Source: Candidatus Peribacteria bacterium RIFCSPHIGHO2_01_FULL_55_13
GTDB taxonomy: Bacteria > Patescibacteriota > Gracilibacteria > Peribacterales > Peribacteraceae
DNA: 51,314 nt
Assembly: GCA_001788925.1 (NCBI GenBank)
Contig: MFXS01000041.1
Span: forward strand, 1-51,314
Direction: 5' to 3'
Shown: one piece after another, positions 1 to 51,314 of the stretch
Layout: every line of letters begins with the position of its first letter
Numbering within the stretch: the first letter of the stretch is position 1
Notes under the pieces: generated by a model
What the model was told of the DNA's origin: nothing
What the model saw: only the letters and a program-made list of their open reading frames with translations
Database searches by the model: none
Program-made: the position numbers and the translations under genes

Positions 1-2619
1 AGAAGAGTTTCCTACAAACTATTCAAGACTCAAGCCAGATTAGGAACCGCAAGGAATTATCTGTCGTTTCTCAAATACCACACTCACGAGGAAGCTGTTC
101 AAATGACTAAGCACCTCGATGACCCAGATGTTGAGTCAGAAAAACTTTCCGAAATGAACTTAGAAAAAGTGATCGCCTTCTTCCGTACTCAGCAGGGAGG
201 AGAGATGAAATTAAAAATCTATCTTCAATTTGCATATCCGAATCTGAGCGAGAAGGAAATCGACCGTCTAGTCATTCGCAGCTTCAAGAATATGTACGGT
301 GGCAAATCGATCACCAAGGAAGAAGAGTATCTGAAATGGGGGAGAAAACTGGCTCCCATAGAAATAAATAGGACGTATGCTCGGGAAACACGTGAAAACA
401 TCGTAACAATTAGTGGGAAAGCCCCTGGCTCTGAATGCGTACACGTTTGCGGCACATGGAGCCGCCAAGTGCGTGTAGAAGCAGATGGGATTTTTACTGT
501 GACTATTCCGTTGAAAATCGGACAGAGAAATGAAATCCGTTTGATGGGAATCGACCGCAATCAGGAGTACCGAAGTCAACAAGAGTTGATCGCAATCCGC
601 CAGACGGGAAAGTCGGATGATGTAGAGGCCTTGGTCCGTTTGCTTGAAGAAATGAAATATGAACTTGCCGCGCAGATAGCAGTGGATCCAGGTCGAAGAG
701 AGTATTTAGCTGAATGTATCGAACGTGTAGTGTTTAAGAAATTCGGACAGTCATTTGCTTCTGGGAAGAAATACATGAAAGATTTATTGCGCTGTACCAA
801 AAAGGGAATCGTGCATGACGTGATCGGCCATGTACTTGCCAAATTTCTTTGGATGGAGAGCATGCAATTACCCAACGTTCAAAAAGGTTCTTTGATGTTT
901 TTCCAGAAATACTGCACCACGAGAATCCGTGAAGCGATACGACAGGGCAAGAATGGAATCAACTTATGCAATGACCCTGGACTTGGAAAAACACGCACTG
1001 TTTGGGCCGCGGTTGCCGACCAGTCGGCAGTCGTATTCACTCCCAACTCCGTTGTGAGTGCATGGAATACTGAAGCCAGCAAATGTCTTGTTGATCCTGA
1101 CTTATTGGTGCTAGACGATTCTAGCCATGCTGTGCGCAAGAATCGGCTACGCAGCAGGACACATCAACGAAGGGTGACGAATACAAAATTCCTACAGAAG
1201 ACTGAAGATCAAGAGAGGTTCGACTTAGTCAGCAATGAGCATGATATTGTGGTTTTTGATGAAGCTCATAGCCGCAAAAATGAGCACAGTGAGCAGAGTA
1301 AGGGCGCGAGGAAGGTAAAACACAAATTCACAATCAACGTTACTGCAACTCTCGCACGTAATCCTGTTGAACTTAGAAAGATGCTGCATACTCTAGATCC
1401 CACCCGTCCAGAATTCAAAAGCGATGCGGCATTCATAAAAGCATTTCCGGCTGATGCTCCGGAAGCACTCAAGAGTCTGAAGCTGCTTGTGGACCAATAT
1501 ACAATCCGTTTCCAGAAGCACGAAGTAATGGAAGAAATCGATCCCGATGAGCCGCTCTCAAAGCAGCTATACCGGCTACCGAAAAAGGAGCGGATCTCTC
1601 CGGATAACATTGGAAAATTCGAGATGTCTGAGAGGCAGGCCGACGCCATTTTTGAACTCTTCGTAGACTGGCCTGCTTGGTGTCAAAAATATGGAAAATA
1701 TATTCCCGATAATGAAGTAAATAAGGAGGACGGCCTTCGGACCACAAAAGGCCAGGGTTTTGCAAAAATGCATGCCTTCCGCCAGATTATCAATAATCCA
1801 ACCTTTGTTGGAGATCGAAAATCGGTTGATCAGAAAGCTTGGCAAATGGAATGGATGATAAAAAAATGCATCAAAGAAGGACGAAAACCAGTCATATTCT
1901 GCAAATACGAAGCTCAGGCGCTTAAATACGCAGAACTATTCAAGAAATATAATCCTTCATCGTATACAGGGCAGACGTCTAGAAAAGGTGTTGTGAAGGA
2001 TGTTAATAATAAGCCGAAAAAATATTCGGTGCGTGATGGCCAATATTATGAGGACCCGAACGGTACTCCAATGAGCATGCTCGATTATGAATCTGAGAAA
2101 TTCCAAAATGATCCTACGAGTCAGCTACTCATTGTCACATATGGTGCGGGTTCAGTGGGTACTACATTCACAGCCGGCAAGACAATGATCTATGATGATC
2201 TTCCTTCTGATTGCAAGGAAGATATCCAGGCTGAAGACCGCATCCATCGTATCGATCCCAAGCGGCAAACACATGCCACTGTTCAATATCATCAGATGCA
2301 GGCTAGATATCCAAAACGGTTTTTGGAGCGCATGAGAAAGACTTGGATCCGCCGCAACACTGATGTTGATGGCAGAAAAATTTCCGGTTGGGAGGAATAC
2401 TCGAGCAAAGGTAGGCCGCAAGATGATGTAGAAAATAATCCCTGGGTTACTGCGTTTGAAACCTTCTTTGAACAGGGAACCTACGACCAAGTACAGAGCG
2501 AGAATCTAGTGAATCAAAGAATTGGCTTTCACCTTATGAATGATGGTATTGGCGACGAATCGGAAGTAATGCGGGATCAGAAGAAGTTCTTTGGTACTGA
2601 GAATGGGCATGAAGTCTGA
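1..2619 (+). CDS. SNF2-family (SF2) helicase/ATPase-like protein, probably 5'-truncated by the window
   Basis: Motif I NDPGLGKT, motif II DEAH, motif III TAT, motif VI QAEDRIHRI. The frame is open from base 1 to the ATG at 103, so the true start may lie upstream. Confidence 0.8.
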   Translation, partial: RRVSYKLFKTQARLGTARNYLSFLKYHTHEEAVQMTKHLDDPDVESEKLSEMNLEKVIAFFRTQQGGEMKLKIYLQFAYPNLSEKEIDRLVIRSFKNMYGGKSITKEEEYLKWGRKLAPIEINRTYARETRENIVTISGKAPGSECVHVCGTWSRQVRVEADGIFTVTIPLKIGQRNEIRLMGIDRNQEYRSQQELIAIRQTGKSDDVEALVRLLEEMKYELAAQIAVDPGRREYLAECIERVVFKKFGQSFASGKKYMKDLLRCTKKGIVHDVIGHVLAKFLWMESMQLPNVQKGSLMFFQKYCTTRIREAIRQGKNGINLCNDPGLGKTRTVWAAVADQSAVVFTPNSVVSAWNTEASKCLVDPDLLVLDDSSHAVRKNRLRSRTHQRRVTNTKFLQKTEDQERFDLVSNEHDIVVFDEAHSRKNEHSEQSKGARKVKHKFTINVTATLARNPVELRKMLHTLDPTRPEFKSDAAFIKAFPADAPEALKSLKLLVDQYTIRFQKHEVMEEIDPDEPLSKQLYRLPKKERISPDNIGKFEMSERQADAIFELFVDWPAWCQKYGKYIPDNEVNKEDGLRTTKGQGFAKMHAFRQIINNPTFVGDRKSVDQKAWQMEWMIKKCIKEGRKPVIFCKYEAQALKYAELFKKYNPSSYTGQTSRKGVVKDVNNKPKKYSVRDGQYYEDPNGTPMSMLDYESEKFQNDPTSQLLIVTYGAGSVGTTFTAGKTMIYDDLPSDCKEDIQAEDRIHRIDPKRQTHATVQYHQMQARYPKRFLERMRKTWIRRNTDVDGRKISGWEEYSSKGRPQDDVENNPWVTAFETFFEQGTYDQVQSENLVNQRIGFHLMNDGIGDESEVMRDQKKFFGTENGHEV

Positions 2620-2793
2620 GCTACTGAGGAAATTGCGAGGAGTCCGATTGTACTCCTTTTTATATAGAGAAGAGTACTGTGAGTTCGGAAAATAATCATT
2701 CGGCGGAGGGATGTGGCTAGAACAAATATTCCTTAATCCTAAGCCGCACCCCTCCGTGGGTGCGGCGCCGTGCGACGATAAAAGACCATTCGC

Positions 2794-2822
2794 GTGACGC
2801 CCGTCCTCCTCTCCTCTACAAT
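2794..2822 (+). promoter_or_regulatory. sigma70-type promoter, likely leaderless mRNA
   Basis: GTGACG-17 bp-TACAAT, with the ATG 8 nt after the -10. Confidence 0.5.
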
Positions 2823-2830
2823 TCTCGCCG

Positions 2831-4351
2831 ATGTCCTTTACCGTACGACGACTCAAAGAGCCTCCCAAGCGGCGTTTCCCGTGGAAACGCTCTCTCCTCT
2901 GGGGCATCACCTTCGCCCGGCCACTGCTCGGATGGTATCAGTCGTGGAAACGCCGACAGGAGGAAGAGCACCAGACGATGCTTCTGAAGCGCATCCTCTT
3001 TGTCCTCATTGCCGTCTTCCTCGCACTCTTTTTGATCGCGGGAACCGCCAAGGCGCTCGTGGGGCTGAAATCCTTGGGCCTGAAGACGCTGGTAAGCGTG
3101 ACCGGAGGAGAGCTGATGCACGATACAAACGGTTACACCAACATCCTTCTTCTCGGCCAGGGCGACAGCGGCCATGACGGCAAGGATCTGACCGATACGC
3201 TGATGGTGGCGAGCATCGATCCGACCCATACCCAGAGCGTGGTGGTGGTATCACTCCCCCGTGATCTTTATTTCCTCGCGACCGACAAGATGGGCAAGGG
3301 CCGCATCAACAGCCTCTACCGCGATTACAAGGGATACCTGCGCGGCACCGGGATGGAAACGCCCGCGGCTTCCAAGGAAGCGATGCGCGAACTCTCTCTG
3401 GAGATCGGCCGGACACTGGGAATGGAGATCCATGGCGTCATCAAAGTAGACTTTGAAGGATTCGTGGACGCGGTGGACGTGATCGGCGGGATCGATGTCA
3501 CGGTTCCCGAAGACATCGTGGATACGGAGTACCCGGATGAAAACTACGGATACGAAACCTTCTCCTTGCGTTCGGGCCCGCAGCATTTGGATGGGGCGAC
3601 GGCACTCAAGTACGTCAGAAGCCGGCACAGCAGCAGCGACTTCAGCCGTTCCGCCCGCCAGCAGCAGATCATCATCGCGATGGCGGAGAAGTCCAAGACC
3701 GAAAAACTCCACCGCGACGTGGGCGCCATCACGGAACTCCTCTCGGTGATGCGCGAGCACGTGGAGACTACCTTTGGTATCCGCGAATTGATCGCCCTTG
3801 GAGGAGTGGCCGATAAGATCGACCGCACACGGGTGGTGACGATGCAACTCTCAGACAGAAACGGCCTCTATAACTCGCTGCCGCAGCCCGGAGGCTTCCT
3901 CTATGCCCCGCCCAGAGAACTCTTCGGTGGCGCTTCGGTGCTGCTCCCCGTCTCGATCCCCGAGTACCCCGTCACCTGGAAGCAGGTACAGGCACTTTCC
4001 AAGATCCTCTTCGCGAAGCGTTCGATTTATCTGGGCAATCCCCAGATCAGCATTCTGAATGCCGGAGCAAAGCCGGGCTCCGCGCGGGCACTGAGTAATG
4101 AACTGGTCCGCTACGGATTCGAAGTCGACTACGTCAACAACGCCGAGACACTTCCGGATCAGGAGAAATCATGGATTTTTGAGCGATCAGCCGAAGCACA
4201 AACCCCCGAAGCAGCCTTCTTTGTAGATCTGCTGAAGCTGCCGGCGCAAGCAAGTACGGAACTGACCTCGGAGGAACTGCGGACAGTGACGATCGTGCTG
4301 GGAAAAGATTATACGTATCAGCCGATGCAGGATCTCCTGCCTGCGCAGTAG
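2831..4351 (+). CDS. LytR-CpsA-Psr (LCP) family cell-wall transferase with LytR C-terminal domain
   Basis: N-terminal TM helix; NILLLG, TDTLMV, SLPRDLY, ALKYVRSRH and DFSRSARQQ motifs; C-terminal ILNAG...IVLGKD. Confidence 0.92.
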   Translation: MSFTVRRLKEPPKRRFPWKRSLLWGITFARPLLGWYQSWKRRQEEEHQTMLLKRILFVLIAVFLALFLIAGTAKALVGLKSLGLKTLVSVTGGELMHDTNGYTNILLLGQGDSGHDGKDLTDTLMVASIDPTHTQSVVVVSLPRDLYFLATDKMGKGRINSLYRDYKGYLRGTGMETPAASKEAMRELSLEIGRTLGMEIHGVIKVDFEGFVDAVDVIGGIDVTVPEDIVDTEYPDENYGYETFSLRSGPQHLDGATALKYVRSRHSSSDFSRSARQQQIIIAMAEKSKTEKLHRDVGAITELLSVMREHVETTFGIRELIALGGVADKIDRTRVVTMQLSDRNGLYNSLPQPGGFLYAPPRELFGGASVLLPVSIPEYPVTWKQVQALSKILFAKRSIYLGNPQISILNAGAKPGSARALSNELVRYGFEVDYVNNAETLPDQEKSWIFERSAEAQTPEAAFFVDLLKLPAQASTELTSEELRTVTIVLGKDYTYQPMQDLLPAQ

Positions 4352-4438
4352 ACGATTTATGATTGACGATTGATGATTTACGATTTTCTGCTTTCGGCTG
4401 TAAATCGTAAATGTGTAAATCGTAAATCGCCAATCGTC
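4352..4438. repeat. Inverted pair of heptamer tandem-repeat arrays (ACGATTT/ATGATTG-like versus TAAATCG)
   Basis: Intergenic 7-nt periodic arrays facing each other. Confidence 0.8.
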
Positions 4439-4476
4439 TTGTCCCGATTTCCTGTATCCTGATCCCAATCTTCCCT

Positions 4477-5388
4477 ATGACACCTCGAGAGATCATCGCC
4501 AAAGCCTGGGCCATTACCAAGAAGGAACGGGGCATCCGCGCATGGGGATACGTGGGCTCGTTTTTCGAGACGATGCTCCATCTGAAGGTTCTCCTGTATC
4601 AGATCTACTTCTTCTGGAGCTTCATCATCGTCGGTAATACGGTCGGTCTCTTTGAGATTGAAGAGATGCTCTATGCATATCTCCCCGTGGAAGTCTTCGC
4701 CACCATCATCATCATCTTCCTGGTGATGTTCGTCATCGAAATCTTCCTGCCGAGCCTGTGCCTGGGCGCCATCATCGGCTTAAGCGCCAAGTCCTACCGT
4801 AAGGAAGAGGTGAAGGGTGGTCTGGTGCTGGGGCTCTACAACTTTTTCCCGCTGTTTGTGCTCAAAGAGGCCCTGGTATTAAGCAGCGTTTCGATGGCCG
4901 TTACCTTTAGTTCCCTGATCCTGCGCTACGGCGAGAACCGGGGCCTGATTATCTTCCTGCTGTGTGCTCTGTGGTTCCTGTGGCTCTTTTCCATGATGCT
5001 GAAATTCCTCCTGAGCTTCGCCGAGGAAAGCGTCGTCATCCGCAAGGTCTCCACGTTCAACGCCATGGGGAAAAGCTTCAAGATGGTGATCAGCCATCTC
5101 AGCAAAATCGTGTTCCTGATCATCCTTCTCTTCGTGATTTCGCTGCGTATTCTTATCAATGCCCTCATGGCGCTGCTTCTTCCCGCACTCATCGTCGGAT
5201 TCGCCTTCCTCTTCTCGCTCTTTCTTTCTGCAACTCTCACGGTGCTCCTCACCGGCATCATCGCGGTGATTTTGATCGGACTCGCCAGTTACCTCTTTGC
5301 CTACCTCGAAGTTTTCAAACAGACCGCGTGGACGATTACGTTCCTCGAACTCAATGCACTGAAGGATTTGGATGTCATCGAGGAATAA
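4477..5388 (+). CDS. Multi-pass integral membrane protein, function unknown
   Basis: 303 aa with about 6 hydrophobic segments; co-oriented with neighbours. Confidence 0.8.
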   Translation: MTPREIIAKAWAITKKERGIRAWGYVGSFFETMLHLKVLLYQIYFFWSFIIVGNTVGLFEIEEMLYAYLPVEVFATIIIIFLVMFVIEIFLPSLCLGAIIGLSAKSYRKEEVKGGLVLGLYNFFPLFVLKEALVLSSVSMAVTFSSLILRYGENRGLIIFLLCALWFLWLFSMMLKFLLSFAEESVVIRKVSTFNAMGKSFKMVISHLSKIVFLIILLFVISLRILINALMALLLPALIVGFAFLFSLFLSATLTVLLTGIIAVILIGLASYLFAYLEVFKQTAWTITFLELNALKDLDVIEE

Positions 5389-5394
5389 AAGCCC

Positions 5395-5424
5395 TTGACG
5401 GTGTACGGACGGACACCCTATGAT
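5395..5424 (+). promoter_or_regulatory. lexA promoter with a palindromic operator (candidate SOS box) between -35 and -10
   Basis: TTGACG (5395-5400), 18 bp, TATGAT (5419-5424); GGTGTAC-GGAC-GGACACC at 5400-5417. Confidence 0.7.
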
Positions 5425-5433
5425 GGTGTACGT

Positions 5434-6042
5434 ATGATCACCCTCACCCCCCACCAACGCACGGTTTTGAGTTTCGTGCGTGAATTCCAGACGAAACGGG
5501 GCTACAGCCCTTCACTGACCGATCTCGCGGTGGCCTTCGGCGTCCGCAGCAAGAACGCCGTTGCCAAAGTAGTACGGGCGCTCACCAAGATGGGATTTCT
5601 GGAGAAAGATCCCCGCGGGCGCATCAAGTTCACGGAGATGACGGAGCGTGATGAACGTCCGGCCGCTCTCGCTCTTCCCCTCTTCGGGCCCATTGCCGCA
5701 GGATTCGCGGCGCCGGTAGAAGAGCAGGCGGAAGAGATGGTTACGCTCGACCAGTACATGATCCGCGACCGCACGAAGACGTTCCTGCTTCGAGTGAAGG
5801 GTGACAGCATGATCGACGCCGGCATCTTCGAAGGTGACCTCGTGATCGTGGAGCGGGGTAAAGAACCACGGGCGGGAGACATCGTCGTGGGAATCCTCGA
5901 CGGGGAGTTCACCTTGAAACGGCTGCGGAAAGATAAGGGGAAGTATTATCTGCAGGCGGAGAACCCGGCGTATCCCGATATGTATGCGCTGGAAGAGCTG
6001 CAGGTGGCGGGAGTCGTAAAGGGCATCATGCGAAAGTATTAG
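5434..6042 (+). CDS. lexA: LexA repressor
   Basis: N-terminal LTPHQR...GYSPSLTDL winged HTH, Ala-Gly cleavage site (IAAG), catalytic Ser (GDSM) and Lys (FTLK). Start moved to ATG 5434 because the track's TTG start is the -35 box. Confidence 0.92.
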   Translation: MITLTPHQRTVLSFVREFQTKRGYSPSLTDLAVAFGVRSKNAVAKVVRALTKMGFLEKDPRGRIKFTEMTERDERPAALALPLFGPIAAGFAAPVEEQAEEMVTLDQYMIRDRTKTFLLRVKGDSMIDAGIFEGDLVIVERGKEPRAGDIVVGILDGEFTLKRLRKDKGKYYLQAENPAYPDMYALEELQVAGVVKGIMRKY

Positions 6043-6046
6043 AAGC

Positions 6047-6130
6047 AAATTAGCAATTAGGAACTAGCAATTAGAAATTAATATTCCAGATTAAGGATCA
6101 TTGCTAATTCCTAATTTCTAATTGCTAATT
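6047..6130. repeat. Inverted pair of heptamer tandem arrays (AATTAGC / GCTAATT)
   Basis: Periodic 7-mers between lexA and dinB. Confidence 0.8.
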
Positions 6131-6137
6131 CATTTCC

Positions 6138-7382
6138 ATGATCGCCCACATCGACGTCGACGCCTTCTTCGCTTCCGTCCTCGTGCGCAGCGATCCTTCC
6201 CTCCAGGGAAAACCCCTCCTCGCCTTAGGGATGGGCGGGGGCTGCGTTATTGCCGCAAGTTACGAGGCCAAGGCAAAAGGAGTGAAGACAGGGATGCGGC
6301 TTCTCGACGCACGCAAGATCTGCCCCGGCGCCGTCGAACGCATCTCCGACTTCGCCGAAGCCTGCCGGGCATCCGCGCACATCGAAGAGATCTTAGGGCG
6401 CGAGTGTCCGGACATGGAAAAGATGTCCGTGGACGAATGGTTTTTGGATCTTCGCACTCTTGTGGGGGGAATCCCGAAGAATCCTGCTGTGTGGGCACAA
6501 GATATTCGGATGATGATCCAGCGACATCTCGCTTTGAGTGTCTCGGTGGGCATCGGTCCGACGAAGACCATCGCAAAAATGGCCAGCGAATACCGAAAAC
6601 CTGCAGGGATTACTATTGTCACTTCTCCAGAAACTCCTTTACGTAATTCTCAATTTTCAATTTTCAATTTTCAATTCCTCCGTGATCGTCCCGCTGCTGC
6701 CGTGCCGGGTTTGGGCCCGCGAAGAATGATTCATGCCGAAAAACACGGTTGGAAAACCGCGTGGGATTTTGCCAACGCTCCAAAGGATACGGTCGTACAC
6801 CTCTTCGGGCGTCCGGGGGGTGAGCTGCAACAGGAACTTCTGGGGACGGTGATGTACCCACTGCAGGTGAACGAACGTCCACCCAAGTCCATTTCGCGCT
6901 GCAGGAGCTTCCGGAGAACTGGCAACGAAATGGCCGTCTACGGACAATTACAGGAACATATGACGGTGACCGTGATGCGTATGCGCAAGGAAGGACTCAG
7001 TGCGCGCAACATGAGCGTGTGGGTGCGCGACCAGGAGTATGACCACGCCGGAGCCGAGTGCCGCCTCCCCCGCCCCATGGATACGGAAGAGGAATTGCTG
7101 CCCTACGCGCGCCGCGCCTTCCGCCAAGTATGGAAAAAAGGAGGGATGGCCACGCAGGTAGGACTGGCTCTCTACAATCTCTCACCAGCCGGAGGAAACC
7201 AGTACTCGCTCTTTGAAGATCCTGCTGCATCCCATCGCCGAGGAAATATTCAGGAAGCCCTGGACGAAATCCACAACCGATTCGGACGCGATGCCGTGGT
7301 CCGGGGACCGGTGGTGGCACTGGGGCGAGAGCGAAAGAAGAGGACGACGATGGTGGGGGATGTGTTTAGCCAATCATCTTGA
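6138..7382 (+). CDS. dinB: Y-family DNA polymerase (DinB/Pol IV-like)
   Basis: HIDVDAFFAS, AASYEAK, SVDE, SVGIG..KTIAKMAS..KP motifs; C-terminal QYSLF clamp-binding-like motif. Confidence 0.9.
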   Translation: MIAHIDVDAFFASVLVRSDPSLQGKPLLALGMGGGCVIAASYEAKAKGVKTGMRLLDARKICPGAVERISDFAEACRASAHIEEILGRECPDMEKMSVDEWFLDLRTLVGGIPKNPAVWAQDIRMMIQRHLALSVSVGIGPTKTIAKMASEYRKPAGITIVTSPETPLRNSQFSIFNFQFLRDRPAAAVPGLGPRRMIHAEKHGWKTAWDFANAPKDTVVHLFGRPGGELQQELLGTVMYPLQVNERPPKSISRCRSFRRTGNEMAVYGQLQEHMTVTVMRMRKEGLSARNMSVWVRDQEYDHAGAECRLPRPMDTEEELLPYARRAFRQVWKKGGMATQVGLALYNLSPAGGNQYSLFEDPAASHRRGNIQEALDEIHNRFGRDAVVRGPVVALGRERKKRTTMVGDVFSQSS

Positions 7383-10032
7383 GCCGCTCCGTGATTTTCC
7401 GGAGCTTCTCTGCGCCCGTTTCCAGTTTTTCCTTCTCGGCCACAATCACCTTTTCCGGTGCGCGAGCTACGAATTCTTTATTACCCAGTTTTGCCTCGAT
7501 GCCTTTCACATATTTTTCCAATTCCACCTTCTCCTTCTCCAATGTTTTGCGCTCCGCGGCAATATCGATCACCCCCTCAAGCGGCACATGCACTTCAATC
7601 TCGGGCAAAAATACACTCCCCGCATTCTTATGCGGCTTCGCATCGGTATCGAACGTAAGACTGCTGATTTTTCCCATACGTCGGATGTGCCCCTCCTGGG
7701 ATTCCAGAAGTTCCACCCATTTTTTCGTGTGGATGATCGTGGAGATCTCTTTTCCCGGCTCGATTCCCTGATCTGCGCGGATTTTTCGAACAGCCTGAAT
7801 GACGGAAATCAGCTGCAGGAATGCCTCTTCGGCTTTCGTATCCACCAATTCCTTCTTCACTTCCGGCCAGGGCTTGCTGATGAGCATGCCGGCATCCTCC
7901 GCTTTCACCTGCGACCAGAGTTCTTCCGTCACAAAGGGGCAGTACGGGTGCAAAAGCTGGAGAATTTTTCTCAGAATATGAACGAGGACCGCCGTGTTTG
8001 CATTCCCTTTCGAAAGTTCCAGATACCAGTCACAGAAATCGTCCCACACGAAACTGTAAAGGGTGTCCCCTGCTTCGCTTAAGCGATACTCGGTGAGTCC
8101 CTCCGTCACTTTTTTGGTGATCGTCTGCAGTCGCGAGAGCATCGCGCGGTCGGCGAGAGAGAGATCCGAACTTTTTGGAAGTTTCGTGATGGATTTTGGA
8201 TCAACTCCTGCTTGCTCGCACTGAAGAAGGACGAACCGCGACGCGTTCCAGAGCTTGTTCACAAAATTCCGGTATCCGGCAATTTTCTCTTCGTAGAGCC
8301 GTGAATCGGCTCCCGGACTCTGTCCGACGATCATCGACAGGCGCAGCGCGTCTGCGCCGTAGTTTTGAATCATATCCAGCGGGTCGATCATCGTTTCCGG
8401 ATGTGACTTACTCATTTTTTTCCCGTCGCGCGTCCGAATGAGACCGTGGAGATAGACCGTCTTGAACGGAATCTGTCCCGTCGCATAGGTCGTCATCAGA
8501 ATCATGCGCGCGACCCAGAAGAAAAGGATGTCGTAGCCGGTCTCCATCACGCTTGTGGGATGGAACATCTGGAAATCGGGGCTCTGCTTCAGAATTTCTT
8601 CGAGGGATAACGCGGGGTCGGCCGCTTTTTTGGGATCGATCAGCGTGGACCACGTCCAGAGCGCCGAAGAGAACCAGGTATCGAGAGTGTCGGCGTCCTG
8701 TTCCCATCCTTTTCCCGGAGAATCTGCTCCAATCTGCATTGCATCGTCCTTGTACCAGACCGGTACCCTGTGTCCCCACCAGATCTGGCGGCTGATGCAC
8801 CAGTCACGGAGATTATCGATCCAGTGGAAATACGTTTTGTCGAAGCGTTCGGGGATGATCGTGATATCGCCGTGATGCACGACGGAATGCATGATCTGCT
8901 TGAGGCTCATCTGCTCTCCTTTCCACGGCACCATCTCTTTATTCACGTCGATGAACCATTGCAATTTAATCTGCGGCTCGATTCCTCCACCGCCGCGCTG
9001 GCTGACGGCTTTATTATGGACATAATTCTCGTCAACTTTAACGAGTAACCCTTTGCTCTTCAGTTTTTCGACAATGAGTGGACGGGCGTCGTCGATTTTC
9101 ATCCCGGCGAATTCTCCGGCGACCGGAAGAAGCTTGCCGTCAAAACCGATGATCTGCTCTTTCTCGAGTCCGTGCTTCTCGGCGATGGCGAAGTCTGTGT
9201 GGTCGTGCCACGGCGTGATCGTCATCACACCGGTGCCGAATTCCGGATCGATGGATGCGTCCTTGATGACGGTCGCCCGTACGGGCCCGTTGATCCACTC
9301 GGCCTCGAAGGTCTCGCCATGCTTGTACTTGGCGTAGCGCTTATCCTCCGGATGCATCACCACGTACTTGTCGCCGAATTTCGTCTCGGGGCGCGCGGTG
9401 GCGATCTGGAACGGCCCGTATTGGAACGTATAGAAGAAGCTCATTTCCTCTTTGTATTCCACTTCGTCATCGGAGACGGTGGTCTGGAGCTTCGGATCCC
9501 AATTCACGATGCGGTGCCCTCTATAGATGAGGCCGTCGCCGTACATCCGCGCGAAGACTTCGTTCACGCAGCGGTTGAGTGACGGCTCAAATGTGTAGCG
9601 CTCTCTGGACCAGTCGCAGGAAGACCCCATTTTCCGCACCTGGGAACGAATGGTAGCTTTACTTTTCTCCACGAACTTCGCGATCTCCGCGATGAGCGCC
9701 TCGCGGCCGAGCTCTTTACGCGGATCGCGCATGCCCCCGTCTTTGAGTAGCTTGATCACGACGTTCTCCGTGGCGATGGCTGCGTGGTCGGTGCCGGGCA
9801 CCCATAGGGCCTTCTTGCCCCGCATACGCTGAAATCGGATGAAGATGTCTTCGAGCGCCAGCATCACCGCATGGCCGAGATGCAGCTGCCCCGTGGCATT
9901 GGGCGGCGGCATGGAGATCGTAAACGGCTCCCCCTTCGGGTCGCAGCTTTCCGGGCGAAACGCACCGGACTCCTCCCACTTCGTATAGATGGAGTCTTCG
10001 ACGGACGATGGGTCGTAGGCTTTGGGAAGCAT
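7366..10032 (-). CDS. valS: Valine--tRNA ligase
   Basis: PPPNATGQLHLGH, DWCISRQIWWGH, KMSKS, C-terminal coiled coil. The 3' end overlaps dinB by 17 bp. Confidence 0.97.
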   Translation of the reverse strand: MLPKAYDPSSVEDSIYTKWEESGAFRPESCDPKGEPFTISMPPPNATGQLHLGHAVMLALEDIFIRFQRMRGKKALWVPGTDHAAIATENVVIKLLKDGGMRDPRKELGREALIAEIAKFVEKSKATIRSQVRKMGSSCDWSRERYTFEPSLNRCVNEVFARMYGDGLIYRGHRIVNWDPKLQTTVSDDEVEYKEEMSFFYTFQYGPFQIATARPETKFGDKYVVMHPEDKRYAKYKHGETFEAEWINGPVRATVIKDASIDPEFGTGVMTITPWHDHTDFAIAEKHGLEKEQIIGFDGKLLPVAGEFAGMKIDDARPLIVEKLKSKGLLVKVDENYVHNKAVSQRGGGGIEPQIKLQWFIDVNKEMVPWKGEQMSLKQIMHSVVHHGDITIIPERFDKTYFHWIDNLRDWCISRQIWWGHRVPVWYKDDAMQIGADSPGKGWEQDADTLDTWFSSALWTWSTLIDPKKAADPALSLEEILKQSPDFQMFHPTSVMETGYDILFFWVARMILMTTYATGQIPFKTVYLHGLIRTRDGKKMSKSHPETMIDPLDMIQNYGADALRLSMIVGQSPGADSRLYEEKIAGYRNFVNKLWNASRFVLLQCEQAGVDPKSITKLPKSSDLSLADRAMLSRLQTITKKVTEGLTEYRLSEAGDTLYSFVWDDFCDWYLELSKGNANTAVLVHILRKILQLLHPYCPFVTEELWSQVKAEDAGMLISKPWPEVKKELVDTKAEEAFLQLISVIQAVRKIRADQGIEPGKEISTIIHTKKWVELLESQEGHIRRMGKISSLTFDTDAKPHKNAGSVFLPEIEVHVPLEGVIDIAAERKTLEKEKVELEKYVKGIEAKLGNKEFVARAPEKVIVAEKEKLETGAEKLRKITERLKMIG

Positions 10033-10059
10033 GGAGCCAGCGCAGTGTAGCGTTTAAAG

Positions 10060-10329
10060 ATGCACCAATCTAATAAGCCGCCGAAGCGCGGGTCTCGCGG
10101 GCCCCGCGCTGGAGGCGCTCCACTAAGGGAAAAGAGGGCTCATGGGAGAGAAACCGTAGGTTTCTCTTCCATGCATCAAAAAACGGCCGCTACCCTTGCG
10201 GGCGCGGCCATCGAAGAAAGGAAAGAGCAGGAAACTTCTTTCGAAGCCGCGACTTTTTACCGCACTATGGTCAAAGGGCGCAAGAAAAAAGAGGAGAATC
10301 TGCTCAACAGATCGGCGGAAGAGTTGTAG
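10060..10329 (+). CDS. Hypothetical protein (start uncertain, possibly ATG 10171)
   Basis: ORF only; the 5' part contains a GC-rich palindrome and may be non-coding. Confidence 0.3.
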   Translation: MHQSNKPPKRGSRGPRAGGAPLREKRAHGRETVGFSSMHQKTAATLAGAAIEERKEQETSFEAATFYRTMVKGRKKKEENLLNRSAEEL

Positions 10330-10341
10330 AATCTCATTACA

Positions 10342-10755
10342 ATGTTTCGCTCAAATGTCATTTCGAAGACTGGCGAACTGATCGCGAAGGACACCGCAGG
10401 GAATCCTGATGCAACCGATACCCTCGGTATGATTCGCGGAGCTGTTGGCTATTTCGGGGCAAAGATCCAACGACTGATCACGCGTCCGGCAAACGTACTC
10501 ATTGATCTCCCCAGCGACAAGCAGTACGCCCTTGCTCCCCGCGACGGAATCACCTCGGAAACGCGCGCAATGATCCAAGAAGTATGGGAAACCCAATGGG
10601 TACATAATGGCATTGGCCGCATCGTCAATGTGGTGCCCAAAGCCATCAAAGCCCTCATTAGTGCCCCGGATGCCATTGGTCGGGATGCTCTGCAGCTCAT
10701 TGGTGGGGGAAGACCAAACGATGGATACAGGCTCACTCCCGTCGGTAACGCATAA
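10342..10755 (+). CDS. Hypothetical protein
   Basis: 137-aa ORF with plausible composition filling the gap. Confidence 0.6.
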   Translation: MFRSNVISKTGELIAKDTAGNPDATDTLGMIRGAVGYFGAKIQRLITRPANVLIDLPSDKQYALAPRDGITSETRAMIQEVWETQWVHNGIGRIVNVVPKAIKALISAPDAIGRDALQLIGGGRPNDGYRLTPVGNA

Positions 10756-10757
10756 GT

Positions 10758-10904
10758 ATGGCTGTTGAACACGCAGCAGAGGCAACATTCGAGGCAGCCG
10801 GGAATTTTCTGGCGAGCCCTGCTGTTCTTGCTGTGGCTACGATTGCAGGTGTCGCAGCAATCAGCTATTTTGCCGTGAGGAATGTCTTTCGATCTTTTTC
10901 GTAG
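10758..10904 (+). CDS. 48-aa single-pass membrane protein (not in ORF track)
   Basis: MAVEHAAEATFEAAGNFLASPAVLAVATIAGVAAISYFAVRNVFRSFS; starts 2 nt after the upstream stop. Confidence 0.6.
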   Translation: MAVEHAAEATFEAAGNFLASPAVLAVATIAGVAAISYFAVRNVFRSFS

Positions 10905-10960
10905 AAGAAAGAACCCGCAGCAATCTCGTAGAGATCGCAACTTTCCGCTACGGTTTCCCC

Positions 10961-11278
10961 ATGCCCACGTTCGATTTCCTCTGCACCGCCTGCAACTCTA
11001 CGTTTGAATTCTCCCGCCCATTCGGGAGCACCGAGCATCCGAAGTGCCCTGCCTGCGGATCGAAAAAGACCGAAAAGCAGATCGCGCCACCGGTGATCCA
11101 GTTCAAGGGGAAGGGCTTTTACAAGACAGACAGCCAAAAAATGGCGACACCTGCTAAGCATACGAAACCCACTGAACCCAACAAACCCAATAAACCCACC
11201 GAACACAACGAATCCAACGAACCTACAAAACCCACCCCACCTGCTGCTCCAAAGAAAGAGGACAGCAAGCCAAAATAA
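10961..11278 (+). CDS. FmdB-family zinc-ribbon protein with low-complexity KPT/EPN tail
   Basis: MPTFDFLCTAC...CPACGS...IQFKGKGFYKTD; the tail is encoded by 9-nt tandem repeats. Confidence 0.88.
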   Translation: MPTFDFLCTACNSTFEFSRPFGSTEHPKCPACGSKKTEKQIAPPVIQFKGKGFYKTDSQKMATPAKHTKPTEPNKPNKPTEHNESNEPTKPTPPAAPKKEDSKPK

Positions 11279-11295
11279 TGCTATACTATTCAGAA

Positions 11296-12132
11296 ATGCC
11301 CCTCCGCCGTCACTCCCTCATCATCGAGAAAATCCTCCAGCTCCCCTACTCCGCTTTCGGCATTTTGTGGGGCGGACTCGTACTCGCGTTTGCGGCAATG
11401 TATTTCGGTCTCGGGCAGTGGATGCCCACGCAAGCGCCCACGCCGATCGGCTCCGAATCGCTCTGGAAGAGCCTGGGCGACAGCATCTATTTCAGCGTCA
11501 TTACATCGACCACGGTGGGATACGGCGACATCATTCCCCAAGGCTTCAGCAAAGTCCTCGCAGCCGTGCAAAGTGTCTTCGCGTTCTTTGTGTTCGGACT
11601 CTGTATCAGCAAGCTCGTCTCGAACAAACAGGAGATGGCCATCCGGCAGATGCATAAATTGACGCTGGAAGATGTCTTCCGCAATACGAGAGAAGGCCTC
11701 TACATCGTCCGTAAGGATTTCGACCACATCATGGCACAGGCGGAAGCGCTCAAGAAGATCGACGAGGAGCACTGGGAAAATCTCGCAGTCGCCTACAAGC
11801 AGGCACAGTCGATCATTGCTGAAATCCCGGATTTCTACCGCGGCGACGGCGATCTTTATACGATCGACGAACGCCGTGAACAGCTCCTGCAGGAAGCCGT
11901 GCATCGCACGCTGCACCGCATCAACCAGTTGATCGATGTGTTCGCACGCGTGGGGATCGATTGGATCGCGGATAGTGCGAGCGTAAGTGAACTCCTGTCT
12001 CTTGTGACGCTTGTTCATGCAATCACGCCGGACTGGAAGAACAATTCCCCGTACACGCAGCACGAAGCGTTTGAAGATATTTTGGGGGAAAGCGGGAAGA
12101 TTCATCAGAGGATGGTGAACGTGGCCGCGTAG
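11296..12132 (+). CDS. Two-TM potassium channel family protein
   Basis: Selectivity filter TTVGYGD flanked by TM helices. Extended -10 TGcTATACT at 11279-11287 favours ATG 11296. Confidence 0.88.
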   Translation: MPLRRHSLIIEKILQLPYSAFGILWGGLVLAFAAMYFGLGQWMPTQAPTPIGSESLWKSLGDSIYFSVITSTTVGYGDIIPQGFSKVLAAVQSVFAFFVFGLCISKLVSNKQEMAIRQMHKLTLEDVFRNTREGLYIVRKDFDHIMAQAEALKKIDEEHWENLAVAYKQAQSIIAEIPDFYRGDGDLYTIDERREQLLQEAVHRTLHRINQLIDVFARVGIDWIADSASVSELLSLVTLVHAITPDWKNNSPYTQHEAFEDILGESGKIHQRMVNVAA

Positions 12133-12191
12133 AGACGTACCTTTGGTACGTCTCCACCTACCAAAGAGACGCACCACAGGTGCGTCTCTAC
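12129..12191. repeat. Pair of GTAG-type REP-like palindromes between convergent genes
   Basis: GTAGAGACGTACC-ttt-GGTACGTCTC and AGAGACGCACC-aca-GGTGCGTCTCTAC. Confidence 0.75.
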
Positions 12192-12216
12192 ATCCACAAT
12201 CATGTTTTTCGTATGT

Positions 12217-14490
12217 TTACCGTCTAAATCCCCCTCCCCTTGGCGGTCCACCGCGTCCTCCGCCAGCGAATCCTCCGGGGCGCGGGCCACGCGGGCTGTC
12301 ATTGAACCCTTCTGGAGTTCCTGCAGGGCGTTCCTGCATTTGCTTGAGGGAGAGACGGGTCTTTCCTTCGACGGCATCGTACTCGATGCACTTGGCCTGC
12401 ACTTTCTGACCGACCGTGAGGACGTCTTCCACCTGGTCTGTGCGCTTCCACTGAAGCTCGGAGATATGGATCATGCCGTCCTTGCCGCGGAGGAATTCCA
12501 CGATGGCGCCGACGCCCGCGATGATGCGGACGACTGTGCAGTCGTAGATGGTGCCCACGACGGGCTTGGCGACGATGCCGAGGATCCATTCCTTGGCCTT
12601 GATCATGGCTTCGCCGTTCACGGAGGTCACGAAGACGAGGCCGCTGTCTTCAATATCGATCTCCACGCCGAGTTCCTTCGTGATCTTCTGGATCGTCTCT
12701 CCACCCTTGCCGATGACGAGGCGGATATCCTCCGGATTCACCTGGATCGTCTCGATACGCGGTGCGTACGGCGAGAGCTCCTTACGAGGCTCGGCGATGG
12801 CTGCAAGCATTGTTTTGAGGATGGATGCGCGGCCGGTCTTGGAGCGCTCGAGGGCTTCTTTAAAGACGCTGTCAGGGAGACCTTTGATCTTGATATCCAT
12901 CTGGATGGCGGTGACGCCCTTCGCCGTTCCTCCGACTTTGAAGTCCATGTCGCCGCCGAAATCCTCTTCATCCTGAAGATCGGAGAGGATGATGTATTTG
13001 CCTTTCTCTTCATCGGAGATAAGCCCAAGGGCGATACCGGCAACAGGAGCGGAAATTGGAACGCCGGCGGCCATCAGTGCCAAGGTTGATCCACACGTTG
13101 CAGCCATCGAGGAGCTGCCGTTACTTTCCAGAATTTCGGTGACCGTGCGGATGGTGTACGGGAAGTCTTCCTCTTTCGGGAGTACCGGCTCCAATGCGCG
13201 CTGCGCAAGGTTGCCATGGCCGATTTCGCGGTTACCCACGAAAAGACGATTCGAAGTCTCTCCCACGGAGAACGGCGGGAAGTTGTAGTGATGCATGTAG
13301 CGAAGCTCCGATTCCCCTACCATGCCTTCGCTGAGCTGCTTGTCGCCGGGACCGCCGAGTGTACAGGTGGTAAGGCCCTGTGTTTCACCGCGCTGGAAGA
13401 GCGCTGAACCGTGTACGCGGTTCGGGAGAATGTCGATGATGGAACCGATCGCGCGGATCTGATCGAATGTGCGGCTGCTCATGCGGAGGCCCTCCTCTAA
13501 TACGAGTCTGCGCATCTCGTTCTTCACGATCTTGTCGACCATTGCCGATCCGTAGCCGACGAGCTTCTCCTTCTCCTCATCGTTTTCCACTTTCAGCTTT
13601 CCACTATCCACTTGCTCTGTGAGCTTCTCCCCTGCTTCCTCCATGAGCTTGGTAAAGATCGCCCGGCGTTCCAGTTTGGGAAGCGTTTCTTTGATCGCTT
13701 TGTTGATGACCGGAAGCGTCCAGCCCTTCAGGAATTCATACGCCTCTTTGTGCTCATACGGAGCATCGAACTCGCGTTTGGTCTTGCCAACTTCTTTCTG
13801 GATATCGGCGAAGAACTTTGCGATCTTCTGCGCCCACTTCTTGCCAAATTCGATGGCGCGGAGGATCTCCTCTTCGGGCACCTGGTTCGCTCCGGCTTCG
13901 ATCATCACGACGCGATCGAGAGATGCTGTAAGAAAGAGATCGAGTTCGGATTTGAGCATCGCCTCGCGGCTGGGGTTCAAGACCAGCTCGCCTCCGATGA
14001 GCCCCACGCGGACAGACGCAATCGGCCCGTCGCACGGACAATCGGAAATGGCGGCGGCCAAGTTCGCGGCGTTTGCGCCGGCGACATCGTATTCATTCTC
14101 AAAGTCGTAGCTGAGCACCGTGCAAAAGACCTGAATGTCATTGCGGATGTGCTTGAGGATCATCGGGCGAAGACCGCGATCGACGACACGAGCCGTGAGG
14201 ACGAAGTTGTCGCTCGGCCTGCCTTCGCGCTTGCGGAAGCGGCTCCCGGCGATCTTGCCTCCGGCGTAGAACTTTTCCTGGAACACAACCTGCAACGGCA
14301 GGAAATCGACCCCGGCGCGTGCCTTGGCCGAAAGCGTGACGTTACCCATGACGACGGTGTCGCCCATCTGGCAAAGCACCGTGGCATTCGCCTGGTTTGC
14401 AAGCATGCCGGTACGGACGATGAGCGGGGCATCCCCGAGCATCAAAGCGAACTCTTTGTTCGGCGCAATCGCCGATGATGATGTAGACAT
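12217..14490 (-). CDS. pnp: Polyribonucleotide nucleotidyltransferase (PNPase)
   Basis: Two RNase PH domains (HGSALFQRGETQ, ESNGSSSMA, GDMDFKV), KH (IGKGGETI) and S1 domains. Confidence 0.97.
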   Translation of the reverse strand: MSTSSSAIAPNKEFALMLGDAPLIVRTGMLANQANATVLCQMGDTVVMGNVTLSAKARAGVDFLPLQVVFQEKFYAGGKIAGSRFRKREGRPSDNFVLTARVVDRGLRPMILKHIRNDIQVFCTVLSYDFENEYDVAGANAANLAAAISDCPCDGPIASVRVGLIGGELVLNPSREAMLKSELDLFLTASLDRVVMIEAGANQVPEEEILRAIEFGKKWAQKIAKFFADIQKEVGKTKREFDAPYEHKEAYEFLKGWTLPVINKAIKETLPKLERRAIFTKLMEEAGEKLTEQVDSGKLKVENDEEKEKLVGYGSAMVDKIVKNEMRRLVLEEGLRMSSRTFDQIRAIGSIIDILPNRVHGSALFQRGETQGLTTCTLGGPGDKQLSEGMVGESELRYMHHYNFPPFSVGETSNRLFVGNREIGHGNLAQRALEPVLPKEEDFPYTIRTVTEILESNGSSSMAATCGSTLALMAAGVPISAPVAGIALGLISDEEKGKYIILSDLQDEEDFGGDMDFKVGGTAKGVTAIQMDIKIKGLPDSVFKEALERSKTGRASILKTMLAAIAEPRKELSPYAPRIETIQVNPEDIRLVIGKGGETIQKITKELGVEIDIEDSGLVFVTSVNGEAMIKAKEWILGIVAKPVVGTIYDCTVVRIIAGVGAIVEFLRGKDGMIHISELQWKRTDQVEDVLTVGQKVQAKCIEYDAVEGKTRLSLKQMQERPAGTPEGFNDSPRGPRPGGFAGGGRGGPPRGGGFRR

Positions 14491-14527
14491 AAAAAGAAGA
14501 GGAAGGAAATACCCTTCCGCTCATGCG

Positions 14528-14637
14528 TACTCCTCATTCCTCGGATGGATTCACATTGCAGTCTCCGATCATGTCATGCTGAGCTTGTCGAAGCAGACAT
14601 ACGAGGAAACTCCAACGTAAACCCAAGGGGAGGAGTA
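14528..14637 (-). promoter_or_regulatory. Long stem-loop in the pnp 5' UTR
   Basis: TACTCCTC (14528-14535) with GAGGAGTA (14630-14637), and TTCCTCG (14537-14543) with CGAGGAA (14602-14608). Confidence 0.5.
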
Positions 14638-14692
14638 AGAAGAGATCGGCGGAGGGAAGGAACTGGGGAGAGTATACACTCATCCATTACAT

Positions 14693-14730
14693 AAAAAGCC
14701 CCTTTCCACCGAAAACTCGGGGAAAGGGGC
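14693..14730 (-). terminator. Intrinsic terminator
   Basis: GCCCCTTTCC...GGAAAGGGGC hairpin followed by a T-run on the minus strand. Confidence 0.8.
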
Positions 14731-14762
14731 AGACTGCAGATCTCAAGGAGCAGAGGTGTTGA

Positions 14763-15305
14763 TCACAAAGACGCAATTAGTTTTCCAAATGTCTGCAAAA
14801 AAACTAACTGCGTTTGTTCCGAAGCAAGAATGTAGTCTTCATACAATTCGTAAAGACTCGTCTGATAATATTCAGGACTCCTAAACTCGCTTTCGGCGTA
14901 ATGCATCTTGGGAAACATTGGCAGTATCAGTACTTTATGGACGGAAAAGTAACGTGCTAACCTTGCAGCAACGGAGGCTTTGCTCAGTATCTCACCTGTA
15001 AATGGATCATTCAGCCAGTGCTTTGGGTACGAAACTCCACAACGATGTCTCTTACCGTCACCGATACGTGGCAATATCCATCTTCTACTTAGAAAACCCC
15101 ACTTATGTTCGTAGCATTTCTCCTCTTCTAGATATTCGCCTGCTATGTGTCTGTGGATACCATACATTTCGTAAACTGCTTTAGGGCAGGAAGTACCCAC
15201 ACTAATTATTCTGTATGGGAGACCACCCATAGGATGGTATTGCATGCCGCATGCTCGATCCATCTCATCAGCCGTAAAGCTGAATGGCAATACTCGTTTT
15301 TTCAT
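14763..15305 (-). CDS. Hypothetical protein, paralogue 3 of a local family
   Basis: Shares T..xxDR..G..YHP..G / WG / RIGDG / W..DPFTGE with its neighbours; AGGAG SD upstream. Confidence 0.75.
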   Translation of the reverse strand: MKKRVLPFSFTADEMDRACGMQYHPMGGLPYRIISVGTSCPKAVYEMYGIHRHIAGEYLEEEKCYEHKWGFLSRRWILPRIGDGKRHRCGVSYPKHWLNDPFTGEILSKASVAARLARYFSVHKVLILPMFPKMHYAESEFRSPEYYQTSLYELYEDYILASEQTQLVFLQTFGKLIASL

Positions 15306-15590
15306 CTACTCTCTCCTTAAAAATTCTCCAGTAAACGGATCAAATAACCAAAGACGGGGATAGGGGTCTCCCGCTTCATATTTCTTCCGACCTCCCGTGA
15401 TGCAACGCAGATGATCATAGCGATACTCCGTCTCACCCCAACCCATAGGAAGGATAGGAATACAGCGACACCATCGTTGCCCATGTCTGCAAAATTCCAA
15501 CGCACTCAGGCGTTCCCCACTGAGAGGATGAAACGTCATCCCCTCCCCGCGATTAAGCTGCTTCGCCGTATAGGCTCTTAAAAAGTTCAT
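15306..15590 (-). CDS. Hypothetical protein, paralogue 2 of a local family
   Basis: MNFLRAYTAKQLNRGEGMTFHPLSG...WLFDPFTGE; AGGAG SD upstream of ATG 15590. Confidence 0.72.
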   Translation of the reverse strand: MNFLRAYTAKQLNRGEGMTFHPLSGERLSALEFCRHGQRWCRCIPILPMGWGETEYRYDHLRCITGGRKKYEAGDPYPRLWLFDPFTGEFLRRE

Positions 15591-15795
15591 GATCGATCTT
15601 CTCCTTGTCGGTGCTGTGAATGATCTGCAGCCAGACTCGCAAAAGCGAATCAACCCTACTCACATGAGCAGAGCGCACTACAGACTTCATTCTTCAATTC
15701 GACACAATCTCCAGGGCGCTCCACTCGTGTGTGGAACGCCGCCAAGCGCCGACGGGGGAAAGTGCATAAATCATGTGTACTGATGTACCGGAACA

Positions 15796-15824
15796 AATGT
15801 ACATTGTGACAAACGCGTTGTCAA
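15796..15824 (-). promoter_or_regulatory. sigma70-type promoter
   Basis: TTGACA-17 bp-TACATT on the minus strand. Confidence 0.65.
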
Positions 15825-15825
15825 G

Positions 15826-16266
15826 TTATTTCTGAAGCGGCTGTCGTGTTTGCCAGTGAAACTTCCAATGCGGCAACGGAAAATCGGACTCCGCATGGTC
15901 CTTGCCATCGCCGATGCGAGAAAGCTGTTCCGACTCCGCAGTGTTTTCCCCCCAACCAGAATACTGATGTTCCACGACATGGCAGTGACGTGCCTCATCA
16001 AACCGTGTGCCTACAATGCAATTGCCTGTAATGGGATGGTAGAGTAGACCAAAATGTCCCCGATCAATCTGGTCCGAAGTCCACCGACGCACATGCTCCG
16101 CACTTTGCACTTGGTTCGGTAGTAATGTCTCCGTGGGCTCGCGGATTGCAAGCGTGAGATTCGGTACTGCATTGGACACCGGAGAAGCATCCGGCGATGA
16201 TGCTGGGACAGTAATCTGTTCCGGAACGAGTATATAGCCGTCAGATGGAGAATCATGAAGAAGCAT
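15826..16266 (-). CDS. Hypothetical protein, paralogue 1 of a local family
   Basis: WTSDQIDRGHFGLLYHPITG...GWGE...LSRIGDG...PHW; start uncertain. Confidence 0.68.
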   Translation of the reverse strand: MLLHDSPSDGYILVPEQITVPASSPDASPVSNAVPNLTLAIREPTETLLPNQVQSAEHVRRWTSDQIDRGHFGLLYHPITGNCIVGTRFDEARHCHVVEHQYSGWGENTAESEQLSRIGDGKDHAESDFPLPHWKFHWQTRQPLQK

Positions 16267-16570
16267 GATGTAACCGCATCTTCCTTTTACTCACTCCAAG
16301 CTTCTTCAGGAAATACTCAAATCCCCCGCTCCCGTACTGCAGCATTCTCGATCCCCGGGTAATTTTACTGATGCTCACTCCCAGATCCTGCGCGATGTCG
16401 CGCTGCGGCTCCCCCGCATGAAGTTTCTGAATGAGTTGCCACCGCTCCGAAAGGCTCGCCAATTCCTGGGGCGTCAGAAGGTCCTGCAGAAGCATCTCAG
16501 CTTCCTTGGGAGTGTCGACAACCGCAAAGAGGCGGTAGAGCTCCTGCTGATGGGGATCGGACGTGCGCAT
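16253..16570 (-). CDS. TrpR/YerC-YecD family HTH regulator
   Basis: LLQDLLTPQEL..LSERW...PQRDIAQDLGVSISKITRGS. Extended -10 TGgTATACT lies 8 nt before ATG 16570. Confidence 0.85.
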   Translation of the reverse strand: MRTSDPHQQELYRLFAVVDTPKEAEMLLQDLLTPQELASLSERWQLIQKLHAGEPQRDIAQDLGVSISKITRGSRMLQYGSGGFEYFLKKLGVSKRKMRLHHASS

Positions 16571-16600
16571 CGCGTACCAGTATACCACTACGACGGTACA

Positions 16601-16640
16601 ACCCAACAAACTCACCAAACCCACAAAACCCAATAAACCT
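16601..16640. repeat. 9-nt tandem repeat (ACCCAACAA-like)
   Basis: Same unit family as the FmdB tail at about 11165-11233. Confidence 0.65.
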
Positions 16641-16908
16641 ACTTCTTGAGTTTATTCTTCTCCAGCGTCTCCTGATACTCATCCGGCTTGTTCATCCGGA
16701 GGTAATTCAGAAGCGTGCGGCGCTTTGCCACTTTGCCAAGGAGTCCGCGGCGAGCGGAGTGATCTTTCTTGTGTTCCTGAAGATGCTCCGTGAGCTTCCC
16801 AATCTCCTTACTGAGAATCGCAACCTGCACTGGAGGAGATCCAGTGTCTTTTGCATGTGTGCGGTGCTTGGTAATGAGACGTTTCTTGTCTGTGCGCTTG
16901 AGAGTCAT
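16639..16908 (-). CDS. rpsO: 30S ribosomal protein S15
   Basis: [12 protein letters not shown]...[21 protein letters not shown]; 89 aa from ATG 16908. Confidence 0.97.
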
Positions 16909-16944
16909 GGGGCAGCGGGGATTAGGTAAAAAACGTGCGGAAAG

Positions 16945-16997
16945 TTCCACGCAGCTCCACCCGAGGCGATGTCCGCACCCAGGAGAGCTACGGGCCT
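16945..16997 (-). promoter_or_regulatory. Structured rpsO leader, possible S15 autoregulatory element
   Basis: CGTAGCTC pairs with GAGCTGCG around an inner GC-rich hairpin; located in the rpsO 5' UTR. Confidence 0.4.
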
Positions 16998-17066
16998 ATT
17001 GTAATCGGAAATCGTCCTGCAGCAAGGTATATACAGAATAAAAATGAAACTGAGGCAAGGGATGCC

Positions 17067-17084
17067 GGTGTACAGACGTACACC
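17067..17084. promoter_or_regulatory. Perfect palindrome GGTGTAC-N4-GTACACC, candidate LexA box of rmuC
   Basis: 16/18 identical to the palindrome in the lexA promoter. Confidence 0.65.
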
Positions 17085-17124
17085 CCTCGCGTACGCTCGG
17101 GACAAGCCCTTAGTATCCCTCTCG

Positions 17125-18258
17125 ATGGATCCCCTTTCTCTCATCATTGGCCTCGTCATCGGACTTATCGCCGGAGTCGCGGCGAGCAAGTTTCTCCTGA
17201 AAAACAACATGAAGGATGTGGAGGCCATGGCCGAGAGTCTTTCCTCGCAGGTCGTGAGCAAGCAGACGGAGAAGATTCTGCAGCTTGCTGAGACCAAACT
17301 CTCCGGAAAGAAGGAGCTGATTGACGGGACGCTCAGGCACATGAAAGACGATCTCAATAAAGTAGAACGTCTGATTCAGGATCTGGGCGACAAGAATACG
17401 AAGGTCGATGCGCGTCTGGAAAGCGCGGCAAAAGTGATCCGCGAACTGACGGATACCACGGGCAGCCTGAAAAACGCCCTCAGCAGCAACAGCAACCGTG
17501 GCCAATGGGGCGAGCGGATGGCCGAGGACGTGCTGCGGCTCTCGGGCCTCATCGAAGGCGTGAACTACGTGAAGCAGACGAAGCTTGCTGCGGGATCGCG
17601 CCCCGATTTCACCTTCATGCTCCCCAAAAACCTCAAACTCAACATGGATGTGAAGTTCCCATTCAATAATTATCAGGTCTTCGTGGAAGCAACGACGGAA
17701 GCCGAGCGCGAGAAAGCCAAGAAAGAGTTCCTCGCGGATGTGAAGCGCCGTATCAAGGAAGTGCAGACCCGCGACTACATCAATCCGGAGGATCAGACCG
17801 TGGACTACGTGCTCCTCTTTGTCCCGAACGAACAGATTTACACGTTCATCAACGAGATCGACCCGGAGATTCTGGACCACGCCATGCGCGGAAAGACGAT
17901 CCTCTGCTCTCCGATGACCCTCTACGCCATCCTCGCCGTCATCCGGCAGTCCATCGATAGCTTCTCCGTGGAGATCAAATCCAAAGAAATGCTGACGCTC
18001 TTCAGCGGCTTCAAGCAGCAATGGGAAAAGTTCAAAGATCAGATGATTACGGTGCAATCACGCTTCGACCAGGTGCACAAAGGCTACGAAGAACTCACGG
18101 GTACACGCGTGAACATGCTCGACCGGAAATTGACGAAGATTGAGGAGCTCAGAACTGAACAGAGCCTGCCGATTGAGGGAGCGGACGAAGTCTTTGAGAA
18201 AGTAAGTCGAAAGAAGTTGACAGAGATTTCTTCCTCGTTAGACTCCCGACACAAATGA
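17125..18258 (+). CDS. rmuC: DNA recombination protein RmuC
   Basis: N-terminal TM anchor, coiled coil, RGQWGE, RPD..LP....MDVKFP, DYVLLFVPNE, SPMTL. Confidence 0.93.
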   Translation: MDPLSLIIGLVIGLIAGVAASKFLLKNNMKDVEAMAESLSSQVVSKQTEKILQLAETKLSGKKELIDGTLRHMKDDLNKVERLIQDLGDKNTKVDARLESAAKVIRELTDTTGSLKNALSSNSNRGQWGERMAEDVLRLSGLIEGVNYVKQTKLAAGSRPDFTFMLPKNLKLNMDVKFPFNNYQVFVEATTEAEREKAKKEFLADVKRRIKEVQTRDYINPEDQTVDYVLLFVPNEQIYTFINEIDPEILDHAMRGKTILCSPMTLYAILAVIRQSIDSFSVEIKSKEMLTLFSGFKQQWEKFKDQMITVQSRFDQVHKGYEELTGTRVNMLDRKLTKIEELRTEQSLPIEGADEVFEKVSRKKLTEISSSLDSRHK

Positions 18259-18305
18259 CCTTGTTCGCATCCATCGTCAGCCTCGTCGTCCTTACCCGCA
18301 GCTAG
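18255..18305 (+). CDS. Putative Ile/Val/Leu-rich leader peptide MTLFASIVSLVVLTRS
   Basis: 7 of 16 codons are branched-chain residues; preceded by TTGACA-16-TAGACT (18217-18244) and followed by attenuator helices. Confidence 0.6.
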   Translation: MTLFASIVSLVVLTRS

Positions 18306-18359
18306 CGAGGCCTCTGAACCGTACTCTTCAGCCCTCGCACAAGCGGGGGTTTTTGTTTT
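18280..18359 (+). promoter_or_regulatory. Transcription attenuator (1:2, 2:3 and 3:4 helices)
   Basis: GCCTCG/CGAGGC, GCGAGG/CCTCGC, and terminator GCCCTCGC-acaa-GCGGGGGT plus T-run. Confidence 0.65.
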
Positions 18360-18373
18360 CTTCCCAAGATTCT

Positions 18374-18613
18374 ATGGCACCTAATGGTTTCTCACCCCGA
18401 CCCGAAGACGAACCACGACGAATTCATCCTCTGGAAATTCCGACGCGCGAACCAGATGAAACCAATGGTCTCTATGTATGGAACGAAGGATCGAGAATCA
18501 TCGCACAACTTCCAGATCGGGTGAACATAGCAGCCGCAGCGTATTGTTATGATGCGAATGGCATAGAAAAAACAACAAGGGAGCTGCGATTATATTTGGA
18601 AGAATTATTGTAA
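18374..18613 (+). CDS. Hypothetical protein (79 aa)
   Basis: ORF directly downstream of the attenuator; no recognisable family. Confidence 0.55.
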   Translation: MAPNGFSPRPEDEPRRIHPLEIPTREPDETNGLYVWNEGSRIIAQLPDRVNIAAAAYCYDANGIEKTTRELRLYLEELL

Positions 18614-18665
18614 TGCAGAGAAGAATCTCTCTGCCAAGTGATGGCGTATACGTTACGATAACCAC

Positions 18666-20939
18666 GTGACTACTGACCCCATCCTCTCCCCTCTCAACGA
18701 AGCCCAGCGTGAAGCGGTTCTTCAGACGGAAGGACCTTCGTTTATTCTTGCCGGAGCGGGTTCGGGGAAAACACGGGCCCTCACGCACCGCATTGCGTTT
18801 CTCATCAGCAAAGGCGTGGAGCCCTGGCAGATTCTTGCGGTGACGTTCACCAACAAAGCGGCCAATGAGATGAAAGAAAGAGTCAGAAATCTGCTTCAGA
18901 TAACAGCACCGGAGGAATTCGGAATGCGGAATGCGGAATTCGGAATGAGTGGGGGTGCGAAATTACCGACCATGGGAACCTTCCACAGCGTCTGCGCGAG
19001 GATACTGCGCCGCGATATCGAGCATCTGGGCCGCGACCGAAGCTTTGTGATCTACGACGGCGATGATCAGGAGAAGCTGGTGAAAGAAATCCTCAAAGAA
19101 ATGAAGGTCGACGAGTCCGAACTCAAGGCGCGCGCGGCACTGAGCTATATCGGACGGTTCAAGTCCGAAGCAGTAAGCCCTGCGGAGGCGAAGCTCCAGG
19201 CAACAAGTGCCAAGATGCAACTCGTGATCAATGCCTATGCGCACTACGAAAAAGCATTGCGGACCAATAACGCTCTCGACTTCGACGACCTCTTGCTCGA
19301 AACCGTCCGCCTGTTCCATGAAGCCCCAAAGGTTCTTGAGCGTTACCAGAAAACGTGGCGATATCTTCTGATCGACGAGTATCAGGACACGAACCACGCG
19401 CAGTATCTCTTCGTGACGATGCTCGCCAAGGGGCACGGCAACCTTTGTGTGATCGGCGACCCCGATCAGTCCATCTACGCCTTCCGCGGCGCGGACATCC
19501 GCAACATCCTGGAGTTTAAAAAGGATTACCCCGCTGCGGTGCAGCACACACTGGACCGCAACTACCGCTCCACCCAGATGATTCTGACTGCGGCGGACGC
19601 CGTGATCGAGGCAAATCCGAGCAGGCCCGAAAAGAAAATGTGGACGGACCGCACCGAAGGGCCGAAGGTAATCGTCAACGAAGTACACGACGAGCGCGCG
19701 GAGGCCGATGACGCCGTACGAACGGCACTCAAACACCGAGGAGAAGGCATGCGCCTCAACGAGCAGGTGATCCTCTATCGCACCAACGCACAGTCGCGCC
19801 TCTTTGAAGAAGCGTGCATGCGCTCCGGCATCCCCTACCGCATCATCGGCGGGACGAAGTTCTACCTGAGGCGCGAAATCAAAGACGTGCTCGCCTATCT
19901 GCATGTGATTCTGAATCCCGGCGACTCGCTATCGCTGCTCAGGGTCATCAATGTCCCCAGTCGCAAGATTGGCGGGACGACGCTCGAACATTTGCAGGCT
20001 TTCTGCCGCGACCAGTCGATCATTTTGTGGGAAGCGCTGCAGCGGGCAAACGAGATCCCCGCGTTGCCGGAGGCGACCGCTGCGCGTTTGCAGAAATTCG
20101 CGGATCTGATTGTGCAGGCCAAGCTCAAGGCCGAACGCATACCGGTGACAGATCTCACACGCTGGCTGCTCGATACGATCGGAATGGAAAAATGGCTACG
20201 CGACGACACGGATGAAGGCGAAGACCGCTGGAGCAACATCGAAGAATTGCTCTCTGTCATGCGGAAATATGATCAGCTCGACCCGCAGACGTCGCTTCTG
20301 AGTTTCCTGGAGGAAGCGAGCCTGGTTTCGGAAGTGGATAAACTCAACGATACGAAAGACGACGCGCTGACATTGATGACCCTCCACCTTTGTAAAGGAC
20401 TCGAGTTCGAAGCGGTGACGATCGCCGGCTGCGAGGAGGGCATCTTCCCGCACAGCTCCTCCAGCTTTGATCCGGAGCAGCTCGAAGAGGAGCGGCGCAT
20501 CATGTACGTGGGAATGACGCGGGCGAAAACACATCTGCGGCTGCTGCTTACCCGAAGCCGCATGCTCTGGGGCGAGACCCGGTCAAATGCGGGAAGCCGC
20601 TTCCTGGATGATCTCCCCGAAAGCGTGACCGAACGCCGCAGCGACGACATCTTAAGCGCCTTCGCCTGGTCTTCGCGCACAATGGCGGAGAATGAACCGC
20701 GGCGCACCCGTCTGGAACCCTTCCGCCAGAACGAGGTGCATGTGGAATTCAATCAGGATCTTTCCTTCGCGGCCGAAGATGAAAACCAGGAAACGCTCGA
20801 AATCGGCGCGCGCGTCTCCCATTCCGTTTTCGGCGAAGGAACCGTCATCGCGCTGCGTGGCGACATCGCCACCGTCCGGTTTGATTCGGGAAAAGAGAAG
20901 ACGCTGGCGTTGAGTATTGCGCCGTTGAAGAGGTTGTAA
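18666..20939 (+). CDS. pcrA: ATP-dependent DNA helicase UvrD/PcrA
   Basis: AGAGSGKT, DEYQD, GDPDQSIYAFRGA, NYRST, EEERRIMYVGMTRA; C-terminal Tudor-like domain. Confidence 0.93.
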   Translation: MTTDPILSPLNEAQREAVLQTEGPSFILAGAGSGKTRALTHRIAFLISKGVEPWQILAVTFTNKAANEMKERVRNLLQITAPEEFGMRNAEFGMSGGAKLPTMGTFHSVCARILRRDIEHLGRDRSFVIYDGDDQEKLVKEILKEMKVDESELKARAALSYIGRFKSEAVSPAEAKLQATSAKMQLVINAYAHYEKALRTNNALDFDDLLLETVRLFHEAPKVLERYQKTWRYLLIDEYQDTNHAQYLFVTMLAKGHGNLCVIGDPDQSIYAFRGADIRNILEFKKDYPAAVQHTLDRNYRSTQMILTAADAVIEANPSRPEKKMWTDRTEGPKVIVNEVHDERAEADDAVRTALKHRGEGMRLNEQVILYRTNAQSRLFEEACMRSGIPYRIIGGTKFYLRREIKDVLAYLHVILNPGDSLSLLRVINVPSRKIGGTTLEHLQAFCRDQSIILWEALQRANEIPALPEATAARLQKFADLIVQAKLKAERIPVTDLTRWLLDTIGMEKWLRDDTDEGEDRWSNIEELLSVMRKYDQLDPQTSLLSFLEEASLVSEVDKLNDTKDDALTLMTLHLCKGLEFEAVTIAGCEEGIFPHSSSSFDPEQLEEERRIMYVGMTRAKTHLRLLLTRSRMLWGETRSNAGSRFLDDLPESVTERRSDDILSAFAWSSRTMAENEPRRTRLEPFRQNEVHVEFNQDLSFAAEDENQETLEIGARVSHSVFGEGTVIALRGDIATVRFDSGKEKTLALSIAPLKRL

Positions 20940-20940
20940 T

Positions 20941-21087
20941 TCCTCCATCCCCCGACCCCTTCCTCCACGGGAGGAAGGGGAGCTCAAGACAAGAGCATGA
21001 TGAAATTCCACACACTAAAGTTTTTGCATGCAAACAAAACAACAAACATCCCCCTCCTCCTGTGGAGGAGGGGGTAGGGGTGGAGGA
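20941..21087. repeat. Inverted pair of C/G-run palindromic repeats between convergent genes
   Basis: CCCCTTCCTCC-acg-GGAGGAAGGGG and CCCCCTCCTCC-tgt-GGAGGAGGGGG; a related copy lies at 43921-43970. Confidence 0.72.
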
Positions 21088-21099
21088 GTTTCACGGGAA

Positions 21100-22320
21100 T
21101 TAATACGAATAATACGTCCCCCGTATCACCGGTGCATCAGCCCCCACCCAATCGAAAGTCGTCGATCCGTCCGTCCATTGGATAGCTCCAGCGGACGTGG
21201 TCGTACCGGGTTCATTGAGGCTGACCTGGAGTGATGCGCGGTTGCCCGTGTTGCTAATGGCGATATCCGCAAGCAACGTAAGCCTGCGCGGACCGCTACT
21301 GAGTGATCCAAAAGAAGCGGAAAGCGGACACGTGATGGTCGAAGAGGAAATAGTGCAGCTGCTTCGGTCGCTGCTGCCATCGGCGATGATTTCGGCGTTG
21401 CTGAGGCTGACATTTCCCGTCTGGGAAAGCGTGAAACGAAGCTCCGTGAGCCGCAGGTCGGCGCTGCCGTCACCCCGGACCCCCATGAAACGGAACTTGC
21501 CGATTTCGCGGTCGCTACCGGAAAGCAGAGGTTCGTTCGTGGGACCGCCATTCATGATGGAAGTGATCACCGAACGCGCGATTTGGTGCGTGCTGAAGGT
21601 GCCCGTCAGGGATTGCGTGTAGCTCCGGTTGCTCCACACGCCGCTTCCTTCCAGCGACACGGAAGCAGCTGTGAGGAGTTCGGCGCTCACCCCGCCGGCA
21701 TCGCGGTTCTTGAGGACAGCCCGGATATAGAAGGAGTAATCCTCGCGATGTGGAACGACGATGTTTTTCGTCTTGAGATTCAGCACGTACGTCTTTCCGC
21801 CGCTGACAGACGAATCCAAGCGTGCGGAGCCCAAAAGCCATGCGTCGTGGTCGTAGATCAGAAGCTGGTCGACGGAGTGCACAGCGGTGTCCAGCGTCAC
21901 CGTGATGGTGGTGGCGCGCAGCGGCTCCGTATTGCTGAAGGCCTTCACGGACCCGAGCACAGGAGACGTTCCCCCCAACAGCACGATGCGTCCACCGAGC
22001 GACACATCCGGATACGGATCGCGGACGCCGGATACCGAGGAAACCGAAGAGCGGGAAGAAGACGCCGAGGAACGTGAGATGGAAGACAATCTGCGGTTGC
22101 GCCTGGCCACCGCGGCCCGAAGAGCACGGCGCGAAGGGTGCGATGCGACCGAGGAACGCGCTTTGGAGATCACCGGACTACCGGTGCGCACGAGTGTCGG
22201 GGTGATTCCCCTCATCTGTTCGATACTCTGAAGCGTCCACGCATGGGCGGGAACAGCGCTCAGTAAGCTGGCCGTCACGGTGGTGGCGGAAAGAAGTCGG
22301 CGAAAAGAAAGGTGGTCCAT
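21100..22320 (-). CDS. Secreted/surface protein with Ser-rich linker and two beta-rich repeats
   Basis: Signal peptide ending AHA, Ser/Arg linker, and two similar beta-rich segments (LLGG..PVLG.. / LLSG..REIG..). Confidence 0.75.
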   Translation of the reverse strand: MDHLSFRRLLSATTVTASLLSAVPAHAWTLQSIEQMRGITPTLVRTGSPVISKARSSVASHPSRRALRAAVARRNRRLSSISRSSASSSRSSVSSVSGVRDPYPDVSLGGRIVLLGGTSPVLGSVKAFSNTEPLRATTITVTLDTAVHSVDQLLIYDHDAWLLGSARLDSSVSGGKTYVLNLKTKNIVVPHREDYSFYIRAVLKNRDAGGVSAELLTAASVSLEGSGVWSNRSYTQSLTGTFSTHQIARSVITSIMNGGPTNEPLLSGSDREIGKFRFMGVRGDGSADLRLTELRFTLSQTGNVSLSNAEIIADGSSDRSSCTISSSTITCPLSASFGSLSSGPRRLTLLADIAISNTGNRASLQVSLNEPGTTTSAGAIQWTDGSTTFDWVGADAPVIRGTYYSY

Positions 22321-22354
22321 AGGTAAAGAGAGAATAGCGCAAAGACTGCGAAGG

Positions 22355-22384
22355 AGAAGACGAAGGTATAGAAGGTTTCTTACG
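22355..22384 (-). promoter_or_regulatory. ECF-sigma-type promoter cGTAAGA-N15-CGTCtt
   Basis: Same motif and spacing as 40807, 41681 and 43391. Confidence 0.7.
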
Positions 22385-22386
22385 TA

Positions 22387-22698
22387 TTATTCCCACTCTG
22401 ATGGTGTGGAAGCCTTCTTCAAATCACGTACAAGTTTTTGCACATGATCCTGCATTTTACCCAAACGTCGCCCTGCTTGATCTGCTTGCTTACGAAGCAA
22501 CAAAATAAGCTCTTCATCAGACGAAGTATCCATATCTTCCATGCGCATGCCACACCAACGCACACACATTTTCCTGATAGCTGCTTCAGCACCGCGAAGA
22601 TTTTTTAAGGATGCAACGGTGTTGCCGAATTGTGCCAGCCCCTCACCAGGAGCGGCATTTTGGGAATGTCCTGTCTGATGGAGTTCGGAGAGACTCAT
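22387..22698 (-). CDS. Hypothetical protein (helical)
   Basis: 103-aa ORF downstream of an attenuator-like leader. Confidence 0.6.
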   Translation of the reverse strand: MSLSELHQTGHSQNAAPGEGLAQFGNTVASLKNLRGAEAAIRKMCVRWCGMRMEDMDTSSDEELILLLRKQADQAGRRLGKMQDHVQKLVRDLKKASTPSEWE

Positions 22699-22719
22699 AG
22701 GAAGAAAAGAAAAGCAGAT

Positions 22720-22876
22720 AAAACCCCTCCTCTACTCGGGAAGGCGTCTCTGCCCTTTTGATCATTTGATCTTCAGGCAGCCAGGCACCTTCCCGCGCGC
22801 GGCGGGGTAAAGGGCACCGGCAGTGTTGCCTGAAGAAACATTACGGTTACTGTATCAGGAAATAGGGGGAATGCAA
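22720..22876 (-). promoter_or_regulatory. Promoter, Pro-rich uORF (22841-22773) and terminator/antiterminator
   Basis: TTGCAT-16-TACAGT; uORF MFLQATLPVPFTPPRAGRCLAA; GGGAAGGTG can pair with CGCCTTCCC of the terminator arm. Confidence 0.45.
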
Positions 22877-22879
22877 GAG

Positions 22880-23893
22880 CTACAGCTTTCCGGCTGCATC
22901 GAGCAATATGCGGCGCGTGTCCTCCCAACCGAGGCAAGCATCCGTGATGGAAACATGAGGATCCATGCCTAGTGTAATAGGCTGCTTCCCTGCCTTAATA
23001 TTGGATTCAACCATGAAACCACGCACGTTATTGTATTCCTCACGTTCGCGGATCATGCCATGCATGACGGCAATCAATACATCTTCCTGAAGAAGAGGAT
23101 CTTTGCCTTCTCCATTCATGGAATTATCGTGGCTTGCATCCACGATAATCGCAGGATTGATAACCTTAGCTGCTTTCAATAGCTTGTCGGCCTTGGCGAT
23201 GGAACGCGGACCATAATTGCTACCATCTCTACCTCCTCGGAGTATCAAATGCGCATAGGGGTTTCCTGTGGTCTCCACCTGATTTCTATGCAGTGCAAAT
23301 GTATGCGGAGCCTGAACAGCAAGGACTCCGTTCACACCGATTTCAATATCTCCACTTGTGGGGTTTTTTACTCCCACCGGGACATCGAGACCGGATGCGA
23401 CATAACGATGCTCCATGTCTTCGGCGCTCCGCGCACCAAGAGCGAGATAGCTCAGAGCATCATCAAAATATGGACCGTTGTGTGTGAAAAGCATTTCATC
23501 TGCAATCGGCAATTTAAGCGCCGTATCGCACATCATCCGCCGACATTCATGAATCCCACGGATAATATCCGGCGGGGCCAGTGGATCAGGTTGGTTCAGT
23601 GGTCCCGGCCAGCCCACCGTCGTCCTCGGTTTTTGAATATATGTTCGGAGAACAAGCAAAATCCTCTCTTCGATGTCTTCCTGCAGACGAGCGAGTCGGT
23701 CTGCATATTCCCGTACGGTATCGAAGGGGTACGCGGAACAGAGACCGGCGATCACCATAAGACGCTTGTCGCGCCCGGCAAGAATCTCCTCAATCATATG
23801 CCTGCGCTCCGGCACGTGATGCTCCGGAGTGATGGGATACTTCTGCACGATTTCTTCGGCAGGCGGTAGTGGTTGAACGATGCGGTTGGCCAT
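22880..23893 (-). CDS. DAHP synthase (3-deoxy-7-phosphoheptulonate synthase), AroF/G/H type
   Basis: KPRTTVGW, LGARS, ASGLDVPVGVKN, HLILRGG, VDASHDNS, MVESN, SITDACLGW. Confidence 0.93.
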   Translation of the reverse strand: MANRIVQPLPPAEEIVQKYPITPEHHVPERRHMIEEILAGRDKRLMVIAGLCSAYPFDTVREYADRLARLQEDIEERILLVLRTYIQKPRTTVGWPGPLNQPDPLAPPDIIRGIHECRRMMCDTALKLPIADEMLFTHNGPYFDDALSYLALGARSAEDMEHRYVASGLDVPVGVKNPTSGDIEIGVNGVLAVQAPHTFALHRNQVETTGNPYAHLILRGGRDGSNYGPRSIAKADKLLKAAKVINPAIIVDASHDNSMNGEGKDPLLQEDVLIAVMHGMIREREEYNNVRGFMVESNIKAGKQPITLGMDPHVSITDACLGWEDTRRILLDAAGKL

Positions 23894-23916
23894 GGAAATG
23901 AAGTTGGAAACGATAC

Positions 23917-23943
23917 AAAAACACCTTCCGGCTGGGAAGGCGC
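23917..23943 (-). terminator. Attenuator terminator upstream of DAHP synthase
   Basis: GCGCCTTCC-cagcc-GGAAGGTGT plus T-run. Confidence 0.8.
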
Positions 23944-23964
23944 TTGAGTGACTTTCTTCTGTTC

Positions 23965-24039
23965 TCAGTCACGCACGCAAACGCCTTCCGCCGTAAAGCT
24001 AAAGGTGTAAGCGCCGTAGTTGAGAGTCGAGTAGACCAT
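23965..24039 (-). CDS. Tyr/Phe-rich leader peptide MVYSTLNYGAYTFSFTAEGVCVRD
   Basis: 3 Tyr and 2 Phe; contains GGAAGGCG complementary to the terminator 5' arm; promoter TTGACT-16-TAAAAT just upstream. Confidence 0.75.
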   Translation of the reverse strand: MVYSTLNYGAYTFSFTAEGVCVRD

Positions 24040-24090
24040 GAACACCGTGATTTTAATTAAGAACAGAGTAAAGTCAAGGAAACGCCCCCT

Positions 24091-24903
24091 ATGCCAGAAG
24101 TTCGTGAATTCCTTCGGCGCCACGGAATACGACTCAATACCGATCTTGGGCAACATTTTCTAATCGACGAGGAGGTTCTCCGCAGTATCGTTGAAGCGGC
24201 TGGGATAGAGCCTACAGATCATGTGGTCGAAATCGGACCAGGCATCGGCGTGCTCACGGCAGAACTCCTCAAGCGCACAGCCAAAGTGACGGCAATCGAG
24301 TTGGACGAGAGAATGATCCCGCTGCTCAAAATATTTACTTCTGAGCAGCTGAGCAGCCAAGAAGCTGAGAAGCTCGTCGTGGTCCAGGGCAACGCCCTCC
24401 ACATTCCCATGCCTTCGGAGAAGTACCGCGTCGTCGCCAATATTCCCTACCACATCACCTCCCCTCTCCTGCGCCATGTATTTCTGGAGTCCCCCGTGCA
24501 TCCGGATTCGCTGACCCTTTTGATCCAACGCGAAGTCGCGGAGAAGATCTGTGATGCAGAAGACCGCGGACTCCTTACGATCCTCGTTGGCCTCTTCGGG
24601 AAACCTCGCATCATCCGAAAAGTTCCGCCGGGCTGCTTCCTTCCCCCGCCGGCCGTGGACTCCGCAGTGCTCCAGATCGACTGCTTCGATGCGCCTCTGG
24701 CAGGCCGGGAGACCATTGAGGAGGTCTTCCGAATGGTAAAGATCGGCTTCGGCCAAAAGCGGAAGATGCTGCGCAATACCTTCGGCCCGTTCCCCGAGCT
24801 CATGGAACGCCTTTCTTCGCTAGGGATAGACGAAAAACGGAGACCGCAGACTTTATCAATTGAAGAGTGGATCGCTTTGGCAAAGCTAAAAAGGAATGCT
24901 TAG
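24091..24903 (+). CDS. rsmA: 16S rRNA dimethyladenosine transferase
   Basis: LGQHFL, EIGPGIG, VANIPYHIT, QREVAE, PPPAVDS, QKRKML. Confidence 0.96.
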   Translation: MPEVREFLRRHGIRLNTDLGQHFLIDEEVLRSIVEAAGIEPTDHVVEIGPGIGVLTAELLKRTAKVTAIELDERMIPLLKIFTSEQLSSQEAEKLVVVQGNALHIPMPSEKYRVVANIPYHITSPLLRHVFLESPVHPDSLTLLIQREVAEKICDAEDRGLLTILVGLFGKPRIIRKVPPGCFLPPPAVDSAVLQIDCFDAPLAGRETIEEVFRMVKIGFGQKRKMLRNTFGPFPELMERLSSLGIDEKRRPQTLSIEEWIALAKLKRNA

Positions 24904-24909
24904 AAAGCA

Positions 24910-25034
24910 CTGTGTCGCTCTTCGATACCCTTCGACAAGCTCAGGACAGGCGCGCCGCCATGTCATGGTGAGTAGCCCGAGCGATAGCGAGGGCGTATCG
25001 AACCAGACTGGCGGCGCTACTCAGAGTGACACAG
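24910..25034. repeat. Composite nested palindromic repeat element
   Basis: Inverted ends CTGTGTCGCTCT/AGAGTGACACAG, with internal CCCTTCGACAAGCTCAGGAC and GTCATGGTGAG...TCGAACC units; a related unit lies at 14573-14595. Confidence 0.65.
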
Positions 25035-25053
25035 CACTGCATTTCGGATTTTC

Positions 25054-26469
25054 ATGCGTCCTTCCTTTATCGCCTCCCTCTTCATCGGCACATTTCTTTT
25101 TGCGACGTTCCTTCTGCAATGGTGGCAACTGGCCTCCTATCCTCTGTGGATCTGGACAGTCCTCGTCCTCTTCGGACTCGTCGGTCTCCTTGGTCTCAGT
25201 ATTCGCCGCCATTGCACCGGCCCCTGTCTGGTAATCGCACTCAGCATCGCTCTCTCCTTATGGACCGTCTCCCATGCCCACAAGAAATTCCAAGCACAAA
25301 CTCTTCCTCAATACACCGCGCAGAACATCACCCTCCTCGGTACTGTCACGGGAGGTCCATCCGGCAAACCTCCCGCTGCACTCTACCCCGTGCGCGTCGA
25401 AGCGATGGATAGCTCGGGAACATTGATCCCTGTAAGCGGTTCTGTGCTCATAGAAGACTACGGCGGCTGGCCGGAGTACCACATTGGAGATCGCATCCGC
25501 GCGGAAGGAATGCTGGAACTTCCCAAGAACTCCGAAGATTTCGATTACGGCCAGTATCTCCGGCTGCAGGGAATTTCGACGATTCTGAAACGGGCAAAAC
25601 TATCCCCTGTATCTGTAGGGGCATTGCATGCAATGCCCCTACCCCTCCGCCTACGCAGGATGCTGCAGTCGTCCAAAATCTGGTTCGAATCCCGCATCAA
25701 CCTCCTCTTTCCCGAGCCCGAAGCGGCACTCATCACCGGACTTCTTACTGGGGAACGGCGGGGGTTCAACAAACGCGTGCTCGATGATTTTGCGACAACC
25801 GGCCTCACACATCTTGTGGCGATCTCCGGGACGAACGTGACGATCATCATCGGCATTCTCGGCGGACTCCTCTTCTGGCTGCCGCTCAAGTGGCGATTTT
25901 TTCCGCAAGTGATCGCCATCGCGCTCTTCACGCTCTTTGTGGGTGCTTCGGCATCGGTTGTCCGCGCTTCGGTGATGGGAATCCTGGGGCTGACCGCTCT
26001 CGAACTCGGTCGCATCCGCGATACACGTCTTGCGATCCTGTGGACGGCCTTCTTCATGACGCTCTGGAAGCCGGAGCAGCTCTGGTGGGACGCGGGATTT
26101 CAATTATCGTTCGCCGCCGTGATCGGCGTGACGGAGATTGGCCCGCGATTTCAGAAAGCATTCTCCAAAATTCCCGAAACGCTCGGCCTCCGAGACAGTC
26201 TCGCGATGACACTTGCCGCGCAGATCACGACGCTTCCGGTAAGTATCCTCACGTTCGGCCGTGTTTCGCTGATTGCACCGCTCAGCAATATCCTTGCAGC
26301 GCCGCTCGTTCCAATTGCGATGCTCTTTGGATTTCTGGGGACGATCGCAAGCATTGTGTGGTTCCCGCTCGGGCAGCTCGTAGGATTTGCGGGGTATGGA
26401 GCGGCGGAGTGGATTACGGGGACCGCGAGTATGTTGGCAAAGGTGCCCTTTGCGGCAGTGGGATGGTGA
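25054..26469 (+). CDS. comEC: ComEC/Rec2 competence protein (OB and Competence domains, no beta-lactamase-like domain)
   Basis: GLTHLVAISG.N, SASVVRASVM, DAGFQLSF. Confidence 0.92.
   Translation: MRPSFIASLFIGTFLFATFLLQWWQLASYPLWIWTVLVLFGLVGLLGLSIRRHCTGPCLVIALSIALSLWTVSHAHKKFQAQTLPQYTAQNITLLGTVTGGPSGKPPAALYPVRVEAMDSSGTLIPVSGSVLIEDYGGWPEYHIGDRIRAEGMLELPKNSEDFDYGQYLRLQGISTILKRAKLSPVSVGALHAMPLPLRLRRMLQSSKIWFESRINLLFPEPEAALITGLLTGERRGFNKRVLDDFATTGLTHLVAISGTNVTIIIGILGGLLFWLPLKWRFFPQVIAIALFTLFVGASASVVRASVMGILGLTALELGRIRDTRLAILWTAFFMTLWKPEQLWWDAGFQLSFAAVIGVTEIGPRFQKAFSKIPETLGLRDSLAMTLAAQITTLPVSILTFGRVSLIAPLSNILAAPLVPIAMLFGFLGTIASIVWFPLGQLVGFAGYGAAEWITGTASMLAKVPFAAVGW
25615..25642. repeat. Perfect 28-bp GTAG-type REP palindrome inside comEC
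   Basis: GTAGGGGCATTGCA-TGCAATGCCCCTAC. Confidence 0.8.
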
Positions 26470-27003
26470 TCACCATTTGTAGACCCGCACCGCCCTCTCA
26501 CTCCCCATCCACGGAACTTTCACTTCGTGTTCCGGTTGCTTCCCGGGAATTTTAAACACGTACGCGACAACGCGTGTACCGGGACGAAGTTCCTGATCGA
26601 ATTTTTCTTTGAGCTTCTCCATCAGACTGGGAATCAGATAGAGGAACACGCAGTCCGCGTCCTGAAGATCGCAGTGGAGGATGTTCTGAAACCGCAGCGT
26701 CACCTTCTGCCGGGATTGGAGGATATTCATCTTCCCCAATGCCCACACGGTGGGGATCAATTCACAGCCGATCGCTTCGATGCCCGGCTCTTTCCGTTTC
26801 GCGGCGATGAGGAGACGCGCGTCCCCCGCCCCAAGATCGTAGACGCGGTCCCCGGGCTTCAGATATGCGAGCTCCACCATCTCTTTGACGACTGCATGAG
26901 GAGTCGGCACGTAGACCACCGGCACCCAGAGGTGCGCGATGAAGGTGATCGCAATAAGGAGCGTCATCACGACAAGGCCGGCGAGCGCGAGATCGGCGAG
27001 CAC
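26470..27003 (-). CDS. Membrane-anchored class I SAM-dependent methyltransferase
   Basis: N-terminal TM, YVPT, DLGAGDARL, ADCVFLYL, ELRPGTRVV. Confidence 0.88.
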   Translation of the reverse strand: MLADLALAGLVVMTLLIAITFIAHLWVPVVYVPTPHAVVKEMVELAYLKPGDRVYDLGAGDARLLIAAKRKEPGIEAIGCELIPTVWALGKMNILQSRQKVTLRFQNILHCDLQDADCVFLYLIPSLMEKLKEKFDQELRPGTRVVAYVFKIPGKQPEHEVKVPWMGSERAVRVYKW

Positions 27004-27077
27004 GGGAAAAGCCTACCCGTCTTGCGTTGGGGAGGCATCCCGATCCGGAAATGATGTTCTGGATATTCTGGTGGCAA

Positions 27078-27326
27078 TTACGCCGCCATGGACTCGTCTT
27101 CAACCGGAGCCTCGGCCACATCATCATTGCCGCTGACGGCGCTGACGTTTTCAGCCTTGGGTCCCTTGTCGCCTTTGACAATGTCGAACTGCACTTTCTG
27201 GCCGATCTCGAACATCTCATACTGGCCGTTGCAGGCGCTGTGATGGAAGAACACATCGTCGGATCCCTCGACGGTGATGAATCCGAAACCCTTTTCGGTC
27301 TTGGTCTTGATAATACCTGTCGTCAT
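27078..27326 (-). CDS. Cold-shock domain protein with acidic tail
   Basis: RNP1 KGFGFI, RNP2 VFFH, KGPKAENV. Confidence 0.93.
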   Translation of the reverse strand: MTTGIIKTKTEKGFGFITVEGSDDVFFHHSACNGQYEMFEIGQKVQFDIVKGDKGPKAENVSAVSGNDDVAEAPVEDESMAA

Positions 27327-27454
27327 GTAAGTAGGAGTAGAAAAAATAAAAGCGTCTAAAAGACAGGTGATTGTAGCACGACGCAATGTGGGAGAGATAC
27401 CCCGGAGCAAGAAGTTTCCAGAGATAATTTTTGGCACAATGGTACAATTTTTCC

Positions 27455-28030
27455 ATGAAGACCACTCGCCTCGAGGCATTCAGCGATGCCGTCATCGCCA
27501 TCCTCATCACCATCATGGTGCTTGAACTCAAGATTCCCCAGGGTGAGGATATCGCAGCATTGCTGCCCACCTTGCCCCTATTTCTCGGGTACGTATTGAG
27601 CTTTGTATTCCTCGCAATCTATTGGAACAATCATCACCACCTGCTGCAGGTTGCCGATCATGTCGACGGACGCATTCTCTGGGCAAACATGCACCTCCTC
27701 TTCTGGCTTTCCTTGGTTCCCGTCACAACCGCGTGGATGGCCGAGACGCACTTCGCCATGATCCCGACCGCATTCTATGGCGTGGTCCTCCTGCTCGCCG
27801 CAATCAGCTATTCGTTTCTGGTCATGGCTATCAACGCTCACAGCGACGCCAATCATCTTCTGCGAAAAGCTATCGGACGTGACTTCAAAGGAAAGGTTTC
27901 CATCGCGATCTATGTCCTTGCCGTTGTCCTCACGGGTGTGCACCAGTGGATCTCCCTCGCTCTGTACGCGCTCGTCGCCCTGATGTGGCTCATTCCGGAC
28001 CGCAGAATCGAGAGAGTTCTTGGGCACTGA
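27455..28030 (+). CDS. TMEM175-family potassium channel
   Basis: RLEAFSDAVIAILITIMVL, YWNNHH. Confidence 0.92.
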   Translation: MKTTRLEAFSDAVIAILITIMVLELKIPQGEDIAALLPTLPLFLGYVLSFVFLAIYWNNHHHLLQVADHVDGRILWANMHLLFWLSLVPVTTAWMAETHFAMIPTAFYGVVLLLAAISYSFLVMAINAHSDANHLLRKAIGRDFKGKVSIAIYVLAVVLTGVHQWISLALYALVALMWLIPDRRIERVLGH

Positions 28031-28120
28031 TGACAAAATCTCCTCGCTGCGGCAAATCCGAAAAAAAGCTGTGACGCCATTGCCGGATTGCTATACTACG
28101 TACGCGTTCATTTTGCTCCC

Positions 28121-28195
28121 GGCCCCATCGTCTAACGGTTAGGACAGCGGGTTTTCAATCCGTTAACCAGAGTTCGACTCTCTGTGGGGCTGCCA
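28121..28195 (+). tRNA. tRNA-Glu (anticodon TTC)
   Basis: Cloverleaf: acceptor GGCCCCA/TGGGGCT, anticodon TTC at 28154-28156, GTTCGAC T-loop, encoded CCA. Confidence 0.95.
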
Positions 28196-28204
28196 AATTC
28201 TCTC

Positions 28205-28900
28205 TCACAGCGACTCCGTAATCTTTTGCCTCATCTGCAAAAACTGATACGAAAACTTTGCGTCGATACCGTGTAACGACGGGCGAAATTCATCAAATTC
28301 GTCGCCGAGCTTTCCGTCGGTCAGAACGATGACTCTATCTGCCAGGACGAGAGCCTCTTCAATATCGTGTGTCACGAGTACCACGGTTGTTTTATGTGCC
28401 CGCCAGACGTCGAGCAACCAAGCTTGCATCTGTTCTCGCGTGTACGCGTCCAGGGACCCGAAGGGTTCATCCATGAGGAGAACGTCGGGCCTGTGCGCGA
28501 TCGCACGGGCGATAGCAATGCGCTGCTGCTGCCCGCCCGAGAGTGCGGCAGGATATTTCTGCGCTTTGTCCTCAAGTCCCGCGAGCCGCAAACTTTCGTC
28601 GATCAGTTCTATTTTTCCCTTACTTTCCATGGTCAGTCCGAATCCGATGTTCTCCTTCGCAGTGAGCCAGGGGAAAACTGCAAACTGCTGGAATACCATG
28701 CCAATTTTTTTCGGAATATTGATCTCGCCCGAGTACGGGAGGTGTCCCGCGAGTGCATGGAGCAGCGTCGATTTTCCGACACCCGATTTTCCGACAATCG
28801 CGACAAATTCGCCAGGAGAGACCTGAAGATGAATATCTGACAAAACTTTGCGACCTCCCCGGCGCACCGTCAGATGCCGCGTCTCGATGCAATGAGTCAT
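28205..28900 (-). CDS. ABC transporter ATPase, nitrate/sulfonate/taurine type
   Basis: GKSGVGKST, LSGGQQQR, LLMDEPF, VTHDIEEA; ATGA overlap with the permease. Confidence 0.92.
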   Translation of the reverse strand: MTHCIETRHLTVRRGGRKVLSDIHLQVSPGEFVAIVGKSGVGKSTLLHALAGHLPYSGEINIPKKIGMVFQQFAVFPWLTAKENIGFGLTMESKGKIELIDESLRLAGLEDKAQKYPAALSGGQQQRIAIARAIAHRPDVLLMDEPFGSLDAYTREQMQAWLLDVWRAHKTTVVLVTHDIEEALVLADRVIVLTDGKLGDEFDEFRPSLHGIDAKFSYQFLQMRQKITESL

Positions 28901-29661
28901 TGATGGAGAGAAAGCCATGGAAAGAGACGCAGAACTGTTCTCGTGAATACGCGATCACAGAGCGCACTGAACAAGGCAAGAACGACCAGCCCCGCCATCA
29001 TTTGATCAACGCGATACGCTAGTTGCGTAATGGAGATGCGATAGCCAAGACCACTTTGTGCTCCTGCAAGCTCGGAAACGAATACCATGATGAATGCGGT
29101 CGAGATCGCTGTGCGAACACCTGCAACGATGAACGGTAGCGCTGCAGGGAGAACAACGCGCGAGAATATTGTGAACTTCGATCGTGTCAGTAGCTCCGCG
29201 CTCCACAGGTACTCCTGCACAACGCGTTGAGCACCGATGTGAGTGTTGAGCCAAACAGGAAAAAACACCGCGAGGGCGATCGAGAAAATCTTCGCCGCGT
29301 CGTCAATGCCAAGCCAAACAATGACGATCGGGATGATCGCGACCGGTGGCAGTGGTCTGAGGAAGTTGATAGCGGGCGACATGACGCTATCCAGCGTTTG
29401 CATTCTGCCTGTCAGAAGCCCTGTAGAAACTCCCAAGAGGATTCCGATGCTTAAGCCTGCCAATACGCGCCAGAGGCTCACTGCAGCGTCCACGATAAGG
29501 ACTCCGTTTCGGATCAACTCCCAGAGTGCGAGTGCAACAAGCGACGGTGGGGGAAAGAGCAACGGATTGATCACCGCCGAGCGCGATATAATCTCCCAAA
29601 CGAACAGCAACGCGACGACGGGAGCACAGAGTAGGCCGATGCGTTTCACATGTGCGCTCAT
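28897..29661 (-). CDS. ABC transporter permease, SsuC/TauC type
   Basis: FPPPS, SLWRV, LRPLPPVA, VVLPAALP, SGLG. Confidence 0.92.
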   Translation of the reverse strand: MSAHVKRIGLLCAPVVALLFVWEIISRSAVINPLLFPPPSLVALALWELIRNGVLIVDAAVSLWRVLAGLSIGILLGVSTGLLTGRMQTLDSVMSPAINFLRPLPPVAIIPIVIVWLGIDDAAKIFSIALAVFFPVWLNTHIGAQRVVQEYLWSAELLTRSKFTIFSRVVLPAALPFIVAGVRTAISTAFIMVFVSELAGAQSGLGYRISITQLAYRVDQMMAGLVVLALFSALCDRVFTRTVLRLFPWLSLHQ

Positions 29662-30653
29662 AGAGCGACACGTTCGGGAGCGATGCTTTTGAGCGGGTCC
29701 GTGAGAAGGTACGAGCGGAAGTCGGGAACGTTCGTCGTTGCCGCCGCCTTGCCCGTTTCCTTTGCCCAGAGAACTTCCCTGTTCCAGTATTCAAGGAGCT
29801 GCGGCGTGAGGGTGATACGGAAATCGAAACTGGACCAGATACCGTCGATCGTTGCGCGATCGAGACTCGTATACTTCATCACGATTTTTTTCGACTCATC
29901 GGGCGATGCCTGTACAAATTTCTCCGCAGCGATCAATCCCTTTAGTAACTTCTCGACAGTCTCGGGATTCTCGCGTGAGTCCTCGTGTGCTTCGAGAACG
30001 TAAAGCTCGGAATAGATACTGTCGTCGGTGAACGTCGCTGCCTTATTTCCAAGCTGCTTTTCGGCGATGAATGCGAACGGGTCGAAGATGGCAACGGCAT
30101 CGATGCTTCCGCCCACGAGTGCTGCAGGCATGTCGCCTGGCTTCTGACTGACGATCTCTATGTTCTCAGGGGGGATACCAAGCTTCTTCAAAAATTCATA
30201 CGTAAAGAACTCGGGCCCGCCACCGATTGATGTCGCGAGCTTCCGCTTTTTTGCTCCGAAGTATTCTTTGGCTGATCCCGCATGGTCATCACGCCGCACG
30301 ACAACGCGCACCTCGTTTACAGTCCTGCCGACGAGCTGGGCTGGTACGACGAATTTGTGTCCCTGGAGTGCCGCGAGTAGTGGTGGAACATCGCCCGAGA
30401 TTGCGAAGTCGAGGGACCCCGCTAAAAACGCTTCAAGGGCAAATTTACCTGCGGTAAACTCTTTCAGTTCGACATCGAGTCCCTGCGCTTGGAACAAGCC
30501 CTTATCCTGTGCGACCATGACGAGCGCCATCGCGGGGGACGTTTGAATGCCGATAGTCACCTGCTTCGGGGGTACGCTCCCGACGAGCGACTCCTGACAG
30601 GCAACAAGAGACAGGCAAAGCGCGGATAGAACGATGGGCGTTATACGACGCAT
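29658..30653 (-). CDS. ABC substrate-binding lipoprotein, SsuA/TauA/NMT1 type
   Basis: Lipobox LVAC, GLDVELKEF, ALVGGSIDA....DP. Confidence 0.88.
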   Translation of the reverse strand: MRRITPIVLSALCLSLVACQESLVGSVPPKQVTIGIQTSPAMALVMVAQDKGLFQAQGLDVELKEFTAGKFALEAFLAGSLDFAISGDVPPLLAALQGHKFVVPAQLVGRTVNEVRVVVRRDDHAGSAKEYFGAKKRKLATSIGGGPEFFTYEFLKKLGIPPENIEIVSQKPGDMPAALVGGSIDAVAIFDPFAFIAEKQLGNKAATFTDDSIYSELYVLEAHEDSRENPETVEKLLKGLIAAEKFVQASPDESKKIVMKYTSLDRATIDGIWSSFDFRITLTPQLLEYWNREVLWAKETGKAAATTNVPDFRSYLLTDPLKSIAPERVAL

Positions 30654-30671
30654 AGAGGGAGAGTGGTAATA

Positions 30672-30755
30672 TGTCGCATAGAAACGACACAGAAGACAGA
30701 ACATTGATTTTATTGTTATTTGGACTATAATAAATGGTGTCGTCGTGTCACGACA
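30672..30755. promoter_or_regulatory. Divergent promoter region with two TGTCG-N8-CGACA palindromes
   Basis: Copies at 30672-30689 and 30738-30755 flank TTGATT-16-TATAAT (30704-30731). Confidence 0.7.
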
Positions 30756-30760
30756 ACAAT

Positions 30761-31594
30761 ATGTCTACATCTCTCAATGACATCCTGATTTCTCTCGGTT
30801 TCACCTCTGAGGAAATTCGCGTGTACTCCGCACTCCTTGAGCACGGGACGACAGCCGCAGGAGCACTCTCGAAAAAACTGGGAGTGGTACGATCCTCTCT
30901 CTACGGAATTCTCAAACGCTTACAGGATGGCGGACTCATCACGCAGTCACAACGAGGAGGGGTGAAATTGTTCAGCGCGCAGGAACCTGAAACAATCTCA
31001 TTATTATTCGATCAGAAAATCGGAGAGCTGCAGCAGAAGCAGGAAATCTATAAAACGCTCCTACCGATATTGAGACAGAAGCGAACGGCAAGTCTGCTGA
31101 AGCCCACCTTCCAGTTATTCGAGGGCGAGGAGGGTATGCGGAATATTTTGAGAGACATGCTGCTGTACCGCGATATAGAGACGCAGGCGTTCTGGCCGAT
31201 TAAGCAGATGGTGGATGTGCTTTCTCCAGATTACTTCCGGTATCTCAATAAAATACGCATTGAAAGCAATCTCTATACGCGTGCAATCTGGCCGCAGAAG
31301 CAGATGGTGGATGTCACGAAGCACCCGTACCTTGGCGTAGGGGATGAATTCCGGCGTGAAATCCGTATCGCACCTCCCGAGATCGATTGCTCGATGGGAT
31401 ATTGGATCTATGGGAACAAAGTGGCGTTCATTTCCTCGCGTCGCGAGGCGTTCGGATTCATCATCGAAAGTCGAGAGCTTGCCGAAATGCTACTCACACA
31501 ATTTGAAGTCATCTGGAAACTTTCACAGCCTCTCCGGGTTAATGCTGAGACTACAAAAGCTTTTCTGAAGGAAGTACGGACAAAAAGACGCTGA
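30761..31594 (+). CDS. TrmB-family transcriptional regulator
   Basis: LGFTSEEIRVYSALL...RSSLYGILKRLQDGGLI, FEGEEG, IYGNKVAFIS. Confidence 0.88.
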   Translation: MSTSLNDILISLGFTSEEIRVYSALLEHGTTAAGALSKKLGVVRSSLYGILKRLQDGGLITQSQRGGVKLFSAQEPETISLLFDQKIGELQQKQEIYKTLLPILRQKRTASLLKPTFQLFEGEEGMRNILRDMLLYRDIETQAFWPIKQMVDVLSPDYFRYLNKIRIESNLYTRAIWPQKQMVDVTKHPYLGVGDEFRREIRIAPPEIDCSMGYWIYGNKVAFISSRREAFGFIIESRELAEMLLTQFEVIWKLSQPLRVNAETTKAFLKEVRTKRR

Positions 31595-31625
31595 CATTCT
31601 TCTGGGTAGAAGCAGGAGATCCCTC

Positions 31626-31775
31626 CTACACCACCCCCGCCAGCTTCAGCAGCATCACCAGCGCGACGACGCCGATGACGATGTAACCGATCTGCTTCAG
31701 CTTTCCGTCCATCGGAATGTAGTTGAAGATCAAAGCGACAATGAGAAGAACGATAAATGGTGTGATGGCACCCAT
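31626..31775 (-). CDS. 49-aa two-TM small membrane protein (not in ORF track)
   Basis: MGAITPFIVLLIVALIFNYIPMDGKLKQIGYIVIGVVALVMLLKLAGVV; strong third-position GC bias. Confidence 0.72.
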   Translation of the reverse strand: MGAITPFIVLLIVALIFNYIPMDGKLKQIGYIVIGVVALVMLLKLAGVV

Positions 31776-32010
31776 AGAGGAAGGGGGAGATGATGTGGTT
31801 TCAATAATGGAGACGCCCCAAAGATGTATGCATTACACGTATCATCTAGATTCCATGTCCTCTATCCTGAGGAGCTGTAATAGAGGCATGGGATACGCGT
31901 CATAGCAACGATCCCCCAGAAGACCCTCTCTACCCTCCTCCTCCAAGAGCACCCTGCGCAAAACAACCCATATCTCCGCGCCCGATACCATAGCCCTCAA
32001 GCTGAAAGTT

Positions 32011-33348
32011 TTGGCGAAGAAAACGGAGGATGTCCGGCGGAAGCTTGCGATAACGGCAAAAAAGCTTCGTATCAAGGCTGCTGAACTCGCGGTGACCGCC
32101 AGGGAGAAAGAGAATGTCCGGCGGAAGCTGGTGGTGACGGCAGCGAAACTCCACCGGAAAGCAAAAGAACTCGCGGTGACTGCCAGGGAGAAAGAGGATG
32201 TCCGGCGGAAGCTGGTGGTGACGGCAAAGAAACTCAAAGTATCACGCGAAACACTGGAGAAGAAAATTCTGGAACGCACCAAAGACCTGGACCAGAGCCG
32301 GGTGAAATGTGAGGCGATCTTAGCGAGTATCGGCGACGGGATCGTGGTGGCGGACAAAGAAGGAAAGATCACGTACGTCAATAAAACCTTTGAGGATATG
32401 GTCGGTTGGAAAACAAAAAATGTTCTGGGGAAATATATGGTGGAAGTCGTGCCCCGCGAGGATGAAAAAGGCGAGGTCGTGCTCTTGAAAGAGAGAATAT
32501 TGTCCCAGGTCCTCTCCGGAGAGAGGGTGATCGCCGATGTCACCCAACCCTTTTACTACATCCGCAAAAACAAGAGCCGGTTCCCCGCAAGCAGCATCGT
32601 CACGCCGATATTGCTTTCGGGAGAGATCATCGGGATCGTGGAAACGTTCCGGGATATCACAAAGGAAAAAAATATCGACAAGGCGAAAACGGAATTCGTG
32701 TCTCTGGCCAGCCACCAGCTCCGCACCCCGCTCACATCCATCCGGTGGGCTCTGGCGAGCCTGAAACGAGACCGTCTCCCCGACGAACAGAACTATGTGG
32801 TGAGCGGCGCACACGAAGCGGCCGCGCAAATGGCTGCGACGATCAATAAGATGTTGATGATTTCCCGTATCGAAATGGGCGGCATTGATCAAAAAAGGAC
32901 GCATGTATCCCTGCAGACGGTCATCGGGAAGGTCGTCCGGCTTTTTGACGGCGACCGCGAGAGGCATGCACTGGAACTCGCGGTGGAGTGCCCGCGGCAG
33001 CTGCGTGCCCGGGTAGACGAGCAGCTGCTCATCGAAATTCTCAGTAATCTCCTCAACAATGCCTATAACTACACGCCAAAGGGAGGAAAAGTGACCATAC
33101 GCGCCGCTCAGGAAGACGAAATGATCCGCATCGATGTTACGGATACGGGCTATGGCATCCCGCAAGCCGAACAAGGAAGAATCGCCGAGAAATTCTTCCG
33201 TGCTTCCAATGTTGCCAGCCGGGAAGAAGCGGGCACCGGCATAGGACTCTACATGGTATACAATATTGCACGTCTCATTGGCGGGACGATCTCGTTTGTC
33301 TCGGAGGAGAACAAGGGCACCACGTTCACGCTTCTTTTTCCTTCTTAA
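32011..33348 (+). CDS. Cytoplasmic PAS-domain histidine kinase (start uncertain)
   Basis: PAS (SIGDGIVV...FRDIT), H-box SHQLRTPL, N-box NLLNNA, G-boxes DTGYGI and GTGIGL. Confidence 0.92.
   Translation: MAKKTEDVRRKLAITAKKLRIKAAELAVTAREKENVRRKLVVTAAKLHRKAKELAVTAREKEDVRRKLVVTAKKLKVSRETLEKKILERTKDLDQSRVKCEAILASIGDGIVVADKEGKITYVNKTFEDMVGWKTKNVLGKYMVEVVPREDEKGEVVLLKERILSQVLSGERVIADVTQPFYYIRKNKSRFPASSIVTPILLSGEIIGIVETFRDITKEKNIDKAKTEFVSLASHQLRTPLTSIRWALASLKRDRLPDEQNYVVSGAHEAAAQMAATINKMLMISRIEMGGIDQKRTHVSLQTVIGKVVRLFDGDRERHALELAVECPRQLRARVDEQLLIEILSNLLNNAYNYTPKGGKVTIRAAQEDEMIRIDVTDTGYGIPQAEQGRIAEKFFRASNVASREEAGTGIGLYMVYNIARLIGGTISFVSEENKGTTFTLLFPS
32026..32232 (+). repeat. 84-bp (28-aa) in-frame tandem repeat, about 2.5 copies
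   Basis: GTCCGGCGGAAGCT recurs at 32032, 32116 and 32200. Confidence 0.9.
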
Positions 33349-33353
33349 CCCCT

Positions 33354-33725
33354 ATGCGTATCGAACATAAGCATGTCCTGATCGCGGAGGATGACAAATT
33401 CCTCGCTGGTGTCGTGGGGAAATTCTTGAGCGCCCAGGGGCTCCAGGTCACGATCGCCCATGACGGGCGGGAAGCGGTGGAGATCATGGAAAAAACCCTG
33501 CCGCACCTGCTGCTCCTCGATATTCTTCTGCCGGTACTGGACGGCCACGGTGTGCTGAAGATCTTACAGGGAAAAAAAATAGACTGCCCTGTCATCGTGA
33601 TGTCCAACCTCAGCGACAAGCTGGTCCAGAAGAAATGCAAAGACATGCAGGTAAAAGCGTATTTTGTGAAAAGTGATCTCGATGAAGCGACGCTCCTTCC
33701 CGCAATCAAGAAGTTTTTGCGTTAG
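33354..33725 (+). CDS. Single-domain response regulator
   Basis: LIAEDD, LLLLDILLP.LDG, SN, VK. Confidence 0.92.
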   Translation: MRIEHKHVLIAEDDKFLAGVVGKFLSAQGLQVTIAHDGREAVEIMEKTLPHLLLLDILLPVLDGHGVLKILQGKKIDCPVIVMSNLSDKLVQKKCKDMQVKAYFVKSDLDEATLLPAIKKFLR

Positions 33726-33773
33726 TCGGCAAACAGGCCATCCCCTTTTATTTCTCACTCCCCCACCACTGCC

Positions 33774-34145
33774 ATGACTACGAAAAGCAGGCACGTTCTC
33801 ATCGCAGAAGATGCCAAGTTCATCGGCGATATCATGGGGAAAATCATCCGGCAGCACGGTGTACGGGTCACGATCGCGCGCAACGGGCAGGAGGCGCTGG
33901 AAGCCCTGGAAAAGGAATTGCCGGATCTCCTGCTCTTGGACCTCCTCATGCCGGTGCTGGACGGCCACGGCGTACTGCTGGCCATGAAGAAAAAGAAGTT
34001 GCACTGCCCCGTCATCGTCGTCTCCAATATCAGCGACAAGAAGACGCGGGACAAGTGCAAGGGAATGAACGTGAAGGCGTACTTCGTAAAGAGCGATATG
34101 GACGATGACGAGCTCTGGCACGCGATTGAGAAATATCTCCCGTAG
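33774..34145 (+). CDS. Single-domain response regulator, tandem paralogue
   Basis: LIAEDA, LLLLDLLMP.LDG; clearly similar to 33354-33725. Confidence 0.92.
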   Translation: MTTKSRHVLIAEDAKFIGDIMGKIIRQHGVRVTIARNGQEALEALEKELPDLLLLDLLMPVLDGHGVLLAMKKKKLHCPVIVVSNISDKKTRDKCKGMNVKAYFVKSDMDDDELWHAIEKYLP

Positions 34146-34174
34146 GGGCGCTGCTCTGCGGGATGCGAAGAGTC

Positions 34175-34678
34175 TTACCGTGTGATGATCGGGGCATCGT
34201 CCAACAGCAATCGCAGACTCTGAAGCCCCCGGAAAATACGGACGGAGACTGTGTTCGCATTTTCTCCGGTCTTGCGTGCGATTTCCGCCGGATGCAGTCC
34301 AAGGAGAAAACGGTCATGCAGCACCTGCCGGTACGGACGCGGCATTGTGCGAAGTTTCCGCATCGGCCTCTCGGCGTCCAGCCGGCTGTACGTCTGATGC
34401 CAGAGGTCGACTGAGGGGGCGAATCCCTCCTCCAGAAGCAGGTCGAGCGAGGCTTCCCTCTTCCGGCGCGCATGGTCGATGATGAGATTGTGCGCGATGC
34501 GGTAGAGGAAAGCGCGTTCATGGAGAATCGTGTCTTTCCGCTGCAGGCAGAGCCAGAAACGGAGAAAGGTATCCTGCGTGAGGTCTTTGGCCGTCTCACG
34601 ATCTCTGCATCGCTTGGCGCAGTAGCGGAAGATGGCGTCCTGATAGAGGTCGTGAAAGGCGATGAAATCGTGCGTCAT
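34175..34678 (-). CDS. ECF RNA polymerase sigma factor
   Basis: DLTQDTFLR.W, AFLYRIAHNLIID, EIA...G...NTVSVRIFRG. Confidence 0.9.
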   Translation of the reverse strand: MTHDFIAFHDLYQDAIFRYCAKRCRDRETAKDLTQDTFLRFWLCLQRKDTILHERAFLYRIAHNLIIDHARRKREASLDLLLEEGFAPSVDLWHQTYSRLDAERPMRKLRTMPRPYRQVLHDRFLLGLHPAEIARKTGENANTVSVRIFRGLQSLRLLLDDAPIITR

Positions 34679-34708
34679 AAAAAGGGGGTGAATTGCAGAA
34701 ATGAGGGT

Positions 34709-35236
34709 CTATTGCCGAGCGACCTCGCGCAGCCTGTTTTGTTCGTCGACGGAAGCGATGATAGACCGGCGGCTTGGCCTGCCTTCATACGTGTGAGAGA
34801 CGGGGACGAGATCAACCATCGCGACCGTGGAGACCGTGGGCGAAGGGCGCGGCGCAGGAGCCGGCGTATTGTTCGTAGACGGATCAAGCTGCGAGAGGCC
34901 GTCGAGCGAGACCGGAAGAGTATGGAACTGGCGGTGCATCATGTTCCTCTCCTGATAAAAGATGCGACGGATATCCTCATAGGCGATCGTGCCGCGTTCG
35001 GGCCGATGATCAGAAAGCCAAGTGAGGAGCGCTGCGGCGCCGTCGCGGTGATACTGGCGATGAACGGCCGTTCCGAGGGTGCTGGTAGAGTGGAGCGTTG
35101 CCCACTCGGGACTCGGGCCCTCGTAAAAACCGTTATCGGGCTGATTCGTGGTCACGACGACTGCAGCAAGCGCCGGTGAAACCGTAGAAGCCAACAAGGC
35201 TGCGGACATGCCGATGGTAACGATGCGATGCTTCAT
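34709..35236 (-). CDS. Secreted hypothetical protein
   Basis: Signal peptide ending PALA; His/Arg-containing helical core; Pro-rich linker. Confidence 0.75.
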   Translation of the reverse strand: MKHRIVTIGMSAALLASTVSPALAAVVVTTNQPDNGFYEGPSPEWATLHSTSTLGTAVHRQYHRDGAAALLTWLSDHRPERGTIAYEDIRRIFYQERNMMHRQFHTLPVSLDGLSQLDPSTNNTPAPAPRPSPTVSTVAMVDLVPVSHTYEGRPSRRSIIASVDEQNRLREVARQ

Positions 35237-35556
35237 AAAACTGGGGAGTAGGGATGGATAAAAAGGGAAATAGAGAGCGCTTAGAAGAGATCTGCCTTTT
35301 GGACATCAGCCGGGATGGCACCGGAACCAAATGTTTCTGGAAACGTTTGCTGATGAATCGCGGGGAACCATGGTTTCTGTGCGTCGGAGAACCGCCGGGT
35401 AGGGAGAAGCGAAGAACGATAGGAACGACAGATGTGCATAGACTGCGGGGGGAAGGAACCGCAACAATGGGCGTATGGTTTTTTTACGCAAGAGCATGCC
35501 GAATACACCAAGTCGCCTATCGGCACACCTTCTGTACGCGTTTGGACGCCGGACGT

Positions 35557-36441
35557 TTACCTATCAGAATGCACCTCTTTCCCCACCCATGTTGTCAGGA
35601 AATCTGCGGGCATGAAACCGATGATGTTCTGCGCCTGCCGATCAGGATCAAGAGATCGGTTGTTGTACTTCCACTCAAGCTCCTTGAGAAAGAAACCGGT
35701 GTCGCGCTTCCACATGCCTGTACGGACGTGTGCCCGCTCCTGAATCCATCTCCACAGTTTCTCGGCATTGTCCTTCAGCCCGTCCGCCTTCGCAGAGCGG
35801 TGCAATTTGCCGCAACAGATGAATCCTGCATAGTCCTCAGCGCCTCCCAGGACCATGTGTATCGAACCAAGCGGATCAAAGTGGAGTGCGGCATCATCAT
35901 CACCCAAGGGATCGATGGTGACGGTATCGCTGGCGCCGATCCGCACACCAAACACCGGCGGCTGTTCTTTGTCGGCACCGCGTCTTTTACTCTTGCACCA
36001 TCTGCACCGGGAACGTTCATGGACTACCTGGATATCCCCCGAATGTTTCGAGAGCAATCGCCACTGTCCGGGAGACAAATGTGTTTCCGTCAGGAGTCTG
36101 CGGAAGTGATCGTAGTACAGTGCGACCAGCCGGTAGCGGTGATAGGTAATCTGTGCCGCCTGGCGTTCCGAAAAATCGAGGCAGAAGCAGAGCAGGATCT
36201 CCGCACATTGCTGCAATTTGTTCCCTTCGCTCACTTTATGGATACGAAACTTCTTCCCGCACATGGTGCATTTCCTCCGCCCGTCTCCCAATGTGTTCAA
36301 TCTGGTCCGTATGCCACACTCCGGGCATAGTAAGTGCCGCGAGGCGTCGCTTTGCGTGGGACGCACCTTTTCCTTGAGGTGCGGTAGAAGAGTATCTGCA
36401 TTAATAATCATCAGAAGAGCAAAGGGAGACACTTTGACCAC
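35557..36441 (-). mobile_element. IS1595-family transposase-derived protein, apparently catalytically degenerate
   Basis: N-terminal CPEC...CTMC zinc ribbon, HTH, KRRG...PVFG, and C-terminal FLKELEWKYNNR typical of IS1595 transposases; no terminal inverted repeats seen. Confidence 0.7.
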
Positions 36442-36522
36442 TCAATGTAGTCCATTTCAGGAAAAAATGAGAGGAAATAACTCTTGATCGACAAAAATGC
36501 ATAGGGTGTTGCTACATGTATC

Positions 36523-37362
36523 TCAGCGGACAAACGCCGGCTGCATCGTCCTGGGGCTGTATCCCATCATGTACTTTGCATACACCCGCAAACGATCGGT
36601 GAGGAGACGCCGGTCGGACGTAAAGACGGCAGCGTGCTCCGCGGTACTGCAGGAAACAGGACCGAAGCTTCTCAACTTTTTCATGAGCGAAGCCCCCTCC
36701 GCATAGCGGCTGCGGGAATCGTACCCGCCCGCCGCCAGCGCGGCATCGCGCCGAAACCAGGAATTCGCTTCCGCGAGCCCGAAGACAAACGTCTCTCCCT
36801 GTACCGAGCGGGAAAGATTCTGCAGCTGGATGCACAGCTGATACCAGGACGATTCCCCAAGGGGATGAACCCATCCGAATCCTCCCGCAAGCCCGGGATG
36901 CAACCGCCACTCGGCGGCGATGGTATTCAGCCAGTCGGGATGATGAAGCGTGTCACCGTCGGTCGTAACGACGATAGAACCGCGTGCGGCCAGCAAACCT
37001 TCCTGCCGGGCGCCGCCTACACCGCCCTGGCGCCGGTGGATCACCCGAAAGCCCGCGCTCTCCGCTATGCGTTGGGTGAGATTACCCATCGGCTCTCCGT
37101 TGGAGACAATGATGAACTCGGCGCTCTGGTTTGTCTGCTCCGCGAGGGATCGCAGCGTCGCCAGCAGATACCGCGTCTCCTTGTGAACCGGAACGATGAC
37201 GGAGAACATGGGCGGGCCACGCAGGACGTGACGACGCTGCATCCGTCCGCGGACCTGTGCGCATTTTGCGGCGCACTCCGCAGAGGAAAATGTTCCAACG
37301 CCGAACTCTTCCAGGTTACGGACGCGCTCGGGGGGGCCGAAGGAGGACAAAAGAAAAGACAT
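36523..37362 (-). CDS. Glycosyltransferase family 2
   Basis: FSVIVPVHKE, EFIIVSNG, ARQEG, TTDGD. Confidence 0.88.
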   Translation of the reverse strand: MSFLLSSFGPPERVRNLEEFGVGTFSSAECAAKCAQVRGRMQRRHVLRGPPMFSVIVPVHKETRYLLATLRSLAEQTNQSAEFIIVSNGEPMGNLTQRIAESAGFRVIHRRQGGVGGARQEGLLAARGSIVVTTDGDTLHHPDWLNTIAAEWRLHPGLAGGFGWVHPLGESSWYQLCIQLQNLSRSVQGETFVFGLAEANSWFRRDAALAAGGYDSRSRYAEGASLMKKLRSFGPVSCSTAEHAAVFTSDRRLLTDRLRVYAKYMMGYSPRTMQPAFVR

Positions 37363-37370
37363 GGAAAAAA

Positions 37371-38342
37371 TCAGGAAGAAGGCACCATGGCGGTGCTGTG
37401 GAGGACGTGGGCGGTAAGATTCTGTTTCGTGGCAACAGAGGGAAGGAGAGAATAATCACCATCCCACGCTTGCCGCACAATGCGGAAGAGGTTATTCATA
37501 TCCGTCAGAAACGTGAGGTGGCCGCCCGGCATCAGAAACGTTCTGCACCGGGGAATATAGCGGGCGATCCCCCGTGCCACGGACCACGGAATGACGTCAT
37601 CGCCCCTGCCATGGAACAACAGGACGGGGACGTGTTCCGGAAACTCGGGAAGATCGAATCCCCAATGGAAATAGAGATATACCTCGTCGATGAGACCCCG
37701 GACGCCGCTCGGTTGCATGAAGACTGCGGCATAATCCTCACGGAACATTGTCTCCAGTCTCCGCTGCATCTCTGCGCTTACCGACGGAGCGGAAGAGGTC
37801 ATGGTCAGCAGACGATAGGCGATGTGCGGAAAGTTCCGGCAAAACACAAATAGCGCGCGCAGCCCCCAGCCCGCAATGCGGTCATGATCATGGCAACCCG
37901 AGAGAAACATCCGGCGGATCATTTTCATGTGCCGCAGGTTGTGGGTCACATTCAGCGGCGCCATGCATCCCGCCACTGCCGTAAAACGAACGCGGTCCGG
38001 CAGGGCAAACGCGCACGAAAGCGCAAAACATCCGCCCCCAGAAACACCCACTGCGGCAAATACGTCGATGTGCAGCGCATCCATCAGTTCCGCGCTGTCG
38101 GCGGCTGTCGCAGTCATCAGGGGAAATTTATGCAGAGAGGAGTGGCCGATGCCCGGTCGGTTGGGTGCTATGATCCGAAGCCCGTTGCGCCGCGCGCAGT
38201 CATCTACCAATGCGCCCTGATGATGTGAACCGAGAAAACCGTGGCAATAGAGCACAGGCTTGCCGCGAGGGTCGCCGTACACGGCGTACTCGAGGAGGCG
38301 ACCGTCGGAAAGCCGAAGAAGGCACGGGTTTGCTGTGCGCAT
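37371..38342 (-). CDS. Alpha/beta hydrolase
   Basis: DGRLLEY, HGF.GS, RPGIGHS, nucleophile GVSGG, HGRGD, GGH. Confidence 0.9.
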   Translation of the reverse strand: MRTANPCLLRLSDGRLLEYAVYGDPRGKPVLYCHGFLGSHHQGALVDDCARRNGLRIIAPNRPGIGHSSLHKFPLMTATAADSAELMDALHIDVFAAVGVSGGGCFALSCAFALPDRVRFTAVAGCMAPLNVTHNLRHMKMIRRMFLSGCHDHDRIAGWGLRALFVFCRNFPHIAYRLLTMTSSAPSVSAEMQRRLETMFREDYAAVFMQPSGVRGLIDEVYLYFHWGFDLPEFPEHVPVLLFHGRGDDVIPWSVARGIARYIPRCRTFLMPGGHLTFLTDMNNLFRIVRQAWDGDYSLLPSVATKQNLTAHVLHSTAMVPSS

Positions 38343-38484
38343 ATGCTGCGGAAACCAGTGTTGATGACGAGGGATTGATGAAAAAATGACACGTTTTGCA
38401 CGCGAATTTGCTCATGGAATTCGTTGCACGCGAAATATCCTTCACTCGGTGAAGGATGAAAGAACGGCGATGCGTTGATACGGA

Positions 38485-38961
38485 TCAGCGATACAACGGC
38501 CGCACTTCAAACAGTAGCCACAGCCCGATCACGGTCCCGATGACCGTACCAATGGCACTGGAGCCGTAGCCGATGGCGATCTCGATGATAGCGGCGGCTG
38601 TGGTGATGATCGTTCCGTAGAAAATATAGTTCCAGCCCTTTTTCTGACGCTTCTTGAGTGGGCTGAACGCAAGAATCTGGAGAACTGCAGCGATGAGTCC
38701 CGCGAGGACGGAAATGACCCAAGCCACTTCAGAAATACCGCCCGTCATAAACGAGAGCGAGGCAACGGAGAGCAGGACACCTGCGGAGAGAAGGGCGATG
38801 AGGCCAAGGATTCCGAAGATGAGCGAAAGCCACGGCGCGATCGTTGCCAGGAACTCCCGAAAACTTGCGGGGAGGTGCGGCGCCTTGGCGAAGATCGGCG
38901 CAAGCCAGCCCTCGAGGGCAGCCATCTTTTTCTCGGTCGTTTTCTGGAAGTCGTTTGCCAT
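38485..38961 (-). CDS. Four-TM membrane protein, function unknown
   Basis: Four hydrophobic segments; APHLP...APW and KKGW motifs. Confidence 0.8.
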   Translation of the reverse strand: MANDFQKTTEKKMAALEGWLAPIFAKAPHLPASFREFLATIAPWLSLIFGILGLIALLSAGVLLSVASLSFMTGGISEVAWVISVLAGLIAAVLQILAFSPLKKRQKKGWNYIFYGTIITTAAAIIEIAIGYGSSAIGTVIGTVIGLWLLFEVRPLYR

Positions 38962-38988
38962 GGAAAAGAATGGGGAAGGAAAGAAAAA

Positions 38989-40326
38989 TTATTTCTTTTT
39001 ATGCGTCGCCTCGTACGTTTTGTCCATCGCCGTCCAGAATACGCGGTTATCGATGCAGAGAGGGTTTCCGCTTCCGGCATCCTTGCAATCGCCGTTTTCG
39101 AGGAGGTTTCCGTACTTCACGAAGCCCGTGTTCGGGTTGTCCTGGTACGGGTTCTCTTTGATGCCTTGTACCGTCGCCTTGTGAACCTGTTCATTGGACC
39201 AGTCGGGATGCGCCTGTGCCATGGTATCGCGGTGGCGATTGTAGGCCGCTGCCATCCCGACAAAGACTTCCTTCTGGGCGCCGTCTTTGAATGAGGTGAG
39301 TGCATGATCGACAATTCCTACGACGACAAATGCGTCACCCGCGACCGTCTTGGCGATGTCTTCGACTCCTTCCTTCAGTTTGCTGGTCGCCTCATCCTTC
39401 GCTTTGGAAATGAGCGTGTCTTTCACACGGTCGAGGCGGCCCTTCTGGAGGAAATCATTGTCTCCCTGCTGTTCCAGCATCTTCTCATACACGGTCAGGG
39501 CATCCTCGGCTTTTGATCTCTCGGTGGGAGCATCTTCGCCGATCAACTTATCTTTCAGGCGGTCGAAGAATCCTTTGCTGAGGATATCTTTCGCCGACAT
39601 ATTTTCGATTGCATCCTTGGGATCGTAACTGTCGATGAAGATCTTCTTGAGTTCCTGCAGCTTCTCGAACTTCGTCGTGACATCCTCCAGTTTCTCGCCA
39701 GATTTATCCAGGAACTCTTTATATTTCTGGAGCCCTGCCAGACGATCGGGGTCTTTTTCTTGGTCGATATCCTTTTCCAGGAGTTCCAAATACTTCTTCC
39801 AGCCCTCGTCGCCGATGCTCTTCAGATCTTCTTTTACCTTATCGTTGGCAAGCGGGTCATCGGTGCCGCCGGCTGCAGGCTTCTCTGCTGTGTCCTCTTC
39901 CTTTTTCACGTCGCAGCTCCCGGCGCCGGCATTCCACACATAACCATCACCGCATCCCTTTCCGTTCTTCGCCCACGCCGCACGGCACTGCACCTCGTTC
40001 TCGGTACTCTTGCAGTCATCCACGGAGTGATTTTTAAACGCAGCCTCGAGGCATTCTTCCTTGGAATAGCCCATAAAACTCCCCTCCACTCCTTCGCACG
40101 CAGAAGGATCGCCCGTATTACCCGCGATCAGCATGTGACATTTTTCCTGCGGAGGAGCGTATTCGATTTTGGCACAATTCTCAGGGTCGCTTTCCTGCAC
40201 CGCAACCGCCTGGTAACAGTGGTCGCTGTCCGGACCGGTCTCACAGAACACCTCCATCACATCACCGAGACAACCGCTGAGAAGCAGTGCTGCAGGAGCC
40301 AGAAGAAGGAGAGATGATCTCTTCAT
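38989..40326 (-). CDS. Cys-rich lipoprotein with helical C-terminal region
   Basis: MKRSSLLLLAPAALLLSGC lipobox; repeated C-x-rich units; ATGA overlap with the upstream gene fixes the start at 40326. Confidence 0.8.
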   Translation of the reverse strand: MKRSSLLLLAPAALLLSGCLGDVMEVFCETGPDSDHCYQAVAVQESDPENCAKIEYAPPQEKCHMLIAGNTGDPSACEGVEGSFMGYSKEECLEAAFKNHSVDDCKSTENEVQCRAAWAKNGKGCGDGYVWNAGAGSCDVKKEEDTAEKPAAGGTDDPLANDKVKEDLKSIGDEGWKKYLELLEKDIDQEKDPDRLAGLQKYKEFLDKSGEKLEDVTTKFEKLQELKKIFIDSYDPKDAIENMSAKDILSKGFFDRLKDKLIGEDAPTERSKAEDALTVYEKMLEQQGDNDFLQKGRLDRVKDTLISKAKDEATSKLKEGVEDIAKTVAGDAFVVVGIVDHALTSFKDGAQKEVFVGMAAAYNRHRDTMAQAHPDWSNEQVHKATVQGIKENPYQDNPNTGFVKYGNLLENGDCKDAGSGNPLCIDNRVFWTAMDKTYEATHKKK

Positions 40327-40763
40327 TTCTTCTTGGGGAGGAGAAGCGGAATCGAAAGAAGAATCGTCAGAAGGATCGCCACGAGGGAGCCCCACAGCAT
40401 CGGACGCGTCAGGAATTCGACGACGGCGCGGGCGATTGGAGTAAATGGTGGTTCTTCACTGAGAATCCACGCGAACACAAACCAGGGAACAACCCCGATC
40501 AGAACGACGATGGGATGGAACACTTCCACCCGGCGGATTCGAAAGAGCCTTCGCAGGAGATTGAGGATACCGATACCGATGATGGAAGGAATCGCCATCA
40601 CCGGGCCTACCGCCCACGCGCCGATGTTCATCCATTTTACGATTTCACTGTTGCCGACGCTCTCCCCCGATGGCGCAAGCATCGCAAACGCCGCCGCAGA
40701 AACCCCCGCCATCACCAGGCACATCAGGAACGGGAACCATGCCGAACCGAGGAACCGTCGCAT
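40323..40763 (-). CDS. Four-TM membrane protein
   Basis: Hydrophobic segments; translationally coupled to the lipoprotein. Confidence 0.78.
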   Translation of the reverse strand: MRRFLGSAWFPFLMCLVMAGVSAAAFAMLAPSGESVGNSEIVKWMNIGAWAVGPVMAIPSIIGIGILNLLRRLFRIRRVEVFHPIVVLIGVVPWFVFAWILSEEPPFTPIARAVVEFLTRPMLWGSLVAILLTILLSIPLLLPKKK

Positions 40764-40806
40764 TGGAAAATATTGTCGCCCTCCTGCAAGCCGGACGCAA
40801 GGTCAT

Positions 40807-40836
40807 TGTAAGAGAGGCCCCCCTCCTCCGTCTTCT
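40807..40836 (+). promoter_or_regulatory. ECF-sigma-type promoter tGTAAGA-N15-CGTCtt
   Basis: GTAAGA at 40808-40813 and CGTC at 40829-40832, in the same register as three other copies. Confidence 0.65.
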
Positions 40837-40839
40837 TGA

Positions 40840-41085
40840 GTACAAGCGACCCGCCTGCAATGCTCGGGTTGCCATCGAAGCAAATGGAGCCTTAAAAGCT
40901 CCCTAGAGGAAATTTCAATCCTCACACGATGGCATCCAGATCGACACTGCGGACGGGTTTGTTTTGAAGCGCTCCAGACCGGCAAAGCCGGACTTCGCGC
41001 TCTTATTTTATGGGTGCTCTCCTTAAGAAAAAGGAAAGTTGGAAAATCACCTATACAAAAAGCAGGGATTACTCCCTGCTTTCTG
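40840..41085 (+). ncRNA. Putative structured small RNA of unknown class
   Basis: Nested helices with G-U pairs favouring the + strand, no sizeable ORF, promoter directly upstream and terminator hairpin downstream. Confidence 0.55.
41057..41084. terminator. Probably bidirectional intrinsic terminator
   Basis: AAAAAGCAGGGA-ttac-TCCCTGCTTT. Confidence 0.8.
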
Positions 41086-41104
41086 GCTTCGAAAGTATCA
41101 GTTT

Positions 41105-41620
41105 TTATTTCTTCATTGCTTCGATGGCGGCATTGACCTTGGCCTGAAGCTTCGCCTTGGCATCGACGATACACGTATCGTGCTCAGTGCCTTTTTTGTC
41201 TTTACAGACAGCAACGGCAGCTTCAGCCTCGGTGTTCAAAGCGGCAGAGAGCTGCATCCTGAGTCCGGAGAGGAAAACACGGACACGGGCGATGGCGGAT
41301 TTACCAGCATCGCGGGCATCGTGCACGCGGGTGCGGATGGACTTGAGTGTGTCGTGCATCGTGCGACGGGCATCCTTGGTTTCCGTCTTGGCCTCAAGGT
41401 AAGCGCGGACACCGCCTTCACATTCGGCTTTTTCCTCACCGGAGAAACGGGCGCAGCGGGCTGTGACTTTGGCGTCGATATCCGCGCTGGCCGCGGAGGT
41501 GGTAACGGACGTGCTGGAATCGAGATCAACGTTGACTCCGAGCGCGAGGGATGAAGCCGGAATGGCGAGAGCGATTGCCGAAGCCGCGAGGGAAGCGGTC
41601 ATGCGATAGAAACGATCCAT
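41105..41620 (-). CDS. Secreted helical Ala/Lys-rich protein with two Cys pairs
   Basis: Signal peptide ending SLA; CARFSGEEKAEC and CKDKKGTEHDTC. Confidence 0.78.
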   Translation of the reverse strand: MDRFYRMTASLAASAIALAIPASSLALGVNVDLDSSTSVTTSAASADIDAKVTARCARFSGEEKAECEGGVRAYLEAKTETKDARRTMHDTLKSIRTRVHDARDAGKSAIARVRVFLSGLRMQLSAALNTEAEAAVAVCKDKKGTEHDTCIVDAKAKLQAKVNAAIEAMKK

Positions 41621-41680
41621 AAAAATAGGGGGAAAGAAATAGGGCAACTGGGAAAACAAAAGAACAACTGCATGCATAGA

Positions 41681-41710
41681 AGTAGACGAAGCAGCCTATC
41701 CCCTCTTACG
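41681..41710 (-). promoter_or_regulatory. ECF-sigma-type promoter cGTAAGAGGG...TTCGTCta
   Basis: Near-duplicate of the motif upstream of the sigma gene. Confidence 0.72.
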
Positions 41711-41723
41711 CGGAAAAAATGGC

Positions 41724-42869
41724 CTACGGCAGCAATCCGCGTTCGATGATCTCTTTCTGTTCTTCGACTTTCTCGCGAAGATTTTTCTCTTGTTCAGAAG
41801 AGGTGGATCCTTCAGCCACCGAAGATGCTTCTGCTGCCGCTGCACTCTCCGTACTCGCATTGCTCTGCGTGGAAGCTTCGGCGGAAGAATCTGTACTGGA
41901 GGACATATCAGCACGAGAACTCCTCGATTTCTTTTCTTGTGCAGCGGAGCGACCGTCTCTGTCCTCGTCACTCGCCTCTTCCGAAACATCCTGCGATTGC
42001 ACCGGGGTGCTGCGGGAACGGGCCTTTGCCGAACCGGAAACCTTGATGCCGATTCGGATTTCTCCCTGCACATCCGCGTTCTTGGTGGAAGAATCGGACG
42101 CGGCACGCTTGAGGATGAAGTTCGCCTCGCTGCGCGCCGCATTTCCGCGCTCACGGACAAACTGCCGCAGATGATCCTCCTCAGATTTCTTGGCCCTGTC
42201 CTCCGGCCCTCCAAACGCGGCCGGAGCGACTGCAGGCGGGAAAGACTCTTCGTACTTTTCAAAGGTGGTCGCCAGGACTTCCTGCACGGCGACGTGCGTT
42301 TCCACGGACGGAGGCGGAAGGAGCGTATCCTGAAGCGTCACCACCTGCAGGGAAATCCTGCGTTCGAGCTCCGCACGGTTCTGCGTAGTAAGCTTCCCTC
42401 TTCCGGCAAGCTGTTGCGCCTCGCGCAGGCGTCGTTCTACCTTGCGGATCTGCCAGACGGCCTGCTTCTGCGGCGTGCGGATCATCTTTTCACGAAACGG
42501 TTCCAGAACATCCACTTTAAGAGCATAGAGAGGATCTCCCGGGATCGCGGATTCGGAGGCATAGGCGAGCGCACCGCTCCCAAGCACAATGATAAGGGCG
42601 CTAAGGGCCAGTGCCGGCATCCGCAGCAGCGGAACACTGATGACCGTCCACCACGCCGAAGTCGGCTCGCGGTCCGCCTGCAGGCGCATGGAGGCAATAA
42701 GGGAGCCACGGCCCATGGCTTTCTCTTCGGCGCTGAGGGCGATGGTCGCTGCATCGTTCAACGCTATCCGTGCGAGGAGCGCACTGCGTCCTTCCTCTTT
42801 TTCATGGTCCGTGAGGCGCAATTGCTTGGCCTCGGAGAGGAGCCGTTGGAAGGCGTCGTTGCGGGTCAT
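41724..42869 (-). CDS. DUF5667-like single-TM protein, putative anti-sigma factor
   Basis: ATGA overlap with the ECF sigma gene; TM followed by AIPGDPLYALK and ERRLREA; Ser/Glu-rich tail. Confidence 0.75.
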   Translation of the reverse strand: MTRNDAFQRLLSEAKQLRLTDHEKEEGRSALLARIALNDAATIALSAEEKAMGRGSLIASMRLQADREPTSAWWTVISVPLLRMPALALSALIIVLGSGALAYASESAIPGDPLYALKVDVLEPFREKMIRTPQKQAVWQIRKVERRLREAQQLAGRGKLTTQNRAELERRISLQVVTLQDTLLPPPSVETHVAVQEVLATTFEKYEESFPPAVAPAAFGGPEDRAKKSEEDHLRQFVRERGNAARSEANFILKRAASDSSTKNADVQGEIRIGIKVSGSAKARSRSTPVQSQDVSEEASDEDRDGRSAAQEKKSRSSRADMSSSTDSSAEASTQSNASTESAAAAEASSVAEGSTSSEQEKNLREKVEEQKEIIERGLLP

Positions 42870-43378
42870 TGGGAAATAATCAGGGAACGGAGTTTTTCCA
42901 TGCCGCGGTGAATGCGGACAGAAACAACATTGGGGGAAACCTTGAGAAGGTCGGCGATTTCGCGGGGGAGGAGGCCGTCGACATACCTGAGCACGATGAC
43001 CGTGCGCAGCGGTTCTTCCATTGCATGGAGGACGGTAAGAACCTTTTCGGAATCGATGCGAACGGCGGCGCTATCGTCTTCCTCCGCCGGGGGATCGAAG
43101 CCCTTCTGCTCGCGGAGGTCCTCAAGCGATTCCTCTTTCCGGAGCTTCTTGCGGCGCACGAGGTCGACGATAAGGTTGTTGGCGACGCGATAGAGGAAGG
43201 CGCGGAGATTATCGACTTTCTTTCCCTTGGAGATGTACTCCCATGCACGCAGGAATGTCTCCTGCATCAGCTCGCGCCCCTGCTCCCGGTCGCCGAGGCG
43301 CAGGGCGATGTGCCGGAAGATGGCATCGGCATAATCGTCGTACGCCTGTAGAAATGCTTGTTCAATATTCCGATCCAT
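42866..43378 (-). CDS. ECF RNA polymerase sigma factor
   Basis: AYDDYADAIFR, LMQETFLRAW, RAFLYRVANNLIVD, EIADLL.VS.NVVSVRIHRG. Confidence 0.92.
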   Translation of the reverse strand: MDRNIEQAFLQAYDDYADAIFRHIALRLGDREQGRELMQETFLRAWEYISKGKKVDNLRAFLYRVANNLIVDLVRRKKLRKEESLEDLREQKGFDPPAEEDDSAAVRIDSEKVLTVLHAMEEPLRTVIVLRYVDGLLPREIADLLKVSPNVVSVRIHRGMEKLRSLIISQ

Positions 43379-43390
43379 GCCGAACAGTGT

Positions 43391-43420
43391 AGATGACGAA
43401 GGAGCATATGCCCTCTTACG
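43391..43420 (-). promoter_or_regulatory. Putative autoregulatory ECF promoter cGTAAGAGGG...TTCGTCat
   Basis: Directly upstream of the sigma ATG at 43378. Confidence 0.72.
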
Positions 43421-43476
43421 GAGCAGGTTTTCCAGATATTGCATAAATACAATAAATATTGTATAATATCAATAAG

Positions 43477-43911
43477 ATGTCAAAATCACACACTATTACC
43501 GATTTCTCACTCCTCCAGATCATCGTCGCTGGATCCGTTTTGATGGGCCTCATTCTTATGGGACTCGGGGGCATCGGGCATCTTCTCGGAGATCTCACCG
43601 GACAGGGCCAGACGATTTCCACTGCAGCCGAGGTTGCTGAAGGAGAACTCACGGCAACGATTGCTGCTGCTCCCCACGCCGCTGCACCGATTCTCCAGGG
43701 AACTTCAACCGGCGCCGGCATCATGATTATTGTGGGAATGATGCTGATTCTCTGCGGGCTGATGCTGCATGCATTGCTGCTTCTGAGGATGGGTACCGAT
43801 AGACAGGTTCCGGTTCACGTTCGCGAACGCGATCGGAAAACCGTGGAGCGTGGTGCAAGAATGCAAAGAGCGATTGAAGTGTTTTGGGTCGAGCAGGAGA
43901 TCCGCCTTTAA
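43477..43911 (+). CDS. Two-TM hypothetical membrane protein
   Basis: Promoter TTGCAT-17-TATAAT (43439-43467) lies 9 nt before ATG 43477. Confidence 0.7.
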   Translation: MSKSHTITDFSLLQIIVAGSVLMGLILMGLGGIGHLLGDLTGQGQTISTAAEVAEGELTATIAAAPHAAAPILQGTSTGAGIMIIVGMMLILCGLMLHALLLLRMGTDRQVPVHVRERDRKTVERGARMQRAIEVFWVEQEIRL

Positions 43912-43920
43912 GGACAGCAG

Positions 43921-43970
43921 GGTCCCCTCTCCCATTGGGAGAGGGACAGGGAGAGGGGGTCGGGAGGAGG
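43921..43970. repeat. C/G-run palindromic repeat
   Basis: CCCTCTCCCA-t-TGGGAGAGGG plus purine tail; same family as 20941-21087. Confidence 0.65.
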
Positions 43971-44024
43971 AAAGAAGCTGCACACGCGTGACCTGAGTCG
44001 ACATCACCAATGAATGCTTGCAAT

Positions 44025-44056
44025 AAAAAACGACCAGCATTGCTGCCGGCCGTTTT
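44025..44056 (-). terminator. Intrinsic terminator after the Gly/Cys peptide
   Basis: ACGGCCGGC-agcaat-GCTGGTCGT plus TTTTT. Confidence 0.75.
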
Positions 44057-44081
44057 CGTGGATGATACAGAGAGCGGATTA

Positions 44082-44150
44082 CTATCCGCCGCAGCCGCAT
44101 CCTCCGTCTTTGAGGCCGCAGGATCCGCAGCCACCACCGAAGGAAATCAT
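44082..44150 (-). CDS. 22-aa Gly/Cys-rich peptide MISFGGGCGSCGLKDGGCGCGG (not in ORF track)
   Basis: Own promoter and terminator, tandem TAG TAA stops, varied synonymous Gly codons. Confidence 0.65.
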   Translation of the reverse strand: MISFGGGCGSCGLKDGGCGCGG

Positions 44151-44181
44151 TGAGTAGGGTGGTAAAAAATAGAACGACCAC

Positions 44182-44210
44182 AGTGTAATCGATACGAGAA
44201 TGTTTGTCTA
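44182..44210 (-). promoter_or_regulatory. sigma70-type promoter TAGACA-17-TACACT
   Basis: Read on the minus strand upstream of the peptide ORF. Confidence 0.65.
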
Positions 44211-44234
44211 GCACTCTCATGGTGAGAGTGCTAA
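44208..44234. promoter_or_regulatory. CIRCE element (HrcA operator)
   Basis: CTAGCACTC-N9-GAGTGCTAA, a 17/18 match to TTAGCACTC-N9-GAGTGCTAA with exact spacing. Confidence 0.85.
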
Positions 44235-44240
44235 TTCCCC

Positions 44241-45098
44241 CTAAAACGTATGTTTCTTCCCCAATGCATCGCGATGATACTTCCCAAACTCCTCAATCTT
44301 CACACACGCATCGTTTTTCACCACAGGACCTTCTGTACACAGACGGATGCCGAGAGGATCCACCACGCAGTTGCCGCAGATGCCGTACCCACATTTCATG
44401 TAACGCTCCAAAGAAAGCTGCGAAGGAATTTTGTACTTTGCCGTTAGTTCTGAGACGGCCTTGAGCATCATTTCGGGTCCGCATGCAAAGACTTGATCGA
44501 TGGGATCAGTATTTTTCATTTTTCCTTTTTCATTTTTCCTTTTCTTCTGGACCGCCTCCAGCATCTTCTCCAACTGCTGCACGTTAAACCCCTTGAATCC
44601 TTCCGAGCCGTCGTTGGTTGCGACGTGGAGTGATACATGCGGAAGGGATTCCAGTTCTTTCAGATACAGGAGATGTTCCTTGCTGCGCGCACCAACAAAG
44701 ACTTCCAGCGTGCAACCGTGGTGCACGGTTTCTGCGGCGACGAAGTACATGGGTGCCGCGCCGTAGCCGCCTGCGACGAGAGCGATGTGCTGGCCGGGTT
44801 TCCACTCATAGCAGGTGCCGAAAGGGCCGCGAAGACCTACGAGATCGCCCACCGAGCAGCGAGCGAGCGCTTCGGACATCGGACCCACGGCGAAGAACGT
44901 GATCTTGGTCTCCGCGCCGTTATCGAACGCGACGCTGAACGGCTTTTCATCGACACCGGGAAGCCAGAGCATCACAAATTGCCCCGGTCGCGCGCCGAGC
45001 GATCCGTCAAATGTGAAGGTGCGGACCATGTCGGTCTCCTGTTGTATCGCTTTAATGCGATAGGTCTTGGGAAGCCGGGACTGGAGCGGGATCGCCAT
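44241..45098 (-). CDS. pyrK: Dihydroorotate dehydrogenase electron-transfer subunit
   Basis: PGQFVML, EKPFS, RGPFG, AGGYG, ACGP, 2Fe-2S motif MKCGYGICGNC...LCTEGPV. Confidence 0.93.
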   Translation of the reverse strand: MAIPLQSRLPKTYRIKAIQQETDMVRTFTFDGSLGARPGQFVMLWLPGVDEKPFSVAFDNGAETKITFFAVGPMSEALARCSVGDLVGLRGPFGTCYEWKPGQHIALVAGGYGAAPMYFVAAETVHHGCTLEVFVGARSKEHLLYLKELESLPHVSLHVATNDGSEGFKGFNVQQLEKMLEAVQKKRKNEKGKMKNTDPIDQVFACGPEMMLKAVSELTAKYKIPSQLSLERYMKCGYGICGNCVVDPLGIRLCTEGPVVKNDACVKIEEFGKYHRDALGKKHTF

Positions 45099-45099
45099 C

Positions 45100-46068
45100 T
45101 TATTTGTGGGTCATGGAAGTACCTTTCATGCCTCGCTGCTGAAGTTCCTGGTGCATGCCGCCAACGAGATCAGAAACATTATCCACTCCTTCGTTCGTAC
45201 ACCAGAGCTGCATCTCTTCGCAGACTGTACTGAAGACATCAATACCGCGATCAGCGACGGCCGTGCCGATGCCCACGAGAGACGCACCGGCCAGCATCAT
45301 TTCGATCGCGTCTTCTCCGGTATAGACGCCGCCCGTGCCGATGATCGGCACTTTGCCCCCGGTGGCTTCATAGACTTCCGCAACACAGCGGACGGCAATG
45401 GGCTTGAGCGCCGGCCCGGAAAGTCCTCCTTTATGGGCGGCGAGGATCGGCATGCGGCTCCGAAGATCGATTGCCATGCCCGGCCCGACGGTATTGATTG
45501 CCGTGATACCGTCAGCTCCCGCGGCGACGCACGCGGCCGCGATCTGGCCGATATTGGGAACGTTGGGCGTAAGCTTGGCGAACATAGGAATCTTTCCGAT
45601 CTCTTTGCGCACGGCTGTAAGAATCGACGCAGCTTCCCCCTCGTCTTCGGCGAAGAGTTTGCCCCGAAGTTTGAGGAATGTGGGTGTGGAGATATTCACT
45701 TCGATGAAATCAGGCTTCAGAGGTGCGATGGCCGCCGCCACCTCGGCGAATTCGGAGGCGCTGAGGCCGATAATGTTAGCAATGAGGGGAACCTGATGAT
45801 CCTTCATGAAGTCCCCAATCTCCTGACGCGCTTTCTCCGGGCCCGCATCCGGCACACCGACGGCATTGAGCATCCAGTGCTCTGTCGAAATGATCGTCGG
45901 GTTGACGTTGCCCTTATGCTCCTGCGGCCAAAGCGATTTTGTGGTGATAGCTCCTGCTCCGCTTGCGGTGACGAACCGCCAGCTGGATGCCGTAATGCCC
46001 ATGATACCGGAAGCGAGAACGGTCGGGTTTTCGAAGGTGACTCCGAGGATGGTCTGGGAGAGGTTCAT
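45100..46068 (-). CDS. pyrD: Dihydroorotate dehydrogenase family 1B catalytic subunit (atypical active site)
   Basis: NPTVLASG, TTKS, LNAVG, AKLTPN, AINT, GGLSG, IIGTGG; adjacent to pyrK. Confidence 0.88.
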   Translation of the reverse strand: MNLSQTILGVTFENPTVLASGIMGITASSWRFVTASGAGAITTKSLWPQEHKGNVNPTIISTEHWMLNAVGVPDAGPEKARQEIGDFMKDHQVPLIANIIGLSASEFAEVAAAIAPLKPDFIEVNISTPTFLKLRGKLFAEDEGEAASILTAVRKEIGKIPMFAKLTPNVPNIGQIAAACVAAGADGITAINTVGPGMAIDLRSRMPILAAHKGGLSGPALKPIAVRCVAEVYEATGGKVPIIGTGGVYTGEDAIEMMLAGASLVGIGTAVADRGIDVFSTVCEEMQLWCTNEGVDNVSDLVGGMHQELQQRGMKGTSMTHK

Positions 46069-46103
46069 CGGAACAATCATAGCAGCACGCCTGCAGGCGT
46101 GCG

Positions 46104-46958
46104 CTAGACCGTTCGCTGTTTTGGGAAGAGCGTATCTCTTCGCACCCACACGGCAACAAAGAGGATCACGCCGAAAAGGATCAGGCGAACCGGACCAAGA
46201 ATATTCGCCGAGAGTGGAAGAAAGCGCATGCCTTCACGAAGAAGCGAAATGAGGACGAGCGAAAGCATGCAGCCGCGCACACTTCCGGGTCCTCCTGCGA
46301 CGACGACCGTGACGAAGAAGATAAACGCCGGATAGCCGAAGTCGCTCGGATGGACGAGATAAATGTACTGGTGGTACTGCACGTTGGTGAGCATCGCTCC
46401 GACGCCTCCGATAAGAAAAACAATGAGATGGATGAATGGACGGTCGATACCGAGTGCCTTGGCATGCCACTCATGTTCCGAAAGCGCCGTAAGCTTGCGC
46501 CCGAATGTTCCGCGATCAATCTTCCAGAGCACAAAGGCCCAGAGCACAGCAACAATCGTGCTGAAGATCATAAAATCCACCGTGGAATGCAAAAAGGGAA
46601 AGCGGGGAACACGGGGAATCCCGAGAGCACCGCGAGTAAGGCTCGTCCAGTTGAGTACAACCGCAAGCAGCGAGAGATGAACCGCGATGGACATGACGCC
46701 AAAGCCGTCGGCATCGAGCCGCAGGCTGAGCCATGCAAAAAACGCGGAGACGATCGCGGCGGCGGCAAAGCCGGCCACAAGTCCGAGAGGGTAACTGCCG
46801 AATGCCATCGTGGTGAGAAACGTCGCATATGCGGCGACGATGGAAACGCCGAGCGGGCCGAAGTGGAAAATTTTTCCCCTCCCGAAAATCAGGTTGAATC
46901 CCAAGATGTTCGGCGCACTCATGGCGATGATGGCGATGACGTGATAAACGAAATTCAT
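46104..46958 (-). CDS. Branched-chain-amino-acid-type ABC permease (LivM-like)
   Basis: LRLDADGF, TRGALGI, FGRKL.AL.E....AKALGI, GGPGS..G. Confidence 0.87.
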   Translation of the reverse strand: MNFVYHVIAIIAMSAPNILGFNLIFGRGKIFHFGPLGVSIVAAYATFLTTMAFGSYPLGLVAGFAAAAIVSAFFAWLSLRLDADGFGVMSIAVHLSLLAVVLNWTSLTRGALGIPRVPRFPFLHSTVDFMIFSTIVAVLWAFVLWKIDRGTFGRKLTALSEHEWHAKALGIDRPFIHLIVFLIGGVGAMLTNVQYHQYIYLVHPSDFGYPAFIFFVTVVVAGGPGSVRGCMLSLVLISLLREGMRFLPLSANILGPVRLILFGVILFVAVWVRRDTLFPKQRTV

Positions 46959-46964
46959 AAAATG

Positions 46965-47843
46965 TTACGCAGTGCGGGATTGAGAAGAGAAGAGACCGGA
47001 GGGCTTGAGAAGCAGAAAGAAGATGATGAATAGCAGTGCGACGGTCTGCTGATAGCCAGCAGGAACGTAAAATGCGCCGAACCAGTGAACGCCTACAAGT
47101 ACCTGTTCCAGCCCCGCGATGAGGTACGCGCAGAAAATCGCACCCCAGATATTCCCCTTCCCTCCCGCGATAATCGCGGCATACGCCTTAATAGTCAGCG
47201 GAAACGCGAACGTAGGAGAAAGATTCTGATCGATGCCAATAAAAATACCCCCGGCACCCGCAAACACTCCGCTCACAATAAAAATCACTCGGTGGAGTAC
47301 TGCAGAATTGATTCCTAGACTGAGTGCCGCGGAATCATGTTGTACTACTGCGCGCAATTTTCTTCCAAAAGAGGTCCGATGGAACACATAGGCAAAGGCG
47401 AGTAGGGCAACCAGCGTCAGGAGAATAAGAATGCATTGTTCCACGCTGATGCGCGCGCCTTGGATTTCAAAGGTTTTTTTAAGTCCCGGGAGAATGCTGC
47501 GCGGCCGCTCCTCAAAGAGGAGTAGCATCATGCCGTCTAGGATCATGCTCCACGCAATTGTCGTGACGAGCGGAAGAAAGCGGTGATGTTTATAAAACGG
47601 ATTCACGAAGATCTCGAAGGTAAACCACGTCATGAGGGCTCCACTGGCTAATCCTCCAAGGACGCTTGGAATCAACGGCAAATGTACAACTTGATGAAGC
47701 CACCATGTGCTGTATCCCCCGAAGAGCACGAGTTGTCCAAGCGCCATATTAAAAACACCGAGAACTCCATAGACCAGCGCCAATCCTCCAGCGATGAGAG
47801 CCGCAAGGGAACCAGCTATGAGAGCGTTGGCAAGAAGCTGCAT
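46965..47843 (-). CDS. Branched-chain-amino-acid-type ABC permease (LivH-like)
   Basis: ALIAGGLALVYGVLGVFNMALG, TSFGRKLRAV, KAYAAIIAGG.GNI.GA, KPSGLF. Confidence 0.9.
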   Translation of the reverse strand: MQLLANALIAGSLAALIAGGLALVYGVLGVFNMALGQLVLFGGYSTWWLHQVVHLPLIPSVLGGLASGALMTWFTFEIFVNPFYKHHRFLPLVTTIAWSMILDGMMLLLFEERPRSILPGLKKTFEIQGARISVEQCILILLTLVALLAFAYVFHRTSFGRKLRAVVQHDSAALSLGINSAVLHRVIFIVSGVFAGAGGIFIGIDQNLSPTFAFPLTIKAYAAIIAGGKGNIWGAIFCAYLIAGLEQVLVGVHWFGAFYVPAGYQQTVALLFIIFFLLLKPSGLFSSQSRTA

Positions 47844-47955
47844 ATATTCAGAAGGCTGCGCGGCACGTCGCATTGTAAGCGACGTGCCATTGGAAGAAAG
47901 GGTAACACAAAAACAGCGGAGGCCAGAAAACCTCCGCTGCGTGAACATATCGACC

Positions 47956-49074
47956 TTAATCCGGCGTGACCGTGTTCAGCTCAACGATCTTGCCGCCTTC
48001 GAATTTCTTGAGAACGTAACCGATACCGACGACATCGCCGTTTGCATCGAAACTGAACGTTCCCGCTGCTCCTTCATAGGTGATCTTGGCAACGGCATCA
48101 CGCACGGCTGTTCCGTCCGTACCAACTTCACCGATAACCTTGGCAAGAAGATTCGTCGCATCATAGGAAAGTGTGGCAAAGCTCAAATTGCTCTGCGGCT
48201 CCCCGTGTTTGGCGCGGAAGTGCACGGCGAAAGAATCTGGGCCCGTGTCTCCGAGCTTGGAAGAGGTGTTGATGAGCTCCATTCCTTCGACGGCTTCACC
48301 AGCGATCTGTCCGAGGTTTGCAGAGTCCGCGACATCCTGGCTGAACGCAGGCGCCGTGAATCCCGCTTCGCGGTACTGCTGCATCGCTGCGGCGATAAAC
48401 GCATCACTCTGGCCGTTCGGGACGAAGACATCAAATTCGGCATCCTCAAGACGCGTCATGAGTGAGCGGAAGTCCTTGGTTCCTGGCTCCGAGGTCTCAT
48501 TGAATACCATTGCATCCGTTCCGACAGCTGCAACCAAGGAATCACGGAGTGCCGTGGCGTAGTCCGTGTTCTCGCTAATGATGGCAATCTTGGCGTAGTT
48601 CTTCTCCGCAAAGACTTTTGCCATGGCCTTGGTCTTCAGTGCATCGCTTGGGGAATTGCGGAAGATGAACTCTCCTGCTTCCGTCACGTCGGGGCTCGTG
48701 CTCACCGGCGAAATCATGACGACCTTTGCCATCTCGGCAATCGGAGCCGCAGCGAGCGTTTCGCCGGAACATTGTCCGCCGATGATGGCGACGACCTTGT
48801 CGATATTCATGAGCTTCTGCGCGGCGGTTGCTGCATCGGCACCCGTGCATTTGCCGTCTTCAGCAATGATTTCGATCTGCTTGCCTCCGATACCTCCAGC
48901 AGCATTGATTTCGTCAACGGCGATCTGCATGCCATGGAGCGTGTCCGCACCGTAGGAAGCCGCATCACCCGTCAGAGGACCGATGAAGCCAAGTTTAATC
49001 GTATCTCCGCCACCAGCGGAACATGCCGCCAATGCCATCGCGGCGAGAGAAGAGAGAGCGAGGAACTTACGCAT
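47956..49074 (-). CDS. Liv-type ABC substrate-binding lipoprotein
   Basis: Lipobox LAAC, IKLGFIGPLTG, INAAGGI.GK, FRNSPSD, YDA. Confidence 0.9.
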   Translation of the reverse strand: MRKFLALSSLAAMALAACSAGGGDTIKLGFIGPLTGDAASYGADTLHGMQIAVDEINAAGGIGGKQIEIIAEDGKCTGADAATAAQKLMNIDKVVAIIGGQCSGETLAAAPIAEMAKVVMISPVSTSPDVTEAGEFIFRNSPSDALKTKAMAKVFAEKNYAKIAIISENTDYATALRDSLVAAVGTDAMVFNETSEPGTKDFRSLMTRLEDAEFDVFVPNGQSDAFIAAAMQQYREAGFTAPAFSQDVADSANLGQIAGEAVEGMELINTSSKLGDTGPDSFAVHFRAKHGEPQSNLSFATLSYDATNLLAKVIGEVGTDGTAVRDAVAKITYEGAAGTFSFDANGDVVGIGYVLKKFEGGKIVELNTVTPD

Positions 49075-49152
49075 AAAGAAAAATGGAATGAAACAAAAGG
49101 AAAAGAGGATATCGTGACCTAGAGTACTAGGGAAGGAGTTTTGGGCAAGTGT

Positions 49153-49887
49153 TTAGGTGGTGGGATCTGCCCCAAAATACAGCTCCCGGAGCTCTTTGCT
49201 CTGTTTCACCTCATTCGGTTTCCCTGTTAAGACAACTTTACCTACATCCATAACGATGACGCGGTCGCAGATGCTGCCGATGAAGGGAAGATCATGCTCG
49301 ACAACGAGGACGGTCTTGCCCTGCTTCTTTAATTGCAGGATGAGATCGGCCACTTGCTGTGTGAGTTTCGGAGAAACACCGGCTGTGGGTTCATCGAGCA
49401 GAAATAATTCTTTGCCCGACATCAGCGTGCGTGCGATTTCGAGGAGACGCATCTGCCCCCCGGAGAGTGATCCTGCTTTGGTGTGTGCATTCCCCTCCAG
49501 TCCGACCATCTCCAGTGTTTCCATCGCGAGCTTTTTCAGATCGCCACGGTTCTTTCGCTCCTCCTTCGGTAATGCCTCGAGTGCAACCAGGACGTTTTCG
49601 ATGAGTGTCATTTCGCGGAAGATACCGAAGTTCTGAAAGACTCTGCCGATCCCCTGCCCGGCGCGCTTCGCGGGCGAGAGATGCGTGATGTCTTCTCCGC
49701 GCAGATGAATGGTTCCGGTGCTCGGTTTGAGAAATCCCGAGAGGACATTGAAGAGAGTGGTCTTCCCCGAACCGTTCGGCCCGATGAGACCGATGATTTC
49801 TCCGCTTTCCACGGAAAAGGAAATATCGGAGAGAATGCGGTGTTCTCCGATGGAAAGAGAAAGGTGGCTGGTGGAGAGGATAGACAT
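49153..49887 (-). CDS. Liv-type ABC ATPase (LivG-like)
   Basis: GPNGSGKTT, LSGGQ, LLDEPTAG, VEHD. Confidence 0.9.
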   Translation of the reverse strand: MSILSTSHLSLSIGEHRILSDISFSVESGEIIGLIGPNGSGKTTLFNVLSGFLKPSTGTIHLRGEDITHLSPAKRAGQGIGRVFQNFGIFREMTLIENVLVALEALPKEERKNRGDLKKLAMETLEMVGLEGNAHTKAGSLSGGQMRLLEIARTLMSGKELFLLDEPTAGVSPKLTQQVADLILQLKKQGKTVLVVEHDLPFIGSICDRVIVMDVGKVVLTGKPNEVKQSKELRELYFGADPTT

Positions 49888-49911
49888 CGGACAATATTCT
49901 ACCTCACATCC

Positions 49912-51314
49912 CTATTTCCCTGTCACCGCCTTCATAAATCCTTCAAACAACGGATGTGGCCGGTGCGGTCGGCTTTTAAATTCCGGATGGAACTGCGAGC
50001 CCACCATGAACGGATGATCTTTCACTTCGACGATCTCCATCAATCCCGTTTCGGGCCACTCACCCGAGAACACCAATCCCTTCTCTTCAAGACGCTTCCG
50101 GAATGACTGGTTGAATTCATAGCGGTGGCGGTGGCGCTCGGAGATCGTCCCGTCGGATCCGAGCTGTCCCGCCTCTTTATAGGAGGCATAGGCTTTCGTC
50201 CCCTTCTTGAGGCGGCACTGGTAGGCGCCGAGACGCAACGTTCCTCCCATGCTGCGTCCTTTGTGTTGGCCCGGGAGGTAATGGACGACGTAGCGCTCTT
50301 GGCCGAGCTTTCCCTTCTCATCGAATTCCTGACTCGTGAGCTGGTCGTCTTTGAGCATGCTACGAGCAAATTCAATCGCGAGGATTTGTGAACCGAGACA
50401 AAGGCCCAGATACGGAACCTTATGTGTACGTGCATAGCGCGCGGCGGCGATTTTCCCTTCAATGCCACGGCTCCCAAATCCGCTCGAAACGATGATGCCC
50501 TCTGCACTCTTGAGATCTTTCCAAACGTCTTTGTCCTGCTTCTCCAGCTTCTCGCTGTCCACCCATACGATCTCCGCTTTGCGCCCGTGAAAGACCGCAG
50601 CGGATTTGATCGATTCGATCTGGCTCAGGTACGCATCATCGAGGTACGTGTACTTGCCCACCAGAGCGATGCGCACAGGTTCCACAGCTTCTTCGTAGCG
50701 CTTGCGACCCTTCTCCCACTCACGCATATCAGGCTTCAGCTTTCCGAGCCCGAGCTTTTTCCCGATGAAGTTCGCCACGTTGTAGTTTTGCAGATTGAGC
50801 GGCACATCGTAGATCGATTTTACCGTCGGTGCAGGAATGACGGCTTCACGGGCGACGTCGCAGAATTTGCTCACTTTATCGAGCAGCTCCACCGGGATTT
50901 TGTAGTCCGCACGCGTGAGGATCATATCGGGCTGCAGGCCAATTCTCCGCAGTTCCCGCACGGAAAGCTGTGTGGGCTTGGTCTTGAGCTCCTTCGATGC
51001 GGCAAGATAGGGCAGAAGCGTGAGATGGACGTGGAAGATGCGCTCGGGACCCATCTCGGATTTCATCTGCCGGATGGCTTCGAGATACGGCTCTCCCTCG
51101 ATGTCTCCGACGGTTCCGCCGACTTCCACCATCATGATATCAGCCTTGCTCTTCTTGGCGGCTCCCGTGATGGAATCCTTGATGGCATTGGTGATGTGGG
51201 GAACCACCTGAATGGTGCCGCCGAGGAAATCGCCACGACGTTCCTTTGCGAGGACATCCGTGTAGATCTTTCCCGTGGTGATGGTGGAGAGCTTGCTCAT
51301 CGGCTCGTCGATGA
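49912..51314 (-). CDS. pyrG: CTP synthase, 5'-truncated by the window end
   Basis: ERRGDFLG.TIQVVPH, GGTVGDIE, KTKPTQ, GLCLG, RHRHRYE, QFHPE; the frame stays open to the window edge. Confidence 0.97.
   Translation of the reverse strand, partial: IDEPMSKLSTITTGKIYTDVLAKERRGDFLGGTIQVVPHITNAIKDSITGAAKKSKADIMMVEVGGTVGDIEGEPYLEAIRQMKSEMGPERIFHVHLTLLPYLAASKELKTKPTQLSVRELRRIGLQPDMILTRADYKIPVELLDKVSKFCDVAREAVIPAPTVKSIYDVPLNLQNYNVANFIGKKLGLGKLKPDMREWEKGRKRYEEAVEPVRIALVGKYTYLDDAYLSQIESIKSAAVFHGRKAEIVWVDSEKLEKQDKDVWKDLKSAEGIIVSSGFGSRGIEGKIAAARYARTHKVPYLGLCLGSQILAIEFARSMLKDDQLTSQEFDEKGKLGQERYVVHYLPGQHKGRSMGGTLRLGAYQCRLKKGTKAYASYKEAGQLGSDGTISERHRHRYEFNQSFRKRLEEKGLVFSGEWPETGLMEIVEVKDHPFMVGSQFHPEFKSRPHRPHPLFEGFMKAVTGK

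Follow-up and report, generated by a model that had tools for sequence, protein, structure and literature searches.

Organization of the locus between rmuC and pcrA

The window analysed here, a 51,314-nt stretch of DNA, carries a compact unit ahead of orf79 at 18217–18373, which we refer to as the window leader; the unit and all features described with it lie on the forward strand. The upstream gene rmuC (17044–18258; Pfam RmuC, E = 3.6e-62) runs 7 codons beyond its ancestral TGA, while the rmuC of relatives terminates in ...KKLTEVS*. The 3′ end of rmuC contains a −35 hexamer TTGACA (18217–18222) and a −10 hexamer TAGACT (18239–18244) separated by a 16-nt spacer. The ATG of a leader ORF at 18255 shares bases with the rmuC stop codon (ATGA), and this 16-codon uORF, MTLFASIVSLVVLTRS, occupies 18255–18305 including its TAG stop (18303–18305). 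Region 1, GCCUCGU (18280–18286), lies within the Ser-Leu-Val codons and is a partner of region 2 in both the RNAalifold consensus and ribosome-position folding. Region 2, GCGAGGCC (18305–18312, with the core GCGAGG at 18305–18310), takes the last base of the stop codon as its first base and can pair with either region 1 or region 3. An inner hairpin with CUGAA/UUCAG stems (18314–18331) lengthens the antiterminator and fits both states in folding; among the four leaders of the genus its stems are invariant and its loop is variable. Region 3, CCCUCGC (18332–18338), serves as the 3′ arm of the antiterminator and as the 5′ arm of a predicted intrinsic terminator (hairpin −12.1 kcal/mol), which region 4, GCGGGGG (18343–18349), and the T-run TTTTTGTTTT (18350–18359) complete at 18343–18359. 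A pyrimidine-rich spacer lacking a −10-like hexamer (18360–18373) leads to orf79 (18374–18613), assigned to small-protein family A from its homologues and an AlphaFold2 model; pyrimidines make up 79% of the bases between the T-run and the ATG. The next gene, pcrA, encodes a UvrD-type helicase (Pfam matches) and has a −10-like hexamer TACGAT 6 nt ahead of its GTG start at 18666 (18654–18668); in relatives pcrA is likewise preceded by a TACCAT-type sequence, 6 nt and GTG. The initial annotation had located the promoter, the 16-codon uORF, the helices 1:2, 2:3 and 3:4 and the T-run correctly.

Both the promoter and the terminator of the window leader were recovered by the scanner. The promoter scan returned 1 promoter-like site in 5 kb against 1.5 expected from shuffles, no more than chance gives, and the promoter call therefore rests on conservation: TTGAC, 16–18 nt, a −10 hexamer and then 8–10 nt to the start codon are found at 22/24 of the leader loci described below. 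In the other three leaders of the genus the −10 hexamer is TACACT, with the same 16-nt spacer and 10 nt to the ATG, and the 7th base after it is an A. We infer that the A near 18251 is the first transcribed base of the window leader, which would leave a 5′ UTR of about 4 nt. The position of the uORF at the 5′ end of the transcript with the −35 and −10 hexamers close by, as in 22/24 loci, suits translation during transcription of the leader. Across the source genome, −10-like hexamers accumulate 6–12 nt ahead of start codons, and a genome-wide search for Shine-Dalgarno (SD) motif enrichment at start codons found none; the genome has starts of the leaderless type, and the uncultured source organism makes no use of SD sequences and has many leaderless mRNAs.

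The unit is conserved in 12 genera of the family

We searched 200 genomes of the family to which the source genome belongs. A loose pattern matched in 34/200 genomes, and 22 true leaders are among these matches; a reversed-pattern control gave 19 matches in 15 genomes. The set used throughout comprises 24 loci in 12 genera: the 22 pattern-found leaders, the leader of genome G006 and the metagenome locus L039. The unit is thus present in 23/200 family genomes (about a tenth) and on one metagenome contig, and the whole unit returns, diverged in sequence, at 23 loci besides the window leader. The loci have in common the promoter, a Val/Leu-rich uORF whose frame is kept in all 24, an antiterminator adjoining the stop codon, a promoterless pyrimidine-rich spacer and a small ORF. 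Judged across these sequences, the uORF, its Val/Leu richness, the stop-adjoining antiterminator and the terminator are more than chance. A first metagenome pattern scan gave 6 loci, of which 2 were real and 4 were high-GC chance matches. A strict scan of the whole source genome yielded 4 candidate units, only the window leader being convincing. Outside this family but within the class, 5/135 genomes had pattern matches, none of which had the stop/region 2/region 3 design when inspected by eye. Of the public sequencing runs listed as containing this DNA, none is recorded as RNA; contigs from the DNA runs yielded a strain variant of the leader and a relative lacking the unit.

A second leader type occurs at the same loci, with the same stop-adjoining design and a peptide that is not Val/Leu-rich (for example MSHSSAYTMKQVLNTPKR); it stands in tandem with the Val/Leu type in 9 loci. 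The fold of this second type is open by default and closes only as the ribosome nears the stop codon. Its presence speaks for a design that may respond to translation in general.

The surroundings of the leaders in related genomes bear on two other accounts of the window leader: that the hairpin is a plain rmuC terminator with an ORF beside it by chance, or that the leader is what remains of a deleted ilv/leu operon, as the initial annotation had suggested in one of its two readings. The hairpin does lie 74 nt past the rmuC stop, the promoter count is at chance level, and known ilv leaders look similar. Against the first account, rmuC is upstream of only 9/24 leaders (within the fetched DNA), while the uORF and the switch are kept in all of them and the unit is upheld with compensatory changes. 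Furthermore, rmuC is joined straight to pcrA, with the unit absent, in related strains and genomes, so rmuC has no need of it. Small proteins stand behind the leaders and pcrA is downstream in 20/24 loci. Against the second account, profiles for IlvD, KARI, Aminotran_4 and Iso_dh, searched in the source genome, found none of these four ilv/leu families, and KARI is present in 1/200 family genomes. On the KARI count the family is without branched-chain amino acid synthesis, which speaks against a leader left over from an ilv operon. Among the genes that follow the leaders, Pfam ties none to making, importing or charging Ile, Val or Leu, a point that weighs against the attenuator reading given below; across the family the leader is upheld and always stands ahead of small proteins without a known family. 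The chance and relic readings are extremely improbable and strongly disfavoured.

The leader ORF is rich in Val and Leu codons

Codons 7–13 of the window leader read I V S L V V L. Across the leaders, Val, Leu and Ile make up 62% of the last 11 leader codons, as compared to 22.7% genome-wide. Where positions vary, the exchanges mostly stay within V, I and L, as in a strain variant of the window leader in which Val8 is replaced by Ile, and indels within the genus are of whole codons. The richness in Val and Leu keeps the same spacing from the stop codon in 12 genera, despite changes in the nucleotides of the switch. The Val and Leu codons of the leaders are almost exclusively GTC and CTC, GTC accounting for 95/99 of the Val codons as compared to 35% genome-wide; this bias could reflect an RNA-level constraint or repeat slippage instead of amino-acid sensing.

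The encoded peptides have 15–26 residues and a hydrophobic core, and the N-terminus is often basic, features that would also suit a peptide that is itself the product, such as a membrane-active micropeptide or a type I toxin. Most of them have only 15–18 residues, too short for a membrane span, and they vary freely outside the Val/Leu run; the second leader type moreover combines the same RNA design with a hydrophilic peptide. We consider a functional micropeptide highly unlikely.

Mutually exclusive helices and ribosome-position folding

The antiterminator 2:3 and the terminator 3:4 share region 3 and exclude each other, with a U-run following, in 23/24 loci. In 23/24 loci the start of region 2 falls at −1 to +3 nt relative to the first stop-codon base. 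The 2:3 duplex has −13.0 to −19.4 kcal/mol in 23/24 loci, as compared to −9.1 to −12.9 kcal/mol for the terminators; the switch is thermodynamically plausible. For the window leader this duplex (−15.6 kcal/mol) is matched by 1/300 region-2 shuffles and 1/300 random genome windows, and for 19/24 leaders at most 3/300 random genome windows pair equally well. The single-sequence minimum free energy (MFE) structure of the window leader is the extended 2:3 hairpin (z = −2.26, equalled by 3/200 shuffles), and the RNAalifold consensus of 3 homologues is 1:2 plus 3:4. In the single-sequence MFE structure CCCG (18294–18297) also pairs with the G-run directly ahead of the T-run, and this nominally antiterminated fold might retain partial terminator activity. 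Helix 1:2 is evident in the window leader and in 2/3 of its genus relatives. Beyond the genus it is weak; G006, G162 and G211 have a weak helix or none, and g93-type leaders give no clear picture of it. This weakness counts against an attenuator.

Regions 2, 3 and 4 covary across several sequence types in the 24 loci. These include GCGAGG/CCUCGC/GCGGGGG, GCGCGAG/CUCGCGC with CCUCGC/GCGGGG, GGCGCGG/CCGCGCC with CCCGC/GCGGG, UAGCGGGGU/ACCCCGCUA/UAGCGGG, and AGCCCUCG/CGAGGGUU. The covariation was read from the helices of each sequence and not from a column-wise count because the MAFFT alignment of the 24 leaders misaligns region 2 in several rows. A search of 1.1 kb around the window leader against Rfam, its leader families included, gave 4 chance-level matches to unrelated families (E values 3.5–8.5) and no leader family better than E = 3.5, and at the gathering score no Rfam match was found at 4 related loci.

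In ribosome-position folding of the window leader, the probability of the terminator is 0.79–0.88 with the A site on codons 1–5, falls to 0.00–0.17 on codons 6–12 and is 1.00 from codon 14; the Val/Leu codons are among the A-site positions at which the antiterminator opens. The terminator probability drops below 0.5 at some position in 20/24 leaders and is at least 0.9 at the stop codon in 24/24. Four leaders (G174, G179, G183 and G187) stay in the terminator state throughout in this equilibrium model, which counts against an attenuator.

We consider it reasonably probable, on the evidence of these sequences, that 18217–18373 gates orf79 as a ribosome-mediated (leader-peptide) transcription attenuator. 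Under this mechanism transcription would begin about 4 nt ahead of the ATG of the Val/Leu/Ile-rich leader ORF. A ribosome that reaches the stop codon would cover region 2, because region 2 begins inside the stop codon; the 3:4 terminator would then form and the transcript would stop at the T-run. If instead the ribosome stalled with its A site on codons 6–12 (S I V S L V V), region 1 would be covered and region 2 left free to pair with region 3, and RNA polymerase would continue into the promoterless orf79. With no ribosome on the leader, 1:2 and 3:4 would form and transcription would end. The likeliest natural cause of a stall would be a shortage of charged tRNA-Val(GAC) and tRNA-Leu. The attenuator claimed in the initial annotation thus gains support from the uORF, the Val/Leu richness, the stop-adjoining antiterminator and the terminator, kept in 24 loci and 12 genera with covarying helices. 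The initial annotation had named, as what would refute it, a uORF lacking conservation beside a hairpin that serves rmuC alone; the sequences show the opposite.

Alternatively, the segment from promoter to terminator could be a stand-alone small RNA of ~100 nt, possibly trans-acting like rnTrpL, with the ORF incidental or secondary. About 105 nt are bracketed by the promoter and the terminator, and within the genus the structured 3′ half is more conserved than the first (5′) half of the uORF; attenuator RNAs that also function in trans have been described. The distance between the −10 hexamer and the ATG nevertheless stays at 8–10 nt, region 2 and the stop codon are fused in 23/24 loci, indels within the genus comprise whole codons, and the peptides stay hydrophobic in composition. 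The small ORFs behind the leaders need read-through because 22/24 loci lack a promoter of their own, and an Rfam family match was not found. We regard a stand-alone small RNA as very unlikely.

orf79 and the other small proteins behind the leaders

An exhaustive search of 1.84 billion proteins found a homologue of orf79, P0002, with 79 aa, 36% identity and E = 5.8e-4; a word-indexed search of 5.8 billion proteins with orf79 found nothing. There are 4 detectable relatives, 3 of which, from three other genera, each lie behind their own Val/Leu leader. The product is an unrecognised small protein, as the initial annotation had said, and the description of the gene as an orphan does not hold. The exhaustive search also gave P0001, a Cys-rich repeat protein of 1398 aa that matches in 8 weak stretches; it was not accepted as a relative of orf79 since its score sums over repeats. 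For orf79, ESM Atlas indicated clusters of RHS repeats at a low recognition of 2039, with 113 features in common, which we treated as chance.

The AlphaFold2 model of orf79 is a beta-meander followed by a C-terminal helix (pLDDT 85.2, pTM 0.72). Foldseek, proposed in the initial annotation as a means of recognising the protein, gave no match with E ≤ 0.001 for this family A model, and its best VIA Z of 4.8 is below the level for naming a fold. For the family E model Foldseek gave no match, and the best VIA Z values, 5.8 (DcrB) and 5.7 (PliI), are likewise below that level. Pfam gave 0 matches for 18 proteins (orf79 and 17 other small proteins), and PADLOC gave 0 matches for 17 small proteins, orf79 included; a resistance determinant looked for downstream of the leaders with Pfam and PADLOC was found among none of the small proteins. 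Comparisons with hhalign revealed no relation among families A, D and E, nor did BLASTP of orf79 against the small proteins of G005, G006 and L039. The other leaders precede small proteins unrelated to orf79, and the genes behind the leaders are hypervariable. In 22/24 loci the small ORF follows a pyrimidine-rich spacer, 16–49 nt past the fifth T of the run, and only 2/24 loci have a TA...T hexamer 11–19 nt ahead of the small-ORF ATG. A starvation-induced small protein, the other reading in the initial annotation, is the leading reading of orf79 that the sequence suggests.

Comparison with known attenuators

Leader-peptide attenuation is textbook knowledge for the biosynthetic operons of free-living bacteria. 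The enterobacterial ilv, leu, trp, his and thr attenuators have SD-led uORFs and control biosynthetic operons. The window leader resembles them in the regulatory codons inside region 1, in the exclusive 1:2, 2:3 and 3:4 helices, in the U-run terminator ahead of the first gene and, as proposed here, in the masking of region 2 by a ribosome at the stop codon; it differs in that its uORF is near-leaderless and its target is not biosynthetic. In the erm, cat, ABC-F and bmrCD leaders, ribosome stalling opens the expression of resistance genes and a drug is needed. These leaders share with ours a short hydrophobic uORF and alternative hairpins; unlike in those systems, a resistance-type gene was not found downstream here.

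The closest likeness is to the ilvBNC attenuator of Corynebacterium glutamicum. There the 15-aa IlvL leader MTIIRLVVVTARRLP lies one nucleotide from the transcription start without a ribosome binding site, and replacing VVV with AAA abolishes valine control (PMC11857589, quoting Morbach et al. 2000). Both systems have a short leader peptide that combines a run of Val with Ile and Leu, a transcript start adjoining the start codon with no ribosome binding site, and a three-hairpin switch leading to an intrinsic terminator and a short terminated transcript, the last being predicted here. They also differ: the C. glutamicum leader is 292 nt as compared to about 100 nt here, and its targets are acetohydroxy-acid synthase and isomeroreductase, whereas the targets here are small proteins in a family where the pathway is absent. 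Neither sequence similarity to the C. glutamicum ilvBNC leader nor an Rfam match was found for the window leader. Mycobacterial leaderless poly-cysteine short ORFs are reported to be cysteine-responsive attenuators (bioRxiv 10.1101/834739). They are comparable in having a leaderless first cistron rich in one kind of codon that tunes later genes by amino-acid supply, as proposed here; they differ in the amino acid and in having cysteine-metabolism operons as targets. Mutation of the candidate regulatory codons in a similar ilvB leader of Streptomyces coelicolor had no effect (PMC1262725), and by analogy this would be a cautionary precedent for codon-based sensing. The best reading that the sequences suggest is that the window leader is a near-leaderless attenuator, nearest to Corynebacterium IlvL and uncoupled from biosynthesis.

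What the leader may sense

The same hardware might sense translation generally, since any slowing of a ribosome on the uORF would open the antiterminator, whether through translation inhibitors, damaged or cleaved tRNAs, ribosome shortage or phage take-over. The Val/Leu richness would then be a by-product of the region-1 sequence or mark an arrest-prone peptide, as in erm/cat-type leaders. Such general sensing would agree with the second leader type, which has the same antiterminator and terminator, with the hypervariability of the genes behind the leaders and their lack of relation to amino-acid metabolism, and with the near-exclusive use of GTC and CTC, which fits a nucleotide-level constraint. 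It sits poorly with a Val/Leu richness that keeps its distance from the stop codon in 12 genera while the switch nucleotides change, with leader substitutions that remain among V, I and L, and with the lack of any resistance-type gene among Pfam and PADLOC matches downstream. IlvL, the known near-leaderless counterpart carrying a Val run, is also valine-specific (PMC11857589). General sensing is possible, though on the unlikely side; the ribosome probably switches on a fast-changing set of small proteins when translation of Val/Leu codons, in particular, falters. As these bacteria cannot make Val or Leu, such a device would report external or host supply.

A broader, decidedly speculative view, which we think unlikely, is that in this CPR family the cassettes in front of pcrA make up a hypervariable array, a conflict or symbiosis module in which mutually unrelated small beta-sheet-plus-helix proteins are each gated by their own translation-sensing attenuator. 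Attenuators of the Val/Leu type and the second type would both serve in this array, induced when translation is attacked or starved, for instance when a phage, a competitor or the host depletes or cleaves tRNA-Val(GAC) or tRNA-Leu. The small proteins would be inhibitors or immunity-like factors, possibly directed against the DNA helicase or a nuclease encoded by a neighbour.

A full-text literature search found no report of leader-peptide attenuation in CPR, Patescibacteria or Peregrinibacteria. What is unusual is a Val/Leu-rich, near-leaderless attenuator in 12 genera that are unable to make Val or Leu, apparently controlling small proteins instead of enzymes. If this reading is true, the leader provides a small sensor, about 100 nt long, that works without an SD sequence, and documents a lineage that runs largely on leaderless mRNAs. 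Knowledge of the inducing condition would give a handle on about a dozen small-protein families, and the leader would show how amino-acid supply or translation stress is perceived by ultra-small symbionts that lack classical biosynthetic feedback.

Anatomy of the leader upstream of orf79

The sequence between rmuC and orf79, a gene of 79 codons that starts at 18374, has the layout of a leader-peptide attenuator. A −35 element TTGACA (18217–18222) is followed after 16 nt by the −10 element TAGACT (18239–18244), both within the last codons of rmuC, which by sequence reading ends at 18258. The ATG (18255) of a 16-codon uORF encoding MTLFASIVSLVVLTRS overlaps the rmuC stop (ATGA), and its TAG lies at 18303–18305. 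Region 1, GCCUCGU (18280–18286), is the upstream pairing option for region 2, GCGAGG (18305–18310), whose first base is the last G of the uORF TAG. The downstream partner of region 2 is region 3, CCUCGC (18333–18338), which is also in the 5′ arm of the terminator hairpin CCCUCGC-ACAA-GCGGGGG (18332–18349), followed by TTTTTGTTTT. The promoter, overlapping uORF, helices (1:2, anti-antiterminator; 2:3, antiterminator; 3:4, terminator) and terminator are all present as the initial annotation described them. A 14-nt pyrimidine-rich spacer precedes orf79, and downstream is pcrA, with a GTG start at 18666 and its own −10-like TACGAT 6 nt upstream.

Both the terminator and a promoter-like site were detected by scanner in the window; promoter-like sites occur once in 5 kb, the same level as in shuffled sequence, so the promoter scan alone proves nothing. 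An Rfam search of the region returned no family. The rmuC stop codon of relatives is lost in the window (TCG TGA to TCG TTA, 18233–18258) and rmuC reads seven codons further, up to the overlap with the uORF, which places the leader −10 within the rmuC coding region. Genes for a small Trp-repressor-family (YerC/YecD-like) DNA-binding protein and rpsO (16253–16633 and 16639–16950, both − strand) lie immediately before rmuC on the opposite strand.

The leader recurs across the family

Exhaustive searching of protein sequences with orf79 identified P0002 (79 aa, 36% identity, E 5.8e-4) as its one clear homologue, and a profile of the two sequences found relatives in three other genera. All three profile-found relatives have their own Val/Leu-rich uORF, antiterminator and terminator upstream, and orf79 is therefore not the orphan it had been taken for. 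A loose leader pattern (CGTCGTC, 42–70 nt, GCGGG, 0–2 nt, TTTTT) matched in 34 of the 200 family genomes, and its reversed version, used as a control, gave 19 matches in 15 genomes. On inspection, 22 of the 34 pattern-positive genomes contained true leaders and 12 chance matches. With the leaders of genome G006 and metagenomic contig L039 the total is 24 loci in 12 genera, with typical peptides MQQHHVVLSLVLVVVPLG, MHRNLVVVALLLAVLPG, MLLNLVTVVVVVVPQG and MKRSVVVSVLLTVAP. Because only leaders with a GTC run and a single type of terminator can fit the pattern, 23 of 200 genomes is a lower bound. Pattern matches in 135 genomes of the class outside the family were all without the leader design.

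The promoter (TTGAC, 16–18 nt, −10 hexamer, 8–10 nt to the start codon) is present in 22 of the 24 loci and less evident in G098 and G020. Relative to the first base of the stop codon, region 2 starts at −1 to +3 nt in 23 loci (+8 in G020), and the 2:3 duplex has −13.0 to −19.4 kcal/mol, also in 23; in G177 region 2 starts at 0, yet the duplex reaches only −4.8 kcal/mol. Terminator hairpins range from −9.1 to −12.9 kcal/mol. As a control for region 3 pairing, no more than 3 of 300 random genome windows paired equally well in 19/24 leaders, and no more than 3 of 300 shuffles in 15/24. Region 3 variants (CCUCGC, CUCGCGC, CCGCGCC, ACCCCGCUA and AGCCCUCG) are accompanied by matching changes in regions 2 and 4. 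This comparative evidence supports the attenuator interpretation first offered in the initial annotation, and the window leader is very probably a cis-acting, translation-coupled transcription attenuator.

The spacer between T-run and ATG is 76–95% pyrimidine in 22 of 24 loci, and a suitably placed −10-like hexamer occurs in two of 24. With most spacers free of such a hexamer, the small ORFs would need read-through for their expression. Loci L076 and L078 (genomes G179 and G181) contain a second, tandem terminator copy between T-run and small ORF, with a GC-rich hairpin added in its loop, which brings the spacer to ∼120 nt.

Start signals and codon constraints on the uORF

In the G000 genome, the source of the window (1.17 Mb, 97.7% complete), SD-like motifs are not enriched (80/629 long ORFs vs 15% background). 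Hexamers of the −10-like form TA...T peak 6 nt before the start codon, with their first base at −12 (48 of 486 ORFs with well-bounded starts), and counts are also raised from −13 to −18. Together these features point to mRNAs beginning at or beside the start codon; many G000 mRNAs seem to do so, and leaderless mRNAs are apparently the rule in the lineage. Given such start usage, a uORF that lacks an SD and lies 10 nt past a −10 hexamer is normal in G000.

Coding is indicated by the fixed distance of the uORF ATG from the −10 hexamer, whole-codon length differences within the genus, core codons with T as second base in 83–100% and G, C or A as first base (V, L, I), and the presence of synonymous Ser codons. 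RNA constraint is indicated by Val codons, which are GTC in 95 and GTG in none of 99 leader cases (GTG is 36% of Val codons genome-wide in G000), and by CUCGU in Leu-Val codons, the segment that pairs with region 2. When regulatory codons sit in region 1, both kinds of constraint are to be expected. Alternatively, the exclusive use of GTC may reflect reading by a single isoacceptor, tRNA-Val(GAC), which is encoded in G000.

Predicted response to ribosome position

Folding was modelled for the RNA 3′ of a ribosome, with the leading edge set 12 nt past the first A-site base. In this equilibrium model, P(terminator) of the window leader is 0.79–0.88 with the A site at codons 1–5, 0.00–0.17 at codons 6–12 (S I V S L V V), 0.60 at codon 13 and 1.00 from codon 14 to the stop. 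A stretch of A-site positions with P(terminator) <0.5 exists in 20/24 leaders, and all 24 reach ≥0.9 with the ribosome at the stop codon. The terminator state is adopted at every position in four (G174, G179, G183 and G187). Three others (G006, G162 and G211) are open from codon 1 onward and thus lack an effective 1:2 helix. The 2:3 helix is made first, and folding during transcription would therefore favour it.

If the leader is an attenuator, the signal is probably the supply of Val/Leu-tRNA. General translation stress is a weaker but serious candidate, and the main reason to consider it is a second unit located, in nine loci, after the first small ORF and before pcrA (L049:1875–2003 of G187; also L072, L076, L078, L079, L081, L083, L085 and L086). 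It consists of a promoter, an 18-codon uORF (MSHSSAYTMKQVLNTPKR, MHRPAAMPAPKYFNTKNR or MHRFVAMIAKNNSDTTKR) whose TAG is fused to CGGG(U/C)G, complementary to CACCCCGC, the 5′ arm of a terminator, and a pyrimidine-rich spacer before a further small ORF. This is the design of the first type with a peptide that is not Val/Leu-rich.

A variable junction and diverse genes behind the leaders

Of the six other species in the genus, two retain the leader DNA, G005 (peptide MISRLNLVGLVVLTRS) and G006 (MTLLATIVSPVVVLTRI), and it is also present on L039 (MHLNLAIVSLVVVLTRS). All four genus leaders share TTGAC(A/G), 16 nt, TA(G/C)ACT, 10 nt, ATG; their uORF lengths differ by whole codons, and the final Ser codon is AGC, AGT or TCC. 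In a strain variant among the contigs of another study, Val8 is replaced by Ile. RNAalifold on three genus leaders gave 1:2 and 3:4.

In the closest species, G002, whose RmuC is 96% identical, an unrelated spacer of 430 nt takes the place of the leader and orf79, and rmuC is joined directly to pcrA in G008 and in a relative from sequencing run X10. The leader-orf79 unit, missing from these three, is thus an optional insert at the rmuC-pcrA junction, which is a variable hotspot. The G002 spacer contains a long hairpin of ∼140 nt (L010:1290–1470, − strand; MFE −82.4 kcal/mol, z = −5.3) that had no Rfam match and may be a structured RNA of no known family or a palindromic element. In the X10 strain, with flanks ∼89–91% identical to the window, just 39 other bases separate rmuC and pcrA (window 18215/18674 junction), with no leader-orf79 unit. 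Different inserts again are present at the junction in G001 and G003.

The ORFs that follow the leaders at the 24 loci encode highly diverse proteins of 68–226 aa. Family A, which includes orf79, has members in G000, G057, G162 and G187 plus P0002; family D occurs in four genomes and family E in five; the G006 and L039 proteins form one family (69% identity), and ∼8 are singletons. Profile comparisons among families A, D and E revealed no relation, and Pfam and PADLOC scans of the small proteins gave no matches. AlphaFold2 models of families A (pLDDT 85.2, pTM 0.72) and E (pLDDT 88.4, pTM 0.79) are alike in their predicted fold, an antiparallel beta-meander followed by a single C-terminal helix; structure searches with both found no clear match among solved structures.

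What stays constant around the loci is pcrA, which lies downstream in the same orientation in 20/24; 9/24 have rmuC upstream. The scanner found no terminator-like site between 18352 and 18716, so read-through may add to pcrA transcripts too. We argue that the primary target is the small ORF and not pcrA, because pcrA retains its own leaderless-type −10 hexamer and because a convergent gene parts the two in three genus relatives.

Relation to known attenuators

Searches for the IlvD, KARI, class-IV aminotransferase and isopropylmalate-type dehydrogenase families, positive in 13–14 of 14 control reference genomes, found none of them in G000, and KARI (IlvC) is present in one of 200 family genomes, G058. 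These results speak against the earlier proposal that the leader is the relic of a deleted biosynthetic operon. G058 is 1.8 Mb with 3% contamination, and its KARI match may be contamination or a rare acquisition.

The nearest described system is the Corynebacterium glutamicum ilvBNC attenuator. Its 15-aa leader (MTIIRLVVVTARRLP) has no ribosome binding site and begins 1 nt from the start of transcription, and a VVV-to-AAA change abolishes control by valine (PMC11857589). In PMC1262725, actinobacterial ilvB leaders are catalogued with Ile/Val/Leu runs overlapping terminators, and mutating such codons in Streptomyces coelicolor had no effect. A further analogue is the leaderless poly-Cys short ORFs of mycobacteria (bioRxiv 10.1101/834739). 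By analogy the Peribacteria leader would work like these, but it falls outside their kind of regulon because its targets would lie outside amino-acid metabolism, in bacteria that lack the pathway. Within the literature searched, no paper links CPR, Patescibacteria or Peregrinibacteria with leader-peptide attenuation. No such switch has been described, within that literature, in this lineage and genomic setting.

Follow-up and report, generated by a model that had tools for sequence, protein, structure and literature searches.

We provide computational evidence that a bipartite DNA motif, yGTAAGA-N15-CGTCt, recurs at a fixed spacing in front of genes of a tiny uncultured groundwater bacterium (Candidatus Peribacteria bacterium RIFCSPHIGHO2_01_FULL_55_13) and is probably recognised as a promoter by RNA polymerase when it carries the ECF sigma factor whose gene lies at 42866-43378. 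The window, i.e., the whole 51,314-nt stretch of DNA that was analysed, holds the sigma gene, a putative membrane-bound inhibitor encoded beside it and several candidate targets (Table 1). As inferred from these sites, the regulon takes in a small RNA and, among proteins, three that have SLH domains and are exposed at the surface, one lipoprotein, small membrane proteins and secreted proteins that match no Pfam family.

Four motif sites in the window had been described in an earlier note; all four were found in place, each of them exactly GTAAGA-N15-CGTC. Only 0.11 such sites are expected by chance, as estimated from 100 dinucleotide-preserving shuffles, of which none reached four (maximum, one). 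The leading C that had been included in the motif stood at three of the four sites and fell at 40807, where the base is T; across the 14 exact sites of the 1.17-Mb genome, this base is T in eight, C in five and G in one. When the gap between the two halves was varied over the genome, N15 gave 14 matches, whereas each of 25 other spacings gave between 0 and 5 (mean, 1.08; Poisson p ~1e-11); single matches were obtained with the halves exchanged (CGTC-N15-GTAAGA) or with GCTC as the -10 element. Thirteen of the 14 sites lie outside gene bodies, compared with 7/27 matches at other spacings and 915/5000 random positions, and nine have a same-strand gene starting no more than 200 nt downstream (other spacings, 2/27; random positions, 346/5000). 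The enrichment anticipated by the earlier note is therefore present as a sharp peak at N15 composed of largely intergenic sites. One-mismatch variants of the -35 element were not enriched (33 at N15 versus 24-56 per spacing elsewhere in the genome), and hence the regulon cannot be extended by loosening the motif. One motif site falls within an ORF of the opposite strand, at its 5' end as called. C/T-rich leaders were ruled out as a signature of the regulon, such leaders being found genome-wide.

Table 1. Features of the window discussed in the text (positions counted from its first nucleotide)
Feature	Position	Strand	Remarks
Predicted promoter copy, sigma/candidate anti-sigma operon	43395-43419	-	Exact match; 16 nt from CGTC to sigma ATG
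ECF sigma factor, 170 aa	42866-43378	-	Pfam Sigma70_r2 (E 1.3e-10) and Sigma70_r4_2 (E 9.8e-11)
DUF5667-like single-pass membrane protein, candidate anti-sigma, 381 aa	41724-42869	-	Start overlaps sigma stop by 4 nt
Second predicted promoter copy, before T13	41685-41709	-	Exact match
T13, secreted helical Cys-containing protein, 171 aa, third gene of the module	41105-41620	-	Signal-peptide-like N-terminus
I3, terminator-like hairpin between the convergent T13 and small RNA	41056-41085		13-nt arms, 92% complementary; 4-nt loop
Candidate structured small RNA, ~125 nt	40839-40965	+	Long rod, forked tip, U-run end
Predicted promoter copy before small RNA	40808-40832	+	Exact match; no ORF downstream
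Predicted promoter copy before T14	22359-22383	-	Exact match; 38 nt from CGTC to ATG
T14, secreted all-beta surface protein, 406 aa	21100-22320	-	AF2 pLDDT ~90 over residues 110-406, all strands

The sigma factor consists of Sigma70_r2 (residues 13-78) and Sigma70_r4_2 (residues 111-163), with no Pfam match to region 1 or 3. A score of 82.9 bits against the NCBIfam ECF superfamily model TIGR02937 (cut-off, 42.9) places it among the ECF (group 4) factors. None of the NCBIfam subfamily cut-offs was reached: the best-scoring model was BldN (94.5 bits; cut-off, 206.45), and SigM (81.1 bits; cut-off, 147.95) and SigW (76.9 bits; cut-off, 209) were also below threshold. The predicted promoter of the sigma gene itself has a CGTC -10 and an AAG -35, where ECF promoters usually have AAC, and we infer that it is recognised by its own product. 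Autoregulation of this kind had been claimed beforehand and is supported by the occurrence of the motif upstream of the sigma ortholog at 6 of the 15 loci retrieved, including two in other genera, and, by coordinates, in four further genera. The motif is exact at three orthologous genes (L008, L013 and L019) and carries one -35 change at two (GTAAGT in L009; GAAAGA in L010). Conservation at orthologous sigma genes was, however, only partly borne out, as the remaining 9 of the 15 loci have no upstream motif even when up to two mismatches are allowed. Site positions were listed for 22 other genera; in 14 of these, a same-strand motif lies at, inside or beside the sigma/anti-sigma operon. We also compared 58 genus representatives, calling sigma orthologs at E <= 1e-37. 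Genomes with an ortholog (34) average 5.8 motif sites (median, 5; two lack the motif), whereas the 24 without one average 1.6 (median, 1; no site in 11); the Mann-Whitney p value of 1.7e-6 overstates the significance because related genomes are not independent. A reversed-pattern control gave 5.2 versus 4.8 sites (p = 0.26).

The DUF5667-like gene is, as read from the sequence, translationally coupled to the sigma gene; at 13 of the 15 loci the sigma stop is overlapped, by 1-11 nt, by the next ORF. The encoded protein has two N-terminal 'A+xLxLTxxEK' repeats, a transmembrane segment at about residues 80-102 and then an AESAxPGDxLYxxK motif, and the repeats, the membrane segment and the extracytoplasmic motif are all conserved among orthologs (alignment A5). 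Its score against Pfam DUF5667 was 17.8 bits with hmmscan and 21.6 bits in the genome search, under the gathering threshold of 27; hence the name DUF5667-like. The only other DUF5667 protein of this genome is encoded by a gene with a 4-nt overlap with another ECF gene. No anti-sigma family of Pfam or NCBIfam matched the 381-aa protein at E <= 0.01, there is no Cys in residues 1-78, where the zinc-binding subtype of class I anti-sigma factors has HxxxCxxC, and a profile search of the PDB found no relative at E < 0.098. A literature search returned no paper mentioning DUF5667 or PF18915.

The earlier note had suggested predicting a complex between the sigma factor and the N-terminus of this membrane protein. 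The predicted complex scored 0.75 and the best control 0.00, with residues 3-38 of the membrane protein set on sigma regions 2 and 4. The runs were consistent (0.76, 0.75 and 0.75; partner pLDDT of at least 66; contacts agreeing by at least 89% between runs). In calibration this mark was reached by 116/157 solved complexes and 2/215 mismatched pairs, counts which are only rough because the analyst's own alignments were used, and the score may partly reflect solved complexes of related sigma factors (SigW and BldN-type). The motif, which had been taken to support an anti-sigma role, itself says nothing on this role; we propose the role on the basis of the gene overlap, topology, conservation and the complex model. 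The DUF5667-like protein is likely to represent a new type of membrane inhibitor of sigma factors.

Control of surface proteins, another part of the original proposal, fits the targets well: three of them bear SLH domains, and the C-terminal domain of T14 is fused to SLH in relatives, with SLH domains present in T14 homologs of 550-602 aa in the Peribacteraceae. The descriptions of T13 as a secreted protein encoded after the DUF5667-like gene and of T14 as secreted and beta-rich were also correct; T13 has 171 aa, and T14 is all-beta from residue 110. T13 has no family in Pfam or NCBIfam, and its AF2 model, all helical, is of low confidence (pLDDT 57; pTM 0.27). A second same-strand motif lies past the anti-sigma gene in six genomes (G002, G004, G001, G021, G007 and G003), and T13-like proteins of 156-183 aa follow the second motif in six relatives. 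For T14, Foldseek gave weak generic matches to the Ig-like domains of cell-wall-anchored adhesins (TM 0.14-0.25); assignment to a specific family by fold was dropped, as these generic tandem Ig-like matches were all that was obtained. The motif accompanies orthologs of an SLH/beta-propeller target in two genomes, G004 and G015, the latter belonging to another genus (54.5% amino acid identity), and orthologs of T3, T7 and T10 in G004. A 71-aa ORF on C37, which overlaps a plus-strand gene, is an uncertain target.

The site at 40808 had been assigned to a putative noncoding RNA. Indeed, no ORF follows it, and a structured element of ~125 nt is found there. The minimum free energy of its fold is -49.8 kcal/mol (z = -4.17; 0/200 shuffles as stable), and a consensus fold of four sequences contains 31 pairs, 6 of them with compensatory changes. 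The element and the motif are conserved together in G002, G004 and G003; within the genus, the element was not found in G001, G005 or G006. In 60 other genera, BLAST gave two matches of 19-31 nt (E 0.004-0.009), taken as chance, and the covariance model R1 gave none (0/60). Only tRNA passes the Rfam gathering score in the whole window, and the best permissive matches within 40700-41150 have E values of 0.65 and 0.97. An invertible switch of this module was considered and rejected, no flipped form being found: contigs of four DNA runs (X1, X5, X6 and X9) are collinear with the window across 40477-41347 without joints. The orientation seen here is therefore reproducible, although X1 may be the source of the window and, since contigs drop rare variants, a rare flipped form could have escaped notice.

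It is conceivable that the motif is a genuine promoter but one read by a different sigma factor, either the paralogous ECF at 34175-34678 or one encoded outside the assembly, with the sigma operon as merely one target. The paralog is 44% identical to the sigma factor, with a similar region 4 and a shared VSVRIxRG stretch, and such an arrangement would also accommodate the nine orthologs without an upstream motif and two genomes in which no ortholog was found, G018 (99% complete; 11 promoter-like sites) and G050 (7 sites). However, the paralog was not found in either of these genomes (E <= 1e-25), and in the present genome the three remaining ECF genes all lack an upstream motif. The sole ECF gene found in G018 is of another type and has no upstream motif; this type is a weak best match in the ortholog-less family genomes examined (G003, G005, G006, G012 and G018) and does not track the motif, with four sites in G005, three in G006 and none in G010, G020 and G024. 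The apparent absence of the sigma gene from G003 reflects a contig break, the contig beginning at the anti-sigma ATG. Physical linkage of motif and sigma locus in 14 genera besides this one also speaks against a different reader, which we consider quite unlikely. Still less weight can be given to a non-promoter role, in which the motif would be a short dispersed repeat or would be bound by a regulatory protein. A bipartite site of fixed spacing could suit a dimeric regulator, but the two halves are unlike and non-palindromic, the spacers are unrelated from site to site, and the sites point strictly at a downstream start codon 7-100 nt away and cluster on the sigma gene itself. Moreover, ECF promoters have this layout, with CGTC 16 nt beyond a -35 of the AAG/AAC type.

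A narrower doubt concerns the 40808 site, where there may be no free-standing RNA, the fold belonging instead to a leader or terminator module of the neighbouring gene or marking a decaying copy of the promoter. The element does face a downstream same-strand gene in G004 and G002, in G004 some 75 nt past the U-run, and it is present in only four genomes of one genus. We nevertheless regard this explanation as unlikely, as promoter, fold and U-run travel as a unit through four neighbourhoods, the unit being inverted here, and each of the four retains both -35 and -10 despite a varying spacer. The six compensatory pairs among the four sequences, and the presence of a single copy in this genome, also favour a separate RNA.

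Our preferred reading is thus that the sigma factor reads the motif. One copy would co-transcribe the sigma gene and the overlapping membrane-protein gene, giving a positive feedback loop through the sigma factor and a negative one through its inhibitor. At rest, the short cytoplasmic N-terminus of the inhibitor, with its first 'LxLTxxEK' repeat, would grip the sigma factor between its regions 2 and 4 and so keep it at the membrane; release would follow when the extracytoplasmic DUF5667-like part senses an envelope signal. Freed sigma would transcribe about a dozen units in this genome: the neighbouring conserved secreted helical protein, the three SLH-anchored surface proteins, the tandem-Ig-like surface protein, the lipoprotein, several small membrane or secreted proteins and the structured small RNA. 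In our judgement this circuit is real and, some new parts aside, a switch of a rather common type. A wider reading, which we advance tentatively and only as a whole, is possible although somewhat short of probable. It holds that DUF5667-type membrane proteins are an undescribed anti-sigma class, widespread in ultra-small bacteria, and that they hold the sigma factor by a short repeated 'LxLTxxEK' helix and not by a classical anti-sigma domain. The circuit would have two wirings: in some genera of the Peribacteria family, the sigma-dependent promoter would precede the sigma gene, while in others it would lie inside the anti-sigma gene, between the two repeats and 5-11 nt before an in-frame ATG, such that induction would yield a shortened inhibitor. 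In the present genus, the circuit would also command a dedicated structured small RNA.

To our knowledge, almost nothing is known of gene regulation in bacteria of the candidate phyla radiation, because these organisms cannot be grown alone. The kind of switch described here is textbook, but it offers a regulon legible from the DNA and open to testing in a heterologous host, with a single sigma factor, a single promoter of 25 bp and about a dozen units, most of which may build or decorate the cell surface, presumably where these organisms meet hosts or neighbours. It also suggests what a domain of unknown function common in these phyla may do, namely serve as the sensory portion of an anti-sigma factor, and provides a candidate sigma-dependent small RNA.

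A literature search found nothing on ECF sigma factors in Peregrinibacteria, and the matches for Peribacteria with sigma factors were unrelated as judged from titles and the starts of abstracts. According to PMC7826278, autoregulation is usual among ECFs, as is the encoding of their regulators alongside them; the main text of that paper does not mention Peregrinibacteria, Candidatus, Patescibacteria or 'candidate phyla', and its supplements on groups and predicted promoters may bear on the novelty of the -35 element. The module described here resembles SigW-RsiW, SigX and SigM of B. subtilis and sigmaE-RseA of E. coli in having a two-domain sigma factor, a coupled gene for a single-pass membrane protein, a bipartite promoter of its own with CGTC at -10 about 16 nt after an AAx triplet, and a predicted regulon of envelope proteins; SigW is also the closest solved relative of the sigma factor (profile E 7e-24). 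Bacillus ECF consensus sequences have AAC in the -35, whereas the present -35 is GTAAGA (AAG). The module further differs from these systems in a membrane partner that matches no Pfam or NCBIfam anti-sigma family, a sigma factor below all NCBIfam subfamily cut-offs and a host that is an uncultured member of the Peribacteria with a small genome.

In Streptomyces, the ECF sigma-BldN drives surface coat proteins (chaplins and rodlins) and is paired with a membrane anti-sigma, RsbN, which lacks a classical anti-sigma domain. The present module shares with it an ECF sigma factor, putative surface-protein targets and a membrane partner without a classical domain; BldN is the best-scoring specific NCBIfam model for the sigma factor, and a BldN-type sigma (PDB 6dxo) is its third-best solved relative. 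However, the score is far under the BldN cut-off, the partner has no sequence similarity to RsbN by PDB profile search, and the targets are SLH, Ig-like and beta-propeller proteins rather than chaplins. The small RNAs MicA, RybB and MicL form the repressing arm of the sigmaE envelope response in E. coli. Our candidate is, like them, a small structured RNA with an apparent ECF promoter of its own, a U-run end and a place in an envelope regulon, here read from sequence, but it has no sequence or Rfam relation to them and is limited to one genus. The nearest counterpart of the membrane protein is DUF5667 (PF18915) itself: the conserved AESAxPGDxLYxxK...ERRLxEA stretch past the membrane segment aligns to the first 64-73 positions of the model, and the distant homologs P0006-P0008 have precomputed PF18915 matches. 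The one true DUF5667 protein of this genome differs in its N-terminal cytoplasmic part and is likewise coupled to an ECF gene.

The motif GTAAGA-N15-CGTC, with a -35 box GTAAGA and a -10 box CGTC, has exactly four matches in the window, of which three are minus-strand and one is plus-strand (expected 0.11; none of 100 shuffles reaches four), and these are the four that the earlier note had reported. Genome-wide the count of exact sites is 14, and chance should account for about one of these. The best control for the specificity of the motif is a scan of spacing, in which the same boxes gave 14 matches at N15 versus 0 to 5 (mean 1.08) at the 25 other spacings between N5 and N30. A single match was left at N15 when the order of the boxes was swapped, and one when CGTC was replaced by GCTC; GTAAGA alone is rare, with 223 copies on both strands. 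One-mismatch variants of the -35 box were not enriched in this genome (33 at N15 versus totals of 24 to 56 at other spacings), and the recognisable regulon is therefore essentially the 14 sites. A pyrimidine precedes GTAAGA at 13 of these sites, and CGTC is followed by T at 10, by A at 3 and by C at one. When placed against genes called roughly from codon usage (955 in all, with 84% of the genome coding), 13 of the 14 sites fell outside gene bodies, versus 7/27 other-spacing controls and 915/5000 random positions; the sole exception falls within the initial 115 nt of an ORF called on the opposite strand, the start of which is uncertain. For nine of the 14, a called gene in the same orientation begins within the next 200 nt (other spacings, 2/27; random positions, 346/5000), and at the targets the start codon comes 7-100 nt after CGTC. 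The sharp N15 peak and this upstream placement bear out the genome-wide enrichment that the earlier note had proposed to look for. The features concerned are listed in the table.

Location of the sigma factor system and of its proposed promoter motifs and targets
Feature	Location	Strand	Description
Motif site	43395-43419	-	upstream of sigma gene
Motif site	41685-41709	-	upstream of T13
Motif site	22359-22383	-	upstream of T14
Motif site	40808-40832	+	upstream of RNA
Sigma gene	42866-43378	-	170 aa; target as sigma/anti-sigma operon
DUF5667-like gene	41724-42869	-	381-aa membrane protein, proposed anti-sigma factor; same operon
T13	41105-41620	-	secreted, helical, 171 aa, cysteines conserved; target
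T14	21100-22320	-	secreted 406-aa protein; target
RNA	40839-40965	+	target
Paralogous ECF gene	34175-34678	-	
Divergent gene	43477-43911	+	144-aa membrane protein, no Pfam family
SLH + Big_5 + CHRD protein	elsewhere in genome		643 aa; target
SLH + cupredoxin-like protein	elsewhere in genome		327 aa; target
SLH + beta-propeller (PF09826) protein	elsewhere in genome		883 aa; target
Lipoprotein-like protein	elsewhere in genome		180 aa; target
Tandem motif copies (L037)	G000:C10:14902-15171		two copies upstream of a secreted 120-aa Gly/Asn-rich protein; target
Small ORFs	elsewhere in genome		53, 68, 71 and 94 aa; targets
Motif site (L041)	G000:C37:7348-7644		upstream of the 71-aa small ORF, which overlaps end of plus-strand gene C37:6884-7513
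Second ECF/DUF5667 pair	G000:C4:96607-99143		DUF5667 protein, 636 aa if counted from its first ATG; open frame of 647 codons
Best sigma ortholog in G017 (L016)	G017:C1:251180-251653		holds an in-frame TAG

The genome encodes six sigma-70-family proteins, two long and four ECF-sized, and the motif precedes only the sigma gene considered here, being absent from the other three ECF genes. Orthologs of this gene were compared at 15 loci, including that of the window (42-100% identity). Six of them have a copy 7-16 nt ahead of the start codon, exact in G000 (the window's genome) and its relatives G002, G021 and G007 and with a single substitution in the -35 box of G004 (GTAAGT) and of G001 (GAAAGA), but the other nine have no upstream motif even when up to two mismatches are allowed. 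Conservation at orthologous sigma genes, which the earlier note had proposed to check, holds for the former loci and fails for the latter. Judged by coordinates, the motif is directly upstream of the ortholog in four further genera (G048, G059, G060 and G061), and of the 22 other genera with listed site positions 14 carry a copy on the same strand at the sigma locus or beside it. A second same-strand copy follows the anti-sigma gene and precedes a T13-like protein in G002, G004, G001, G003, G021 and G007. The site at the sigma gene itself, together with the upstream copies at orthologs in other genera, supports the proposed autoregulation.

The number of motif sites also follows the presence of the sigma factor among 58 genus representatives of the family, two borderline genomes being left out. 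Genomes in which an ortholog was found (E <= 1e-37; n=34) have a mean of 5.8 sites and a median of 5, with 2 having none, whereas those in which it was not found (n=24) have a mean of 1.6 and a median of 1, with 11 having none (Mann-Whitney p = 1.7e-6, a value which overstates the difference as related genomes are non-independent). A reversed-pattern control was alike in both groups (5.2 versus 4.8, p = 0.26), and 16 genomes of the class from outside the family have 0-1 sites each. In G017 the best ortholog carries a TAG in frame; this genome has 13 motif sites and a second sigma copy on its contig C3, 46% identical.

Two genomes run against this association. G018, a 99%-complete assembly, has 11 promoter-like sites (L092-L102), which by eye precede genes for a superoxide-dismutase-like product, a small GlsB/YeaQ-like membrane protein and secreted proteins, the last including a relative of the SLH/cupredoxin target; the sigma ortholog was not found there, and the one ECF gene found is of another type with no motif upstream. 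Similarly, G050 has 7 sites and no ortholog was found. G003 seemed to be a third exception, but its contig begins exactly at the anti-sigma start codon, so that the sigma gene is missing through a break between contigs; such a break may likewise explain the missing orthologs in G018 and G050. The motif could also be cross-recognised by the paralogous ECF of the window, which is 44% identical to the sigma factor and has a similar region 4; the gene for this paralog is neither preceded by the motif nor followed by an anti-sigma-like gene.

Several features of the DUF5667-like protein are consistent with an anti-sigma role. The gene starts with an ATG in a 4-nt overlap with the sigma stop codon, and at 13 of the 15 ortholog loci the sigma gene runs 1-11 nt into the ORF that follows. 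An alignment of 15 relatives shows a cytoplasmic N-terminus with two copies (three in some genera) of an 'A+xLxLTxxEK' motif, a single TM segment, an invariant extracytoplasmic AESAxPGDxLYxxK...ERRLxEA stretch and a variable, low-complexity tail. Pfam DUF5667 covers the outside stretch below its cut-off (17.8 and 21.6 bits versus 27); no anti-sigma family matched the protein, and no related solved structure was found (best E 0.098). The earlier note had suggested pairing the sigma factor with this N-terminus, and a complex prediction with residues 1-78 scored 0.75 (runs 0.76, 0.75 and 0.75) versus 0.00 for the best of three controls. The partner had a pLDDT of at least 66, and at least 89% of contacts were shared between runs. 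In the modelled interface residues 3-38, which make up the first repeat, contact regions 2 and 4 of the sigma factor (residues 6-50 and 109-168). The mark set by the tool is reached by 116/157 solved complexes and 2/215 mismatched pairs, counts which are only roughly valid here because our own alignments were supplied. The model supports binding of the sigma factor by the DUF5667-like N-terminus, and part of its score may reflect likeness to solved related complexes (SigW, BldN-type sigma). The sole true DUF5667 protein of the genome, above the Pfam cut-off, belongs to the second ECF/DUF5667 pair; it also overlaps its ECF gene by 4 nt, and its N-terminus differs in bearing another repeated motif.

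In four other genera, G008 (L018), G011 (L011), G015 (L015) and G019 (L014), an exact motif lies inside the anti-sigma ORF, 96-132 nt past the ATG, where it separates N-terminal repeat 1 from repeat 2. CGTC is followed after 5-11 nt by an ATG in frame, and hence induction would yield a shortened anti-sigma protein from a near-leaderless transcript. Coordinates alone place the motif 47-210 nt beyond the sigma gene in G046, G052 and G057.

The earlier note held that the motif controls surface proteins, and this agrees with the three SLH targets and with T14, whose Peribacteraceae homologs (550-602 aa) bear SLH domains. The T14 model has a confident all-beta fold from residue 110 on, for which Foldseek gave generic matches only (Ig-like domains of wall-anchored adhesins, TM 0.14-0.25). 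As only three of approximately 15 SLH proteins (25 domain matches) have the motif, this is not 'the SLH regulon'. The tandem copies at L037 are 245 nt apart, with a 31-aa ORF containing a hydrophobic segment between them, after copy 1. Among the small ORFs, that of 53 aa is kept with its motif in G004 (70% identity), while that of 71 aa is doubtful. A transcript from the latter site would enter the 3' end of the overlapping gene in antisense; the site is kept in G002, as judged by eye from spacer similarity.

No coding sequence was found downstream of the plus-strand site. The region from CGTC to a U-run at 40965 folds as a long rod with a forked tip (MFE -49.8 kcal/mol, z = -4.17, 0/200 shuffles as good). 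The promoter and RNA are kept as a unit in G002, G004 and G003, and the consensus fold of the four sequences has 31 pairs, six with compensatory changes. The RNA is single-copy in the window's genome and matches no Rfam family, and neither BLAST nor a covariance model detected it in 60 other genera. Its neighbours differ in all four genomes. Compared with the other three, the window has the unit (~40807-40964) in precisely the reverse orientation between its flanks, so that it is directed towards the end of T13. A search for inverted repeats on either side of it found none above 15 nt at 80% match, and contigs of four DNA runs show this orientation only, with no joints. The simplest reading is an independent, sigma-dependent small RNA.

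Homologs of the proteins encoded here carry NCBI names from Candidatus Peribacteria / Peregrinibacteria, and the host is therefore a bacterium of the candidate phyla radiation, uncultured and with a small genome (1,166,479 bp in 43 contigs, of which the window is C41; 54.6% G+C, marker-gene completeness 97.7%). The DNA runs containing this stretch are labelled as groundwater and soil metagenomes. At 418 confident starts in this genome the 30 nt before ATG are G-poor (12-20% G) and pyrimidine-rich, with GGAG in 4%, TTCC in 24% and 8-pyrimidine runs in 20%. Shine-Dalgarno pairing seems to be little used, and the C/T-rich leaders of regulon genes are not regulon-specific, since such leaders occur genome-wide. 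The divergent gene beside the sigma operon is preceded by a sigma-70-like TTGCAT-N17-TATAAT (region 43439-43479), read directly from the sequence; its ATG is just 9 nt past the -10 box, and the mRNA would therefore be nearly leaderless.

In summary, the interpretation of the motif as the promoter of the sigma/DUF5667-like pair, as first proposed in the earlier note, is supported by computation alone. Bacillus ECF promoters have the form xGxAAC-N16-17-CGTx; the spacing here is 16 when counted from the AAG triplet, which is a fitting layout, whereas the third -35 base differs. ECF sigma factors are described (PMC7826278) as usually autoregulating and being encoded together with their regulators. 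The Peribacteria system would work like a textbook switch of an autoregulated ECF sigma and a membrane anti-sigma factor; the non-textbook parts are the AAG -35 element, the type of the proposed anti-sigma factor, the RNA target and the host.

Follow-up and report, generated by a model that had tools for sequence, protein, structure and literature searches.

In the genome of Candidatus Peribacteria bacterium RIFCSPHIGHO2_01_FULL_55_13, two minus-strand open reading frames, p146 and p190, are separated by a gap (40764-41104) into which a promoter of the ECF sigma type points on the plus strand. The gap had been interpreted, in an initial sequence-only reading, as an unannotated ECF-driven non-coding RNA beside the sigma/anti-sigma locus of a CPR bacterium, raising the question of whether a stand-alone regulatory RNA is encoded here or whether the promoter and the structure behind it serve a neighbouring gene. 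We addressed this question in the window, i.e. the entire 51,314-nt stretch of contig MFXS01000041.1 that was analysed, and in the genomes of its relatives, close ones among which are recorded as Candidatus Peribacteria / Patescibacteria, in agreement with the host originally proposed. The reading that we favour, with a rough probability of 0.6, is that positions 40807 to about 41011 of the plus strand specify a self-contained, ECF-sigma-dependent small RNA that would terminate itself at a length of about 128 or 172 nt and act in trans. It builds on a promoter motif, an RNA structure, conservation, covariation, independence from the flanking genes and an inversion. The core of the initial proposal thus gains comparative support, in that promoter and stem are conserved together, the stem covaries, the unit has been inverted as a whole and it persists in genomes without p146; its placement of the RNA 3' end and its use of G-U pairs to assign the strand are not confirmed.

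The ECF sigma factor of the locus is encoded on the minus strand at 42866..43378 and matches the Pfam models Sigma70_r2, r4_2 and Sigma70_ECF, all above their cut-offs; ECF-like sigma matches number three in this genome. Its orthologues in other genomes of the genus are 98% (G002), 85% (G004) and 69% (G001) identical. The sigma stop codon is overlapped by the gene for a 381-aa protein (41724..42869, minus strand) with one hydrophobic segment and a weak DUF5667 match, which its position designates as a putative membrane anti-sigma factor. Next on the same strand comes p190 (41105..41677), a secreted-looking, cysteine-containing protein without a Pfam family that adjoins the RNA unit in every case. 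On the other side of the gap, p146 (40323..40763, minus strand) is a 146-aa membrane protein with sub-threshold Pfam matches only, which is divergent from the RNA here and lies downstream of it in G004.

The promoter pointing into the gap consists of a -35 box, TGTAAGAG, and a -10 box, CCGTC, with a variable spacer (40807..40832, plus strand). The underlying motif, GTAAGA-N14-17-CGTC, has four matches in the window, at 22383-22359 (minus), 40808-40832 (plus), 41709-41685 (minus) and 43419-43395 (minus), against a mean of 0.26 in 100 shuffled sequences, none of which reached four. The fourth GTAAGA-N15-CGTC copy that had been reported to face the ORF-less stretch on the plus strand is thus confirmed. 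Over the whole 1.17-Mb genome, the 15-nt spacing yields 14 matches and the other spacings from 10 to 21 nt yield 0-5 each; a reversed-pattern control gave 8 matches, not far below 14, so that base composition contributes to the genome-wide count. An ORF of at least 60 aa begins within 100 nt downstream in 11 of the 14 matches, and most of these ORFs have signal-peptide-like N-termini. Of the remaining three, one stands before a 53-aa ORF for a membrane peptide, another forms the second promoter of a tandem pair, and only the copy at 40808 has no ORF behind it. The same motif is found, in this genome (G000) and in its sister genomes, upstream of the sigma gene, where it would mediate autoregulation (43395..43419, minus strand), and upstream of p190 (41685..41709, minus strand; conserved in G001, G002, G003 and G004), as would be expected of an ECF regulon under autoregulation. 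On sequence grounds, the putative promoter at 40808 can be assigned to the adjacent ECF sigma factor, its motif being shared with the sigma gene and p190. Alignment of the RNA-unit promoter revealed that its -35 and -10 boxes are invariant in G002, G003 and G004 and that its spacer differs. A scan for sigma-70 promoters between 40000 and 42000 returned no sites.

Promoter geometry predicts that transcription starts at about 40839, 6-7 nt downstream of CGTC. The RNA would then open with a short 5' leader, (G)AGUACAAGC (40838..40847, plus strand), which is partly kept as AGUAC in the alignment of relatives. The leader is followed by a long irregular stem (40848..40959, plus strand) that ViennaRNA folds with GACCCGCCUGCA... 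paired with ...UGCGGACGGGUU, with GACCCG/CGGGUU closing it and a three-way junction at its tip, giving an overall Y shape. The two arms of the Y are apical hairpin 1 (40886..40902, plus strand), GGAGC-CUUAAAA-GCUCC, and apical hairpin 2 (40906..40923, plus strand), GAGGA-AAUUUCAA-UCCUC. G003 and G004 have instead GCCUC-CAUA-GAGGC and AGAGAAU...AUUCUCU at these places, so that the apical sequences differ between the subgroups G000/G002 and G003/G004 and the hairpins are present in both. Directly after the stem comes a U-tract, UUUGUUUUG (40958..40966, plus strand), which we propose as the first intrinsic terminator, and then a second hairpin, AGCGC..CCGGC-aaa-GCCGG..GCGCU with CUUAUUUUAU (40968..41011, plus strand; hairpin proper 40968-41001), as a putative back-up terminator. 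Plus-strand folds have z-scores of -5.7 (253 nt), -4.65 (175 nt) and -4.17 (131 nt). The fold originally proposed, with its long stem, two apical hairpins and CCGGC-aaa-GCCGG hairpin, is the structure that ViennaRNA gives, and every one of its stem coordinates was correct.

The absence of a sizeable ORF, also noted at the outset, holds on closer analysis, which identified no ORF of 30 aa or more lying wholly inside 40838-41011 and no conserved ORF. The plus-strand ORFs at 40670-40906, 41010-41147 and 41039-41554 begin outside the unit or are antisense to p190, and inspection of the alignment by eye shows a frameshift in G004 in the 11-codon ATG frame that starts at 40860.

Where the RNA would end required revision. 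The sequence-only reading had placed the 3' end at the hairpin at 41059-41082, which on the minus strand reads GCAGGGA-GUAA-UCCCUGC followed by UUUUUGU, a better U-tail than that of the plus strand, and lies 23 nt after the p190 stop codon; in the relatives an equivalent hairpin is found directly after p190 and before the promoter. The minus-strand U-run, the position behind the p190 stop and the counterparts in relatives identify this hairpin as the terminator of p190 and not as part of the RNA. An RNA end at about 40966 (stem plus U-tract) or at about 41010 (second hairpin) is more likely than one at 41082, with about 40966 as the likelier first choice and about 41010 failing that. All five homologues have the GC-rich closing stem with a U-run behind it, and G000 and G003 have the second hairpin with its U-run as well. 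A simple terminator scan missed the stem terminator because the loop that it encloses exceeds the 3-8 nt limit of the scan. The second hairpin is also half of a dual-hairpin repeat of about 110 nt, similar copies of which, with no Rfam family, recur at several further sites in G000 and its relatives, frequently behind genes; in G003 the full dual-hairpin element follows the RNA copy.

The strand of the RNA had originally been argued from G-U pairs, which were said to favour the plus strand. This argument fails because the core folds more stably on the minus strand in five of five homologues; for the 253-nt stretch the values are -113.3 kcal/mol on the minus strand vs -97.5 kcal/mol on the plus strand, and strand-specific wobble cells in alignment A6 are balanced at 10 vs 10. 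The plus strand is nevertheless favoured, on other grounds. In all four genus copies, the inverted one included, the side and strand of the promoter relative to the stem are the same, and a U-rich tail is found 3' of the stem on the plus strand in all five homologues, the opposite flank not being A-rich.

The region was searched with BLAST in 60 related genomes, including six other genomes of the genus. The RNA region was matched in three of these six, G002 (90%), G004 (73%) and G003 (70%), and the -35 box (40807, position 44 of the query) marks the exact start of the homology, which ends at the U-tract (40964). Taken from promoter to U-tract (40807-40966), the unit surpasses the coding DNA of its neighbour p190 in conservation in six of six pairs. 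A profile scan over genome contigs with the p190 alignment detected the same three sister species only. G005 and G006, in which the sigma matches are only ~30% identical and no orthologue is present, gave no match to the RNA region, in keeping with a link between the RNA and the sigma factor. Counting against the favoured reading, G001 has the sigma factor, the anti-sigma factor, p190 and the p190 promoter without an RNA copy, a tRNA gene following p190 there. The long stem is single-copy in this genome. A covariance model (CM) of the stem scored 127-134 bits in the four genus copies and, in a search of 151 family genomes sampled without G002 and G004, found matches in G000, G003 and, weakly at 48 bits, G167. 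The distant G167 copy carries no ECF motif, lies 18 nt after a stop codon and has a T7 run, with the look of a plain terminator; the gene preceding it has no similarity to p190 (E = 4.5). When metagenomes were scanned for a 19-nt pattern taken from the 3' arm, 25 loci came up, of which L024 and L043, G004-like, are true copies by the CM; the other 23 were rejected as chance matches or as scoring at most 14.5 bits.

Conservation and covariation in relatives had been named at the outset as a check, and both are found, the stem changing on both sides in 7 of 25 modelled pairs with 97.6% of cells paired across five sequences. The covariation score was reached by none of 500 shuffles, and slid controls gave 0-2 such pairs. 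The homologue set consists of four close sequences and one distant one, all related, and the alignment was fitted to the model; with so few related homologues and a model-fitted alignment the shuffle statistics overstate significance, and they are to be read as indicative and not as proof.

Comparison of gene order revealed that the unit in this genome is inverted. In G004 the sigma factor, anti-sigma factor, p190, its terminator, the promoter, the hairpin RNA, p146, p468 and p158 follow each other on one strand, and in the relatives generally the unit is co-directional with, and placed after, the sigma factor, anti-sigma factor and p190. G000 has the same gene order on the minus strand, except that a segment of at least 40807-41010, comprising promoter, RNA and the hairpin behind it, is inverted. 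Logan contigs from three runs of three studies (X3 record 1, X6 record 4 and X9 record 18) span both junctions with no differences, although X3 record 1 may itself be the source of the window, and the reproduction of both junctions by contigs from different studies shows that the inversion is no artefact of one assembly. Contigs of four runs from four studies contain the window orientation only and no strand-changing joints, giving no sign of a mixed population; contigs of this kind drop rare variants. The unit has been flipped as a whole in this genome. We also noted two further repeats. One, inverted and exact over 13 nt, pairs the stem (40871-40883) with the 3' end of p190 (41116-41128); it is not conserved in relatives and was treated as coincidence. 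The other, a 9-nt direct repeat, TTGGAAAAT (40763 and 41039), is at chance level by arithmetic and is not read as a target-site duplication.

What lies downstream of the unit differs from genome to genome: p146 in G004, a palindrome and then a hydrolase gene in G002, a dual hairpin, a 22-aa p146 remnant and a convergent gene in G003, and the p190 3' end, met head-on, in G000. These differing contexts, together with the inversion, are consistent with an RNA that acts in trans. Conservation in three sister species and inversion as a unit likewise suggest a stand-alone regulatory RNA.

Comparison with known RNA families, proposed together with the initial reading and covering the 6S, SRP and RNase P models, gave no family match. 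At gathering thresholds the only Rfam hit in the whole window is a tRNA at 28121-28192. With E up to 10, the interval 40600-41300 gave seven weak matches, all far below gathering scores and all rejected, the best of them, ar9, covering the p190 terminator on the minus strand with a score of 26.8 vs 45 bits. A hammerhead or other small ribozyme was also rejected, the junction strands differing between the two subgroups and no Rfam match being found, and the features of a riboswitch or cis-leader are lacking in that there is no conserved link to one downstream gene family and no Rfam match. CsrA is present in this genome; a role as CsrA sponge is unlikely because the copies in G003 and G004 do not retain the GGA motifs. 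Duplex predictions between the RNA and the p190 and sigma leaders stayed within ~1.3 sd of shuffled controls in seven of seven tests and were uninformative.

Among the closest known systems are the sigma-E-dependent small RNAs of Proteobacteria, such as MicA, RybB and MicL. Like these, the candidate would be short and ORF-less, transcribed from an ECF-type promoter and ending in an intrinsic-terminator-like structure, and it would share its regulon with envelope or secreted proteins and its locus with an autoregulated sigma/anti-sigma pair. It differs from MicA, RybB and MicL in matching no Rfam model at the gathering score or at E up to 10, in being almost entirely double-stranded, without a conserved single-stranded seed, and in coming from a genome with no detectable Hfq. 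Unlike the sigma-E small RNAs, it lies directly beside the sigma operon and is confined to one Peribacteria genus. FoxJ of Fusobacterium is a further sigma-E-dependent RNA (PMC11005410).

Two alternative explanations would deny the unit a function in trans. In one, the ECF promoter drives p146-p468-p158 and the stem with its U-tract acts in cis as a 5' leader or attenuator that tunes read-through, the copy in G000 being an inverted and uncoupled relic. The G004 layout has this form, with promoter, stem, U-tract, 75 nt and then p146-p468-p158 all on one strand, and it is probably ancestral, since G003 retains the 22-aa p146 remnant in the same place. The sequence-only reading had itself raised the related scenario of a 5' UTR for the minus-strand gene starting at 40763, which fits G004 as well. 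However, p146 is found in only two of the seven genus genomes and the RNA unit in four, which argues that the RNA is not the leader of p146 and that such a role is not a conserved one, and a 5' UTR of p146 cannot explain why the unit is kept, because its downstream neighbour differs in every genome. No same-strand gene stands behind the unit in G003 and G000, and the unit surpasses p190 in conservation in all pairs with G000, G002 or G003. Moreover, a -10-like box kept in G000, G003 and G004 lies 8 nt upstream of the p146 ATG, and in this genome no words are more enriched immediately ahead of start codons than -10-like ones, so that p146 probably has its own promoter. We consider a cis-acting leader quite improbable. 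Somewhat less improbable, though still unlikely, is that the unit is a structural DNA or RNA element without trans function, such as a bidirectional terminator or insulator, with a promoter-like motif that is weak or otherwise used. The G167 copy, directly after a stop codon and without the ECF motif, would suit such an element, as would the near-palindromic sequence, which folds on both strands and better on the minus strand, and the richness of the region in terminator-like repeats. The GC-rich closing stem followed by a U-tract and the adjoining dual-hairpin repeat family are likewise reminiscent of complex intrinsic terminators and REP-like repeats. In contrast to these, the stem is single-copy, has its own conserved promoter and is more conserved than adjacent coding DNA. 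In addition, every copy has a conserved terminator that belongs to p190 and precedes the promoter, a U-tract flanks the stem on a single side, and a simple terminator would need neither 113 nt of conserved sequence nor a precise -35/-10 pair 6-16 nt upstream.

The inversion could also be read as phase variation, with the unit as an invertible promoter switch, the window showing its OFF state and the other orientation driving p146. Invertible promoters (invertons) are known in Bacteroides and Enterobacteria, and the unit resembles them as a promoter-bearing segment of about 200 bp that is inverted relative to three sister species within an unchanged gene order, i.e. in opposite orientation relative to conserved flanking genes; two copies of a 28-nt palindrome flank it in G002 and could favour recombination. 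Unlike invertons, it has no flanking inverted repeats above chance, and the difference is one between species and not within a population. The best flanking pair in G000 (I5) is 11 nt with one mismatch, about chance in 450 nt by an arithmetic estimate, and the perfect 13-nt pair (I1) lies inside the stem and p190 and hence does not flank the unit. The contigs of the four runs show one orientation only, although rare variants can hide, each sister species shows a single orientation, and no recombinase was found among the neighbouring ORFs scanned, from 38485 to 43444. A switch of this kind is very unlikely. The same low expectation applies to a 6S-like or other decoy RNA that binds RNA polymerase or the sigma factor and feeds back on the ECF response. 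The unit does form a long, irregular, mostly double-stranded hairpin beside a sigma factor, a plausible partner of the transcription machinery, and a search of this genome with RF00013 detected no 6S RNA. Among the defining features of 6S RNA is a large central bubble. The candidate has small internal loops and an apical three-way junction instead, measures 113 nt against the 187 positions of the 6S model, has an ECF and not a housekeeping promoter and gives no Rfam 6S match over the region at E up to 10, so that the resemblance is one of overall shape only.

Under the favoured reading of a self-contained, trans-acting small RNA, release of the sigma factor by the membrane anti-sigma factor would allow RNA polymerase to start at about 40839 and to transcribe a 113-nt, almost fully paired, Y-shaped hairpin. 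Transcription would stop at the U-tract after the stem, giving about 128 nt, or at the next hairpin and its U-run, giving about 172 nt, and the product would go on to act in trans, whatever genes lie next to it. What this model predicts is thus that the unit is transcribed, where the RNA starts and stops, that it works in trans and how it does so. A search for Hfq with PF17209 gave no matches in the 97.7%-complete genome and detected the protein in control genomes. With no Hfq detected in the genome and no conserved single-stranded seed in the RNA, we infer that protein binding, or processing as double-stranded RNA, is a more likely mode of action than classical seed pairing. A bolder version, which we offer as a long shot, is that a sequence-conserved, nearly fully double-stranded hairpin of 113 nt titrates or binds, without Hfq and not by seed pairing, a protein of the envelope-stress response (such as the RNA polymerase-ECF holoenzyme, the anti-sigma factor or an RNase) and, with its promoter and terminator, forms a portable cassette that goes on working when flipped, the first candidate riboregulator under the control of a stress sigma factor in CPR bacteria.

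ECF-dependent small RNAs are of a known kind, and the RNA described here belongs to no described family and to one genus only. Word searches of open-access full texts found no regulatory RNAs described for Peribacteria or other CPR bacteria, which does not prove their absence from the literature; in a term search of PMC4736985, 'sigma', 'small RNA' and 'non-coding' have zero occurrences. If the RNA is not expressed, the finding shrinks to a conserved hairpin of limited interest. If protein binding or titration by the 113-nt hairpin proves true, it would represent a new mechanistic type of ECF feedback RNA. The natural inversion provides a rare comparative argument that promoter and RNA are one unit, and the locus, with sigma factor, anti-sigma factor, secreted protein and RNA behind the same motif, offers a compact test case for Hfq-independent RNA regulation. 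In a tiny genome of 1.17 Mb with few alternative sigma factors, a conserved non-coding gene tied to one of them is likely to matter for the envelope-stress response.

A dual-hairpin element of ~110 nt is repeated in the window's own genome (G000), in which it occurs at 40966-41010 of the window and on contigs C40 (11838-11949), C5 (162-390 and 2946-3053), C36 (8344-8389), C4 (70600-70707) and C28 (8729-8790), and it is also found at positions 1630-1735 of locus L006. The element comprises GAAAGGAAACCC..GGGTTTCC and GCGCTCCAG, followed by a hairpin that varies and covaries between copies, then by CTTCGCGC and a run of T. It is frequently located 3' of genes and has no Rfam family, and it may represent a lineage-specific terminator or a REP-type repeat. 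A perfect 28-nt palindrome, GTAGGGGCATTGCATGCAATGCCCCTAC, lies on either side of the RNA unit (an ECF-type promoter followed by a long hairpin and a U-tract) in the congeneric genome G002 (L004, 1415-1445 and 1700-1730). The palindrome is REP-like, a possible recombination substrate, and present at two to three sites in G000, including one inside the window (about 25616-25643) and one at C23:116.

Inspection of the G000 sequence revealed another ECF-type promoter with a hairpin leader, AAGTCCCCC...GGGGGACTT, on the forward strand of contig C40 (42774-42900), with a gene encoding an 883-aa secreted protein 99 nt downstream. The initial transcribed sequence at this locus is similar to that of the RNA unit. 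In G001, another genome of the genus, an apparent tRNA-like gene (L060, about 3990-4065, minus strand) follows p190, the secreted Cys-containing protein gene, at the position of the RNA unit in the sister species. In the family genome G167, the long hairpin has a distant homologue scoring 48 bits (L023, 1501-1615), located 5' of typA and 18 nt 3' of the stop codon of an unrelated 147-aa Cys-rich open reading frame. The ECF motif (GTAAGA-N15-CGTC) is absent at this homologue, a possible terminator or 3'-UTR-derived RNA.

G000 also encodes two other ECF-like paralogues of the studied ECF sigma, one in the window (34202-34669, minus strand; 44% identical to it), with a paralogue at the matching position in G004, and one on contig C4 (96703-97167; 32% identical). 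Genes downstream of the ECF motif (14 promoters) have leaders of 30-40 nt that are strikingly CU-rich directly 5' of the ATG, as exemplified by TTTCCCCC and CCCTCTCT; examples are located at 22359-22320 and 41685-41620 on the minus strand of the window, and at C37:11651 and C34:5045.

The usual anti-Shine-Dalgarno core of 16S rRNA is CCTCC. The 16S rRNA 3' tail in G000, which lies beyond the window on contig C7 (about 1152-1220), reads ...GGATGGAACATTTCCTTACC and carries TTTCC at the core position instead, so that standard Shine-Dalgarno pairing may go unused in this organism. Among 1010 open reading frames of at least 200 aa from across the G000 genome, with the first ATG taken as a crude choice of start site, GGAGG is depleted (0.5x) immediately 5' of start codons, and the top enriched 5-mers at -22..-3 (TATAC, TGCTA, CTATA, ATACT and TATAA) combine into an extended -10-like box. 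Together, this enrichment and depletion suggest that many G000 mRNAs would be leaderless or have very short leaders, a pattern with which the CU-rich leaders of the ECF-motif genes contrast.
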